Below, in pieces: positions 1 to 64,000 of a DNA stretch of 64,000 nt; within the stretch, counting starts at the first letter, position 1; each line of letters opens with the position of its first letter. Both the position numbers and the translations under genes were made by a program. Source of the DNA: Ginglymostoma cirratum. Taxonomy: Eukaryota. The stretch covers positions 19,068,097-19,132,096 of the forward strand of contig JAHRHZ010000274.1 of the NCBI GenBank assembly GCA_024137785.1. The letters run 5' to 3'. The notes below the pieces were generated by a model that had not been told where the DNA came from, ran no database searches, and worked only from the letters and a program-made list of their open reading frames with translations.

Positions 1-279
1 GACCTGTCCGTCCTCCCTGGACTGACCTATCTCCTCCTCCCCCCCCTCCCTACACTCACCTTTACTGGCTCCATCCCCGCCTCTTCGACTTGTCTGCCTC
101 CTCTCCACCTATCCTCTCCTCTATCCATCCTCTATCCGCCTCCCCCTCTCTCCCTATTTATTTCAGAACCCTCTTCCCCTCCCCCATTTCTGATGAAGGG
201 TTTAGGCCCGAAACGTCAAGTTTTCCTGCTCCTATGATGCTGCTTGACCTGCTGTGTTCATCCAGCCCCATGCTTGTTA
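1..279 (+). mobile_element. Penelope-like element 3' end/pLTR, family B, cut off by the window start
   Basis: C/T-rich tract followed by CTGATGAAGGGTTTAGGCCCGAAACGTC. Matches 12531-12810, which directly follows a GIY-YIG C-terminus. Confidence 0.85.
186..221 (+). ncRNA. Minimal hammerhead ribozyme motif (PLE family B)
   Basis: Core CUGAUGA (190-196), one extra A, stem II GGGU/GCCC, GAAA, palindromic ACGU stem III, GUC cleavage triplet (215-217). Stem I is AUUU/AAGU. Confidence 0.75.
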
Positions 280-1094
280 AATAACATGTCTGAGCAAGTT
301 GATATAGGAAATTCCTAAAATCCTTTGGGTGTCTTTGAGGTATTACAGTTTAACATAAGACCTCAATTGTTAAGTAGGTTTCTTGGATTGTCAATAGCAG
401 TGAATTTTGCAGTTTGCGTTAAGTCCTAGGTTCTCTAAGGCTTCATTTCAAGCATTTCTGTTACTAGGTATATTTCATCTTGTGAATGGGAGAAATAAAT
501 TTTTCAACCTGTGCACAATTCTGTGTCTTTAACTTTATCTGCTCGGTGGACTTTCAAGTATCAGCTTGCTTGTGTACTCCATGTTAGCTGGGATCATTGT
601 GCCTACAATTGATAACTGCAGCTAAAGTGTCATCACAAACATGTGAACATTCTCATTATGGTGTAAATCAATTGGAGATGAGAACCTTTCCATGCTTCCC
701 ATGGGTTCTGTCTGACTTGTTTGATTGACATTGGAGAGAGTGTTAATTTAAGATGAAACAGTATTTTGTCTAACCCACGTTGGTTTCTATGCTGTTCAAG
801 TGATCGCTGTTGCCATTTTAAGTTAAAGCTTTTGCCTCTTTTTAAAAGTATCTTAACCCATAACATTCCCAGGTGTTAAATCAGCCGATTGAAATTTACG
901 GGCCTATAGTCTATATTTATACCATTGTACAGGTTGGAGTAAAAAATACATTTTACATACTCATCCTCCAGATCACATTTGTTAATTTTGTTTAGTCTAG
1001 TTTATATGAATGTTGAAGTGCCTCACAATGTTATTTGCATTTGCTACAATTTCTCAAAAATTCTTGTTTCATGCTAAGTATAATGGGGTAACCA

Positions 1095-1370
1095 TTGTTA
1101 GAGGGGCCTATAAGCTACTTCAACCAAAAATGTCTGACTCTTGCTATTTCTAATCTTCACCATACTGATTCAATTTCCTGATTTTCTGATTCAAGCTACT
1201 TTCTCGCTAATGTCTTGATATTAATTTTTGTTATCAGAGCTGTCCCTCCTCTTTTTCCATTCTACCCATCTTTTCAAAAAGTTATGAACTCTGGAATACT
1301 TATTTTTCAAACTTGGTCACCCTGTAACAATACCTCTGTGATGGCAATTAGATCTAAAATGTTTATCTGG
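1095..1370 (-). mobile_element. Degraded CR1 LINE fragment (endonuclease region)
   Basis: Resembles the CR1 ORF2 APE region in antisense and is heavily decayed. Confidence 0.5.
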
Positions 1371-2904
1371 ATTTCTCAATCTAACCTTGGCTCCTTCTTT
1401 TTGTTTCTCCTACTGAATCTGATTTGATATTGAATTCAAACATTCTAATTTAAGCTTTCTTCTCCAGTGTATATCAATCCCTCAATCAAAGATTATGGAA
1501 ATACATATTTGCTTACTGGTTCACTCAGATCCCAAATTCTGGTTTCTCTCGTTACACCACGATGAGCTTACACTTTCCAGACAAACAAACAAAACATACA
1601 AATTTAAATATGATGGTCAAGTCTAACTCATTTCAAATTTGAGTCATTCCACACACCGTTTACAAAACTGACAATCTCCAAAGGCACATAACAGAATCAC
1701 TTTCGTTAGTCTCCTTTGCTATCCACTCAGAAGGCAAAGATCAAACCCTGCATTAAAGAACACATAGGAATTGGCTAAGTCAGTCTTAGGAATTTGGCTT
1801 GCTGTGTTTTGTACATCTCGACCAACTATAATGAAGTTCCTGGTGAGAACAGGGAGCAAGTTTGTTATAAGGAGAATTGTAATAACAAGAGTTGATTCTT
1901 ACTCTAATTTCTTTCACTATGATCTGTGCCTGAATATTGAGATGAACAACTGGGATGAATATTAAATAACTCTCCTCATCAAAGCGTAGAGGAACAGCCT
2001 AGTGTGTGATCTCCACACTCTCACACAGGCAACAGTCATTGTGGTAGAAGATGCAAATCATACTTAAAAACTGAAGCAGAGACATTGCATTAAAACTGTG
2101 AAGAGCTAATCCATTTATACTTGTAAAAATGTTTCCATCATCGTGTAGAAATAAGCACTGGAGATGAATTATCAAACAGCGCTCATTGATTTGGATTTTC
2201 TCAGAACAACCAGACCGTTTTTGAGCTTCGACAACTTCAGATGTCGTTGCACAGCTGACAATTTGTTATTTTCCCAGACAGCCAGGGTGAATTTCCTGTC
2301 AATCCAGTGAATCTCAGGCTCCGTGTTTCTTAGCAACTTGGTGTAATTTTGTGTCTGGTTTCTGGGGTATCCAGTCAGGATTTCAAACTGTTTCTAATTA
2401 TGTTCTTCAATAGGCTAGAAATAATTTGCATCTGCCTTTGTCATTGTTTAATTGAAGTCTATGAATGCATTTCTTGATGACCCTACCGATGCTCTGCTTT
2501 GTGTTCTCTGGTAATTTAATAGTAGTAAATAAATGAATTTAATTTAAATTTTATGATGTTGTTGCTGCCAGTTTAGTGATGAACGTAATTATCTTGCTGA
2601 CCTGATGAGGCTCATGTTCATCAGTTCCATTGATCTGTTCAATGTTTTCTCTGATTACCTGCTGAATGCTTGTTATCAAGTTCCTGAACCAACCGGTATG
2701 GCTGTTTCAAATCTTGCACTGGTCCATATTACAAATCTCTTTTGTTGCTTGTAACAACGCCAAACAGGAGAGCTGCTGTCTTCTGTCATCGTTACACAGG
2801 CATCCATGACATCGTTCACCCAAATGCACCTAGCTGGGCCATCTTTCATCTTTCATTCAATTTGCCCAGCTCAGATCAGATGCCCAAACTAGGTCATAAC
2901 TTCA

Positions 2905-4795
2905 TAAATGTAGGAGCAGAAGTGGGCCATTTAGTCCAAAAAGCCTGCTCTGCATGCAATAAGGTCATGATTAATCTGATAATATTCAACTTTGCCTTCC
3001 TGCCTTTTCCCCATAACCCTTGATTCCCTTATTAATTAAAAATCTGTCTACCTCAGCCTAGTTTGCTAACAATCCAAAATCTACAACAGCTTGTGGTGAA
3101 GGATTCCAGCAGATTCCACCCTCTGAGAGAAGAAATTCCTCCTGATCTCTGTCTTAAATGGGCAATCCATTGCTCTGAGACTATCTGGCCCTGGTCGTGC
3201 CCTCAAGGGAAACAACCTCTCAGCATCTATCCTGTCAAGCTCAATAGGAATCAGAAATATTTCAATAAGGTTGTTTCTCACACCTCTGAACTCTAAAGAG
3301 TGTAGGCCCAACTTGCTCAACGTTTCTTCATAAGAAAATCCCTCCATACTTACAATCAACTTAGTGAACCCTCTTGGAACTGTCACCAATACCAATATGC
3401 CCATTTCTGATGAAGGGTTTAGGCCCGAAACGTCAAGTTTTCCTGCTCCTATGATGCTGCTTGACCTGCTGTGTTCATCCAGCCCCATGCTTGTTATCTC
3501 GGATTCTCCAGCATCTGCAGTACCTTTTATCTCTGTCTTTCTATAGATACTGTTAGTAGATTCTAGGTGTGTCTAACTTGTGCCTTCTAAGGTTTTAGCA
3601 AGAATTTCCTATTTTGATCTTCATTGCCTTTAAAATAAAGGCCAACATTTTATATGTCTTCCCTTTACCTGATGAACTTGTATATTAGCCTTTTGTGATT
3701 TGTTTTCAAGGACACACAAGTCCCTATGTGCTGTTTGCTGTCTATTTCTATTTAAATAATGTTCAGTTTCTTTATTCTTAGTAAGGTCATAACATCACAT
3801 TTCCCCTCATTATATTTGATCTGCCAGGACTTTTCCCACTCACAACTTTCTATAGCCATCTGTAGACTCTTTGCGTAATCCTCGCTTCTTGCCTTCCCAC
3901 CGATTTTTGCAAAATCTGCAAATTATCAATAGTATATATTTTTCCCTCATCCAAATCATTAATATATATTGAAAATAACTGTGACGCCATCACTGACCCA
4001 CGTGGTACGCCACTGGTCACAGGTTGCCATCCTGAAGATGACCCTGAATATCCCAAATCTCTGTCTTTTATTAGTTAGTCAATCCCTCTGTGCATGCTGA
4101 CATACTACCTCAAACGCCATTGGTTTGTTTTATTCAGCAGCCTAATGTATGGTACCTCATCAAATGTCTTTTGCAAATCCAAGTACATTTATACTGGTTG
4201 CCTTTATCTATTTTGCTTCTAATAATTCTAATCAATTTGTCGAACCTGATTTCTCCATTATGAAGCCATGCTGACTCTGCTTAATTATATTATGAATTTA
4301 TAAATGTTCCACTGTTATGTTCTTTATCATATACTCTAACATTTTCCCAATAACTGGTCTATTGTTACCTGTTTTGTTCTCTCCTTACCTTTCTGAACAG
4401 AGTGATACATAGGCAGTTTTCCACTCTGAGACTTTACCAGAGTCTAAGGCTCCTGAAAGATTACTACCTATATATCCATTATCCCTGTAGCTACTTCCTT
4501 TGATATCGTGGGATGCAACTTTTCAGGTCAAGGGGACTTATCAGCCTTTTACCACATTAGCTTCCTTGTGCTTTTTCTCTGGTGATACTTGCTATATTCA
4601 TTTCCTTTCCACCTTTTGCCTCTTGATTATTTAGTATTTTTGGAATACTATTAGCGTCTTCTACTAGATGACTTAACACAAAATATTTATTCAACTCCTC
4701 TGCTATTTCCTGATTCCCAATTACTATTTCCCCAGTCTCATTCGTTAAGGGGCCTTTGTTCACTTTAACCTCTCTCTTCTATTTTACAAGTTTAA
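2905..4795 (-). mobile_element. 5'-truncated CR1 LINE (RT and 3' UTR), interrupted by a PLE fragment at 3400-3535
   Basis: Translations SSSGWQPVTSGVPRGSV..QLFSIYINDLDEG, SYEETLSKLGLHSLEFR..TEIRRNFFSQRV and GPLTNETGEIVIGNQEIAEELNKYF. Confidence 0.9.
3400..3535 (+). mobile_element. PLE family B pLTR fragment with hammerhead core (3403-3438), nested in CR1
   Basis: Identical to 183-279 over 97 bp, then continues into the TCTCGGATTCTCCAGCATCTGCAG tail. Confidence 0.85.
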
Positions 4796-5339
4796 AGAAG
4801 CTCTTGACCATATTTTACTAATTTTGTACAATTTACAAATTACTGACATTTTCTATTTAGGTATCTCTTTTTAAAGTTCTTTTACCTTATAAAGATGTCA
4901 AACACATTTAGCAGATGCAAATTTGTTTTACTTCAGGAGAGGAGCGAATGAAATCTAAATTTAAGTATCTAAAAAAAACTCTTTGCTTTCACAATCACAC
5001 ATCTTCCTTTTTCTTTTGTTTCTTGTCAATCGATACATTTTGCTGTGTCTGTCTCTGAAAGACCCAGTCCTGGAGTGTTTCCTTGTTCAAGAAGATGCTT
5101 TGGAGTCTGAGCTTGTGATATCTATACTACCAAATCCACAACAGAAAAGGAACATAGGTTTTGTGAGATGCATCTATCTAATCATGGGGACATCTAATAT
5201 ATCAACATTTGTTTAAAGCAGAGTTTCAAGTGCCTGAATAAAAATGGGAATATGTTGCAGAAGAATTCAATGTATTTTTTTAACACTGTTATGGATTCTG
5301 ATATCCCAAGCAGTTAAAGTAATGTGAAAAAAAAAATGA

Positions 5340-5860
5340 AGTACCTCAGATGCTGGAAATCAAAAGCAAAAACGAAAACAGAAATTTCTGGAGAAGCTCA
5401 GCAGGTCTGGCAGCATCTGTGGAGAGAAAGTAGAGTCAGTGTTTAGGGTCCAGTGACTCTTCTTCAGGACATGTTGTTTCACCTATAAATAGAAACATTT
5501 CCTGAAATAAAAAAAATGAACTTGCTGGAAATACTCAGCATATCTCATCACATACCTGTGGAGAGAGAAAAGCTGTTAACTTTTCAGATCAATGTTTTTT
5601 TTATCAGTAGTGGAAAAGTTGGAGGTGTAATAAAAACAGAAGAGTGTTTAAGAAACTCAGCGCGTCTGACAGCTTAGAGAGTGAAACAGAGTTAATGTTT
5701 CAAGTCCAACATGCCTCTACTGAAGAAAACAGTCATATTGGACTTGAAACTTTAACTCTGTTTCTCTCTCCACAGATGGTGCCAGATCTGCTGACTTTCT
5801 TCAGCATTTTCTCTTTTTATTTCAGATCTCCAGCATACGCAGTATTTTGGCTTTATTTTA
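5340..5860. mobile_element. Cluster of old short PLE pLTR-derived repeats, including a fold-back copy at ~5632-5850
   Basis: Repeated CAGATGCTGG/CTCAGCAGGTCTGGCAGCATCTGTGGAGAG arms and a relic core CTGAAGA..AGTC..GACTTGAAAC. Confidence 0.7.
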
Positions 5861-6494
5861 GAGATGGAGCAGTTTTTGAGGAAGAACATTTCCTGATCTC
5901 ACCATTCAGTCTTTGGGTGATGATTTTTTAAATGTATCTTCACATTGTTCAAAGCAAATTGCCTTTGTTTCACATGAACAGTATGAAACTCTGTCATAGT
6001 ATCGAATACTTCCTTCAAATCTTCTAACAAATTTTGTTCTCATGCCTTTCCTCGTTACTAAAATTTATGATTTATAATGTCTAATTTGGCTTTGTATCCT
6101 GTGCATTGCTCTGACATCCTTTGTGCAGATTCCAAACCAAAAAATCTCCTGATTTTTGCCCTTTAAAAACCTCAAAATGTCTCAAACAAAGCCACCAGTA
6201 CGATTGCTTGTCAGCTCTGTGGGTGTCTGCAAAACCAACAACTGTCACAATTATGACAAAACGTAAACTATCATTTTCAAATTCCCAAAAATATACATTA
6301 TTCATTAAAAAAAACATGCAAAGTCTTTAAAGCAGTTTGGTTCTATACAGTAGCATATGAAGAAAACAAACAAAAATTGGAGCTTGACTCTATCTAACAA
6401 ACAAATCAAAGCCATCCCTTCCTTGTGCAGTATTATATTTGCATACAATTGAGGCACTAGGAGGGTCCAATAACTGAACAGGCCCCCATTTAAA

Positions 6495-9020
6495 TTAAGC
6501 AGAAAGACCTCAAGCAGCTGCTCCAAGGTAAAGTCCATCCCTCAGCATGTAGCCGTGGACTTTGGAACGTGCAACACTCAGTTGGAGTCAACTCCTTGCT
6601 CCAGGGTACAGACCGTAGAGCACAGAATCCTACATCACGGAGCTGCTCAGGGAGAATCTCAACAAAAAAACTATCGCATCTTTCTCCAGACTTCCTTTGC
6701 AAAGGCACATTCCAGCAGGAAATGTGTGACATTCTCAAGGAATTGCACCACCCCCACCCCCAACACAGCTGCTTCGAAGACAGTATCTGGTGGCGCAGCC
6801 AGACTGGGCATATGAGAAAGTAGTGCCCTTCTCACTGCCAGCCAATGTGATGTCTTCGTGTTTGTTGGAAAGTTCAGATGAGGAGGCATTCTGCCAAGTG
6901 ACTTTGACAGTCTGCTCAGGGAACCATACGAAAAGAGCCACCCTCTCCTTTTCCTGTGGGGTCAAAAGGATGCTATTTGCTGCCCACTTCCTGCTAGACT
7001 TGTGGTCAAAGGCGTTTAATTGATTGATTTATTGTCACATGTACCTAAATACTGTGAAAAGCTTTGTTTACAAGCAGTACAGGCAGAACATAGCAAGCAA
7101 GGACATACAGGTCATAGGGTGAGAAAAAAACTAGACAGGGGCATAAAGCTTACATTGCACAGGATGTACACCAGGCAAGATCAACATTAACAAGACCAAC
7201 ATTATTTGAAGTTAGAGAATGAAGTCATCAGTCTAATAATGGTATGGGAAGAAGCTGTTTCTGAATCTGCTGGTGCGTATGTTCATCTTCTGACTGATGG
7301 AAGAAGTTGTAGGAGAATCTTACAGGGTGGGAGGGGTCTTTGATGATGTTGGCAGCCATGGAGTCCATGGATGGAACATTGGCTTCCGTGGTGGTCTGGG
7401 CTGTGCACACCAACTTCTGTAGTTTGTTACAGTCCTGGGTAAAGCAGTTGCCACACCAGGCCGTTATGCACCCAGATATTATGCTTGTAATGGCTTATCT
7501 GTAGAAATTAGTGAGGGTCCTTATGGACATGCCGAATTTTCTGAGCTGCCTGAGGAAGAAGAGGAGTTGTTGTGCCTTCTTGACCATCGCATCTATATGG
7601 GGAGTCCAGGACTAGTTGTCAGTTATCATTGCTCCTAGGAACTTGACATTCTCCACCCTCTCAACGTCACCTCCGTTGAGGTAAATAGGAGTATGTTCCC
7701 CTCCCTCCTTTCTGAAGTCACTGATCTGTTCCTTAGTTTTGCCAATGTTGAGAGCAGTGTTGTTCTCATTGCATCATGTCACCAAACCCTTTATCTCCCT
7801 TCTGAATTCTGACTCATCATTGTTTGATTTCTTTGCAAATTCCTCCACAAATGACAGGTGATACAGAACAGATCAACTACTTGTAATACTCCGTACAAAT
7901 GAGGCCAGTCCCATCCTTTGCAGGGAACATGTAGAAGCTCTGTATGTAGTGACATTTGGTGTTTGTGTACTGACGATCTATGCACAGTCATCAGGATGAG
8001 GGCAACATTGGGTATGTTGTTCGCTCCACTTATCCAGAGTTTTGTACATGGTGTCCCTGCAGACACAGTCCATCATAGATCTCCAGATGAAGTGGAAGAT
8101 GGCTTGGGTGACTGAAACAGTGCAGTTTTTGGGGATGGGTCAGACATGCACCACGTACATCAACATAGAGTGTCTCACACCTGATGGCCAGGTTTTTACC
8201 AGCAATGGAGAGGGAGTGGTGCTTCCAAAAGATCAGTTATTGCCTCACCTTGGAGATGTGCTCCTCACAAGATTTTGTGCAGGTCCTAGCCCCTCCGGAC
8301 CATAATCCCAACACCTTCAGATATTCTATCCTGACAGTGAAGGGGATTAAGGATCACTCGATCCAGTTCCCAAAGAATATGGCCTCGGTCTTGCCTCAAT
8401 TTCCCTTGGTTCCTGAGGCCAGTTTGAACTGGTCGCAGATGCCCATGAGTCTGTGCACTGACAGCGGATCCAAGCCAAAAATGGCAATGCCATCCATGTA
8501 CAGGGAAGCTTTGACCTGCAGGCCTCCGCTACCTGGAATTGTCACTCCTCTCAGGCTTGCATCCTTCCTGATGGACTCAGGAACAGGCTATATGCAACAT
8601 ACAGACAGGGCAGGAGAGAGTGAACAACCCTGCCCGTCTCCAGATCTGATCAGAAAGCTTTCTGATTCCCACCGGCTGATTGAGCCTGCACTAACAATAT
8701 TGACATCGAGCAGTCGGATCCAGTTGCGAATCCCTCCCCAAAGCCTATTTTAGAGAGTACATCCAACACGTAGGTGCGTGATGTCCTGTCAAATGCCTAG
8801 TCCAGGCTGATGAGACAGGCGTCCACGCGCTTCCTGAACATAGGCGTTCGTATCTCTGAGGCGTGCAAGGATCTCGGAGATCATCCTGCCTGATACAGCA
8901 CAAGTTTGGTTGGGTGAATCACCGATCCCAGAGCAGACTTGACCCAGTTGGCCATGACCTTAGACAGGATTCTGTAGTCTGCATTAAACAGTGAAATTGG
9001 TCACCACTTTCTAATTTCTA
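6495..9020 (-). mobile_element. Tx1-clade (L1-like) LINE fragment with RT and C-terminal zinc-finger region, split by a Rex1/Babar insertion
   Basis: Minus-strand PISLFNADYRILSKVMAN, GQGCSLSPAL, VKASLYMDG (YMDD motif) and ENVTHFLLECAFAKEVWRKM, with many stops. Confidence 0.85.
7015..7835 (-). mobile_element. Rex1/Babar-type LINE 3' fragment nested in Tx1
   Basis: VENVKFLG..KKAQQLLFFLRQLRKFGMS..TLTNFYR..CITAWCGN..AANIIKDPSHP, followed by a 3' UTR ending in AATAAATCAATCAA. Confidence 0.8.
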
Positions 9021-9049
9021 ACCCTCCGTTAATTGATTTCAATACCTGA

Positions 9050-10232
9050 GGTCTTCAAGTATAAAATAATTTTGAAAGGAAAACGCACAGACATAAGATA
9101 GCCAGAGTAATCAGCTGATTACACAGTTTAGTCAAGCTTTACAAAACCAACATGAAATAAGTTACATTGTTTTAACTGAAATTAAGATTGTTCTAAAAAT
9201 AACTGAAACTAGTCTACACATTCAGATGCAAAGAAACCCTCACTAATATGACAAGTTTTAGTAATCGGAGATGAAATCTACAATTATTAAGCTTGGAACT
9301 TGGAACTCAGACATTGGAATGTACAAACAATCTCAAGTAGCTGCTTCAGGCAGCAAAGAGGAGGTAAATTTGTGACTGAACCAATGAGAAGAATTTTTTT
9401 TTCTCCCTCGCTCTCTCTCTCTCTCTTTCTCAGTGTCTCTCAAAAGACAAAGCAGCAGTGAAGACATAAGCTAAAAAGAAACATCACAACACCGAGAACA
9501 CAAAAGACAATGAAATATTTGCTACTGCTGAGGATACAAGATGTCACTTGAACAATTGTGCCCTTGGGTTAAAACCTTACACCTCAAAGGACACCCTGAG
9601 AATGCTAAACCATGTTTCATTTGTTTTTCTTTTGTACTGTGTTCTATTCCTCCTTAACTTTGTACCTGTGTTTGTGTTTGATTTTGTGTCTTTTTTCCTC
9701 AGAATTAGCAGATAATGAAATTGCTCTTTCTTTCACTCAATAGAGGCTTGTAACTGGTTCTTTATTGTTACTGGTGAACTAGAATCCCTACAGTGTGAAA
9801 GTAGGCCATTTTGCCCATCAGGTCCTCACTGGCCCTCTGAAGAGTATCCCACCCAGACTGAAACCCCCACCCCATTCCTATAATCCTGCATTTCCCATGG
9901 CTAATGCACCTAGCCTGCACACCCTTGGATACTATGGACAATTTAGCATGGCCAATCGACCTAACCTGCACATCTTTGGATTGTGGAAGGAAACCCACAT
10001 GGACATGGGGACAATAAGTAAACTCCACACAAACAATCACCCGAGGGTGGAATTGAACCCAGCTCCCTGGCGCTGTGAAGCAATAGTGCTAACCAATGAG
10101 CCACCATGCCATGTCTAGTTAACTACCCTTAGGGGTGTAGCCTCATGCTAAAGAGAACACAATCTTTGTTGCAGTCAATCAAAGAGGTTGAAAAGAGGGG
10201 ATTTGATTTACCCTGTCCAACCTGAACATAAC
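9050..10232 (+). mobile_element. Possible decayed solo LTR, interrupted by an HE1-like SINE
   Basis: LTR-like layout ((CT)n tract, T/G-rich tract, polyA-signal-like region) ending in CATAACA. The 5' end and TSD were not located. Confidence 0.3.
9783..10110 (-). mobile_element. HE1-like V-SINE
   Basis: tRNA-like head (GGCATGGTGGCTCATTGGTTAG..GGGTTCAATTCC), V-domain (TGTGTGGAGTTT..CCAAAGATGTGCAGGTTAGG..GGCCATGCTAAATTG) and CR1-type tail. Confidence 0.85.
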
Positions 10233-10550
10233 ACAGCCAGAAAATTGCTGATACTATCCTATTCCCTTGAAAGAGAATGGAGCTTAACTTGTTTCAGCAT
10301 CTAGACCTTGCAGCCCCTACATTCTTGTTCAGCCAATTCGACAAGGCCTAAGGAAAGAGACTGGAGCCCACTAATTGAGGCCTCTGTTCATCTCAGGCCT
10401 TCACAACATTTCGGTAGAGCTTGTGAATTTAAGTAGTAGGCCTGAGATCACCTTCAAGAGCCACGAAGTGTGTTCAGGGCATTCTGGATTTTCTAGTCAA
10501 AATCCCAAATATGAAAATCAGTAATATATGAAAAGACTAAAGATTTCTGG

Positions 10551-11345
10551 TTTATTTGATTTGAGTTGATTTGATATTATCACGTGCATTCATATGCAGA
10601 AGTACAGGAGTACAGTGAAACATATATAATGTCATGACACACAGTGCCATCTTAGGTACGAATGTACCTAGGAACAAAACATAGGTTCAAGTCGTAACAC
10701 ACAGTAACAAAGGTACAAGCGAAGTATCAGTGTTGTTCTTAGTATACGTAGAAAAACACAGAAATAAAGTTAAAAGTTAACATTTCAGTCCTTCCTAGTA
10801 TTAAGTGGAAAAATAAAGGAATAAAGGTAAAAGGTCAGCAGTCTTTCTTAAGTGGACTCTTTACGAAGGCTCAGTTTTCTCCGCTGGTTCCTGTTTTCGA
10901 CACCACAGATGCTGGCGACCTCCCTCACCTACAGTTTAGGCTCCTTCTAACCAGGTTGGCCTTAGGCCCATGGCCACTTCCACACACCGGGCCTCCAGTT
11001 GACACTGCTCTGGGCCTGCAGCCGTTGTCAGACACCCTGCAATGCCGTCGCCGCTGCTTCCTTTCACTGCAGAATTCCAGGAGCAGAGACAAGAAGCAGA
11101 GAGAAGAGAGAAAAAAATGAATGTGGCTGGTCTGCAGCATACAGGCCTACTGTGCCAATACTGCCTTCTTGAATAGCAGTCTCTCTCTCTTCTCCACGCT
11201 GCCGTGTCCTACTATTTCCTGCAGCCACTGGGCCCTCTCTGTCTCTCTCTGTCCTCCGCACTGCCGCCCATTCCCTTCTGCTGTCATTGCCTTAAAAGGC
11301 CGAGAAAGAAAAGAGAGAAAAAAAATTAGCTCCATCTGCCATTAG
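10551..11345 (-). mobile_element. Unclassified non-coding retroposed element with a LINE-like 3' tail
   Basis: The tail (ATCAAATCAACTCAAATCAAATAAA, preceded by TTCACTGTA..GTGATAATA) resembles the Rex1-like tail at 7015-7060. The 5' part is GC-rich. Confidence 0.45.
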
Positions 11346-11825
11346 CAGTAGCAGCACCCACAGAAGACATGAAATAGGACGTCGTACTTTCAGATACCAG
11401 TGCTGCTAGCATGCCATATCTTCTGGTAACCAACCATGGTAACTTGTAGTTGGAGTAGTTCATTGCCACCAATCCTTCCTTCTACTCTTTCAAACATTAA
11501 ATGGACAAAATTGGTTTAAACAGACCCTGATACAATACAAAAATACAAGCTAACAGTTAATGGAAACTTATGTAAAGCAAATGAAAGCTTATCAAATCAA
11601 AATAACATTGTCCAAGTGATGATACACCCCAGGTTCTCATTTCTACACTTAGTCTAAGGGCCTGTCCAATTTATTGAGGGCAACGGATCGATCTTGAGAA
11701 AGTATTGATAAGAAGAAGTACTTGGTTTACAGAATAAGTTATAGTTTATCACATGATCATGCTAGGTAAAATTGACAGAAACTCGTTAGGCATAAATACA
11801 ATTGCCAGTAACAGGGACATCACAT

Positions 11826-12118
11826 TCATAGAATCAAGACAGTGTGGAAACAGGCTATTTAGCCCAGCAAGTTTGCATGGACTCTCTGAGGAGCATCCCA
11901 CTCAGACTCACCCCTGCCCTACAACCTCACATTTCCCATGGTTAATCCAAACATCCCTGACACTATGAGCAATTTAGCACAGCCAAACTTGCACAATCTT
12001 TGGATTGTAGGAAGAAACCTACACAGACATAGGGAGAATATGCAAACAGTCACCTGAGGCTGGAATTGAACCCAGGCCCCTCGTACAGTGAAGTAGCAGT
12101 GTTAACCACCCAGCCACC
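11826..12118 (-). mobile_element. HE1-like V-SINE
   Basis: Aligns by eye with 9783-10110; B-box GGGTTCAATTCC present. Confidence 0.8.
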
Positions 12119-12140
12119 TCAAACAACTGTGTACATTAGG

Positions 12141-12846
12141 GATAACAAGGTGTAGAGCTGGATGAACACAGCAGGCCAAGCAGCATCAGAGGAGCAGGAA
12201 GGCTGACATTTCGGGCCTAGACCCTTCTTCAGAAATGGGGGAGGGGAAGGGGGTTCTGAAAGAAACAGGGAGAGACGGGGAGGCAGATAGAAGATGGATA
12301 GAGGAGAAGATAGGTGGAGAGGAGACCGGTTCATATTCCGCTTGGGAACCCTGCAGCCCAATGGTATCAATGTGGACTTCACAAGCTTCAAAATCTCCCC
12401 TCCCCCACCGCTTCCCAAAAACAGCCCAGCTCATCCCCGCCTCCCTAACCTGTCCATCCTCCCACCTATCCCGTCCTCCCACCACAAGCCCCAGCCCCCT
12501 CTCCTACCTACTAACCTCATCCCGCCCCCTTGACCTGTCCGTCCTCCCTGGACTGACCTATCTCCTCCCTACCGCCCCACTTACACTCACCTTTACTGGC
12601 TCCATCCCCGCCTCTTTGACCAGTCTGTCTCCTCTCCACCTATCTTCTCCTCTATCCATCTTCTATCCACCTCCCCATCTCTCCCTATTTATTTCAGAAC
12701 CCGCTTCCCCTCCCCCATTTCTGACGAAGGGCCTAGGCCTGAAACGTCAGCCTTCCTGCTCCTCTGATGCTGCTTGGCCTCCTGTGTTCATCCAGCTCTA
12801 CACCTTGTTATCTCAGATTCTCCAGCATCTGCAGTTCCTACTATCT
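12141..12846 (+). mobile_element. 5'-truncated PLE (family B) with inverted 5' pLTR and 14-bp TSD
   Basis: TSD CTGTGTACATTAGG at 12127-12140 and 12847-12860. 12141-~12325 is the reverse complement of the 3' part. GIY-YIG C-terminus FIFRLGTLQPNGINVDFTSF. Hammerhead cores at 12205-12232 (-) and 12721-12748 (+). Confidence 0.92.
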
Positions 12847-13699
12847 CTGTGTACATTAGGACTTTGTGGAAGACCATTTCTCTGCACAAAGACTGTGTGA
12901 CATCACTAGGTTCAGTGGAGCAGATGCCACTTCATCATTAACTCTTTCAGAACCATTGTTTTTAAAACATTGGGTGCTGGGGTTTGGGGCAGGACCAAGG
13001 AGAAAATCAGGATCCTGTGCTTTTCATGTTTCCGGGCCCCTTTATGCAATCACCTCACCCACCCCAGGTAAACTCTGAGTTAAAGCATCTCAAATAATAG
13101 TGGTGAGTAAACATTCACAAATAGCTCTCACTGCCCCCAACATTGCAGCCTTCAATGTGACCAGACAAATTCTGAAATGTTGTTGCTCACATTACTTTAA
13201 AAAAAGCTGAATTAATCTGAAGTCACTTTTAAAGGCAAGGACCTTGGTATTTACTCCAAATGTTCCCAATAGATGAACTAATGCCTGTGGATTGCATATA
13301 GACAGATCTCATGACTGGACCGTTCCTCAGCCTACAAACTTCACAGAGCATGCAAGATGAGGTGAGTAGAAAGTTCATTCATGATGAAGGCTGGTGGCAC
13401 TGCCTGTGCCAACCTACTGATGGAAAGTAGAGGACCCCTCCCCCACCAGCTCCTGGCATCCCCTGGCATCCACATGGTCCCCATCAGCCAATACGCCACA
13501 CACTTTATTTTAATAGCTTGTATTTCAGCACTGACTCTCCTTGCACACTTAGCAATCTCTGACACAGAACATTGATGGCCAGGCAAGAACTAACAGAAGA
13601 ATGAGAAAGCCTTCAACTAGCCCACTGCAGTCCTCACAACTGCTCTACAAAGACTCCGCTCACCCACTGATGGACCAAGTCAATGTGAATATGCTCTGA

Positions 13700-14010
13700 G
13701 GAAAGATGAAAGAGGCTTGTGCTTTACAGTCTAGAAAGAAAAGATAAAAGGGAATGCCTTATTGAAGTACATAAAATATTAATTACTATAAATAAGGTGC
13801 GCCCAGATTGTTCCTGCAATGCATGCTAAGGAAGAAAAATTAGAGGCCATGAAATAAAAATGAACTAAAAGCAAATCTAAAGAAAACAAAAGTTAAGCTC
13901 ACACTTTCTTTAAGAGTGACGAAAGCACGGTCTACCAGATAGGTGAAACCAAGCTAAAAACGATAAATCTTCTAATGGGAGAGTTAAGGTAACGGGGGAT
14001 TGATAGCAAA
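13700..14010 (+). mobile_element. Old CR1 3' fragment
   Basis: YSLERK..LIEVHKIL-like CR1 C-terminal motif, heavily decayed. Confidence 0.55.
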
Positions 14011-14276
14011 AATTAACTGCTTTACGTAATTTTATCTTGATAGTCATTCTTTAATTCAACTATAATAATAGAGTTTTTAAAAACTAGCTAATAAAAAACC
14101 AGTTCCTCAGCCTAACTTGGTCCAAATGGTGCAGTGTTGCTTTGGTTACATTCAAGGTAGAGACTCACTGAAAAATTAAGTCATATTGGGATAAAACAAC
14201 AAAAGGTAGCTGACAAGTACAAGAAGCTTGGCTTGTGCTGCATTTCAGCTTTGAAATGGCTTGATACAGCTTTCAG

Positions 14277-14420
14277 TTGAGTCCCTTTACTGCAAGCAGC
14301 CAGTGGAAATCAGAGCAGGTCGGAACATGCCCGGCCTGTCAAGAAGCTCAGAGCCTGGGTGTTTCCTTACCCTTGTCAAGCCAGAATCTGGTGCACAATC
14401 AGTCTGCTGAAAGCATCGAG
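14277..14420 (+). other. Candidate exon (144 nt, phase 0/0), product unknown
   Basis: ctttcag acceptor and GAG|gtaagt donor. The only open frame reads LSPFTASSQWKSEQVGTCPACQEAQSLGVSLPLSSQNLVHNQSAESIE; no homology recognised. Confidence 0.25.
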
Positions 14421-15464
14421 GTAAGTCAACCACCCAGTCTTCAAATTTACTTTATCCTGGATTCCTCACAGCTGTCTATCAACACAAATAAGAATGTAAT
14501 CCAGTTAAGGGTCTATGCAAAAAGTACATGCATTTATAGAGTCATAGATTTATTAAGCATGGGAACAGACCCTTCAGTCCAACTCATCCACACTGACCAG
14601 ATATCCCAATGCGACTTAGTCCAATTTTTTTGGCCCCAATATTGGAAAGAATTGTTGCCTGCTAGCTCTGCATCCCACAATGTGCATGTACCTATGCCAC
14701 ACAGGATTCCCCATGAATGCCATGGGTACATGCCAGCAACATGTATAACACTCTGAAAAGGTCACTGCTATAGGTGTCAATCCTAATAATACAGAATTAA
14801 AGCATAGAAATTACTTATAAAAGGAATCACTATGGACTGAGAAAACTGAGGAATAATTTGCATGTTTTTCTTCTCACCAACCGGATGCTAGCAACTTTGC
14901 TGTATAATCTGCCATCACCTTATTATCCACCTTCCCCACTTCAGTCATTGCCTCTTCATTGATTTATCAAGCAACTCAATGCTCGTCCCGCATTCCTGCA
15001 CAATGCAGGTTGCCTTCACTGTACCTTTATTGCGTCCAGTTGGTATTAGGAGCCTGGGCTCCCTTAGAACATTGGCCCAGTGTTTTGTCCCATTGCAGCC
15101 CCTCTCCTGGGCCTTGGGCAGTCTCCTCCGATCACCTTAAGGCTCTAAGCAGACCATCCTGAGCTCTGCAGGCCTGACAAAGTGAATTGTTCTTTGATGG
15201 CTACTACTACAGAGAGGAGGCTCCCTGTTGGCATTGTTCAAGAGTCGAGATAGCATTCATTTAAAGTGGACCTTGGCAATACATAAAGATTTAAGTGAAG
15301 ATATTGAAGTCATGAATTTACAATTTGACTCAAAACAAAATAATTTCAATTAAATTTAATGTAAGAGTGTAACAAAGGTTTTAGAACTATACTTCTATGC
15401 ATTTATTTTGTAGCATAGCATTGACTGTAGTGGCAGCACACTGTGAAATAAGGTAACAAAAGAG

Positions 15465-16000
15465 AAACATGAGGACATAGAAGATAGGAGCAGGAGGAGG
15501 CCATTTGGCCCTTCGAGCCTGCTCTGCCATTCTTCACAATCATGGCTGTTTATCCAACTCAATAGCTTAATCTTGCCTTCTCCCCATAACATTTGATCCC
15601 ATTCGCACCAAGTGCTATATCTAGTCACCTCTTGAATACATTCAATATTTTGGCATTGACCACTTCCTGTGGTAATGAATTCCACAGGCTCACCACTCTT
15701 TGGGTGAAGAAATGTCTCCTCATCTCCATCCTGAATGGTCTACACCGAATCCTCAGACTGTGACCTCTGGTTCTAGACACACCCACCATCGAGAACATCC
15801 TGTCTGTATTTACCCTGTCCAGTCCTGTTAGAATTTCATAAGTCTTTATGAGATCACCCCTCATTCATCTGGACTCCAGCGAAAACAATCCTAACCTAGT
15901 CAATCTCTCCTCATATGTCAGTCCTGCCATCCCTCAAATTCACCTGATCAACCTTCGCTGCACTCCCTCAAGAACAAGGGCATCCTTCCTCAGAAATGGA
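15465..16000 (-). mobile_element. CR1 LINE 3' end
   Basis: MRGDLIKTYEILTGLDRV..RTRGHSLRIR..FFTQRVVSLWNSLPQEVV plus 3' UTR. Confidence 0.92.
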
Positions 16001-16394
16001 AACAAATGGATGATGTCACACAGAATGCAGTAACTTTCTCACTTATTTAGCAATAATAATGAAGTAAATATTTTGCCTTTCAGTGCACTTATCGTTCATT
16101 ACTCATATTGTGTATGATTAATTGATCAAAGACATAATGCACTCTTGCACATTCCAAATGACCTATTAAACTAACTAAATAGACCTTAGGTACACCAGTC
16201 TAAATGATGTAACTAATCATATGAGGCCTCAGAACCAGCACTGTGCATTTGTGCTGTAAGAGATCGGTGGTTGAGAATTCTGTAGCAAGAAATAGCAGTG
16301 TTCTCTCCCAAGCCAATGTGACAGCGGTGTTGGGAACATACAGAGGGACAGTTTTAAGAATCAGAGAAAGTGCACCAGTCTCCAAATAATTTAT

Positions 16395-16515
16395 CTACCA
16401 ACTACTACCTGCCCCACATGTGACCAAGTTTGCATTCGACATATCAGCCAACTCAGAACCTTCAAACTGGCACGGAAGCAACTCATCATTAACCTATGAG
16501 CCTAAGAAGAAGATG
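16395..16515 (+). mobile_element. RTE-like LINE 3' terminal fragment
   Basis: TTTCPTCDQVC..ISQLRT (C2H2 relic), then GGAAGCAACTCATC..CCTAAGAAGAAGA tail. Confidence 0.5.
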
Positions 16516-18302
16516 AACAAGGTAAGAACTAGTGACAAAGCTTAACTGCAGCTGTTTTCTTGTCTTATCTCAGTCTTCTCTCACTTAGCGCTCATGCTGC
16601 TCACACAACATCTACTTATCTCCGGAGTGGGAACTTGATAGCTGCTTTGAGCAATAGCCTTCAGTGATTCAGAATAGACAATCAGATTTGATGGTTATTT
16701 ACCAACTTGGGGAAGAAGGTAAGCACAGGCTAACCCAGAACACTGCCTTAATCACAGAATTACAGAATGGTGCAGAAAGCAACCGATTGTGCCTGTACCA
16801 GCTCATTAAATAATGGTCATTATCTCATTAATGGGACGCAGCACTTGTCTGGATTTGATGAAAGATCAGCTTGATTGAACACATGAACAGGCTCAAGAGA
16901 CTCATTTTCTTCTCCCTTCTCCTATGTTAGAGCAGCTCAGGTATACCAGGATCCACCTGGTACATCTTATTATTTTCCAGGAGTTCCACCTACTGCAACA
17001 ATGTTGATATCTCCTGGCTCAGCATGCTTGGTACATTCTGGGTAGGTTCCCTGGATTCCACTGGGAGGTGCCACAGGAAGCCAGTAGAAGATGACCTGTT
17101 GAAATTGTTTAACTGCCAGCCTTGGGCGCTGAGGACAAGTTTTTTTTCTAAATTTCACTTTAGCATGAAGCGATTGATCGACCTGTGGTTAATTGTGTAG
17201 GGTGTGCTGTCCTTTAAACCTTAAACACCACTTCTGCTACCATAGCAACCCTGCATGCTAGCAAAGCACTTCAAATTTGATGCACCAGCACTTCCATGGC
17301 ACAAAGGAGACAAATTCCGTCATCTGCCTAGCATTGTTCCATCCCTCCCCATATATTAGCAGCACTGAAGCTTGTAAGGGGAATGAACTGACAGGGAGAA
17401 ATGAAGAGAAAGAAAAGCCATCATGCAGCCAGTAAATGCAATCTGCAAGCCGGTGATAAAGCAGCCTGGCACTAAGCCTCCTGTTTAATGGTCACTGAAA
17501 TGGAAATAGTGCTGAAGGAGGCCATTGGAGGAAGAGACCCCAGCCTGCCATTTCCACAGATCCGTGTTGGAAAGAGAGGAATGTGGCTTAGAGGGCATCA
17601 CTTTGATTTACTTTGTTATGCCAAGCCTATGACGTAAGAGCTTTTACAACAGATGGCACAGCCCTCTGTGCTGGCTCTCTGTCAAACTGGGTCCTTGGGT
17701 TCAGCTCGCTACTTCCATTGGCAAGGCTAGGTGCACATAGATTCGTAGCTGTGGTTGATGGCATTTTGGCAAATGCACAGCTTCCTGTTGATCCTCCTGA
17801 CACATTTTCTTTGATATAATCTGACTGAAATCATAATATTCTCTGATTGGGTGTTTCTACAAAAGCAAACCAGCATTGAGACCAGTCAGCCTTTTCTACT
17901 AGATAGTCCTACCATCCACTTTATTGTCACAGAAGGGTAATTTTCAGCTTTGTTGCCTATGTGTCAACCGAGAGAATAGAATTCCTGCCAATTGTAAAAT
18001 CCATCTCATTTTCATTCTGTTGAAATTAGTCAAGTTCTCCATAAAGCAGGAACTCCACTCAGTCATGTTATTATGTAGGGTTGAAACTGTCTCTCAGTAT
18101 CTTTGGAGATTAGAGTTTCTCAAGGCATCCATATCACCAGGTGCTCTTGATGTCTGTCTGCAGATGTGGGAGTATGGGTACAGTGGGCTGGTACAGAATA
18201 CTTCTGGAACAGCCTATCTTCCTTGACATCCTTCCAGTGATCTTATTTTTACTTCTCCAAAAACCACAAATTTATGAGGAAGACAAGTCCCATTAGGACA
18301 TT

Positions 18303-18534
18303 GAGATAACAAGGCATAGAGCTGGATGAACACAGCAGGCCAAGCAGCATCAGAGGAGCAGGAAAGCTGACGTTTCAGGCCTAGACCCTTCTTCAGAAAA
18401 TCTCAGAAAATCTGAAGAAGGGTCGAGGCCCGAAACGTCAGCTTTCCTGCTCTTCTGACGCTGCTTGGCCTGCTGTGTTCATCCAGCTCTATACCTTGTT
18501 ATCTCAGATTCTCTAGCATCTGCAGTTCCTGCTA
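18303..18534. mobile_element. Fold-back mini-PLE (family B): two inverted 95-bp pLTR arms with a 15-bp TSD
   Basis: Arms at 18303-18397 and 18411-18505. TSD TCCCATTAGGACATT at 18288-18302 and 18535-18549. Confidence 0.92.
18412..18439 (+). ncRNA. Minimal hammerhead core, with a mirror copy on the minus strand at 18369-18396
   Basis: CTGAAGA-A-GGGTCGAGGCCC-GAAACGTC. Confidence 0.65.
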
Positions 18535-20505
18535 TCCCATTAGGACATTAATGTCCCAGATCCATTTTTCATTAAAATGTTGTGTTGAGTGAGTTACAAC
18601 AAGATGTTGGGAAGTCAATAACCACAGGCTGAATTCCTATAGGCCCATGATAGCAGGCTTGGAAGGGACATCTCAATCTGGGAAATGGGGAGAGCTATGA
18701 TGGAACAGTTCCACAAGCATTCCTGCTAATAAGAACTTTTCCGGTGAGTGGAAGAGGACCCTAATCACCCACCGCACCATAGAGTTAGGAAACCAAAGAA
18801 ATTGACCGCGGACTCATCAAATCCGATTTTGTGATTAATGCTCAGGTTTTATTACCAGTTTAGCCCCATGTCCTCACTCCATCAAACAGTTATTGCCATC
18901 TCCAAGAAGCACACCTCCCCAGATTCATGCTGCCATCAGCATTGAAAGATTCATTGCACCTAAACAGGAAAGACCTTACTCTTGGAACAAATGATGCAAC
19001 CAGAGTTTTCTCCCCCTCAGTTACAAAGGAACTAGTAGCATTGTTCTGTATAATTTTGGGAAATTCATGCATCTGAAGATGCTCAGGTTGAGGCTCCCTT
19101 GCAATCCCTGATCTTCCATGACAGTGCCTTCCTCTCAGGGTGGGCTGTCAGACCTCTGATGTGGCCAACAAGAATGCCACCTCCTTTAAAATTGTGCCAA
19201 TGAACTCCAGCATCCTTCAGCTTACCACCCAATTGATAGCAACAAATGCAATGAGAATATCTTCACCTGGTGTATTAATTCCTTAATATTTTGTAGCTCC
19301 TGCTTAAAGTTGAAGGCAAATATGGGTTAGATTTAAGTTAAATATTCATCTTTAAAGGGCTGTGTGATGCATGGTTCTCAACAGACATTAAATAAAAGAT
19401 TTATCCTATGATTACATTTGTGGAGCATTGCCACAAGTAGTATTTACCATTTTAATGGCAAAACTGGTGTAAGTTTACAACTATAATTTTAATGCAGGTT
19501 GATATTATTAAGATCAATGAAATGTGGATTTACTTATATGAAATACTTGTAGATTTGTGTCCGTATAAATTTAAATAACATGATACAAATAATAACGTGA
19601 TATAAATTGTACCAACTCACATATTTTATTTCATATAACCAAAGAGTTGAGACATGCAAGGAAAATGCTATCGTTGACCAAAAGATTTAGAATTAAATAA
19701 ACATGATTCCAGACCTCTGTGTAAATCAATTTAATGCTCGACAAATTAGAATACAAATTATGTATTTTGCATAATATTTTCAATTTAATTTCGCTCACAA
19801 CATAATTAACTTAACTTAAATATAAATAGTAAAAATTATTAATCTTATAAACAATCTGTTCATAACCTAAGCATAATACATCTCAATAACAACATTCATT
19901 TTAGATCCTACTGGCCTGTAGCTTAGTAATTGCATCCTTGATAATTAATAGAGGTTTTCAGAAATATTTACAAGAATATTTTAAAAGACTATTCTGAGTG
20001 AAGAACTTGTAAATATTAGGAAAAATGTTTACATTTGTTTTCAAATCTATTTTTGAGAATTTATCAAAAGGTGTGTAAAAAGTTTTCCATTAATAATAAT
20101 CTTGAATAGTATAAGTCTACAGCAACATGAGGCTCAATTTGTTAACATTTTGAGGGTGAATCTCACCCCAGATTCAACGATGGAAATATTTCTTACTCAG
20201 TCTTTCATTCTTGCAAGTGTTTCTAATGTAATCATTTAGCCTGTCAGGAAAAACCTTTGCTCATTGGACCTTAATCCTTAATGTTTTATTTTCCCCTTAC
20301 CCTGTGGAAACACAAATCTGTATGGAGTCATTTGCTGTTCCATACTAATTTACATAAAGTTACCATTGTTCACACCAATCAGAATTAAGGTGTAACTTAT
20401 ATTATGATAGAATTAAGTGTGAGCAAATAAATGTGTTTACACAATATGATGCTGTCCTGAGTATATGGCAAGAAGAAACAAAAGAAAAAAGTCATCATTA
20501 GAAAA

Positions 20506-20604
20506 AGATTTCCCGAAGAAGGGTCCAGATCCGAAACGTCAGCTTTCCTGCTCCTCTGATGCTGCTTGGCCTGCTGTGTTCATCCAGCTCTAGACCTTGT
20601 TATC
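20506..20604 (+). mobile_element. Single-arm PLE family B insertion with 14-bp TSD
   Basis: TSD TCATCATTAGAAAA at 20492-20505 and 20605-20618. Hammerhead core is mutated (CCGAAGA). Confidence 0.85.
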
Positions 20605-21977
20605 TCATCATTAGAAAAGCCAAGATCTCAGCAGGTAAAGTTTATTATTATCCCAGCAAAGGAATAGAGGTGAGCAACTATTACTTTTATGAGCATTACA
20701 ACTTAGGCTGTGATGAAAGGTTAATTAGCTTGATTTCTTTGAGAAAGGGAAGGCAACAGGGAAGATTTCCATTCACCTGAAAGAGGTGCATCAGGGTTAT
20801 GCATTTCCCAAATCTATGGTCAGGACGCCTAAACAATTTATGAGATTTGGTTCTCACTTCCTTTCGGCTGGTGAGGTGTAGTCACCAAAATGGGCACTTC
20901 AGTGCAGCTTACTGCTTTCCGATGGCACAAATCAGCTAGCTGCGTTACAGACTGAGCCTGTTCCAGAGAACAGCCAATCCCAATAGGACTGAATCAGTAT
21001 AAACAGGTTAACCCCATGAAGATCTTAGGCATCTTTGGAAAATAAGGGAATCCTTCAATGAGCTGCAAGGTACATATAGGGATTAGCTTCATAATGTCTG
21101 GTACAATTAGATTGTATAAAGCAGACTCATTTGAACATAAAAATTGTAATCAATAAGCCTTCCAATTTTTCTAAAGGATCAGATTTAAGTGAGCGTCTGG
21201 TTTTCAATTTTCAAAGTTTTTTTATACTTCTGCATTTTATTTTAGATTTTGTCAATGTTTCTGAATGCTTAAAAAAACTGATATAATTTTGGAATAGTTA
21301 ATGGGGGGTGAATTTTAATTAAATAATAACTTTTTTATCAACTCGTCAAAAGAAAAATAGACCAGTAATGCCCGGCTGCTAAAATCACCTGAAAACAAGG
21401 AATAGTATTCACACTCTTCCAACAGGAGAGCAACAGAGAGGGGAGGGAACACAAAACAGCTTGTCTAGTATCAGCTTTCACAAGAGCTTAGGGAGCCACA
21501 AGGCATTGAAACACAAGTGCAGACTCCTATGGCAGTCTAGAAAAGGTCAAGTTTATGATCTGGTCTGATTTGGATGGACCCAAAACACAGTATTTGATTT
21601 GATGCAGGATGACAGGGAACAGGGAGGTTATCATTGTGTTTGAAGCACACTTGTTTCATTTACTATTATGCCATTAACCATCTCAAACTTTTGGCACACC
21701 TAATGACAGCCACAGACAACTACCTCGACAGGTTTCCTGTAGACACCTCATAAAATTGAAATGTTAAACACATGTTAAACATTCCTCTGCTATTAACTGT
21801 GACCACGATTTCTAGCCTCATATATTTTATGATTCTAAAAACAGAAATCTAAAAAAGCAGAAAACGCAGATTAACATTCAGTTATCACTCTTCAAACATA
21901 ATTCAGTTAAAAGTTTTAAATGACAAAACTGAAATCTTTGCTTTTAATTGGATTGATAACCAGAACCCCAGTATTCT

Positions 21978-22390
21978 CAAGAAGAGTCACTTTGGATTCG
22001 AAATGTTAACTCTGTTTTTCTTTCCCTACAGATGTTTCTGGACCTACTAAGTTTCTCAAGCATTTTCCATTTTAATTTCAGATTTCCAGCAACCACAGTT
22101 TTTTTGTTCTTGATCCCAGGCTAATGTTCTCAGGACACGGTTTGAATCCCACTGTGGCAGACGGTGAAATTTGAATTTTATAAAAATTTGGAATGAAATG
22201 TTGGCTTAATGGTAATCATGTAAGTCATGTTGATTGTTGTAAAAATCCATCTGGTTCATGAATGAACATTAGGTAAGGAAATTTGCCTTTTTTGCCTGGT
22301 GAGGCCTACATATGACTTCAGGCCCACAACAATGACCACCCCATGCACTTTTAGGAATTAGATATTTCAAAGCCACAAACAAAAAATAAA
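21978..22390 (+). mobile_element. Old pLTR-derived repeat (to ~22110) followed by a decayed tRNA-derived SINE
   Basis: GAAGAGTC..GATTCGAAATGTTAACTCTG arm, then similarity to the SINE at 46440-46808. Confidence 0.6.
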
Positions 22391-23889
22391 AATTTCTTCA
22401 ATCAACCCCACACTCATAAATAGCTTTAGGATCTTCCTGTTGGAAATTCATTTACTTGTGATTGAGTGGAGGAGAAGACAAGCGAAAGGTGTAACGTTGT
22501 TGAAGAAAACTGGCCAAACCTGTGACCATTCCTCCCTCCATGACTCTAAAGGCTCAGGAGATCTTGAAATAGATTAAGTGAACATGCAACGGCTTGGATT
22601 GAGTGCCTGCTGGAGGGTACAGATTCTAGAGAGGAAATTTGGTTCTGTAAATGCCTCACTTCGCAGGCTTACAACATACTGGTAATGAAACAATGGCAGT
22701 GGATCCATTCATGTCAACTTCCAGCACCTGCTCCTCCAATCACCTTGTTGTGGAGTCTTCAACACTTTCATTCCATGCATAGACCAGAAACATGCAGAGT
22801 AAGCAGATTGCAACATTAGTCTACTATTGATTTGATACCTCACCTGCCACTTTGGACACTCCTCTAAAACCTTCCCATAAACATGTTCGGCTGAACAATG
22901 CATTGATTATAAATTTTTGTTAATAGAAATTTTTGTCAAGCGAAAGAATATGGGTCAAAGCCAGGAACGTTGAGATAGGCCACAGATCAACCATAATCTC
23001 ATTGAATGGTGCAACAGACCTGAGGGGCTGAATGGCCTACTTCTGTTCCTATCTTCCTATATAGTGCCTGGACCACTTGGACAAAATCATCCAGTACTGG
23101 CCAGAGCATGTCTCATGATTTGTGTATTCTTCTGCATTCTGACCGTCATAAGGAGCAACTCTGTACTTTCCTCTGATATGTCTGAAGTGGTGGCTAAACG
23201 TGTTAGATCAAGTGGCGGTGTTCCTCTCTGAGATGGTGGGTCTTAGTTCTTCTGCGTCTACAATATCAGCTACCATTGCTGACCAGCCAGCTGTCTTTAA
23301 GTGTTTGAAAGCTTTAATGCACAAGTAGAGGGTTGATGTGAGAGAAGCATGGAATAGATGAAAGACAAGAGGTGCATGATTACACCCTCAGCACCTTGCA
23401 CATCTAAACAGAAGGCAAAGTGATGCATAAGAAGCTGCATAAGGCAAACACATACCATCATCCTGGATAGTTTCACACAAAGTTGCTACCATGGCCTTGG
23501 TGACAGTCATGCCAAAAATTCCAAGCTGGATGAGTACAACCAATGGGGAGGTGAGAACAATCCATGGTGATTATCCATCACTCACTCATTGCTGATCCCT
23601 CCTGCTATCTGAGAACTTGTCCTGTGAGAAAGAGCTGAGCATTCAGTAATCACGTTGAAATATGTTTGAAAGATGTGCATACTTTTGCTAAATAGTTGGT
23701 GCCATACAGAAGCTGTAAGATGTGAGTGTGATATTTGCAGTAGTGATATACGCGTGATGCAGCATGCAAATTGTCAGGCGAATCCTGATGGGTAGTAATT
23801 GTTGCTGGGTGACTGATAGGGTGTGGAGTATTGAACAATGGGGAGAGTTGGTGGGTGGTTGGTAGGAGATGGCTTTGAGGATGCATTCA

Positions 23890-24100
23890 CCAACCTTGAG
23901 TACTCATGTCATTGAATGTCCCCTGGTACTGCATCCAGATTCTTAGAATGAGATTCCTGGCCTGGACCTTCTTCACCATGTCTGTCTGAAAGTCCTCCTA
24001 GTCCTCTGTGGATAGATGGCCTTTCTCCTTCTTTCAATGTCTTCACAGCCTATAATATTATATCAGAGAATTTAAGAGGCCTCTCTGGGACCAGCTCCAG
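23890..24100 (-). pseudogene. Decayed Myb/SANT-like ORF of a Harbinger-type DNA transposon (element roughly 22450-24490)
   Basis: ERPLKFSD..EDIERRRKAIYP..VQARNLILRIWMQYQGTFNDM matches the R.P.FSD..E.VE.RR..LYP..W.QC.K.FNDL pattern, with frameshifts. Confidence 0.6.
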
Positions 24101-24619
24101 CCCTCTGGTTTCTTTCTACTCCAAACGTATTTTCCAGTCAGTCGACTGAACTTCTGCACCTTCCCTTTAAGAGTAAGTTAGACAATTTTAATAGTACTAG
24201 CTTCACACAAAAGTAACCCCCTTCTGCTTACCCCTTCTCAATGTCTAGCCTGTCAGCAACGTGGTTAACCGTGAACTCTATGCCACAATCTAGGAAATGT
24301 TCAGGTAGCATGACATTCGCCTGCTGTCTGCATCACTTTAATTGGGTATGGGGTATGTTCAAGGCAATTCCTGGGTCCTTTAATGATCCTTATCAGTTTT
24401 TTATCTCTGTATCTTTTATGCTGAATGGCTCATTTCACACCACAAAAGGAGACTTAGCAACATTATTAAAGTAGTTGTCCACCCGAATTCCACAGGATGC
24501 TACTAACCTGTTTGGTAGATCTTAGGAGAATTCATTCATTTTGTGATGACTCTGAGACTGTAAACTGAAAAGACTTTTCATTTGATATTTTCCCCAAAAT
24601 TAACAGGACAGTAGGTGCA

Positions 24620-25185
24620 CTCGTTATTATTCATTCATCTGTTGTGGGGACCACTAGCAAGGCCAGTCTCTGCCTGTTTCTTGCCTGTCTCGAGTTACCC
24701 TTGAGAAGTGATCTTTTTGACATTCTCAAAAAGATGCAGTCCATCTGGTTTAGGTACAAACACAGTGCTATAAGAAAGAGACTTTGACCTAACGACAGTG
24801 AAGACAAAAGGCAAATGTAATTTCATAGCAGGAAGGTGCAGGACTTGGAGGGGAAGTGCAGATGATGGTTCCCATGTGTCTGCTGCCTTTGTGTTGCTTT
24901 GTGCGTTATCAGGTGATGTCAAAGGAGACTTGATGAGTTGCTGCAGTGCCTCATTGTTGTGCGTTGGTAGCAGAGGGTGTGATGTTCATTGAAAGGGTCA
25001 CTTTGCTCCAGATGGTGGTGAGGTCCTTGCATGTTCTTGAAGTTGCACTCATCCAGGAAAGTGTGGAATATTACATCACCCTCCTGACTTGTACCTTGTG
25101 GATGGTGGACAGGCTTTGAGCAGTCAGGAGTTGAGTTAGTCACTGCAGGATTCCTAGTCTCCAACCTACTTTCGTAGCTATGGTA
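24620..25185 (-). mobile_element. CR1/L2-group LINE 3' fragment (second family), resuming briefly at ~25950-25978
   Basis: Antisense similarity to 31600-32095. Confidence 0.65.
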
Positions 25186-25945
25186 TAAGAACATAAGAAC
25201 ATAAGAGCTAGGAGCAGGAGTAGGCCACCTGGCCCCTCGAGTCTGCCCTGCCATTTAATAAGATCATGACTGATCTTTTTGAGACTCAGCTCCACTTACC
25301 CGCCCACTCACCATAACCCTTAATTCCTTTACTATTCAAAAATTTATCTAACCTTGCCTTAAAAACATTCACGAGGTAGCTTCAAACGCTTCACTGGGCA
25401 GGGAATTCCACAGATTCACAACCCTTTGCGTGAAGAAGTTCCTCCTGACCTCAGTCCTACATCTGCTTCCCTTTATTTTGAGGTGATGCCCTCTCGTCCT
25501 AGTTTCACCTGCTAGCGGAAACAACCTCCCTGCCTCCACCTTATCTATTCCCTTCATAATTTTATATGTTTCTATAAGATCTCCCCTCATTCTTCTGAAT
25601 TCCAATGAGTATAATCCCAGTCTAGTCAGTCTCTCCTCATAATCCAACCCTCTCAACTCTGGAATCAACTGAGTGAATCTCCTCTGCACCCCCTCCGGTG
25701 TTAATATATCTCTTCTCAAGTAAGGAGACCAAAACTGCGCACAGTACTCCAGGTGTGGCCTCACCAGGACCCTATACAGCTGCAGCATAGCCTCCCTGTT
25801 TTTAAACTCCATCCCTCTAGCAACGATAGACAAAATTCCATTTGCCTTTTTAATCACCTGCTGCACCTGCAATCCTACTTTTAGCGATTCATGCACAAGG
25901 ACACCAAAGTCCCTCTGCACAGCAGCATGCAGCAATTTTTTTACC
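25186..25945 (-). mobile_element. Young 5'-truncated CR1 LINE with an uninterrupted ORF2 C-terminal frame
   Basis: ORF 25369-25947 (VQRDFGVLVHESLK..LYRVLVRPHLEYCAQFWSPY..RMRGDLIETYKIMKG..NFFTQRVVNLWNSLP) and (TTCTTATG)n tail. Confidence 0.95.
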
Positions 25946-26271
25946 ATGCATGCATATGGCTGGTCCAGTTAAGTTTCAGCTTCCAAATGAAGGCCTTTAA
26001 TTCATGAAATTTTCTCAAAAAGGATTCTACAGCTTCAAATTCCACAGAACATGATGGAAATGCTGAGTAGTTCTGCTGTTACCAGTGGAGAGGGCAACAG
26101 AATAAACAGTTGATACTTGCAGGCCTGTGGAATGTTTCCAGCATTTTCTGGTTCTATTTCAGATTTTCAACAACTATAGTACTTTGCTTTTGTTTTCCTC
26201 AATATTGAAGTTGTTTCAGACTGGCAGCAATAAATTCTCCCTGTCATCACCAAACTGACTGGAAGTTTTGT

Positions 26272-26351
26272 GATAACAAGGTGTAGAGCTGGATGAACAC
26301 AGCAGGCCAAGCAGCATCAGAGGAGCAGGAAGGCTGACGTTTCAGGCCTAG
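26272..26351 (-). mobile_element. PLE family B pLTR fragment
   Basis: Near-identical to 12141-12220. Confidence 0.85.
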
Positions 26352-26592
26352 TGTAGTTTTCTTTAGGCAGGACAGTGTCCCAGCTCCATTCAAATAAAAC
26401 AGTCACATTGTGATTGTCTCCTGGATCCTGTTTGTTTCCATTGTTTGGAAATGAATGAACAGAGCATTCCCCGAGGAAGTGGAGCCATTTCTATGGAGGC
26501 TTAGTGATTTGGAAGTTCATATCAAGAGGATCTTTGCTCAAGAAGTGACTACACTCCCATCTGCCAGTTAACTTCGTAAGCTGTTTACTCAC

Positions 26593-26679
26593 AATTTATT
26601 CTTCATGAATGAAAACACTGTCCCGTTGAAAGCATCCATCATGATATATTCCTCAGGTTTTATGTATTTTTCAATCCTT
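26593..26679 (-). other. Candidate exon (87 nt, phase 2/2), product unknown
   Basis: tttttgatacag acceptor and ATT|gtgagt donor; frame reads RIEKYIKPEEYIMMDAFNGTVFSFMKNK. Confidence 0.3.
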
Positions 26680-27619
26680 CTGTATCAAAAATTTCATTTT
26701 TATGTCTAACCAAACAAACGTTCCACTTCTCTGCAGCCAGATTAAATGAGCTCACCAAGCAACAGAGCTGATTTAACTATCAACATCTGATTTATTTTTC
26801 TTCCACACTGTTGCTCTTCAATATAGAACCATATCTTCCATCACTATGTTTCCCAGCGGTGCACACATCTTTTCCTGGCACGACTTAACAACTTGCTCTT
26901 ACCAAATCAGTGCTTCTCCCTCTTGTTTTGTCCAATCAAAATCTACTGTTCACAAATTGGCTTTTTGTTTTTGGTGCTTATTGACAAATTGATTGTGAAT
27001 GCTTTAGTTCGGGAAATGGTTGTAACAGAGACCGCTCCTTCCTTTAAGAGTGAATATTGGAAGTAAAGAAAGACGCATGTCTATTCAAAGAGAGCAGGCA
27101 ATTAGCATCAGTTTTCAAGCCAATATAGACACATTAGCTTCTTCTCTATGGTTTATTTATTTATGTACAGATAGTGTTTTCATTCCCAAATTATCATCAC
27201 CTTTGCAACCACTGGCCCAAGGAATTTGAGGACTTTTGTTATAACTGTTCGATATTATGATATTTGTGAAAGAAAAATAACTAATAAATCAAGCATTAAC
27301 AAAATTATTTTGAGTAATTTAATATGTTTGCTTTCTTTACATTATTAGAAATTTCGACTACAGGTATAATCTTTCTGGTATTTTCACTTGACTCATGTAA
27401 AAGTATGATATAGGGTTGCAAATGAGTGCCCCCTTACCCTTGTTCAATATATGAATAGATATTTGAGGCCATTTGTTATAATTTACTGCCCAAAAAGTGA
27501 CTTATGGCTTACAGGCAGTGCAATCAAGTGAAGAGCTATAATCAATAGTGTGGCACGAGAGCACTTTCCAATGAAGATCTTGAGTAGCTTTATATTCTTT
27601 GACATTTGAAACATCTCAT

Positions 27620-27930
27620 TTGAAAAAAAATAAAACCTCAGACATTAACAGGTTACATGCAGAAAAGCTGTTTCTGCTTGTTAGAGATTGAGAAAAACGG
27701 TTTGAAGCCATAGAATAGGCAGTGGCTTTTTAGGATGAGATAATGCAAGTTCCTCTCAAAGGGTCGTGAACATGTTCAAGATGATGATTGTTGGATTTTT
27801 GGTCGATAAGGGAAATAAATTACATATGGATAGGTGAGACAGAGGCATTGTTGCAAAAGTTCAGTCATGATCTTATTGAATAACTAAACAGGCTTGATGG
27901 ACCAGTTTACACCAGTTTATGTTCCTTTTC
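27620..27930 (+). mobile_element. Old CR1 3' fragment
   Basis: Decayed KTSDINRLHAEKLFLLV region and CR1-type 3' UTR. Confidence 0.55.
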
Positions 27931-28014
27931 TCACATTTTGAAACCCTTAGCATGTATTAGTCAATGTACTTTCCTCATATTGAATCATTGATTTAAAAAG
28001 TATTACATTAGTTG

Positions 28015-28782
28015 ATGTTGTAGACTTGCTCGCCGAGCCAGTGTGTTTGATTTCAGATGTTTAGTCACCCTGTTAGGTAACATGGTCAGTGTGCCTCTGG
28101 TGAAGCGTTGGTGTTCTGTCCCACTTGTTATTTGTGAGCCTCAGTTTGCTGGGGTGGTTGGCATCACTTCTAGTTCTGTTTCTCAGTGGTTTGTATATCG
28201 GTCCAGTTCAATATGTTTGTTGATGGAGTTCCAGTTGGAATGCCAGGCCTCAAGGAATTCCCTAAGGGAATTCTGTTTGGTTTGTGCTATTATGGATGTG
28301 TTGTCTCAGTCGAATTCGTGTCTTTCTTTGTCCATGTGTATTGAGACCAGTGAGAATTGGTTATGTCTCTGGGTAGCCAGTTAGTATTTGTGTGTCCTTA
28401 TTGTCAGTTTTCTTCCAGTTTGGCCTGTGTAATGTTTCTCACAGTCCTTGCATGGTATTTTTTATATTACATTAGTTTTATTGGCTGTGGTGTGGGATCC
28501 TTTACATTTGTCAGTTTGTCGTAGGGTGGTTGTTGGTTTGTGGGCTACCCTGATACCTAGGGGTCTGAGTAGTCTTGTGGTCATCTCTGATACGTGTGTG
28601 ATGTATGGTATGGTGACCAAGGCATATAAATAACAAGCGGGGCAGAACACCAAAGCTTCACCGGAGGCGCACTGACGATATTACCTAGCAGAGTGATGAA
28701 ACGTCTCCAATCAAACACACCCGCTCAGCGAGCAAGTCTACAACCTTACCACAACTTGAACTACAAATCTTCTCAAAAACTT
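28015..28782 (-). mobile_element. Poseidon-like PLE (family C): GIY-YIG region with inverted pLTR arms and 14-bp TSD
   Basis: TIPYITHVSEMTTRLLRPLGIRVAHKP..NVI*KIPCKDCEKHYTGQTGR..REFLEAWHS..SINKHIELD. Arms at ~28017-28134 and ~28627-28745. TSD TA(T/C)TACATTAGTTG at 28001-28014 and 28783-28796. Confidence 0.9.
28668..28708 (+). ncRNA. Minimal hammerhead motif (PLE family C)
   Basis: CTGACGA (28672-28678), T, stem II ATTAC/GTGAT, GAAACGTC (28698-28705). A decayed mirror copy lies near 28055-28090. Confidence 0.6.
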
Positions 28783-29179
28783 TACTACATTAGTTGTTGT
28801 ACACAAAGTCATGCAGCAGGCATGTTAAACATGGTGGCAAAGTGCAGAAGTTGATTGGATCTGAATGGCGATGATGGTCATTGTGCAGTATGTGCTATGT
28901 ATTAAGATCATTTGTTTGCCAATGGGTTTTGTTGTATATGTGCATATTTATTATTTTGTTATCTTGTTTCACCATGTTTCCATATGACACAAGTATAAAT
29001 GTTATGTTCTACAACAAAGTGAGGTGCCAACTGCCAAAACAAGCTAAAGCCAGCTTGTTATATATGTGCTAAATCATTGAATCTGTGCAGTATAAATTAC
29101 TTTATGTAAATTGTATTCTTCTGCATGCTGTTAGCTTGAAAGAAGCAGGTGCTTGGAGTGAAAATGACATTTAGCATAA

Positions 29180-29575
29180 GAATGGGAATGTTCATTCGGA
29201 GGCTATGGCACTGGACAAGTATTCCAGAAAGCTGGGCAAATGATCTAGGTCTTGAGTTCAAATCCCACTATATTAAAGTTAGTTCATTAAATAAAATGGA
29301 ACCAAACAAACTATTAATACTAATGGTGTTCCTGTAGCTACTGGATTGTTGTAAAGATCCATCCAGTTCACAAATGACTTTTAAAGAAGGGACTCTGGTA
29401 TCCTTACATATTTGGTCCGGTTTGGTCTGGTGTGGTCTGTGTGACTCCAGACTCTCATTGAAATGGTTAACTCTTAAATGCCCTCTGACATAGCAAAAGA
29501 CAGCAAAACACTTATTAAGCGTGGGTAATAAATGCTTGTTTTTCCAGCCACACCTACATCCTGTGAAAAAATTAA
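29180..29575 (+). mobile_element. tRNA-derived SINE, same family as 46440-46808
   Basis: GAGTTCAAATCCCAC B-box, shared TGTGACTCCAGAC motif and AATAAATGC tail. Confidence 0.7.
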
Positions 29576-29829
29576 TCTTCTGGCAGCACACATAAATGAT
29601 AGTTTGAGTTGGGCTAATCTACTGCACAGATAAATAGTGAATATACGGCAATAATACCGTATTGTAATAACTACAGTAATACTGCATAACAAATAGTGAA
29701 ACTTTCAATTAATTTGAAAGTAATTAAACTGGGAAACATTTATTGATTTTACAAAGAAAAGGACCGAGAACAAGAAAAAGGAACAGCATACATCCCTTGT
29801 GAAACAAATAGTTCTATATGCAAGCATGA

Positions 29830-30220
29830 CGTGTGATCTCTGGGTCAGTTCTCTCACTGCTGAACCTGTAGATTGTGGGTTCAATTCCCACTGCAAAGTC
29901 TTAAGCCTAAAATCTAGGCTTAAACCTTAGTGACGTTAAAGGAGTATTGGACTGTCAGGACAACTGCTAAACCAAGACCCCTCCGGCTCTCTCAATTAGA
30001 TACTAAGGGTCCCATCACAGCAATGTTTTGAAGAAATGCATGCCTTTCCTGTTAAAAATTCATCCCTCAACCAACATCTATTTGTGTAACTTGCTGTGAG
30101 GAAATTGATTGCTAAATTTCCTTTGATGCAAAAGTGCATTCATATGTTATTACACGTAAAGTATGTTAAGATGCCCTTTGTTATAACTGGCATTATATAA
30201 ATAGAAATCTTTCTTTCTTT
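29830..30220 (+). mobile_element. Deu-domain SINE (SacSINE1-like), decayed
   Basis: GGGTTCAATTCC head; Deu-like TAAACCAAGACCCC..TCCCAT..TTTGAAGAA..ATCCCTCAACCAACATC..TTGCTGTG..AAATTG; tail TATATAAATAGAAATCTTTCTTTC. Confidence 0.7.
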
Positions 30221-30379
30221 TTGGTACTACAAGATAGTTTGCTTCATAGAGAGTAAATTCAACAAACAAAATTAACTCTAGACGCATTATGAGTATTATT
30301 AGCTGAACCCCAATGGAACTACACATAACAAGATTTTAGACTGGAGGATTAAAGTACATCATGATGGAAAAATTAAAGA

Positions 30380-31040
30380 CAATGAAAATGGAATGTTGAC
30401 CTTTATTTCAAGGGGAATTGAGTATAAAAATAGGAAGATTTAGTTAAAACTATACAAGACACTAGTCAGAACATGGTTGGAATATTGTGAACAGTTTTAA
30501 TCCTTTTATCTGAGGAAGGATATACTAACAATTGAGAAGTCCAGAGAAGGTTCAGTAGGCTGATTTCAGATATGGAGGGATTGTTTTATGAGGAGAAGTT
30601 GAGTAGGTTGGGTCTGTGCTCATTGGAATTTAGAAGAATTAGAAGCAGTCTTATTGAAACATACAAGATTCTTAAGGAGACTAGATAGTATAGATGTGGA
30701 GAGGTTGTTTCCGCTTGTGGTAGAGTCAAAGACCAGACAACATAATCTCAGAATAATAGGTTGCATACTTAAGGCAGAAATGTGGAGAAATTCCTTCTCT
30801 CAGCGTGTAGTGAATCTGTAGAATTCTTTACCATGAAGGGATGTTGAGGTTGGGTCAACAAGTATACTTAAGGCTGTGATAGACAGATTTTTAATCAGTA
30901 AGGGAGACAAAGATCATAGGGAAATGGCAGGAAGGTGGAATTTAAGATTATAAGATCAATCATGATCTCACAGAGTGGTGCTGCAGTTTCGATGGGCTGA
31001 TTGGACTACTTTGGCTCTTACGTCTTTTGGTCTTATGACC
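30380..31040 (+). mobile_element. CR1 LINE 3' fragment
   Basis: ENGMLTFISRGIEYKNR..LYKTLVR..LEYCEQF..YEEKLSRLGLCSLEFRR..LIETYKIL. Confidence 0.9.
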
Positions 31041-31059
31041 TTAACTCTCTACTGACTAG

Positions 31060-32095
31060 AACAGACATAGCACATAGGAAGATAGTTATGACTGTTGGAA
31101 GTCAGTCATCTCAGCTCCAGGTCATCGTTACAGGAGTTCTTCAGGGTAGTGTCCCAAACCCAACCATCTTCAGTAGCTTCATTAGTGTCCTTCTCTCAAT
31201 TATAACTTCAGAGGTGGGAAAGTCCACTGATAATTGTGCAGTGTTCCAAACATTTGCAACTCCTCAAATACTGATATTGTTTATACCTAAATGTAGCAAG
31301 ACCTGTAGAATCCACCCCACCCATCCCACTGACAAATCCCCACCACCCCCTACCTGCACTCACCTATCACCATCCCACCTACCTTCTCCAGCCCCACCCC
31401 TCCTCTCTCTATTCATTTCCCAGCTCCTTTTCCCCTCTCCATTTCTGAAGAAGGGTCCTGACCCAAAACGTCAACTTTTCTGCTTCTCTGATGCTGCCTG
31501 GCCTGCTGTGTTCCTCCAGCTCCACACTGTGTTGTCTCTGACTCCATCATCTGCAGTTCTTGCTATCTGTGTACAATATCCAGATGTGGGCTGACAATTG
31601 GAAAGTAACTTTTGTGTATGCAAGTGCCAGGTAATTACCATCTCCAACAAGAGAATCCAACAATCAAACCTTGACATTCAAAGGTATTGCTATCACTGAA
31701 TCCCCCACCAACAACATCCTGCAGATTACCATTGACCAGAAACTGAACTGCATCAGCCACATAAATACGGTGGATGCAAGTGTAGGTCACACCCTGGCAA
31801 TCCTGCTGGAAATAACTCATCTTCCCATTCCTCAAAAACTGTCCATAATCTACAAGATACAGGGCAGGAGTGTGAAAGAATACCCTCCATTTGCTTGGGT
31901 CAGTGCAATTTTATCAACACTCAAGAAGCTTTACACCAGCCAGGACAAAGCAGTCCACTTGATAGGTATCACTTCTGACACCTTCAGCATTCAGTCTCTG
32001 CACCATTAATGCATTGAGATACCATCTACAAGTCACACTTCAAAAAAATCAGCATAGCTCTTTCGACAATATCTTCTGTGTGAGACTGCCACTAC
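31060..32095 (+). mobile_element. CR1/L2-group LINE RT fragment with a nested PLE pLTR fragment at ~31310-31568
   Basis: VTGVLQGSVPNPTIFSSFI..ESPTNNILQITIDQKLN..IYKIQGRSVKEYPPFAW. The nested piece carries CTGAAGAAGGGTCCTGACCCAAAACGTC. Confidence 0.8.
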
Positions 32096-32440
32096 TCGAA
32101 AAATCTGGCCCACTGTGCTTTGGGGCCAGGTGGAGATAGTAAGAAGAGGGCCAAGTATATATGTGAGTTGCTTCTCCATGGAATGCCACAAGGAGATTGT
32201 ATGTATCCCCTTCACTGAGGTTCCTTCCTAACCTTCTTTTTTTGAGGGAAGGGTGGTGGGTCCAGAGGAGTGGAGAGTTGACTCCAGAGTGGGAGAACTG
32301 GGGAAACATGTGCAGATCTAGAACAGGAGAAAAAAGGTGCAATGGACCCAGAGTGGTTTAGAGCTTTGGACACCTGCGGTAAGTGAGGTGGATGTCAGGT
32401 CAGTGAGTGGGTCGTGTATGTAGTCTACGGAAACTGTAGT

Positions 32441-33436
32441 TGGTCTGTTTAAGGTTTGGTGGTTGTTTGAAGGTGAGAAGTGGAGGTGTAGGGAAGATCT
32501 TGGCAAGGTGTTCACCATCATCAATAATGTGTTGAAGGCTGTGAAGAACGTGGCGTAGTTTCTCCGCTCCCAGGAAGTAGTGGACGATGAAGGGCTCCCT
32601 ATCAGACGTATCCCATATCTGTCTTCTGACGAGGTCATTACGGTTTTTCGCTGTGGCACATCAGAACTGGCAATCGATGAGCTGAGCATCGTATCCTGTT
32701 CCTATGAGGGCGTCCTTCAACACCTTCAGGTATCTGTCTCATTCCTCCTCATCCAAACAAATTCTGTGTATGCATAGGGTTTGTCTGAAGGGGAAGCTAG
32801 AGAGTGCAGCCTCATGAGGTTATCCTTGGGCTTGCGGTAGAATGAGGTACGTAGGTGTGCCTGACTGATGGAGATGCGTGTGTCCAAGAATGAGACTGAT
32901 TCTAAAGAGTAATCTAAGATAACTTTGATGGTGGGGTGAAACTTGCAGATATTGCTATGTAATTGTTTCAGTGATTCCTCGCCATGAGTCCAAAGGAAGA
33001 AAATGTCTTCAATGTATCTGGTGTATAGCATTGGTCGGAGGCTCTGTGCAGCAAAGACGTCTTGTGCGAACGTGTACACGAAAATGTTTTGTGTACTGGG
33101 GAGCGAATCTGATCCCCATGGCTGTTCCATGCGTCTGGATGAAGAACTGGTTGTTGAAGGTGAAGATGTTATGGCTGAGGATAAAGTGGATGAGTTGTAG
33201 GATGGCGTATGGAAATTGGCAGTTGTTGGTATTGAGTAGAGAGGCTGTTGCAGTGATGCCAGTCGTCGTGGGGAATGCTGTTGTAGAGTGTCAAAATATC
33301 CATTGTAACGAGGAATGTTCCTGGTTCGATTGGTCCGTGGGAGCTGAGTTTCTGTAAGAAATCTGTAGTGTCGCGACAGAAGCTGGGGGTTCCCTGTACA
33401 ATGGATTTCAAGATGTCCTCGACATAGCCCTCGACT
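32441..33436 (-). mobile_element. PLE family A, inverted RT segment
   Basis: VQGTPSFCRDTTDFLQKL..FLVTMDILTLYNSIPHDD..LYTRYIEDIFFLWTHGEESL; equivalent to 44422-45436. Confidence 0.92.
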
Positions 33437-34447
33437 TGACAACCTCTGCAAGACATGTCAGATCTTCGGCATGGACACTACCATCACACGTGGGAACACC
33501 ACCCACCACATACCTGGCAGATACTTATGTGACTCAGCCAACATCGTCTATCTCAGACGCTGCAGGCAAGGATGCTCCGAGCCATGGTATATTGGCAAAA
33601 CAGTACAGACGCGATGACAACAGACGAATGGATACTGCGCAACAATTGCCAGACAGGAATGTTGCCTCCGAGTGGTCAGCGGTCAAGGATATTCAGCCTC
33701 GGGTCTTTGGGTAAACTTCCTCCAAGGTGGACTTAGGGATACACAACGCAGAATTGCTGAGCTGATAGGCATGTTTAGTACCCATGAAGATAGCCTCAAC
33801 CGGGATCTTGGATTGATGTCACACTACAGGTGACCTTCCCCACACTANNNNNNNNNNNNNNNNNNNNNNNNNNNNNNNNNNNNNNNNNNNNNNNNNNNNN
33901 NNNNNNNNNNNNNNNNNNNNNNNNNNNNNNNNNNNNNNNNNNNNNNNNNNNNNNNNNNNNNNNNNNNNNNNNNNNNNNNNNNNNNNNNNNNNNNNNNTGC
34001 AGATACAGTCTATTTAGTTCATAAAGCGACAGTCAGTCAATGTTACGTTTTATAAAATCCTACTTTAGAAATAAAACCAGTCTGGCTCCAAACCAAAACA
34101 TAAACAGATTCTAAACAAAGGCTCGCACCTATCTTGCATTGTCTGACGTAAAATGTCACCTCTTATTTACATTGACAAAACCTGTAGTTCTCTCAGGACA
34201 GTGGCTTCAAAGGGATTCGGGGATTTACGAAACATATTAATCAATTACAACCTTCTAACTGATTAAAGATTTAACAGCCTCTTAGTACGTCCTCATCAGT
34301 GGTGTGACACTTTGATCTTATAAATTCTGTGTCTGATACTACCTCTCTCACTAACACCTGGAGAAGGAGCAAGACTCCGAAAGCTTGTGTTTTCAAATAA
34401 ACCTGTTGGACTATAACCTGGTGCCATGTGATTTCTGACCTTGTACA
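33437..34447 (+). mobile_element. PLE family A, GIY-YIG segment and 3' pLTR (same insertion as 32441-33436)
   Basis: NLCKTCQIF..CDSANIVYL..WYIGKT; equivalent to 45489 onward. Hammerhead-like AACAC-CTGGAGA-AGGAG..CTCC-GAAAGCTT-GTGTT at ~34353-34391. Confidence 0.9.
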
Positions 34448-37400
34448 CCGAAGGAAAGGCCTCACCAGCTTCTGTGTTACATGATCATAAGAGCAAATTA
34501 AAATGCAGCAATGGACCAATGTGAACATCAGTGGGTAAGTAACAAGGCTGATTTTAATAGCCTATAGCCAATTTCTTGCAGGCAGTAAGAGTTAAAATAA
34601 TTCCTACAAAATTTTACTTTAGCAAATCGTGTGACTTTTTACACCGACATTACATTGCAGAGCTTACTTCCAGAACTAAATTTCTGATGAAAGCGGCTAC
34701 CAAGGATATTTGTACTCAGGTTACTTTCTGCCCTGGGAGCACATATTTGCTGATTTATCCTTAACATAATAAACTTTTCCGACATTTAGCTAAACTTCAA
34801 TGGTGCTTCCTTCTATACTACCAAGCATTAAAAACTCAAAGCTGGTTGGCCCAAGGAAACATTTATTTTTAAATAAAAGCAAAGTTCTGAAGACAAGTCA
34901 TACTAGACTCAAAAGGACTCTGTTTCTCTCTCCACTGATGGTACCAGACTGGCTGAGTTTCTCTAGCACTTTGTGTTTGTTTCAATCATTTCTTTCCTTA
35001 ACATGTTGTTATATAGAATTAATTTCATACATTATTATGTAGAAATAAAATTATGTTGTAAACACTTAGACAATAAACAATTTGAATTGTTTTACATTTA
35101 TATAATGGATTTGACATAAGATATACAAATTTAAGGAAATATTTCGTTTTGCAGCAGCGATAAGTGTGTATTGATGTATCAATGGATTGTTACGATGGAC
35201 ATCAATGCCGATTGATGAGACTTCAGGGCTTAATCATGCAGCTGAAGTTTGATGAAAGCTGGTGGTTTAATGACAATATGCTATTTCTTGCTTCAGCAAG
35301 CACTCTGGAATAGTCAGATCACTAATCCAAAAACGCTGAGGAAAAAGTGAAAGAGGCAAATAAGAAATGAGTCTGAAGGGCAGAAAAGATTGACAGATCA
35401 AAGCAAATAGGCACAAGATTAAAAAAATCCATTGGCTGAACTTGTGTCTCTTTGTCACCCTTTCAGGACTTTGTAAGTTTCTTTTCCATCAGCACTAAAG
35501 TGAGGCCATGTCGTGATGCACACGGGTTGAGAGTGCTAGCCCCTAGATGCATGTTGACACTGACAGCACTTGTGAGGGATGGACTGATGGATAGAAATCA
35601 CAATTTCTGACATGGTGACATGTTGTCAGGTTGGGTAGAAGCTGGATTTTTTTACCTAATGGAGTCAGCATTTAAGCAGTGCCCAGATTCGCTGGGACTC
35701 CCATTGCCCAGCTCTTAGCCGTGGACTCAGTACAGCATTTGCAGAGCGCAAGGAACAAATCAGGACCCGGTGTACAACAGTAAGCACTGAATAATGCCTG
35801 TAGCTAATAGACGTGCAGATGTAGTTTGCAGCTTTATTTTTGGGAAATTCCAGTAGGAAACAAAATGATGTCATTTGAAAAACTAAACATGTGGTATAAA
35901 GATATCATTTAGAATAAACTCCTCAAATGAAAAAGATTCCCAAGTCAAAGTGCTGACCTGGTTCACCTCGATTAGAGACTAATCACACTCATAATGTTAT
36001 TCCATTGAGTGGGATTTGAGACTGGTTGCAAGGTACTGTTGGACTTACAAAGGAAATGAGTTAATCTCCCTGTAAGTCTGAAAACCTCAGCATTGCAATC
36101 AATGAACACTGTTGGGGATTAAGATGGTTTTGCAATATAACTGCAGTATTAATGCACGGAATCAGCTCATCAGGTGTGCCCGGGGCCAATTTCTCCCCAG
36201 AAAATAGAATCTCTCATCAAAAGTAAGAGTTTGGCTGCAGAGGTTGAAGGTGAAGAGGAAAATTGGCTGATGGCAGTCCAATTGCAATAATTGGAGGGAG
36301 GTTACCATTGTTTCCCAGTTAGGAACTTTTCTCACTCGCCAGGGAGGCAGAAAAAGACTGGGGAGAAGGCAAGTTGATGCCTTGAAGTAACCATTAATTG
36401 ATAACTTCAGGGCCTTAGTTGCTGGTGAGTCATGAAAACCCCCCATTAACGTTCTTGCACTTAATTGTTAAACTGGCAAGAATGCATGTGTTTCTCTCAA
36501 AGACAAACATGCTCAATTATTACTCCTTCTTGTCACTTCCAGGGAGGGGAGTACTCTGCCCATTGTTACTAAGACTATTAAGTGACAAAGATTGTACACT
36601 TGTCACCTTCAAATTCCAGAGCAATTCTTTAAATTTCCCTACCTGAAAGTAGGTGACATTATCAGTTGGAGATCTTACTCCAACATTAACCCTTCCAGAA
36701 CCATTATTTTATGCAATACAAATCAGGAAGTAAATCTTTTGAGCATCATGAGCTTTAATTTTAATTTTCAAATATTGGATTAAATGATGATGATATGATT
36801 AACATAGAAACAAAAATATCATGATCAAACTTTATTTTTCTTACAATCATTGGGACCAATTGCCTGACATTTTGACATACTGAGGGTATTCCAGATGCTG
36901 TCTCTTGCATGCATACCCCAATTGTCAATAAATCAGAAAGTGCTAATTGAGATATATATAGTGCTTAAAAAGCAAAGTTTTGTTTAAGTCTTGTGTACAT
37001 TCATCTCTTGCCATTAAGCTTCTAATAAGTCTTTGACCTCAATTATTCTCTGTCTCTTAACAACATCATGGCCACCAAAGGTTTTCTGAATGGAAATAAA
37101 CCAAGTTTGAGACACATGGAAGAAGAGAAGGATCAACAGAAAAGTGCCAAGCAGGTCCAGCTGTTTTAAAGGGTTTTGTGCCCATTCACCAGTACACTCA
37201 TGTAATTGCTTCTGAAAACTGTTTGTATTGTGGTTATTCCTATTTCTGAAACAAAACGGAAGATTAAGCCGCCATTAAGATATAAAAATGTCTTTCATAA
37301 TTCTGTTTGCTCCCTCATAAACATCCCAATCACATGATGGTATGTTTTCAATGGTATTGCATGAATAAAGGAATGAGTGATCAACAGCTAGTGTAGCCTG

Positions 37401-37734
37401 TTTAGCTGTATCTCCATCATGATACTTCCATCCATGGCTGTAGCCAACGTTGCATCTGTCTGGTGAAAATGACAGGGAACTGTAAACAAGATTCTTGATC
37501 AAGAAACGGTTGGATTTAGTGATCAGATGTCTGCTACTAGAACATTTGCTAACTTCCATTGAGCATACAACCAGTATAACCAATAACAGCAGGAATACAG
37601 TCTCCAACCTACTTCTTTGGAGAGTTGTTGAAATACCAAACTATGGGCAATTGGCAAAGAAATCCACCCTTGCCCAATCATCTTATGTAGCTCTATTTTC
37701 ATTTCACAGTTAATAAATGAGGAATTGATTATTC

Positions 37735-37922
37735 AGAAAATGAAAACCGCTGGAGATCACAGCAGGTCAGACAGCATCCATGGAGAGAAAGCAAGCAGAG
37801 CTGATGAAGAGTCATCTAGAAATGTTAGCTTGCTTTCTCTCCACAGATGCTGCCTGACCCATTGTGATCTCCAGCATAGTTTGTTTCACTTCAGATTCCA
37901 ACACCTGCAGTAATTTGCTCCT
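37735..37922. mobile_element. Old fold-back pLTR-derived element
   Basis: Inverted arms GCTGGAGATCACAGCAGGTCAG..GGAGAGAAAGCAAGC / GCTTGCTTTCTCTCC..CTGACC..TGTGATCTCCAGC around CTGATGAAGAGTCATCTAGAAATGTT. Confidence 0.75.
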
Positions 37923-40900
37923 ATAATCAATTGTTTGGTTGCTCTGTTCTATTGAAGGGCATTAATAAATCAGCATTGTAGTTAAAACAATCTCACAGCC
38001 TTCATGTTTATGTTGCCGGTGTCCATCCACAAATTATCATATCTCAAAGTTTTCTATACTTGTCTCAATGTAATCTCACAGATCTCAGGATCCAGCACTG
38101 AAATAGCCTTGTTACAATACTTTCCATGGGCCATGTATGAGGGAGATAAATTGTATCTGCTCTGGGCTCCATTAGAGACTGCCAGGCCAGATTGGGACCT
38201 GGTGCATTCAGATGCTGAAATGGTTCCCTTATCCACCATTGCTTTACTCACAGACTGACACCAGTATTATTCTTCAGTCTCCCAAGAAATATCTTAATCT
38301 ATTGAGGGGGCTGGGCAATCAGACATCATAGGTCTTTCGTTGACTTCTTTCTCTCCTACTTTTTAAAATATTCTTCTCTTTATGCCTCATGTTTCGTGTA
38401 TTTTTCTCTGCAGCCATCTACAGCTACATCTGTTCCACACTGAGACTGTCGTCAATCCAGAAAAACATGTGAAGAGCTCATTCCAAACAAGTCCTGACAT
38501 TTGCAGTTCCACGATTGCCCAACAATGTCACTCACAGGCACACTCACTGGCAAGCTGTGAAACCTAATTTAAAAGACTTTCTTGCTGCAAACAATTATAA
38601 ATTTGTGACATATGGCCACCGTGGTTGTGACCATAATCTGCTCTAAGTCACAGACTCACACTGTGTGCAAAGTTGATGTAGTTCCGGCAATATGCTAAAA
38701 TGCTACTGGAATCATAGCACAGTGCAGAAACCCAAGGTGACTATGCCATTTGAGCTTGTGAATTTCTCTCTTGACATAAATTGTCTCATCCTAGGTTTAT
38801 ATCTAGCATGGTACTCATAATTCTATTTTAAAAGAATTTTTGTGAGACAATTTCCATTCCAATTCAGTCTATGGAATTTCTCAAGTCTAGTGGTAATACT
38901 CAATGAATAAGAAAGGAAGCAGAAATTGGGATGGACAATCTACATGTTATTCCCATAACCAAATACAAACTACAGCAGGAGCTTGCACCACTTTTGTTCA
39001 GTACATTATTCAATTGTTTCTCAAACATAATACTTGTCCAAAACTCAGAAAATTGATTTCGTGGTAGATATTTAAGAGCAAATGGCTCGATCTTGGACAC
39101 TGATGTTCAGGATACAAAGGGTTACATTCTGGAATGAAGTGCTGTGAAGAGTTCTGCATTTTGATTTTTCACCATTGCTTTCAAACGTTTGAATTTTCAA
39201 TTCATTCTACTTAATTACTGCAGCAAATGCGTACTCATTAATATGCAAAAATGCAAATAATGTTGTAATTAAGCAGCAAATCTCTAGAGGATTTTTCCAT
39301 TATAATATATTATTAGTTTGGAGAGAGCATGGCGATGCATACTGATGAATATTATTGAAGTTGAAGATTAAAAATATGAGCAATGTCCTGTCATCTTGAA
39401 GTATCCTTTTGACATTGTAGTGATTTCGAAGAATAAATTTGCATAAAAGACTAAATAACTAACAGGTTTTTCTGTTGAATTAATAATTTACAACAGTTAC
39501 ACGAGCAGTATGCTCCACAATTCAGCACAAACTATGGGAATATTGTTATTGATGTGCTGCAGCTCTTGGTAATATTAATTAATGCATTCAGAAAATGAGT
39601 TTTTACATTGGAGGATAAGGAAATGTTATTCGATGGAAGGTATCATTATTGTTCTAAATTATCCAGAAGATGCAGTGGTCTATGCTCTTGATGATGTGCA
39701 CTGCAGTACAAGTGGCCTCTCCTGTTTGCTCTTTGCAATCACACATGACAAGACCTAAGCATGACCTAAATAGATACATTAGAAACTAGCCAGAGAATTT
39801 CAGCCAATCAGATGTCGCTAAGCGCTCCACTGGATGATACCTACAAGCTGACAGAAGCATTACAAAACATTATGGTGTCCACATTTTGATAGCTTGCTGT
39901 CTTTGTAAAATGTTGCTCTTTGCAGGATCAAGAAAACATAAAACTATTCATCTCTGAGATAGGGCATGTCCACAGCAGCTGAAAGCACTGTAAATTCACC
40001 AATGTAGATTACAGTTGTAGAGAAACACAATCCCTTCTATTGCGTTGCGTGGTTTTGTTAGTTAACCCTCAGATCACTGCAGCAGCATCACTGCACCGAT
40101 CAGAAAATACAAAAAATGCCCTTTTTACTTTAATCAGCAAACATTGCAGACATAGTTTGATCAAATGGTTAACTCTGCTTTATAATATCAAACATTAGAA
40201 ATTTAGTGGATGTCAATCCTTACACAGGCAATGCCGCTAAAGTGTGGTCAGTCATCAAAATAGATCAGTCTGTACATAAACATTCAAAAGACAGTCATTA
40301 TCTCTGCAATAGTTTGCATTTGATTATTTTTAAATACAACATAAAGAGTATAAATATCTTTGTTCAGAAAATGGGGAAAATGTAGATCTTGCTGCCAGGG
40401 AGAGTGGCTGAGGCAAATATTCCAGCTGCTTTCAACCAAAGCATCCGAGGAAGAAGGGGAGTGAAGGTTAGATCAGTAGGACTGGCAGGACGGAGGAGAC
40501 TTGAGTAGGACATAAAATGCCTGATTGATTGGGCTGAATGGTCGGTTTCCATGCTGTATACTCTGTGTAATTCTCACTTTAACTCTGTCACACATTTCAA
40601 ATGATCTTTTAGATTAGTAATTCAAGATGACAAAGTTTGACATACCATTTCCATCAAGCTGTCTTTAGAAACCACGAAACACATATGATATCAAATGCTG
40701 CATTGCTATATGATTTAGACTTTAAGGGAGCCACAAGCAATACATGCCATCTCAGAATTTGTGGTATATTACAGGGTGTTAGATTGATAACTACCCTGCA
40801 CAGAAATGTATCATTCTGTTTTGTGGGTTGTAAGCTTTGCTCTTGAGTTGGTGTGCTCAATTCTCCCTGAAGCCTTGTAATAAATATGCTGTCATTATGT

Positions 40901-41819
40901 CTCATGACAAAACAACACAGCAAAGAGGGTAAGTGATGGTTAGACTTGGTGAGAAATGGGTGGTGGTAAGAAGTGTGAGAAGGGAAACAATGGAAATGAT
41001 ACAACAGTGCCACTTCTAACAAGTCTTAAATTTTGAGCTTCTTCATGCCTACTAGCATATTAAGAGAACAAAACACCTGCTTATCTCTGTTTCCAGGGTT
41101 AGTTTTTTTCCTGGAATAAATTATAAGAGGCTATAGCTTGTGGGGCACCTCTCCACATTGAGCACGGCTGGCCAGGAGACAGTCCTGTCCTTACAGCCTG
41201 CCATAATCATACCGGAAGGATTTATAGTTTGATAACCAATCTGACTGGCCATGTCATGAGCACATCCTCTGTGGCTGTCAAGTCTTAGAAAGGAACCCAA
41301 AAGCAGAGATTCTCACTCAGAGGCAGGGGTACCCAGTGTGCAACAAGACCTCTCTCCTTCTAGCTACTGCTTTCTAAATGAGAGAATTTATGCCAAATAT
41401 TTTAAAGCACTTTTAAGCAAGCCTAGTAACATTAAGGTCATCAATAAGAAACAATTATCTGAGATAAGGAAGATCACCAAAAACATTGCTGGCAGGTTAT
41501 CTGCTTGTGAAATGCTCTGTGCCACCCACTGATAGCCTGACCAGAGGCGAACACACCTCTTTTTAACAGATAATTCAAGCATAAATTATGTTTCAACGAT
41601 TATTGTAGTCTGGGTCAGCAGCCTATTTGCACAATAAGTGTGAAGACTTGATTAATGTGTAAGGTTGGATATTGGTGCCCATCACAGTGTGTCATGTTTT
41701 CTTCAGTGGTACAGCATGAAAGAAGATATACCAAGACCAACAACAACCACTGAAAGTATATTACATACATTGGCACACTAATGGTAATAGAGAACTGATT
41801 TTACTTTTGAAATTAATAG

Positions 41820-41912
41820 GAATCCAGATGTAGAATCACGCCATCTTCTGCTAACAATCAAACCATAGTACTCAACAACTGCATTATGAACCCCGACTCC
41901 AGCTCTTTTCAG
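41820..41912 (+). other. Candidate exon (93 nt, phase 0/0), product unknown
   Basis: ttttgaaattaatag acceptor and CAG|gtatgt donor. The only open frame reads ESRCRITPSSANNQTIVLNNCIMNPDSSSFQ. Confidence 0.25.
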
Positions 41913-42107
41913 GTATGTTACAATGTAGAGCGATGGGGCTGGTATAGGGTGGTGGTACAGAGTACACCACACAGCGACCTCACACAGAACCACTTCCTCA
42001 TCAGCAGGCATCAAACATCAGAGCATGTAATGTATGTTACTTGCAAATTTCTGATCGCAGCTTAATTTTCTTTGTCTGTTGTCTTGACAGTCCTTCTGTA
42101 ATGCCCT

Positions 42108-42340
42108 CGGTGTCTTATGGTGCAGTGGTCAGTGTCTCTGCCTCTGAGCCTGAAGCTCTGGGTTTAAGTCCCATTCCAGGACTTGAGGGTCAAGCAAGGA
42201 GGATTCAAAACGTGGGCAAATGGGTTGAGTATCAATCTTCAGATCCTTCCAATCTATGCCAATCGTAAGCTATAGGAGCAGGAGAGATTCCTGGTTAGCT
42301 GGGTGATGGAAAGAACACCGGAGTCTCTATCATTACTATC
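42108..42340 (+). mobile_element. tRNA-derived SINE fragment
   Basis: A-box TGGTGCAGTGG and B-box-like GGGTTTAAGTCCC. Confidence 0.55.
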
Positions 42341-42498
42341 CATAGCTAAAACACAACACTGGCATCTACCCAAAAATGTGGAAACTTGCTCATCTATGTC
42401 CTGTCCAGAAAATGATGTGGAGTTGCTGATGTTGGACTGGAGTGGACAAGGTCAGAAATGACACAACACCAGGTTATAGTCCAACAGGTTTATTTGAA

Positions 42499-42537
42499 AA
42501 CACAAGCTTTCGGACCCTCAGTCCTTCTTCAGGTATT
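42499..42537 (-). ncRNA. Minimal hammerhead ribozyme with intact core (PLE family A)
   Basis: AAUAC-CUGAAGA-A-GGAC-UGAGG-GUCC-GAAAGCUU-GUGUU: 5-bp stem I, 4-bp stem II, palindromic AAGCUU stem III and CUU triplet. Confidence 0.75.
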
Positions 42538-43280
42538 AGTGAAAGAGGTAGTATCAGACACAGAATTTATAAGTAAAGGATCAAAGATTCACACACCATT
42601 GATGAGGAAGTACTGAACAAACCTAAGAAGCTTTTAAACCTTTAATTAGTCAGAAGGTTGTAATTGATTAATATATATGTGTAAATCCCCGAATTCCTTT
42701 CAAGTCACAATCCTGAAAGAACTAAAGGTTTTATCAGTGTAAAGAAGAGGTGACATTTTAAGTCAGACAATGCATGTTAAGTGTGAGGCCTTGTTTAGAA
42801 TCTGTTTGTGCTTTAGTTTGGAGTCAGACTGGTTGTATTTCTAAAGTGAGAATTTATAAAACGCCATATCGACTGACTGTCTATAAATCGTGTGCTTTTT
42901 GAACAAAATAANNNNNNNNNNNNNNNNNNNNNNNNNNNNNNNNNNNNNNNNNNNNNNNNNNNNNNNNNNNNNNNNNNNNNNNNNNNNNNNNNNNNNNNNN
43001 NNNNNNNNNNNNNNNNNNNNNNNNNNNNNNNNNNNNNNNNNNNNNNNNNNNNNNNNNNNNNNNNNNNNNNNNNNNNNNNNNNNNNNNNNNNNNNNNNNNN
43101 NNNNNNNNNNNNNNNNNNNNGAGAGTGTGTNNNNNNNNNNNNNNNNNNNNNNNNNNNNNNNNNNNNNNNNNNNNNNNNNNNNNNNNNNNNNNNNNNNNNN
43201 NNNNNNNNNNNNNNNNNNNNNNNNNNNNNNNNNNNNNNNNNNNNNNNNNNNNNNNNNNNNNNNNNNNNNNNNNNNNNNNN

Positions 43281-45904
43281 ACTGCCAGCTCAAAGTGGAG
43301 AGGATCTCCAAGCAGATCACAAAAAATCATCAAGTTTCTACAGAAATGCAAGAAAGCACAAAATATCCAAAAGCACTACAGATCACGAACCCACTCAAGC
43401 CGACCTACAACACTGATTACGCTGAGAGACTTTGTTGTTGCACCTCTCACAAGCTCCTCAATCATCTCATACACCAACTCTACAGCAAGTGCCATAACCT
43501 TGAAATCGAGATGGAGTCCATATTCTCAGCTTACGCTCCAGATACAGCAGCACAGTAGTGAGACACTGCCAAACAGACACGGCAATGGAACTACATCACC
43601 TACATGCACAGTAAGGACAAGAAACTGGAGAAACTTGGCATCATCACCGGCAATAACCAAGTCTCCCCTGGTACCACAGTTGAAGGTGGTACCACCACAG
43701 GAAAATCCTTCGTCAACTTATCTGACCACACCCTTCAACTGGACGAGATCAAAGTTCTCAGCCGAGGACTCAATTTATGCCCCACCACCAAAATGGACAC
43801 CACTGGACTTGCAGCAGACACAGAGGAATTCATCAGACAAATGAGACTCCAGGACTTCTTCCCAGATGTCAGCAGACAGCCCAATGAGACAACCAGCGAA
43901 TCGGATCAGTCGACAGTGAGATCCATGGGGGAGCGGGCAAAGAAGGAGTTGAACAGGACCCCTCTGGAGGGCCATTGCCCTGGGCTTTCACAGGTTTGCT
44001 TAACCCATCAGAGAATTTGGGAATGCCAGATTTATCAGCTGCACTCACAAAGTAGTGTAAAATTCACTCAGGCACAACGCAACGCCATCCATGCTCTCAT
44101 GACCAATCGCAACATCGTCATCAAACTAGCAGACAAAAGAGGAGCCATTGCCGTACAGAGTAGAACAGTCTACTGTAAGGAAGTGTACTGTTAGCTGAAC
44201 AACCAGGAACACTACAGACAACTATCTGCCGATCCAACCAAAGAATACACCCGTCAACTGAACAGACTGGTCAAGATTTTTGATCAAGACCTTCAGAGTA
44301 CCCTACACACTCTTATCCCATGTACTTCCCAGACTTCTGCTGCTTTCCAAAAATACACAAAGCCAACACACCTGGACGTCCCATCATATCAGGCAATGGG
44401 ACCCTGTGTGAGAACCTCTCTGGATAGGCCGAGGGCATCTTAAAACCTATTGAACAGGGAACCTCCCATCTTCTGTGATGACACGGCAGATTCCTTATAG
44501 AAACCCAACACCCACAGACCAGTCAAACCAGGAATATTCTTCGTTACAATGGATATTTTGACACTCTACACAAGCATCCTCCATGACGATGGCATCACCG
44601 CAACAGCCTCTGCACTCAATACCAACAACTGGCAATTTCCATACGTCATCCTACAACTCACCAGATTCATCCTCAACCACAACATCTTCACCTTCGACAA
44701 CCAGTTCTTCATCTAGACATATGGAACAGCCATAGGGGTTAGATTCGCTCCCCAGTCTGCCAACATTTTCATGTACAGCTTCGAACAAGACTTCTTTGCT
44801 ACACAGAGCCTCCAATCAATGCTATACACCAGGTACATTGAAGATATTTTCTTCCTTTGGACCCATGGCGAGGAATCACTGAAACAACTATATAGCGATA
44901 TCAGCAAGTTTTATCCCACCGTCACACTTACAATGGACTATTCTTTAGAATCATTCTCATTCTTGTACACACGCATCTCCATCAGGCTCGGACACCTCAG
45001 CGCATCACTGTACCTCAAGCCTACACATAACCTCACGATGCTGCACTTCTCTAGTTTCAACCCTAAACATATTAAAACAGCCATCCCCTACAGACAAGCC
45101 CTACGCATACACAGAATCTGTTCAGACAAGGAGGAAAGAGGCGGACTCCTGAAGGTGTTGAAAGATGCCTTCATAGGAACAGGATATGATGCTCAACTCA
45201 TCGATCATCAACTCTGACATGCCACAGCGAAAAACCGTAATGACCTCCTCAAAAGACTGACACAGGATAATCCAATAGGGTGCCCTTTGTTGTCCAGTAG
45301 TTCCCAGGAGCGGAGAAACTACGCCATGTCCTTCGCAGCCTTCAACGCATTATCGATGATGATGAGCACCTAGCCAAGATCTTCCCCTTGCCTTCACTTT
45401 TTGCCTTCACATAACCACCAAACCTTAAACAGATCATTGTTTGCAGGAAAATACTCAGCCTTCAGGACAACATCGCCCACAACTGTCATGGTAACCTCTG
45501 CAAGACATGTCAGATCTTCGGCATAGACACTGCCATCACACATGGGAATACCACCCACCATGTGCACGGCAGATACTCATGTGACTCGGCCAATGTTATC
45601 TATTCTCATATGCTGTAGGCAAGAATACCTCAACTCGTGGTATATTGGTGAAATCATTCAGACACCACGACAACGGATGAATGGATACCATGCAACAATT
45701 GCCAGACAGGAATGTTCCCTCCCAGTGGGGGAACATTTCAGCGGTCAAGGACATTCGGCCTCGGATCTTTGGGTAAACATCCTCCAAGGCAGACTTCGGG
45801 ATACACAACAACACAGAGTTGCTGAACAGAGGCTGATAGCCAAGTTCAGTATCCATGAGGATGGCCTCAACCAGGATCTTGGGTTCATGTTGCACTACAG
45901 GTGA
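43281..45904 (+). pseudogene. Disrupted PLE ORF: N-terminal domain, reverse transcriptase, Cys-rich linker and GIY-YIG endonuclease
   Basis: FVNLSDHTL..VLSRGLNLCPT, NIVIKLADKRGAI, FPKIHKANTPGRPIISG, RYIEDIFFLW, AIPYRQALRIHRICS, CHGNLCKTCQI, WYIGE..RQRMNGYH..VGEHFS..AEQRLIAKF..GLNQD. Multiple stops and frameshifts. Confidence 0.95.
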
Positions 45905-45921
45905 CGCCACTAAACTATACA

Positions 45922-45923
<2 letters not shown>

Positions 45924-45971
<48 letters not shown>
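45924..45971 (+). repeat. (CA)n microsatellite at the start of the PLE 3' UTR
   Basis: Seen directly. The N gaps at 33848-33997 and 42912-43280 fall at the equivalent position in the other family A copies. Confidence 0.95.
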
Positions 45972-45973
<2 letters not shown>

Positions 45974-46067
45974 TATGTGAATCTATGAGGTGAATTTGTA
46001 TTTGCGTATACATTTTATTTTGTTCAAAAAGAACACAATTTATAGGCAGTCAATATGGCATTTTATG

Positions 46068-46170
46068 AACAACAAAAACAGAAGTTGCTGGAAAAACTCA
46101 GCAAACCTGGCAGCATCTGTGAAGAAAAAATCAGAGTTAACATTTCAGATCCGGTGACCCTTCCTCAGAC
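46068..46170 (-). mobile_element. Short pLTR-derived repeat nested in the family A pLTR
   Basis: Absent from the homologous positions near 34055 and 42850. Confidence 0.75.
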
Positions 46171-46439
46171 TGCCTACTTTAGAAATGAAACCAGTCTGAC
46201 TCCAAATGAAAACACAAATAGATTCTAAACAAGGCCTCAAACTTAACTTGCATTGTCTGACCTAAAATGTCACCACTTCCTTACATTGATAAAACCTTTA
46301 GTTCTCTCAGGAGAGTGACTTCAAAGGAATTCATGGATTTACATATGCATATCTATAAATTACAACCTTCTAACTGATTAAAGACTTAACAGTGTTTTAG
46401 GTTTGTTTAGTACATCCCCATCAGTGGTGTGGCCCTTTG

Positions 46440-46808
46440 GGAAGGTGATGGCCTAGTGGTGCTACCTGGACTGTTAATCTTGAGACTCTGATAATGTTCT
46501 GGGAGCCTGCGTTGGAATCCCACCACTGCAGATGGTGGAATTTGAATTCAATAAATATCTGGAATTAAGAATCTTTGATGACTATGAATCCATTGCTGAT
46601 TGTCAGGAAAATCCCAATTGGTTCACTAATGTCCTTCATGGAAGGAAACTGCCATCCTTACCTGGTCTGGCCTACATGTGACTCCAGACCCACAGCAATG
46701 TGGTTGACTCTGAACTGCCCTCTGGGTAATTAGGGACAAGCAATAAATGCTGCCTAAGTAGCGATGCCGTCGTCCCATGAATGAATAAAAATGCATGAAT
46801 AAAAAAAA
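46440..46808 (+). mobile_element. tRNA-derived SINE nested in the family A pLTR
   Basis: TGGCCTAGTGG A-box, GTTGGAATCCC B-box-like motif, A-rich tail, flanked by CCCTTTG / CCCTTG. Confidence 0.85.
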
Positions 46809-47129
46809 CCCTTGATCTTTTACTTATAAATTCTGTGTCAGATACTACCTCTCTCACTAACACCTGAAGAAGGACTGAGGCTCCAAAAGCTTGTTGTTTC
46901 AAATAAACCTGTTGGACTATAACCTGGTTTCGTGTGATTTCTGACCCTGTCCAGAAAATGCGTAACAAATCCAATCCAGCCAATTAGCATCAGTCTACTC
47001 TCAAACATCACAAAGTGATATTTGGTGCTGGTGACAATACTATCAAGCCGCACCTATGCAGCAATAACCTACTCTCCAATGCTCAGCTAGGTTACTAACA
47101 GGGCTCTTCTAAATCAACCCTCTGTTAAT

Positions 47130-47940
47130 TCAATGACACACTGCCTTCTAGGGAAGAGAATACCACACACAGAGGGCATTGCAAAAGGTACAATGTCATG
47201 GGCATCACAGAGATGTGGCTGCAAGGTGATCAGTGCTGAGAGCTAAATATCCAAGGATATACATCTTATTGAAAGGACAGACAGATGGGGAGAGTGAGCA
47301 GGGTTACATTATTAGTAAGAAATGAAATTAAATCAATAGCAAGAGTGATATAGAGCTGGAAGGTGTAGAATCTACGTGGTAGTGTTGAGAAACCGCAAAT
47401 GATAAAAAGACCCTGAAGGGAGTTGTGTTCCAGCTTCCTAGCCATAGTCAGGATGTGGGGATGAAAATAAATCAAGGGATAGAAAAGGCATTATTACAAT
47501 TATCATGAGGGACATGAAGATGCAGGTGGATTGGAAAAATCAGGTTGGAAGTGGATCTCAAGAAAAGGAAATTGTACAATGTTTATAAGATTTTTTTTTG
47601 GAGCAGCTTGTGGTGGAGCTCACTAGGGAAAAAGGAAATTCCAGATTTGGTGATGTGTAGAGAGGCATGCTTGATGGGAGAGCTTAGGTTGAAGGAACCC
47701 CAAGGGGGCAGTGACCATAATATGGTAGAATTCACCTTGTAGCTTGAGAGGGAGAAGCTGGAATTAGATGTAACAGTATTACAATTGAGTAAATGTAATT
47801 ACAAAGGTATGAGGGAGGAGCTGGTCAGAGTTGATTGGAAGGGGAGTCTATCAGGGAAGGCAATGAACCAGCAAAGGCGGGAATTTCTGGGGTTAATTCA
47901 GGAGGCACAGCAGCAATTCATCTCAAGGAAGAAAAAATAT
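47130..47940 (+). mobile_element. CR1 ORF2 endonuclease-region fragment
   Basis: VMGITEMWLQGDQ..ELNIQGY..RKDRQ-like motif and GGSDHNMVEF..NYKGMREELVRVDW. Confidence 0.85.
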
Positions 47941-49986
47941 AGAGTCGTGGACTCAGAGAGTCATACAGAATGGAAAGAGACCCTTCAATCCAATTCATCA
48001 CTCCAACCAGACATCACAATCTGACTTGTCCCATTTGAAGTTTGAAAGGCAATGGTGTTTTACCATTTGAATTTCAGAGATGGGTACTGTCAAAGTTAAT
48101 AGTTCTATAAGGGTTAAAATTGGAGACTGCATTAAATATCATGTCATACAGTTTTGAGTGGGAATAATGTAGAACAACTTAGGATCTCTGTGAATGAAAA
48201 TCAATGTCCTTAGTTTTCTAATAGTCTCAGTAAAAATGTCTATCTTACTAACATAACTTGGACAGGATTGCTATCATGTGTTGCTGCTAGGATGGTGTGG
48301 GATGCGGTGGGGGTTGGGGAGGCAATGGTGTGAGACTCTCTGTCATTTTCTTGTCTTACTACTCCACAGGTCATCACCTTAATTTAAATGTTTTATTCTG
48401 TTCTTAACATAGTCAATCATATGCTTTCTCTAAATTAGGCTAGAATGAAAAGATTCAACAGGTTTCTTAAATAACCATAACATTTCTGACCTATAATGAA
48501 AAATAAAATTCAAAAGAGATATTACAAATTATGTGTGTTACATGAAAATATAAATCTCTACCCTTCTAAATAACTCAATTTACACAAAATAACATGCTTC
48601 AGATGAAGAGGGGGCAGGGAATGGGTTACTCTTTGCAGATACTCTCTTTAAAAAGAAACAAAGACATTTTTCTGGCCAGTGGTTATTCTTGATGGGAAGG
48701 CAATGGATGAAGCATAGAACATTCTGAAGTCAACCTGGTGTTTTTGCATGTGTGGTCAAGTCACGAATCACATCTGGTTGCCCCTGGAGTCTTGGCAGAC
48801 ACAGCTTGCTTAGGAAATACAAAATTGTGAGAAACTCTTTCAGCTACATTTCCAGATGCACAGTCAGGTTTCACCATGATCTCACAGAAAAGTTATTTCA
48901 GGAACAGGAGTCACAGGCTAAGCAATATGTTCTGTAGCAGGTTTTCCTCAACTGAAAAGTCCACACTCAAACTCCAAGTCTGCAAACATTTTTCAAACAG
49001 ACCAGCCATTAAGCCCACTCATTAAACAGCCAGGTGTTCACCTTGAAGTCAGTTCAAGCTACCGAAACCAGCAATTATCTGGAACCATCTGGAACCACTA
49101 AATGCTTGCTTAAAATACAAGTACTAATGCATTGAATTTTCCAACAAGTCAGCTAAGTGTCAATTTTGGGAACTTCCACAGAGGGTTTCTCTCTGCAAAC
49201 CCTAACAAGTAATATTACAGCATTCTCACCTCGTTAAGTATGCATTACACTTCTTCAGCGCTGCTTTTGTGTTAACTTGTAGTCGTCAGCAGCAGAGTGC
49301 TCCCTGTTGCCTGGACTTTGAGAGCTTCCTGTCCCTGGTGCCATATTTAAAGCCCAGCAGGTTCAAACACTGCAAGCCAGGAATGCCCCTGCACAGTACA
49401 CGTTGTGGGAAGGAAATGAAAAGGAAAAGCTTCTGAGAGAACATAGGTCACGTGGGTGACATTCTATTGGAAATGGAATGTCACATTTGTAAATATTTAA
49501 AACAGACATATCGCATGTCTGATCGACAGTCATTGTAGCTGCAGCTACAAGAATGAAGCTACAGAGGGTACCCATTCTTAGTGCTTCTACTCTTTAACCA
49601 AAACCCACAGTAGCATAGAATCTTGTCATTGTTGAATCTGGCAGGATCACTTACAATATAGCTCTCAAATAGTTGTTCAAGTTACTTTTTATGAAACAAC
49701 AGGAAAGTGACAATAAAACAAACGAAACATTTCTGGGACTAAATGAGAACTTGTTGCCTTTCGAGCAACAACAAATTTACAGCCAATGAATGATGACTTC
49801 ACCTAAATCAGATTGATTGGAACTGGATGTCAATTAAGTCCTTTCTGGCTTGTTGTACCGGGCACTACACTGCTCTATCATGGTGAACATGATGTTCCTC
49901 CTGCTCAATAACCTTACCCTCCTCCTTGGAAGACAAAGGCAACCTCCTCAGCTCTTCTGCATCCATTACATTCTCTCTGTGCTTTT

Positions 49987-50770
49987 ATTGTTGTGCACAG
50001 CACAGCATGATTAAAAAACCCCAGTCCAACCTAATCATTGGAAACTCATCTTCAGGAGGCCTCTCATCAGCTCTGCAATGATGCTGTTGGAGGAATGGGC
50101 TGCATTGCGTCTACACTCAGCTTCAATCAAAATGGTGTGTCATGGAGTCATTATCCATGGTGACAGAAGGTAGCCTTGTCTCTCAGCCCCCATCCTTGTG
50201 AAGCAGCCAGCACTTGCAATGAAGCAGGAAACTGAGAGTTATCAAGGAGACAGGCATCATGGCAGCTTCTAAGGGACCTGGCGGAGGCTTTTAATTTGTC
50301 ATACTGATGATCACTGCAGGCTTGTATGTTAAATGAATGGAACCTGTTTCTGTTAGTGAAGTCAGTGCATGATGTAACTCCCTCAGCAGGTTGAGTGCAA
50401 TCTATAACACTCTGTGCCTAGGGAATGGCAGCTACTCTGGTGAAGCCTACGTGCCCAGGCTGCAACACTGACCCTGGCATGAGGAAACGAGAATATGTGG
50501 AGTCATCTAGCACAAATTGCATCAATAACAACATTGATACATCTGTGGGTTGAGGATCGAGAGACGATACTTAGGTGCCCAGTGGATCTTTGAAAGCAGC
50601 CAGTTACATAAAAACTCAGTGTGGCTGCCAGCTGCCACTGAGAGAGAATGATTATCCACCCCTTTCAGACACAGACCCTGCTCCAGCAGTTGGCATAGTC
50701 CTCTGACTATGTTCCAGGACATCTTCCCTCTGCAGCAGCACTCTGCCTTGCTCACCTGGAGGAAATAGTA
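49987..50770 (-). pseudogene. Decayed Harbinger (PIF/HARBI1-like) DDE transposase
   Basis: TLSFYVTGCFQRSTG..SRSSTHRCI, SVIDCTQ, FTNRNRFHSFNIQACSDH, SCHDACLL, DK/GYLLSPWIMTP, NAAHSS..AELMRGLLKMSFQ, CCAVHN; with stops and frameshifts. Confidence 0.85.
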
Positions 50771-51534
50771 TCAAGGATGATAGGCACTCACCCTCCTCCA
50801 CAACCTGAGGGGACCTTCAGCTGTGATGTCTCCATGAGGAGGCTGGCGGTTCCTGCTGGTGTTTGACTTGCTGAGGCATTTGCCTTTCCACCATTTCCGT
50901 GGAGCTTCATTGAGCAGCAGCCACAGCTACTGTAACAGCAAATATGGCTTCCATAGATGAATGGTTCCAATGAACCTGTCAGGGCAATATCAGAAACAAA
51001 ACACATCCTTAATAATGTGAGTAGCCAGTATTCACACCACACACACGTTTACCATTGTCCTCGATACGATGCAACATGAAGAGCTCTGACAAGGAGGGTC
51101 ATGGAATGTATGTGCATGGACCTTTCAAACAGAGGACCTTACTTGATTAATGGCGTACAAACCATGTCTCACCAATACAGTAGTGGGTGTAAGTGCGGTG
51201 GAATTAATGAAACCTTGTCCTCTCCCTCGCCCAATTACCAATGAAAGGCAGTGTTATATACAACTGTATGTTGTCAAATATGCACAGGTCAGAGTCAGAG
51301 GAAAGCAGCTCCATACCCTTGTGCAGCCTTTGAGATCTCAGTTTGTTTTTGTGAATTGTGGCTTCCAGGTGACACTTTGAAGGTCACCTGTGATTATTTC
51401 TGCTTCAAAAAGATTTGTTTGCAATAACCGATGACACAGTCAAGACTGCTGTGGCCAGGATTTGAATCAGCTTCATTAGTCACTTAAAGCGGTTCTATGC
51501 AGAATTCTATGATTACAGATGTCTATAACCCATG

Positions 51535-51745
51535 TGCGTAAGTGCCTGATTTATACAATTGCCCCTTGAAAGTATTCACATTGGTCACTCCCTCAGATCG
51601 AAAAACAATGCTGGTTCCATCCACTCCAGGTTTAATGGCAACAATTTCCCATTCCCATCATGTATTGGTGATTTGGATGAGGATGGAAGGCAACGTAGAT
51701 AACACTTTACACAGAGTGAGTGACACAGTCAACCTCTCAATGTAG
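51535..51745 (+). pseudogene. Probable decayed Myb/SANT ORF of the same Harbinger element
   Basis: VPDLYNCPLKVF..DRKTMLVP..WMRMEGNV..RVSD follows Harbinger Myb motif spacing, then AG|gtgagt and a pyrimidine-rich tract. Confidence 0.4.
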
Positions 51746-52894
51746 GTGAGTCTCAAACTTTATGTTTCTTTCTTCCCTGTAATCCCTGTTGACCTATCAT
51801 ATTACAGCTTCCACATGTTCCCATTCAAAGTTTTTTATTTAAAACTTCATTTCCCCACTATATGCCCTGAGCCCCAGGAGTACAACATCATTATACATTC
51901 CATCAGAATGCACTACCTCCCCCTCTAGCCAGGGTGGTACTGACCATCAATGACATTTCCTCACTATAACCCAGGCCTTTCAATACTCTATCATCACCCA
52001 TTCTTACAGATTGAGTTGCATCCCTTCACATTTATTGTCTCCTCTGTCTCCTAGTCCCCACAATTGACTCCATTAATTGTCTGCCACAACACTGGAAGTG
52101 GTGAGGCTGATGCTCGGGAGATGCCAAGTCTATGAACAGGGCAAGCAAGCTGTCACTGCCTGTGAAATGTGCGCTGAGATGTTGGGGAATGATCGCCAAC
52201 ACAGAGATCCAGACAAGATACTGATGTGATATAATCGATAGGTACCTGTTCAGACTTTCATTTTTGGAATTGACACCATCTAGTTTCTCAGTGTTATGTG
52301 GGACAACAGGAAACCATGTGTGAATAAGGCAAGATTAGGCCCAAGTACTATCAAAAGTCCCTTTTACTAGTGAGATTCTTATCTAACCATTAAAATTTTA
52401 GGTTGAAAATCAGACATTTTCTTTCTTAACATCGAGAAACTAACTTCTCCATTCCTGCCATATTTTCCAAACTGACTCAGCATTCCCGATGTTTCAGGGG
52501 CTGGGAACTTTGAGTCCATCGTGTCTTGTTATTAACCTTTTAAAAAGACAATCTCCTCAATCCCTCTAACTCAAGTGTACAAAATTAAATGCATTCATAG
52601 CACATTCAATTAACTTCATTCTGTTGAAGCAAGGACTCCATTCTCATTAAGAATCACTTGGTGACAAAAGATACCCTAAACACAGGCTTGTACTGGTCCA
52701 CAAACCAAAATAAACAGGGACAGCACCAGATAGTTCAGTGAAGACATAGTTCAGGAGTCCATAAGAAGCCAAAGTTAGGAAAACATAGTTATTTCTAGAC
52801 AAACAAGTTATTCTTAAGGTTAGAAAAGACAATCAGGATAAGGAAGAAGAAGTCCCTGAATACTGAAAATTTAAACATGAGGATGAATAATGAG

Positions 52895-53180
52895 ACATAA
52901 AACCATATAACCATAGGACGAAGGAGAAGAGATAGGTTTGCTCCACCATTCAATGAGATCATCACCCATGTGAAGATCCTTAACTCCATTCTCCTGCCTT
53001 TTCCCCATAACCTTTGAATGTGTTTCTGATTAAAAATCTGTCTATCTCAGCCTTGAATATACTTAAGGACCCCACCTCTACAGCCCTCTGTGGTAAAGAA
53101 TTCAACATATCTACCACCCTCTCAGAGAAGAAATGCTTCCTCATCTCTATCTTAAATGAGTTACCCCTCAGTCTTAGATT
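52895..53180 (-). mobile_element. CR1 3' terminal fragment
   Basis: Same family as 2905-3180. Confidence 0.85.
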
Positions 53181-55139
53181 ACATTAATCAAATTAAGTAA
53201 TTTTTTGCTATATATGACACTGGATTGGCTGGGAGCTACTGACAGTGAAATCTCATGCTTCAAAAACATCTCTTATCTCATGCCTTTTCATGGGAGGGTC
53301 GGTGGGGTAGGGAAACAGGGTCTACCAAAACAAAAAATGATTTGTCATCTCTTCATGAATCAGTACATCGGCCCTTGACTTTGCAGAAATTACCAATGCT
53401 GACTTGGAATTATCCAGTGTGATACAAATTCTGCGTTGTCATCACCTTTATATCCACCTTCAGAATCATCCAAGTTCTAATCTTGTGTCCAAATCATTGC
53501 ATACAAGGGGAGTGTTAAGAGCTATCTCTATCCACAGAAAGGTGGCTTCTGAAAGCTGATCCTTCAGTGGCAGCAACACTGTTAAGAAAATCAGGGAAAA
53601 GCAGCTTTTAAAAATGCAAAATCAAAATATAATGATGCAATAATAATGCAGAAAATGAAGCCAAATGCTTGAAGAAACTAAAACTTGGATTTCCTGAATG
53701 GATGCTAGTCAGATATAGATTTGGAGAATAATTAGTTCACCTGAAGTAATAAACACTTATTTTTTAATTTTCAGGAAAACCTTATTATTATTTTTGGCTG
53801 TACTCCAGGCAGTAGAAATGCCTCTGATTCATGTCAGCCCATTTTCTGATGAAAGATAGGGTCCAGGGCGAAGGTGGAGGAGATATAGGGTACCGCTGCA
53901 GAGTTTATAGGTCTCACTCACAAGGATAGAAACCATTCCTGGTCAAAAAAGGAAAGTTGAGAGTATTAAGGATGTCTACCATGGGTTTCAGCAAGGAGAA
54001 AGGTGCAGGTTTGCAGAATCGTGGAAGTGCTGCTGAAAGAGACCATCATAAGCTCTGTTTTTCAGACAAATACAAGTGCATATGTGACCCTGCTTTTATA
54101 TTCATTATGGAATGCCTCCAGGCTGTTGCTAATGACTTCAGTGCTGTCCAATGAGGCTGACTCCATCACTCCATCTCTACAAAAGAAAAATGTAGAATCA
54201 AAAATGGTCAATAAACAGCTGCTATAATTACAGCTTCTGCACTCTTTAAACATGCTCATCTTCTCTGGAGTGTTCTAAAACCTTGAATGTCAGCTCTGCA
54301 GGACCGACGGGCAGAGGTACATAAAGATAGTGAAAACGTGATGTGGTATTATGATGTAATTTTTGCCTCAAATATAGGGACATGGTTCCAGGTGTCAGCT
54401 GAAATAACAGCAAAATGGAACAGGTCCCAGAATAGTGGGCGGAATATGTCAGCTGATTCTTATTGAAACTTCAAGGCTTAACATTCAATTCAACAAGGTC
54501 AAAATGTATTTACTCAATGGAACTAAAGCTATATAGGTTCACAAATTTGTCAACGCATTCCCTGCCAAAAGAAAAAAAATGGAAAATTGCAGTTGTCAAT
54601 CATGAACGCAACATTAGTTAAATTGTGAGCTTTACCCATTTTTGATTTTCACACTGAGAATTTGTGCGCTGTATTTATCAGACAGGACACAGTGCATTTG
54701 TTACTTTGACTTTGATGCAGCCACACAGAAAGACCGCCGTATATTTATGACACTAAGGTTTTGTGACTTTTGGAAAAAAAATTGCTAATATCAGTCTTGT
54801 TCTAATCCCCATTCCTCTTTCCATTCCAGATACATTTTAGCATTAGTGAATAGTTTAATACTCCATTTCCATTCCCAACCTCATTGGAAAGAAAATAATT
54901 TCTCCAAAAAAATGAAGGGCACAAATATTACAAACATTCACCATGGTTTTGTAAATTTGTTTTGCTTCTGAGATGCTTCTTATTTACAAGGTATTTTAAT
55001 ATCTCTAGAAAGCCAGTTTCTTTTTTCTTAAGAAAAGTCTCTACTGGGAAGAAGGTAAGAAGTAGTCCTAACACTACCACAACATTTCATGAAATCCTTA
55101 TGAGAATGGTTGCTCTTTAACTCAAATATTCCCATGTTC

Positions 55140-55530
55140 ACAGAGCCAGCATACCAACTTGTACCTCATCTACATGGGTGTCTGTTCTGGCCATCCCTCA
55201 ATTTTAAAATTCTCATCACAGTTTTGAAAAACCTTCACGGCCTTGTCCATTAGCTCTCTGGCTCAACAACACAAGATCTCTGTGTTCTGGCCTCTTGCAC
55301 TTTTCCAATTTTCTTTGTTCCATCATTTGTGACAGCCCTAGACCCTAAGCTTTGAAATTTATTCCCTGAACCTCTCTGCCTCGCTCTGTTTCATTTTCTA
55401 AGGTGTTTCTTAAAACCTGCCTTTCACTGGTTTTATCACCTCCTCATGTTGATGGTGCCAAATTGTTGTTTTATATCACAGCTGTCACCCACTGGGTCAT
55501 ATTTAACTATGCTGATGACACCATAAAAAT
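55140..55530 (+). mobile_element. Old L2 LINE 3' fragment
   Basis: FKILITVLKNLHGLV, compared with the L2 motif FKILxLxFKxLHGLAP. Confidence 0.6.
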
Positions 55531-55929
55531 GCAATTTATTATTGAGTTTGTTGGTCAGAGAAGGAGCCAACAGAGATTATCCCTCTAATATTCACTTCTT
55601 CACTGCTGAGATAATGTTTTGAACGCTTTCCATCTGTTAAAATGAGCAATGACAAAAGAATACTACAAATACTCATTATTAACAAAAGCCTAATAGTCAA
55701 AAATTGTTTCTTCTCTTGCTTCAATGATGCAAGTAAACTTTACTCCATTTTGGAAGAATACAAATCATGCTATAAATTATCAATAGATTATAAACAGATT
55801 ATAAATTTTAAATATAAATCGTGCATTTCCAAACACATTATCCCCTTTTTCACTCATGCCTTTTTTTTATTACAAATTCATTGAATAGAGAGACTCAACT
55901 GCTCAGGGCCAAAATGCATCATGTGAACC

Positions 55930-57690
55930 TAAGAACCTGAGGACATAAGAAATAGGAGCAAGAGTCAGCTATTCATCCCTCCAGCTTGCCCCACCATTCT
56001 ATAAGATCATGGCTGATTTACCCCAGGCCTCAACTTTTCTCATGCCAACTCATCATAGCCCTCAACTCCTTGATATTTCAGAAATCTATCTACATCCTCT
56101 TTAAATACATCCAGTGACCTAACCTCCACAACTCTCTGGGTTAGAAGATTCCTTACATTCTCTACCCTCTGAGAGAGAAAATTCCTGTGGCATCTTAGTT
56201 TTAATTGAGTATCCCCTTGTTCAGTAACTCTGTCCCATAGTCTGAGATTCTTTCATTAGTGGAAACCTGTTCTCAATATGAACCCTCTCAAGCCCCTCTA
56301 GAATCTAGTACATTTCAGTAAGATCACCCCTCATTCTTCGAAACTCTAATGAAAAAAGGCCTAATCCCTTTAGCTATTCTTAGTGAATCAACCCCTTCAT
56401 CCCACGAAATGGCTTATTGAATTCGTTTTGAACTGTCTCCGATGTCAGTATTCCCTTTTAAATACAGGGATCAAAATCATAAGATCCCTAGAGTGTGGAA
56501 ACACGCCATTCCACCCTTACCAGCCCCTGCAAAGAGCAACCCACCCAGACCCGCTCCCCTACTCTATCCCCATAATCCTGCATTTCCCATGGCTAATCCA
56601 CCTAGCCCATGCATCCCCAGACACGATGGGCAATTTAGCATGGCCACCTAATCTGCACATCTTTGGACCATGGGGGAAACCAGAGCACTCAGATGAAACT
56701 AACACAGACACAGGGTGAATGTACAAATTCCACACAGATAGTCACCCAAGGCTGGAATCAAACCTGTGTCCCTGGCACTGTGAGGTAGCTGTGCTAACCA
56801 CTGAGCTATCATGCTGCCATAAAACAGCACACTCACAAACACACTGTACTTTTGTAACAAGTCTTCCCTATTTATAACCTCCAATGCCCAATCAATAAAG
56901 GCCAAAATTCCATTTGCCTTAGTTACTCGTTGCACATGTGCGCTAAAAATTTATGCTTCTTGCACGACATCACCAAGATCCTTCTGCACTGCACTTTTTT
57001 GGAGTCTCCCTCTACTTAAATTATAGTCTGCCTTTCAATTCTTCTGACAAAAGTGTATGAACTCCTACTTCCCTAAACCAAACTCTATCTGCCAAGTTTT
57101 TGCCTATTCACTCAGCCTATGTCCCCTTGCAGATTCTTTATATCGCAATAACAACATGTCCTCCTACCTATTTTTTATTCTCAGCAAATTTGGATGCATT
57201 ATACTCTGCGCTTTGCTCCTAGTCATTAATATAATTTGTCAATGATTAAGGCCCCAGAGTGATCTTTGTGACATTCCATTAGCTACAACGTTCTAATCTG
57301 AAAAAGACCCATTAATCCCAATGTCTGTCTTCTGTACGTTAACCGAACATCAATCCATGTCAATACATGACCCCAATACTGTGGGGTCCAATTTTGTGTA
57401 AAAGCCTCATATGTGGCCTCCTGGAAATTAATTAATGCCTACTGGAAATCCAAATCCACCACATCTACTGCTTTCCCTTTATCAGCTCTGTTTTTTGTAT
57501 CTTCAAAGATCTGTAGCAAATTTGCATAACATATGTCTTACACGTATTGACAGTAATTGATTGTATTAAGCTTTTCTAAATGCCTTAAATTAATTTATTT
57601 CTTAATAATGAACTCCCAATGAACTTTTGAAATAATGAACTTTTCCCAATGACAGAAATCAGGCTAATTGGCCTATAGTTTTCTTCTTGA
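55930..57690 (-). mobile_element. CR1 ORF2 3' fragment with a nested HE1-like SINE
   Basis: VQRVTKANGILAFI.., FRRMRGDLTEMY and a 3' UTR tail. Confidence 0.88.
56478..56818 (-). mobile_element. HE1-like V-SINE
   Basis: tRNA-like head, V-domain and CR1-type tail; interrupts CR1 at GGGATCAAAA|AAAACAGCAC. Confidence 0.85.
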
Positions 57691-57879
57691 ATGGCACTCT
57701 TTATTATGTGCTTTCATTATTTCACCCATTGTCCCTCATCCACACAAGGACTAAGATCCTCACATCTACTGGACAAGGACGCAGACTGACACTCCAACAA
57801 ATTGTAAATTCTGGATCCTAGCACCAACATCTTTTGTAGTCACATCCTCCTGTCCCCCTCTGTAAATCAAATTTGATGT

Positions 57880-58096
57880 AATTAAAGGATGGGACTGTCT
57901 CCTGAAACGTACTGCTCAGATGACTCTATGCATCCCTGATGTGTTGTAATGCCTGCAGTTTGGACTCTTACTCAGTAATGCTGAGCCATAGCTCCTTGTA
58001 GAGCCATGACTTGCTGCAGATGTCTTCACCATGGATAATGCCATTATCTGCCAGTTCCTACTTACTACAGCTGCAACACTTCACCTACCCAGCCAT
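57880..58096 (-). pseudogene. CR1 ORF1 N-terminus (zinc finger / leucine zipper) relic
   Basis: MAG*VKCCSCSK*ELAD..ICSKSWLYKELWLSITE*ESKLQALQHIRD..FQETV. Confidence 0.7.
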
Positions 58097-58279
58097 CTGT
58101 CTTCTAGTTAATGAATTAATTTGGATTTTAAAAATGCTAAAAATGAATTTCTTAACTTTTCAACTGTAATAATGTCTGACTTAAAGCAATTGGTCAATCA
58201 AAAGAGACACACAAGAGATAAGTACCAATTATCTACCTGAATGAAGCACTGTGGTACAGTGCACCATTGAAGTTAGCGG

Positions 58280-58740
58280 AGGAAACAGAAACATAGTAGT
58301 AACATGGAATGCTCTATTTAGGGGAATAGACGCTGTTCTCTGCAGTAAACACCAGATCCCAAAGGTTGTACAATCTGAAAGAACTACAGATGCTGTAAAT
58401 CAGAAGCAAAAGCAGAAATTGCGTGAAAAGCTCAGCAGGTCTGGCAGCATCTGTGAAGAGAAATCAGAGCCAACTGTTCTATGGAAGGGTCACTAGACCT
58501 GAAACATTAACTCTGATTTCTCTCCACAGATACTGCTAGACCTGCTGAGCTTTTCCAGCAATTTCTGTTTTTGTCCCAAAGATTGCGTTGCCTACCTGTT
58601 TCTGAGGTAAAGGATATCTCTTCTGGGCTGGAGAAGAACTTGAAGTAGGAATGGAGGTATCCAGTTACCATGATGAATATGAATATCAACCACATAGGTA
58701 GGTCTAGTAAAGAGATTCTACTGAAGGACCATGAGAAACT
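58280..58740 (+). pseudogene. CR1 ORF1 SGNH-esterase relic, split by a fold-back element
   Basis: NIVVTWNALFRGIDAVLCS..|RCLPVSEVKDISSGLEKNL..YPVTMMNMNINHIG, compared with VVVGDSIVRG..CLPGA.V.D..PVVVVHVGTNDIG. Confidence 0.65.
58369..58573. mobile_element. Fold-back pLTR-derived element with 12-bp TSD
   Basis: TSD TCCCAAAG(G/A)TTG at 58357-58368 and 58574-58585. Inverted arms surround GGAAGGGTCACTAGACCTGAAACATT. Confidence 0.8.
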
Positions 58741-58967
58741 TTAGCTCTAACAGATGGAAAAGGGTTGAAGGGGTTCCCTGAAATAGGTTTATCATACCAT
58801 CACTGCTGTCCTTATCATGCAGATCCAGTATCTCACTCTGCTTCACAAGGGATGCTGACTGCTGACGTATATTTTCTACTTTCTGTATTGAAGATAATAT
58901 GAGAATGGAGAGGCTGAGGTTCCATTGTAATTCAACAGTAAGGTATAATTTTGAACAAGAATTACTT

Positions 58968-60095
58968 ATAGAGTCATAGTCAGACAGCATGGAAACAGAC
59001 CTTTTGGTCCAACCAGTCCAAACTAACCGTAATCCCAAACTATATTAGTCCCACTTGCCTTCACTTGGCCCATATCCTTCCAAACCTTTCCTATTCATGA
59101 AATTATCCAAATATCTTTTAAACATTTTAACTATACCCGCGTCCACTACTTTATCTGGCAGTTCATTCCACGCATAAACCATTCTCTATGTAAAAATGTT
59201 GCCCCCATGTCCTTTTTAAATCCTTCTCCTCTTGCCTAAAAACATGACATCTAGTTTTGAACTTCCCCATCCTAGGGAAAAGACCTGCTGTCAGTCATCT
59301 TATCTATGCCCACCATGATTTTATTAACCTCAATTAGGTCACCCCTCAACCTCCTACACTCCAATGAAAAAAGTCCCAGTCTTTCCAGTCTATTTTTGTA
59401 CCTCAAAAACTCCACATCTGGCAACATCCTGGTCAATCTTTTTTGAGCCCTCTCCAGTTTAATAATATCTTTCCTATAACAAGGTGACCAGAACTCATAC
59501 AGTATTCCGGAAGAGGCCTCACCGACATTATGTACCACCTCAACATCATTTCCCAACTCTTGCACTCAAAGTTCTGAACAATGAAGGCAAACGTGCTAAA
59601 TGCCTTCTTAACCACACCGTCTACCTGTGATGCAAATTTCAAAGAATTATGTACCTGACCACTTAGCTTTCTCTGTTCTACAACACTACACAAGGCATTA
59701 TCATTAATTGTATAAGTCCTGCCCTTGTTTTTTTGGCCAAAATGCAATACTTCACATTTACCCAAATTAAACTCCTTCTGCCTCTCCTCTGTCCATTGAC
59801 TGAATTGAACAAAATCTCTTTTTACTCTTATCTAACCTTCTTCACTGTCCACTTTACCACCAATTTTGTTGTCGTCCACAAACTTATCAACTATGCCTCC
59901 TATATTCTCATCCAAATCATTTTCTAAATAACAAACAAAAGTGGATCCGCTACCAATCCCTGTGGGAACACCACTGGTCACAGGCCTCCAGTCTGAAAAA
60001 CAACACGCTACCACTACTCTCTGTCTCCTGTCATTAGGTCAATTTTGTATCCAATTGGCAGGCTCACCTCGAATCCCATGTGATCTAACTTTACT
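58968..60095 (-). mobile_element. CR1 (HER1-like) LINE RT and 3' fragment
   Basis: FSDWRPVTSGVP, NDLDENIGGIVDKFVDDNKIGG, KCEVLHFG, FSLECRRLRGDLIEV. Confidence 0.92.
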
Positions 60096-60260
60096 AGTCT
60101 TTTGTAAATGATGCAGTGGATCTCCTAAATTTTACACTCTACTTACATCTCAAGTATGACAACTCATTGACAAGGATGGAACTAATCTTCCCACCAATAA
60201 CTAGCCCATAGTTTAAATATTGCCTTCTTCAGAACACTGGAAAGTTATCTGACCTTTCTA

Positions 60261-60865
60261 GAGATAATAGGAACTGCAGATGCTGGAGAATCTGAGACAA
60301 CAAGGTGTAGAGCTGGATGAACACAGCAGGCCAAGCAGCATCATAGGAGCAGGAAGGCTGACGTTTCGGGCCTAGNNNNNNNNNNNNNNNNNNNNNNNNN
60401 NNNNNNNNNNNNNNNNNNNNNNNNNNNNNNNNNNNNNNNNNNNNNNNNNNNNNNNNNNNNNNNNNNNNNNNNNNNNNNNNNNNNNNNNNNNNNNNNNNNN
60501 NNNNNNNNNNNNNNNNNNNNNNNNNNNNNNNNNNNNNNNNNNNNNNNNNNNNNNNNNNNNNNNNNNNNNNNNNNNNNNNNNNNNNNNNNNNNNNNNNNNN
60601 NNNNNNNNNNNNNNNNNNNNNNNNNNNNNNNNNNNNNNNNNNNNNNNNNNNNNNNNNNNNNNNNNNNNNNNNNNNNNNNNNNNNNNNNNNNNNNNNNNNN
60701 NNNNNNNNNNNNNNNNNNNNNNNNNNNNNNNNNNNNNNNNNNNNNNNNNNNNNNNNNNNNNNNNNNNNNNNNNNNCTGATGAAGGGCCTAGGCCCGAAAC
60801 GTCAGCCTTCCTGCTCCTATGATGCTGCTTGGCCTGCTGTGTTCATCCAGCTCTACACCTTGTTG
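60261..60865. mobile_element. PLE family B insertion with inverted arms and 13-bp TSD; the centre is an assembly gap
   Basis: TSD TCTGACCTTTCTA at 60248-60260 and 60866-60878. Core CTGATGA-A-GGGCCTAGGCCC-GAAACGTC at 60776-60803. Confidence 0.9.
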
Positions 60866-63800
60866 TCTGACCTTTCTATTTTGTTCCGAGAGCAATATTG
60901 GTGGTTTTGAATGGCTGGTTGAAATCCTTTCAGAGCTCCAGTGACAGAACAACATGAAGATCATTAATGGCATTCATGTCAACAATATTACGTCAATATA
61001 GTCCCTTCATCAAAATACGTGGTAGAGACGTAAAGAATGAAGCATCTTTGGAATTCCTGCTTCAAAATATGGTATTTTCACATCTAGTACAGCAGGGGTC
61101 AGATTTAGTGTAAAGTTCATTCAACTGCACCAGCAATGTACCTTAACCACAACTTCACAAAAGCACCCCAAATATATCAGTGTGAATGTTTCATTTCCCA
61201 CACCAACCATCCTTATCATCTCTCGGAGAGCAGTGATTGCACACAGTTAACTTCCATCCAATTGTGTCTAGTGGACCCTTGCCCACTAGGAGCTAACCTG
61301 ACTCACAAGACCCTTATATGTGCCAAACAGAAAATACTTTCACCCATTAATCTAGCCTGAATTCAAATAATTGTCCCAGAGACAAAAACACCATGCTAAA
61401 CCATTGCAGAAACCGTATTCACCCACGCATAATTACCATCTGGTAGAATCGAATAAATTTCTAACCCCGCAAATCCAGAAATGATTCACTGTTTTGCGAA
61501 AGGTAGTGCCCTGTAACGTTTCAGGAAACGAATAGTATTACAGAAGCTTGCGATGCATCCTTCAGGCACGACGAATCCTCGAGTACCACTTCGGGCAAGG
61601 AGTGAAATACGTACGAAATGGCTGCAGTTCCAATTAGAAATGTTTGTTTGAAAGTTTGTATTCAGCACATAGTCAGCAATTAAGTCCAGAATTATTATAG
61701 TTTGAACTTGTCTGGAGGTGCCAAATAGAAACCAGTACGTTATGTTTTCAATTGCTGATAAAATACAACTTTCATGGAGCAGTACATGTGGGCTCTGCAC
61801 TCCTACTAGTAATTATGATGTGAAGTGCTCTGACCAGCACATAATAGCACATTACAGGATGGCTCAGGGACTGAGGGAAGGAGTGCATGGATTCTTCACT
61901 ATAACACTAGAGGCCCTGGTGCTGAAATCCAGAGGGAGATGGATCTCTTGTATCTGGTGTACATGGGTGACAAGTTTCTGAAAGGGCTAATAGTGATACA
62001 ATGGCAGAAGCACCATCCACTATGATAATACTGTGGGGACTGATGGAGAAGGTAGTCTTGAAGGAATCAGATCCAAGAGCAGATCCTCATAACAGTCTCT
62101 GTAAGAATATATATCATGTTCTTCTAACATGTAAATAGTTGCAGAGATGCAATTAAATATATTTTGTTTACGATTAGAGACTCTCCCAGTTGGACTGGAA
62201 GGTGAGTATCCTTGTCGATGTAGAACATGCACACAGGCACTGGAGAATAGGATAACTCGAAGACGTTGATGGCAACACATAGGTCTGTACCTGCAGGAAG
62301 GGCCAGGGCCACCTGAGTTTCCTAGGACCCTTATCCCTCTCTCCTGCAGGGTCTGATGCTGCTCCTCCCACTCCTTATTCAGATTAATGGGAACCACTAA
62401 CTTCTCCTGGAGAACCTGTAAGGTGTTAAATAAGGTGGCATAGCACTGCATTTATTCTTTTTACATAAAGCCCTCAGAGAATTTCCAGAATAAATGTTCC
62501 TTGTGCTGCTAAAGTGTCCCAGAAGTCTGCTGATATGTTTCAGTGGATTTTTTTTAGCTCACAGCTCCAGCACCATGAAATGGCAAGTATATCTTCGAGG
62601 GATTAGTATCCCATCAAATAGTGCTAAAGATTGACATGCTATGTGTCCTCCCAGGAAGCTGGTCATTGTTAGGGGAAGGTGTTGACCGAAACACCGTAAT
62701 CACCAGAATGCTTCACAGTATCTTTAATGAGCGCAGGAGGGCATTTTAAAAGGCAATCAATTGTTGCGTGAATTTCTGAATATCACTTCCTAATGTTGCT
62801 TTTAACTTCTTTACCAAGATGGTATGTTGCACTAACCTGAGCTGTACCAGGATTTCATCTCTGACTCTACTGTAGTTGCATCTTTACATTTAGTCTGCGA
62901 TACAAAATGTCTGAGATACAGTGTTAACAAAAAATTTTCATAACATGTTCATATCTTGATGACAATTGTATCAGAATAAAACCTCACTAAGTCTTTTGCA
63001 GCTTCTACATTTGTAAACTAAAATGATACTGTGGATATAGAAATAAATCCTTAGTTCATAAAATAATTTGTGGTTTATATGAATGGTTCTATTTTCATGG
63101 AGGGAGCTGGTGTTGGAAATATCGTATAATTATTGTTGCACATTTCAACCCGCCCACAAGGTGAGGTCAAATGTTAAGCTAACTTGACACCTCACTTAGT
63201 GATGCAAATTTTTAACATCAGAAGAACCACATGGGGCAGTATTTAAGCCAGGCTGGAGAGTGAGGGTAAGCCCTGTCGCGTTCCTTAGGGAAAAACCAAT
63301 AAGTTACTAATTGGTAGTGGGCATTTCTTGACATTGAGGACCCGTAATGTGAAACTTCCACTCCTCACGGCAACAGCCAGCCCATTAGAGTCTGGCAGCT
63401 GGTTATGGCAGGTAGTGTTGCCAAGCATGGGACAAGGGCCCCACCAGAGGAACAGGATGAGTGAGTGACCCTTGCCCCAGGTGAGTGAGGGAGGGATGGC
63501 TCAGTGCATGGTATGGGTTACAGGAAGGGGGCAGCTGAGAATAAGTGTTGATTTTCAGCATTTTGTATTCTCAATGTCATCTGACTTAAACAAGCACTAA
63601 GTACATGACTCCTCCCACTCCCTGCTTTGGAGACTCACAAATAAACCAACAGTGCTTCAATTCTTCACTCTCCCCCTATGGTGAGCCCCCTACTCACCAC
63701 TGGCTAAATACCAGCAGCAGCGGGATAAGGTCTACGGAAGGGTATCAAGTGGCCACAGGGCAAGAGGTCTGCCATGAGCTTTCCTGTAAAGGCAGTGGCA

Positions 63801-64000
63801 GTGTTCCCACCCCACACCTTCATCCTCAATAAATGCCCCAATCTCACCGACACTACCACCCACATGCAAACCTGCCTCAGGGAGGATATTTTATTTCACC
63901 CATTGACACATGATTTTCAGTACAAATAAACATGAATTTGCATGCTCTCGCTATTGTATAAACAACAAAGTGATTTGTGGCAAGGGAGAGATGTCTTGTA

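Follow-up and report, generated by a model that had tools for sequence, protein, structure and literature searches.

Target-site duplications and two start zones of EN+ Penelope-like elements in the genome of Ginglymostoma cirratum

The reverse transcriptases (RTs) of Penelope-like elements (PLEs) are sister to telomerase RT, and the target-site duplications (TSDs) of these elements are conventionally taught as variable. Pen2a_Av of Adineta vaga (PMC3846280; scheme in PMC8557442) has an inverted 5'-truncated copy, a tail of 30-40 nt at one end, a TSD, and GIY-YIG at the C-terminus. A CX2-5CxxC linker between RT and endonuclease (EN) is a feature of the Neptune clade, and the formation of the inverted pLTRs and tails of PLEs was described as undefined (PMC8557442). 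PAc, a Poseidon element of Anolis carolinensis studied in vitro, is a predicted dimer and, according to the accessible part of PMC11167929, cuts and extends both strands and starts reverse transcription internally, at two sites delimiting the tail. In the same part, these start sites lack homology to the cut DNA, neither strand is reported as favoured, and ATT is the cut motif.

Element identity and insertions in the window

The window is a stretch of 64,000 nt of the G. cirratum genome (contig JAHRHZ010000274.1). As in Pen2a_Av, an inverted truncated copy, a tail at one end, a TSD, and GIY-YIG at the C-terminus are found. Judged from sequence, the elements are EN+ Penelope-like, with predicted RT and C-terminal GIY-YIG and with inverted pLTRs carrying a tail. 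The GIY-YIG behind the RT, with cysteines between GIY and YIG, was seen in translated long copies of families A, C, and D and in a copy of family B. RT homologues with about 70% identity in sharks carry PF00078; five decayed ORF pieces from the window gave no match in Pfam. The CX2-5CxxC linker is full in C copies and in homologue P0005, and partial or decayed in A and D copies. A linker zinc finger before GIY-YIG is absent in L303, the sole B copy translated through this region. The labels Neptune (A, C, D) and Penelope/Poseidon (B) are provisional assignments by motif, and Nematis is also possible for A, C, and D. Pattern matching predicts a hammerhead-like core in the A1, A2, B, and C copies of the window and none in its D copy; an Rfam search for hammerhead gave no match. 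Most family A arms stop at about 12715, just 5' of this core.

Table 1. Penelope-like insertions and their features in the window (positions of the window; clade types by motif)
Feature	Position	Span with TSD	Strand	Structure	TSD
Family A (Neptune-type), two-armed	12141-12846	12127-12860	.	inverted short-end arm left, tail-end arm right	12127-12140/12847-12860, 14 bp, exact
Hammerhead-like core (putative)	start 12721, within 12715-12752		+	pattern match	
Family A tail of about 35 nt	12813-12846		+	between two start zones	
Family A, two-armed stub	18303-18534	18288-18549	.	short arm left, tail arm right, both ending at barrier before hammerhead core	18288-18302/18535-18549, 15 bp, exact; 2-nt overlap at tail end
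Family A, single-armed stub	20506-20604	20492-20618	+	terminates at short site	20492-20505/20605-20618, 14 bp, exact; 3-nt overlap
Family B (Penelope/Poseidon-type), two-armed	28015-28785	28001-28800	.		28001-28014/28783-28796, 14 (or 15) bp with 1 mismatch; exact core of 11 at 28004-28014/28786-28796
Family C (Neptune-type), long	42415-46945	42400-46960	+	inverted tail-end pLTR left, decayed RT/GIY-YIG ORF, short-end pLTR right	42400-42414/46946-46960, 15 bp, exact
Family C, broken ORF pieces	43562-45904		+	N-terminal 43562-44194, RT 44717-45217, GIY-YIG region 45527-45904	
Family D (Neptune-type), two-armed stub	58369-58573	58357-58585	.	tail arm left, short arm right	58357-58368/58574-58585, 12 bp with 1 mismatch
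Family A, two-armed (middle = N)	60261-60865	60244-60878	.	tail arm left, short arm right	60248-60260/60866-60878, 13 bp exact, 17 with 1 mismatch

All seven TSDs claimed in the original prediction are present, two of them (28001 and 58357) only with a mismatch, and its five named overlaps (46948-46953, 42412-42414, 60866, 20605, and 18535) agree with the family reference. The overlap at 46946 matches at 7 of 8 nt, with one mismatch. Three families had been assumed, and the ends actually fall into four (Table 1).

TSD lengths and target sites

The seven window TSDs are the positive cases among 15 scored entries (six with a score of at least 9, one with 8.5, and eight with no TSD), a selection that would suit repeats that are chance matches, were duplicated before insertion, or are artefacts of the assembly. 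No TSD was found for the C element at 32441-34448. A sample of 1.69 Mb of the same genome, mostly top search hits and not random, was scored for inverted pairs defined by proximity; pairing by homology chains misses those with N or low-complexity middles. TSDs were carried by 123 of 213 pairs, and by none of 639 cross-paired controls. Where the target is itself a repeat, the motif is single in empty paralogues at 44 of 51 sites, the 42400 site among them. Two paralogue sites flagged as duplicated showed no second copy on inspection. The arms of A1 copies differ by about 4-5% and therefore are not assembly copies. Given the controls and the empty paralogues, chance or artefact has a negligible probability.

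With a score of at least 9 as the threshold, 90 of the 213 pairs gave no TSD, as did 308 of 400 single ends. The length histogram is conditional on detection, since TSDs shorter than 9 bp are unscorable; the median is 14 bp, with 89 of 123 TSDs at 12-15 bp and a spread of 9-19 bp. Length differs by family (14.0 in A vs. 12.2 in C, p = 2e-4), with peaks at 13-15 bp in A and about 12 bp in B and C. Of the predicted stagger of about 14 nt, a distance of about 12-14 nt is supported; it is family-dependent and need not be strictly fixed.

The TSDs of family A are bordered at positions -8 to -3 by a mirror-symmetric motif that is similar on both sides (p from 1e-7 to 1e-21 by chi-square). D shows this motif weakly, and neither C nor B has it. 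Half-sites at fixed spacing described it no better than a motif tied to the TSD edge (cross-validated LL 119.4 vs. 117.0, flat over four spacings). CATTAG was considered as the endonuclease target; it occurs in four of the six window TSDs that were scored, but just two of the 209 other sites have it in place or adjacent, and it was rejected as the specificity.

Start zones, primer pairing, and the proposed mechanism

The ends had been thought to stop at different points of the pLTR. They are instead confined to two narrow zones about 35 nt apart, the bounds of the known tail, with a spacing of 35.5 nt in A1 (n = 39) and 36.6 nt in C (n = 12) and a register SD inside the A1 zones of 2.3 and 2.7 nt. 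One tail end is combined with one short end in 122 of 123 TSD pairs (binomial p = 2e-35), and likewise in 37 of 37 pairs outside the search targets. This combination is the strongest regularity of the data set and was missed in the original prediction. Both sites occur among single-armed copies, which have no inverted arm (37 short, 35 tail). Within an insertion, one start position does not correlate with the other (rho 0.12, n = 39), nor does zone spacing with TSD length.

Pairing with the RNA was measured at 205 ends, each time on the TSD copy away from that end. Contiguous overlap is 1.52 nt against 0.70 by chance, so microhomology at the junctions, as predicted, exceeds the null at both end types. 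Beyond the copied end, the first 8 nt hold 3.80 matches against 2.37, and the 4 nt past the first mismatch hold 1.74 against 1.07; positions 9-13 are at chance level (1.23 vs. 1.30). At both end types the match decays from the overhang tip across 8 nt. The excess in overlap and in the first 8 nt is seen in all six family/end groups and under three nulls, including permutation within family and end type. The predicted short base pairing is upheld insofar as it is above chance; it does not decide where copying begins and would select only the register within the two preset zones, and 50 of the 205 ends have zero overlap. Given the sister relationship to telomerase RT, a short imperfect primer alignment at an internal template is a possible shared trait.

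Imperfect short homology is also left when cDNA is made first and host microhomology-mediated end joining then attaches it to a break with 3' overhangs, the overlap then marking repair and not priming, and 81 of 338 ends do bear at least two bases that fit neither reference nor TSD. This route is nevertheless improbable, as the two narrow zones agree with the in vitro RT start sites in the accessible part of PMC11167929, and the 8-nt decay from the overhang tip resembles the L1 primer rules in that of PMC3649969.

Arm lengths were compared in 65 family A insertions; B, C, and D were left out because their libraries held inverted structures. In 30 insertions the two arms end no more than 15 nt apart, in 16 the tail arm is longer, and in 19 the short arm extends further 5' (in L389, the tail arm is 30 nt and the short arm 1117 nt). 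Fold-back self-priming, proposed in PMC3846280, in which a palindrome would let the first cDNA, or an antisense template, turn back and template its own inverted arm, is compatible with the first two classes and with the overlaps of a few bases at many inversion junctions. In the remaining 19, the tail arm lacks the extra 5' sequence, and the short arm was not copied from it. Fold-back is refuted there and possible for a minority, and as the general explanation it is very improbable.

The best reading is that the protein likely cuts the two strands of the target at points about 12-14 nt from each other and that both 3' overhangs likely prime, one in each start zone. The originally predicted priming from both target 3' ends and the origin of the inverted architecture at insertion are both supported. 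A probably dimeric RNP would read a loose half-site on each side and leave 3' overhangs, the only geometry that yields a TSD when target 3'-OH ends prime. Protein and RNA structure would set the zones, and weak pairing of the overhang tip would select the register within about 3 nt. Both cDNAs would extend upstream along one RNA species, probably along a single molecule, and often reach its 5' end just before the hammerhead. The two cDNAs would be joined head to head, with gaps filled by host repair; single-armed copies would be events where one primer failed.

Family A arms pass the barrier before the hammerhead jointly (9 both, 24 neither, 1 discordant, p = 2e-7), and non-consensus variants common to both arms number 0.56 per pair vs. 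0.19 across insertions, which points to a shared RNA species or source, not necessarily one molecule. Tail arms do not pile up at the short start site, where two primers on one RNA would collide; only 3 of 65 end there or close by. Often both arms hold a full copy of one RNA stretch. Such full copying is easier with two RNAs, as in a sequential course where one-strand TPRT is followed by a later, loosely spaced second nick, at which priming would involve another RNP carrying an RNA of its own that stems from the same source locus. Coupled arm lengths and common variants need only that shared locus. The TSD spread of 9-19 bp and a nick spacing not proven fixed also suit this course; variable TSDs were ascribed to a variable second nick (PMC8557442), and dual priming was earlier proposed for L1 in the accessible part of PMC2837659. 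It is still rather unlikely, because independent RNPs leave the tail-and-short combination unexplained when single-armed copies use either site, and both nicks show the same flank motif. Tentatively, the normal route may be concerted and two-ended, with a dimer on a symmetric target, cuts about 13-14 nt apart, and the RT sites at the two starts of one RNA. If so, the geometry of one complex would account for TSD length, tail, inversion, and stub length together.

Comparison with known systems

The counts give predictions for the in vitro system (nick spacing, assignment of strand to start site, register of the overhang tip, one RNA or two), and the end rules allow thousands of copies in the genomes of cartilaginous fish to be annotated with exact boundaries. 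Pen2a_Av-type TSDs are single cases of 8-10 bp that were called variable, whereas the shark TSDs have family peaks. The tail of EN+ PLEs has been called optional or often one-sided; in the shark, exactly one tail is the rule.

PAc, as far as the accessible part of PMC11167929 describes it, is alike in its two RT starts bounding the tail, and resembles the proposed shark mechanism in the cutting and extension of both strands and in its predicted dimer. Unlike PAc in that part, the shark families show a weak 8-nt pairing bias, a strict asymmetry of ends, and, in A, a symmetric flank motif; nick spacing and an inversion model are not given there.

The shark insertions share with L1 twin or dual priming, in the accessible part of PMC2837659, a second 3' overhang that would prime internally, arms lying head to head inside a single TSD, and homology at the junction formed by the second primer. 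The primer tip pairs in a way that tolerates mismatches, as for L1 in that of PMC3649969. L1 starts at poly(A) and at a variable internal site, usually with a deletion at the junction (PMC2837659, same part); a first primer on poly(A) and a second at a variable upstream site were not found here. Unlike L1, the shark elements are without poly(A), their starts are preset about 35 nt apart, and the same RNA stretch is copied twice. The mechanism is best read as a Penelope form of twin priming, distinct from that of L1.

Window insertions and the sample

The Penelope-like element (PLE) sample, made of own-genome DNA searches, fetched stretches and the window, comprises 359 sequences, which total 1,691,362 bases other than N and carry 871 outward-facing ends. 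It leans to young copies, as most loci are top-scoring matches, and insertions outside the search targets were scored separately. A target-site duplication (TSD) was called as a flanking direct repeat with a score of at least 9; TSDs below 9 bp are outside the scorable range. Pairs (two inverted arms of one insertion) were formed by proximity, with cross-paired arms as controls.

The seven TSDs of the original prediction are all present where it placed them, and their five named overlaps with element ends agree with family reference sequences. Five of the predicted lengths are exact; the other two require one mismatch each. Three families were claimed, but the insertions represent four end families (A–D). 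The window has 15 entries in all; these seven are the positives, and the other 8 show no TSD.

Coordinates of features in the window
Feature	Family	Position	TSD, bp	TSD with CATTAG (+ strand)
PLE insertion	A	start 12141	14	12127-12140
PLE insertion	A	start 18303	15	18288-18302
PLE insertion	A	start 20506	14	20492-20505
PLE insertion	B	start 28015	14 (one mismatch)	28004-28014
PLE insertion	C	start 42415	15	
PLE insertion	D	start 58369	12 (one mismatch)	
PLE insertion	A	start 60261	13	
Identical pieces	A2	183-279; 3400-3496		
Copy with inverted segment	C	32441-34448	none found	
Nested piece in 3' pLTR of C element	D	46056-46175	none clear	
Nested other repeat in 3' pLTR of C element		46432-46800	none clear	
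Fragments presumably resembling 3' end of CR1-type LINEs		25190-25968; 30372-31043; 59296-59831		

The window RT has homologues in sharks at about 70% identity, which suggests a cartilaginous fish as host. Classed by linker motif as defined in the available text of PMC8557442, a Neptune/Nematis-type zinc finger is seen in C and partially in A and D, and is absent in the one B copy read, as in Penelope/Poseidon. A hammerhead-like core was recognized by pattern match in A1, A2, B, and C; an Rfam search for hammerhead gave no match.

Several other copies were recorded. In the C copy at 32441-34448, an ORF segment is inverted and abuts a C-terminal segment in direct orientation, an arrangement like an L1 5' inversion; part of this copy reads N. 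Both nested insertions are missing from the inverted arm of the C element. Between the two A2 pieces, which lie 3.2 kb from each other, identity is 100% over 97 nt, and other copies differ from them; they are either very recent copies or products of gene conversion. The presumed CR1-type fragments contain ORF pieces, one of which was tried against Pfam with no match.

TSD length and target flanks

A TSD was found in 123 of 213 proximity pairs, and none of the 639 cross-paired controls had one. Of the single ends, 71/319 and 21/81 carried one (controls 5/957 and 1/243). The median in pairs is 14, with 89 of the 123 at 12–15 bp; lengths at single ends spread more widely and form a second group near 10. 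Mean length is 14.0 in A (n=75), 13.1 in D (n=15), 12.4 in B (n=14), and 12.2 in C (n=19), A and C differing at p=2e-4. Simulated decay suggests that the true stagger is near 13–14 in A and near 12 in both B and C. Among 214 sites tested in the own genome, 51 had empty paralogues, and the motif was single at 44, ambiguous at 5, and flagged as duplicated at 2, where the second copy was absent on inspection.

Among family A copies, single-armed ones (e.g., loci L002, L080, and L284) more often have TSDs near 10–11 bp, and their 5'-junction half-site is displaced slightly outward (n=23, a weak effect). Both features faintly hint at trimming of an unused overhang.

In family A, the same loose motif lies on both flanks outside the TSD at -8 to -3 (262 half-sites; p 1e-7 to 1e-21). 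It is A-rich and T-depleted, with C at -5/-4 and purine at -3, and is equally strong at tail-priming and short-priming nicks, which suggests that one specificity cuts both strands. The motif is weak in D and absent from B and C. Modelling the half-sites at a fixed spacing did not improve on a motif anchored at each TSD edge, so that a rigid dimer is no more than a candidate. The hexamer CATTAG is shared by four window TSDs of two families. Any hexamer common to four of six random TSDs occurred in 1 of 20,000 draws, but CATTAG was chosen post hoc and is not enriched outside those TSDs; the sharing is probably coincidence.

End zones and RNA source

Ends cluster in two zones per family, each with SD of 1–3 nt, spaced 35.5 nt in A1 and 36.6 nt in C. 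The segment between them is the known tail, tied to two internal RT start sites in the available text of PMC11167929. A tail end is paired with a short end in 122 of 123 TSD-bounded pairs and in all 37 pairs that were not search targets. Single-armed copies use the short site (37) or the tail site (35). At three loci (L173, L389, and L026) an inverted tail arm of only 7–30 nt adjoins a longer short-end arm; some copies that look single-armed are two-armed.

Arms were analyzed in 65 tail-plus-short A insertions (81 minus 16 with N runs or unresolved middles). The tail arm reaches further 5' in 16, the two end within 15 nt in 30, and the short arm reaches further in 19, which rules out fold-back copying for these 19. 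Directly 5' of the hammerhead core, 80–100 nt upstream of the anchor, 68 of 130 arms end, often with extra T. Where both arms reach this barrier, it was passed by both in 9 insertions, by neither in 24, and by one in 1 (p=2e-7). The two arms of one insertion have three times more non-consensus variants in common than do arms taken from different insertions. Coupled passage and common variants therefore point to the same RNA species, short or read-through, as the source of both arms, and we infer that the barrier is an RNA 5' end. In Drosophila Penelope, a promoter is known to lie within the pLTR (PMC2377424).

Priming and relation to known elements

The TSD copy not touching an end was compared with the reference sequence beyond that end. 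From 338 ends, 205 were kept; 81 had at least two unexplained bases, and 52 had no independent or sufficiently long reference. Contiguous overlap was 1.52 (0.70 expected), the first 8 nt contained 3.80 matches (2.37 expected), and 1.74 matches followed the first mismatch (1.07 expected), with positions 9–13 at chance level. Whichever null was used (shifted, other-end, or same-group), the first two excesses are present in each of the six groups; the third, after the mismatch, falls short of significance at C tail ends and is marginal in B. Dropped ends (n=62) have the same profile, weaker. Same-group permutation abolishes the match, so the pairing depends on the register and does not reflect a fixed nuclease motif. 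The predicted junction microhomology thus exceeds chance under three nulls but is dispensable: overlap is zero at 50 of 205 ends, and pairing biases the start without being required. This agrees with in vitro starts lacking homology in the available text of PMC11167929.

The literature search returned no PLE TSD distribution, counted one-tail rule, or two-ended priming model; older primary Penelope papers, outside its coverage, may contain parts. The available portions of PMC8969392, PMC9977147, PMC12910113, and bioRxiv 10.64898/2026.07.22.740005 hold nothing further on these insertion rules. The insertion pattern is well supported as real, in a known class of element. Its mechanism is best read as twin priming at two preset sites, a new mechanistic variant that turns an open question into a testable one. 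As far as the accessible texts go, inverted pLTR, tail, and 8–10 bp TSDs are already published (PMC3846280), PLE TSD length is stated to be variable (PMC8557442), cutting of both strands, a pair of start sites, and a predicted dimer are described in PMC11167929, and twin and dual priming come from models for L1 (PMC2837659; PMC3649969).

Follow-up and report, generated by a model that had tools for sequence, protein, structure and literature searches.

Introduction

The closest described systems are insertions of Penelope-like elements (PLEs), retrotransposons for which an inverted copy, a tail, a target-site duplication (TSD) and head-to-head palindromes have been described (PMC8557442, PMC3846280). 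In Schistosoma, minimal hammerheads occur as opposite-strand pairs 100-700 bp apart, which have been ascribed to truncated PLEs, and minimal PLE hammerheads are given there as inactive as monomers, with a same-strand partner being needed (PMC4209133, available text). For Poseidon of Anolis carolinensis it has been reported that both strands are cut and extended in vitro, that two internal RT starts define the tail, and that the template RNA must extend into the ORF past the sites where RT starts (PMC11167929, available text). How the pseudo-LTRs, tandems and inversions of PLEs originate is stated to be unsolved in PMC8557442, PMC2377424 and PMC11167929.

We analysed a stretch of 64,000 nucleotides of Ginglymostoma cirratum DNA, here called the window, which holds a small fold-back insertion at 18303..18534. 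Its layout, with inverted 5'-truncated PLE ends, a one-sided tail and a TSD, is already known for PLEs, and the element is very probably a mini insertion of a Neptune-type PLE that arose once and is most likely inert. Taken by itself, it is an unremarkable remnant of a retrotransposon family that is abundant.

The insertion at 18303..18534

The 232-bp insertion is built around two inverted arms of 96 nt, 18302-18397 and 18411-18506, which are 95% complementary, and it is enclosed by a perfect 15-bp TSD, whose left copy (18288..18302, + strand) is a 100% direct repeat of the right copy (18535..18549, + strand). In these respects the first-pass annotation of the window was correct, as it was in reporting a 10-bp tandem duplication where the arms join: TCAGAAAATC stands there twice, at 18393-18402 and 18403-18412, the repeat as a whole occupying 18393..18412 of the + strand. 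It had also taken the insertion to consist only of two inverted arms, which overlooks an unpaired tail of ~28 nt (18507-18534) on the right side alone; the next 2 nt overlap the TSD.

Positions in the PLE are counted here from C3 of the hammerhead CUGA (= 0), with cleavage, were it to occur, falling between +27 and +28. Aligned to natural long copies, the tail-less arm (18303..18399, - strand) spans -3 to about +93 and lies antisense on the top strand, and the tailed arm (18411..18506, + strand) spans -1 to about +94 and is sense on the top strand. The one-sided tail (18507..18534, + strand) matches the family tail from +95 to about +123.

The parent element

Within the 64-kb window the arm has 11 matches, and the genome holds 57,429 exact matches to a 23-nt motif of the long copies. 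The same PLE family is represented by a longer insertion at 12141..12846 (no strand assigned) with a 14-bp TSD, whose inverted arm extends to -94 and whose tailed arm extends to -391; the latter reaches the end of an ORF and links the short arms to a coding parent. Used as a query, 12141-12846 retrieved copies of up to 2 kb, and translation of one natural copy (L102) gave an RT with the YIDD motif followed by a GIY-YIG endonuclease. The parent translation (P0001) contains a CX4CxxC linker and two Cys between the GIY and YIG halves; a CX2-5CxxC linker with two Cys inside GIY-YIG is named as the mark of Neptune and Nematis PLEs in the available text of PMC8557442. To judge from its sequence, the parent is probably a Neptune-type EN+ PLE, the linker and Cys marks being common to Nematis as well. 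Atlas neighbours of the parent protein were RVT_1/GIY-YIG/HTH_animal at 0.95. Pfam gave 0 matches on two parent ORF pieces at E 0.01, and at a loose cut RVT_1 at E 0.09 on a partial ORF and nothing for L095. Downstream, arm and tail lead into the 5' part of this ORF, which has an ATG at +167, and the unit measures about 3.56 kb. Since the arm lies both after the ORF end and before the ORF start, it is pseudo-LTR end and ORF leader at once.

A PLE insertion is recognised by an adjacent inverted 5'-truncated copy, a one-sided tail and a TSD, all of which the element has. Many copies with the same interior and symmetric ends, as would mark a MITE or self-propagating family, were not found; the junctions vary, the tail is one-sided and the parent is an RT element. 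Nor were the direct tandem units with a type I hammerhead that mark a non-LTR retrozyme, the element being an inverted pair with no direct unit repeat. The proposal made from the sequence, that the palindrome is a retrotransposition product rather than a MITE, is supported. For annotation, such palindromes belong to PLE ends and not to MITEs or retrozymes.

Other PLE insertions in the window

Two single arms listed by the first-pass annotation are both real. The one at 3400..3535 (+ strand) is tailed and starts at -7, that is 7 nt above the core, with no TSD found; the one at 20506..20607 (+ strand) is tail-less and starts at -4 with one extra G, and has a 14-bp TSD and a mutated core. Three further loci had been described as older elements of the same geometry. 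All three are inverted pairs, as claimed, but each retains one recognisable core; the second arm ends inside or below the core, and the pairs belong to other, older PLE families. The pair at 58369..58573 has 63-nt arms, a 12-bp TSD and one degenerate core, that at 37735..37922 has 48-nt arms, one core (37801, + strand) and no TSD that we could find, and the decayed pair at 5632..5850 has one core (5720, + strand) and likewise no TSD found; none of the three is assigned to a strand. A perfect 10-bp inverted pair, 37723-37732 and 37923-37932, flanks 37735-37922 instead of a direct TSD.

Two other observations concern repeats in the window. Positions 183-279 and 3400-3496 are 100% identical over 97 bp, in direct orientation and 3.2 kb apart, both being members of a young subfamily of which copies at zero distance occur in other places. 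Another element contributes large repeats, inverted as well as direct (about 1 kb at 81%), at 32441-34448 and 42442-46953.

Hammerhead cores and possible roles of the transcript

Each strand of the element carries a minimal hammerhead core, CUGAAGA...GAAAC GUC, in which the boxes CUGANGA and GAAA-N-NUH are both present, with C3 at 18412 (+) and 18396 (-). Two cores had been correctly recognised from the sequence; that they would be functional is not what the structure predictions suggest. In the top-strand core (18412..18439, + strand; cleavage would follow 18439) helix I is only 1 bp, and in the bottom-strand core (18369..18396, - strand) it is 2 bp and the G10.1-C11.1 pair is changed to G-U, the shortness of helix I being due to truncation of the arms. 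The 232-nt element folds at -184.2 kcal/mol (z = -22), a stability equalled in 0/200 shuffles. In the folded transcript the pair probability of helix II is about 5e-16 for the top core and about 1e-17 for the bottom core, both below 1e-15, and the energy penalty for opening the cores is 36-37 kcal/mol (36 for the top core). Because helix I is 1-2 bp and the 95-bp hairpin buries the cores, both are predicted to be inactive. Formation of helices I and II and a same-strand partner for helix III, as a hammerhead requires, were not found, the partner here lying on the opposite strand, and an Rfam search of the element at the gathering score gave 0 matches.

A transcript of this locus, if one is made, could serve through its hairpin as a substrate for editing or Dicer, like any inverted repeat. 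The 22 runs considered for RNA were all contigs, most of them presumed to be RNA by guess; four of them, compared with a parent copy, yielded neither starts nor ends, and the A>G excess that they showed, being relative to a single decayed copy, speaks neither for nor against editing. Pfam returned 0 matches for 8 of the window's 19 long frames, so that no host gene was identified.

The parent offers a separate observation. A read-through RNA covering -32..+5 (for example window 12689-12726) contains a 9-bp hairpin that pairs upstream sequence with the CUGAAG box. With the box so occupied, the 3' hammerhead copy would be off, and a transcript starting at -4 would be without the blocker. The upstream stretch of this hairpin also has, at about -24, the look of a 3' splice site. 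We also saw short direct tandems of hammerhead-bearing units, of about 160 and 300 nt and with recurring jump sites, which land at +153..+161 in L024, L152, L241 and L188 and at +295 in L134 and L142. Two same-strand minimal hammerheads in such tandems could form a dimeric ribozyme, which would be a possible route to retrozymes.

Breakpoints of the arms

The inner ends of PLE arms were mapped relative to the core. The sample was drawn as 140 segments, each 10 kb long and placed at round coordinates, with later batches set near readable ones; 33 were all N, leaving 1.01 Mb usable. It contained 128 arms, of which 24 abut N and 3 abut an edge, so that 101 were scored for inner ends. The outer (3') ends were bimodal, with 43/128 at +89..+97 and 67/128 at +124..+133, in agreement with two internal RT starts as in the Anolis PLE. 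Inner ends at -9..-1 were found in 36 of the 101 scorable arms (34 without two duplicates, L058/L130 and L136), giving an end density of 0.06 per nt in the peak vs 0.001-0.003 above -20 and 0.003-0.009 at +10..+49 (p 1e-22). A uniform distribution of breakpoints is thereby refuted, and the proposal of the first-pass annotation that cDNAs repeatedly end near the ribozyme is upheld. The ribozyme cut as the maker of these ends is not supported: the peak is at -9..-1, the cleavage site (+27..+31) holds 4/87 arm ends, and there is no excess at +28. Genome-wide, 9,335 matches start at -4, 5,061 at -5 and 336 at +28, under filters that differ.

The upstream sequence shared by L058 and L130 was considered as a subfamily and rejected; the two are instead a 4.3-kb duplicate of 99.9% identity, inverted and about 20 kb apart (L058:5684-10000 and L130:3854-8170).

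The ends at the peak show two further features. A T run of at least 4 occurs in 12/33 peak copies vs 1/29 long copies (p 0.0015), the parent run being 3 T in 27/29 long copies; among the first 100 listed symmetric junctions with filler, 56 have the three-U run copied as at least 4 (hand count). Where other element sequence stands before a peak arm in direct orientation, the jump lands at +83..+295 of the 3.56-kb unit in 7 of 8 unselected cases, which is near the RNA 5' end; there were 17 such direct jumps in all, and the 9 from loci chosen by an ORF-5' query were left out of this count. A few direct jumps follow A runs (L183, L258, L142).

A promoter-like site at the peak

Long copies of the family, in the majority of the 46 compared, have TATTTATTT at -35..-27 and CCATTT at -6..-1. 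In older families, where the upstream sequence is different, 8/11 long copies have a TATA-like box that starts at -35..-33 and 9/11 have their last A at -4, and 15/36 core-bearing copies match over at most 12 nt upstream; the TATA and initiator motifs, which are short, were identified by eye and by regex against a consensus. The usual core-promoter spacing has the TATA box about 31 nt above the initiator A. The peak at -9..-1 sits on an initiator-like A(-4), with a TATA-like box 31 nt above it in each of two PLE families, and is therefore a likely transcription start; a TATA and initiator-like pair has also been noted in rotifer pLTRs. With the peak as transcription start, the short arms would be run-off cDNAs. 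The template requirement of Anolis Poseidon was counted towards run-off at the RNA 5' end as well, since the 3' copy of an ordinary insertion is without the ORF sequence in question. We favour run-off at the RNA 5' end because the TATA-to-A spacing, the stutter, the jump landings and the Anolis template requirement agree in pointing to it. One point against it is that Drosophila Penelope has its start site about 120 nt above the hammerhead (PMC2377424, PMC4209133, both as available in part), compared with a candidate start here at -4.

A cap-derived G was considered as a sign of the RNA 5' end and rejected. G precedes the arm end in 40/100 and 43/100 of the first listed rows (hand counts; 25% expected), and the control site is also G-rich (56 G : 44 T), so that the comparison with the control (p 0.05; p 0.44 without rows explained by the other arm) leaves it as suggestive only and not above control.

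The rival explanation that survives best, while still unlikely, keeps the twin-primed insertion and takes the peak as a leaky RT stop, programmed by sequence or structure inside a longer RNA, rather than as the RNA 5' end. The stop might be caused by the U3 run, by a C-rich tract, or by a hairpin that folds again once the enzyme has passed and displaces the end of the cDNA. The parent hairpin, with 9 bp pairing -32..-24 with -3..+5, could by itself stop RT, and the stutter is likewise expected at a pause. Moreover, units that bear the ORF 5' end pass seamlessly through the peak in 8/19 cases, the same share as for all arms (27/65). Pass-through at this rate means that plain run-off needs strand transfer or read-through RNAs; its equality is accounted for just as well by a leaky stop as by read-through RNAs or by homologous strand transfer. 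However, the peak persists with its TATA-to-A spacing in older families that have neither the C tract nor the hairpin, and the local folds predicted for those families vary between copies. The jumps, which land in ORF 5' sequence, a few of them after A runs, also count against an RT stop.

Joining of the two arms

The reading that we prefer, at a probability of roughly 0.6, is that both nicks primed short cDNAs, which ran off the RNA 5' end at the start site, and that the cDNA ends were joined with filler. Staggered nicks 14-15 bp apart would be made at the target, a spacing suggested by the TSDs and by the Anolis PLE in vitro, and each nick would prime one short cDNA. RT would begin at two internal positions of the RNA, near +93 and near +128, leaving a tail on one side, and the cDNAs, made from the 5' copy of the start sites, would be 'strong-stop-like' in running off the RNA 5' end. 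Their ends would be joined with locally copied filler, either through slippage of the RT where its template ends or through end joining by polymerase theta, and the final product is predicted to be inert as a ribozyme and not to be copied onward.

Several features of comparable insertions bear on this reading. Among 30 look-alike loci, chosen by likeness to the query element, the TSD is 11-19 bp in 28, and 14-15 bp in 19 of these. The longer arm can be either one, as expected from two independent cDNAs. Arms of one insertion diverge by 0.076 vs 0.113 for random copies (21 pairs), and they share rare variants at 0.33 per same-insertion pair vs 0.05 per control pair, which is consistent with one source RNA for both arms. 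Fillers of at least 5 nt match local sequence over 7.4 nt vs 4.3 nt in shuffles (16 fillers, 36 junctions), and are pieced from local sequence in both orientations. In the element itself, the 10-bp duplication may be the last ten bases of the top-strand cDNA copied twice, with a 2-nt overlap with the right arm; on this reading the cDNA ends in 4 A, against 3 U in the parent, followed by a T and a C.

Telomeric fillers were also observed. Three TTAGGG repeats stand at a fold-back junction in L019 (about 1590-1620), and a GGTTAGGGT piece stands before a single arm in L152 (about 4850-4862); telomerase may have extended the free end during insertion.

Another way to obtain two inverted arms would be self-priming, in which one cDNA or antisense template snaps back and copies itself into the second arm, as has been proposed for rotifer PLE palindromes (PMC3846280, available text). 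Arms that share rare variants would be expected from it, the fillers often contain snap-back pieces a few nt long, and some junctions are perfect palindromes (L134). Self-copying would not be expected, however, to place the outer ends on two fixed start sites beside the TSD or to let either arm be the longer, and most junctions contain filler rather than a clean loop, which makes this explanation quite improbable.

Twin junctions and propagation

The first-pass annotation had raised the possibility of a propagating non-autonomous family, for which an identical junction at multiple loci would be telling. The junction of 18303..18534 occurs once in the 4.36-Gb assembly at up to 1 mismatch, with no copies elsewhere, and being unique it indicates that the element did not spread. 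Symmetric junctions with 8-30 nt of filler number about 2,340 in all, and among the ~55 listed nearly all are different. A few of these ~2,340 could still act as sources, and in principle a palindromic transcript retrotransposed by the PLE protein would make the fold-backs a non-autonomous family. The best case is the pair L005:1501-1754 and L010:1501-1754, which have an identical complex junction of 38 nt, different flanks, their own TSDs and 95% identity, with no N. There are just 2 such copies, however, 1 Mb apart, and ectopic gene conversion explains them as well as rare copying of a fold-back RNA does. Of the other twins, three exact pairs and one near-twin were checked, and in every case one member adjoins an N block; among them, one locus carries two different junctions inside one TSD and another shares its flank. 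With the element's own junction unique, roughly 55 listed loci nearly all different and most twin junctions adjoining 400-N blocks, we consider a self-propagating family very improbable.

Nested double fold-backs and twin junctions were considered as proof of self-propagation and rejected at those loci where an N block separates near-identical arms (L136, L280, L281, L284 and L286). Arms across N blocks differ by 0.02 vs 0.076 elsewhere. The 400-N blocks between near-identical arms are probably assembly gaps, and most twin junctions look like assembly borrowing; twin junctions beside such gaps are to be distrusted. Near-identical inverted arms flank 400-N blocks at window 60260-60868, at L136:6299-7072 and in L129, L162, L280, L284 and L286. 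At these blocks the junction is sometimes duplicated or borrowed from another locus, which looks like trouble in assembling palindromes.

That hammerhead cleavage makes the RNA 5' end where the cDNA stops, or that the element is a double ribozyme or retrozyme, is the least credible explanation and already largely refuted, for although the core boxes are intact on both strands and a few arms start exactly at +28/+29 (L107, L108), the peak lies 30 nt above the cut with no excess at the cut itself, the cores are buried in the fold, minimal PLE hammerheads have no activity as monomers and need a same-strand partner (PMC4209133, available text), and insertion in vitro did not need cleavage (PMC11167929, available text).

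Comparison with known systems

What appears to be new here is a peak on an initiator-like A, with stutter at that place and jumps that land near the ORF 5' end. We found no description, in the open-access literature, of a breakpoint peak at a TATA/initiator-like site or of a strong-stop model for PLEs. A wider model can be built on it, which we put forward tentatively, as possible but with the odds against it: in PLEs, RT would nearly always begin at the 5' copy of its start sites, giving a strong-stop cDNA of about 100-130 nt that ends at the capped RNA end above the hammerhead. This cDNA would then have three fates. Integrated, it would give mini fold-backs and single arms; jumping imprecisely, it would give short partial tandems; and transferred by homology to the 3' copy, it would allow the rest of the element to be copied. 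If run-off is general, PLEs would use retrovirus-like strong-stop cDNA and strand transfer. If the wider model is true, such strand transfer would supply the mechanism still missing for regeneration of the pseudo-LTR, and the stubs, of which the genome has tens of thousands, would be a fossil record of strong-stop cDNA. From the peak, the RNA 5' end and a short cDNA intermediate can be predicted to the exact base.

Retroviral minus-strand strong-stop DNA is a short cDNA that is begun internally and extended up to the 5' end of the RNA. The PLE model differs from it in having no tRNA primer and no integrase. In LINE-1 twin priming, two nicks prime on one RNA to give an inversion, with the second primer at variable internal sites, whereas the start sites here are fixed. 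Polymerase-theta insertions resemble the junctions in their direct-repeat and snap-back fillers of 5-30 nt with microhomology (PMC7454005, available text); the difference is that RT itself could have made the fillers here, the two being indistinguishable from sequence.

Non-LTR retrozymes are alike in being short, non-coding, hammerhead-bearing and PLE-derived. They are direct tandem repeats that give circular RNAs, whereas the element here is an inverted pair with a unique junction (PMC7229834; bioRxiv 10.64898/2026.07.22.740005, both as available in part). Closer is Anolis Poseidon, with both strands cut and extended, two RT starts, a hammerhead beside the ORF start and cleavage that is dispensable; it belongs to another clade, the template proposed for it is a multi-copy mRNA, and cDNA end points are not a subject of the available text (PMC11167929). 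Closest are insertions of EN+ Neptune-type PLEs, which share the head-to-head inverted 5'-truncated copy, the TSD, the one-sided tail of 30-40 bp and the minimal hammerhead in the pseudo-LTR, with parents that likewise combine RT, a Cys linker and GIY-YIG (PMC8557442, PMC3846280, available text). Compared with these, the element at 18303..18534 is reduced to about 100 nt per arm, with no ORF. Compared with the opposite-strand hammerhead pairs of Schistosoma, as far as the available text of PMC4209133 describes them, its cores are 15 nt apart and point outward, and its junctions are resolved per base.
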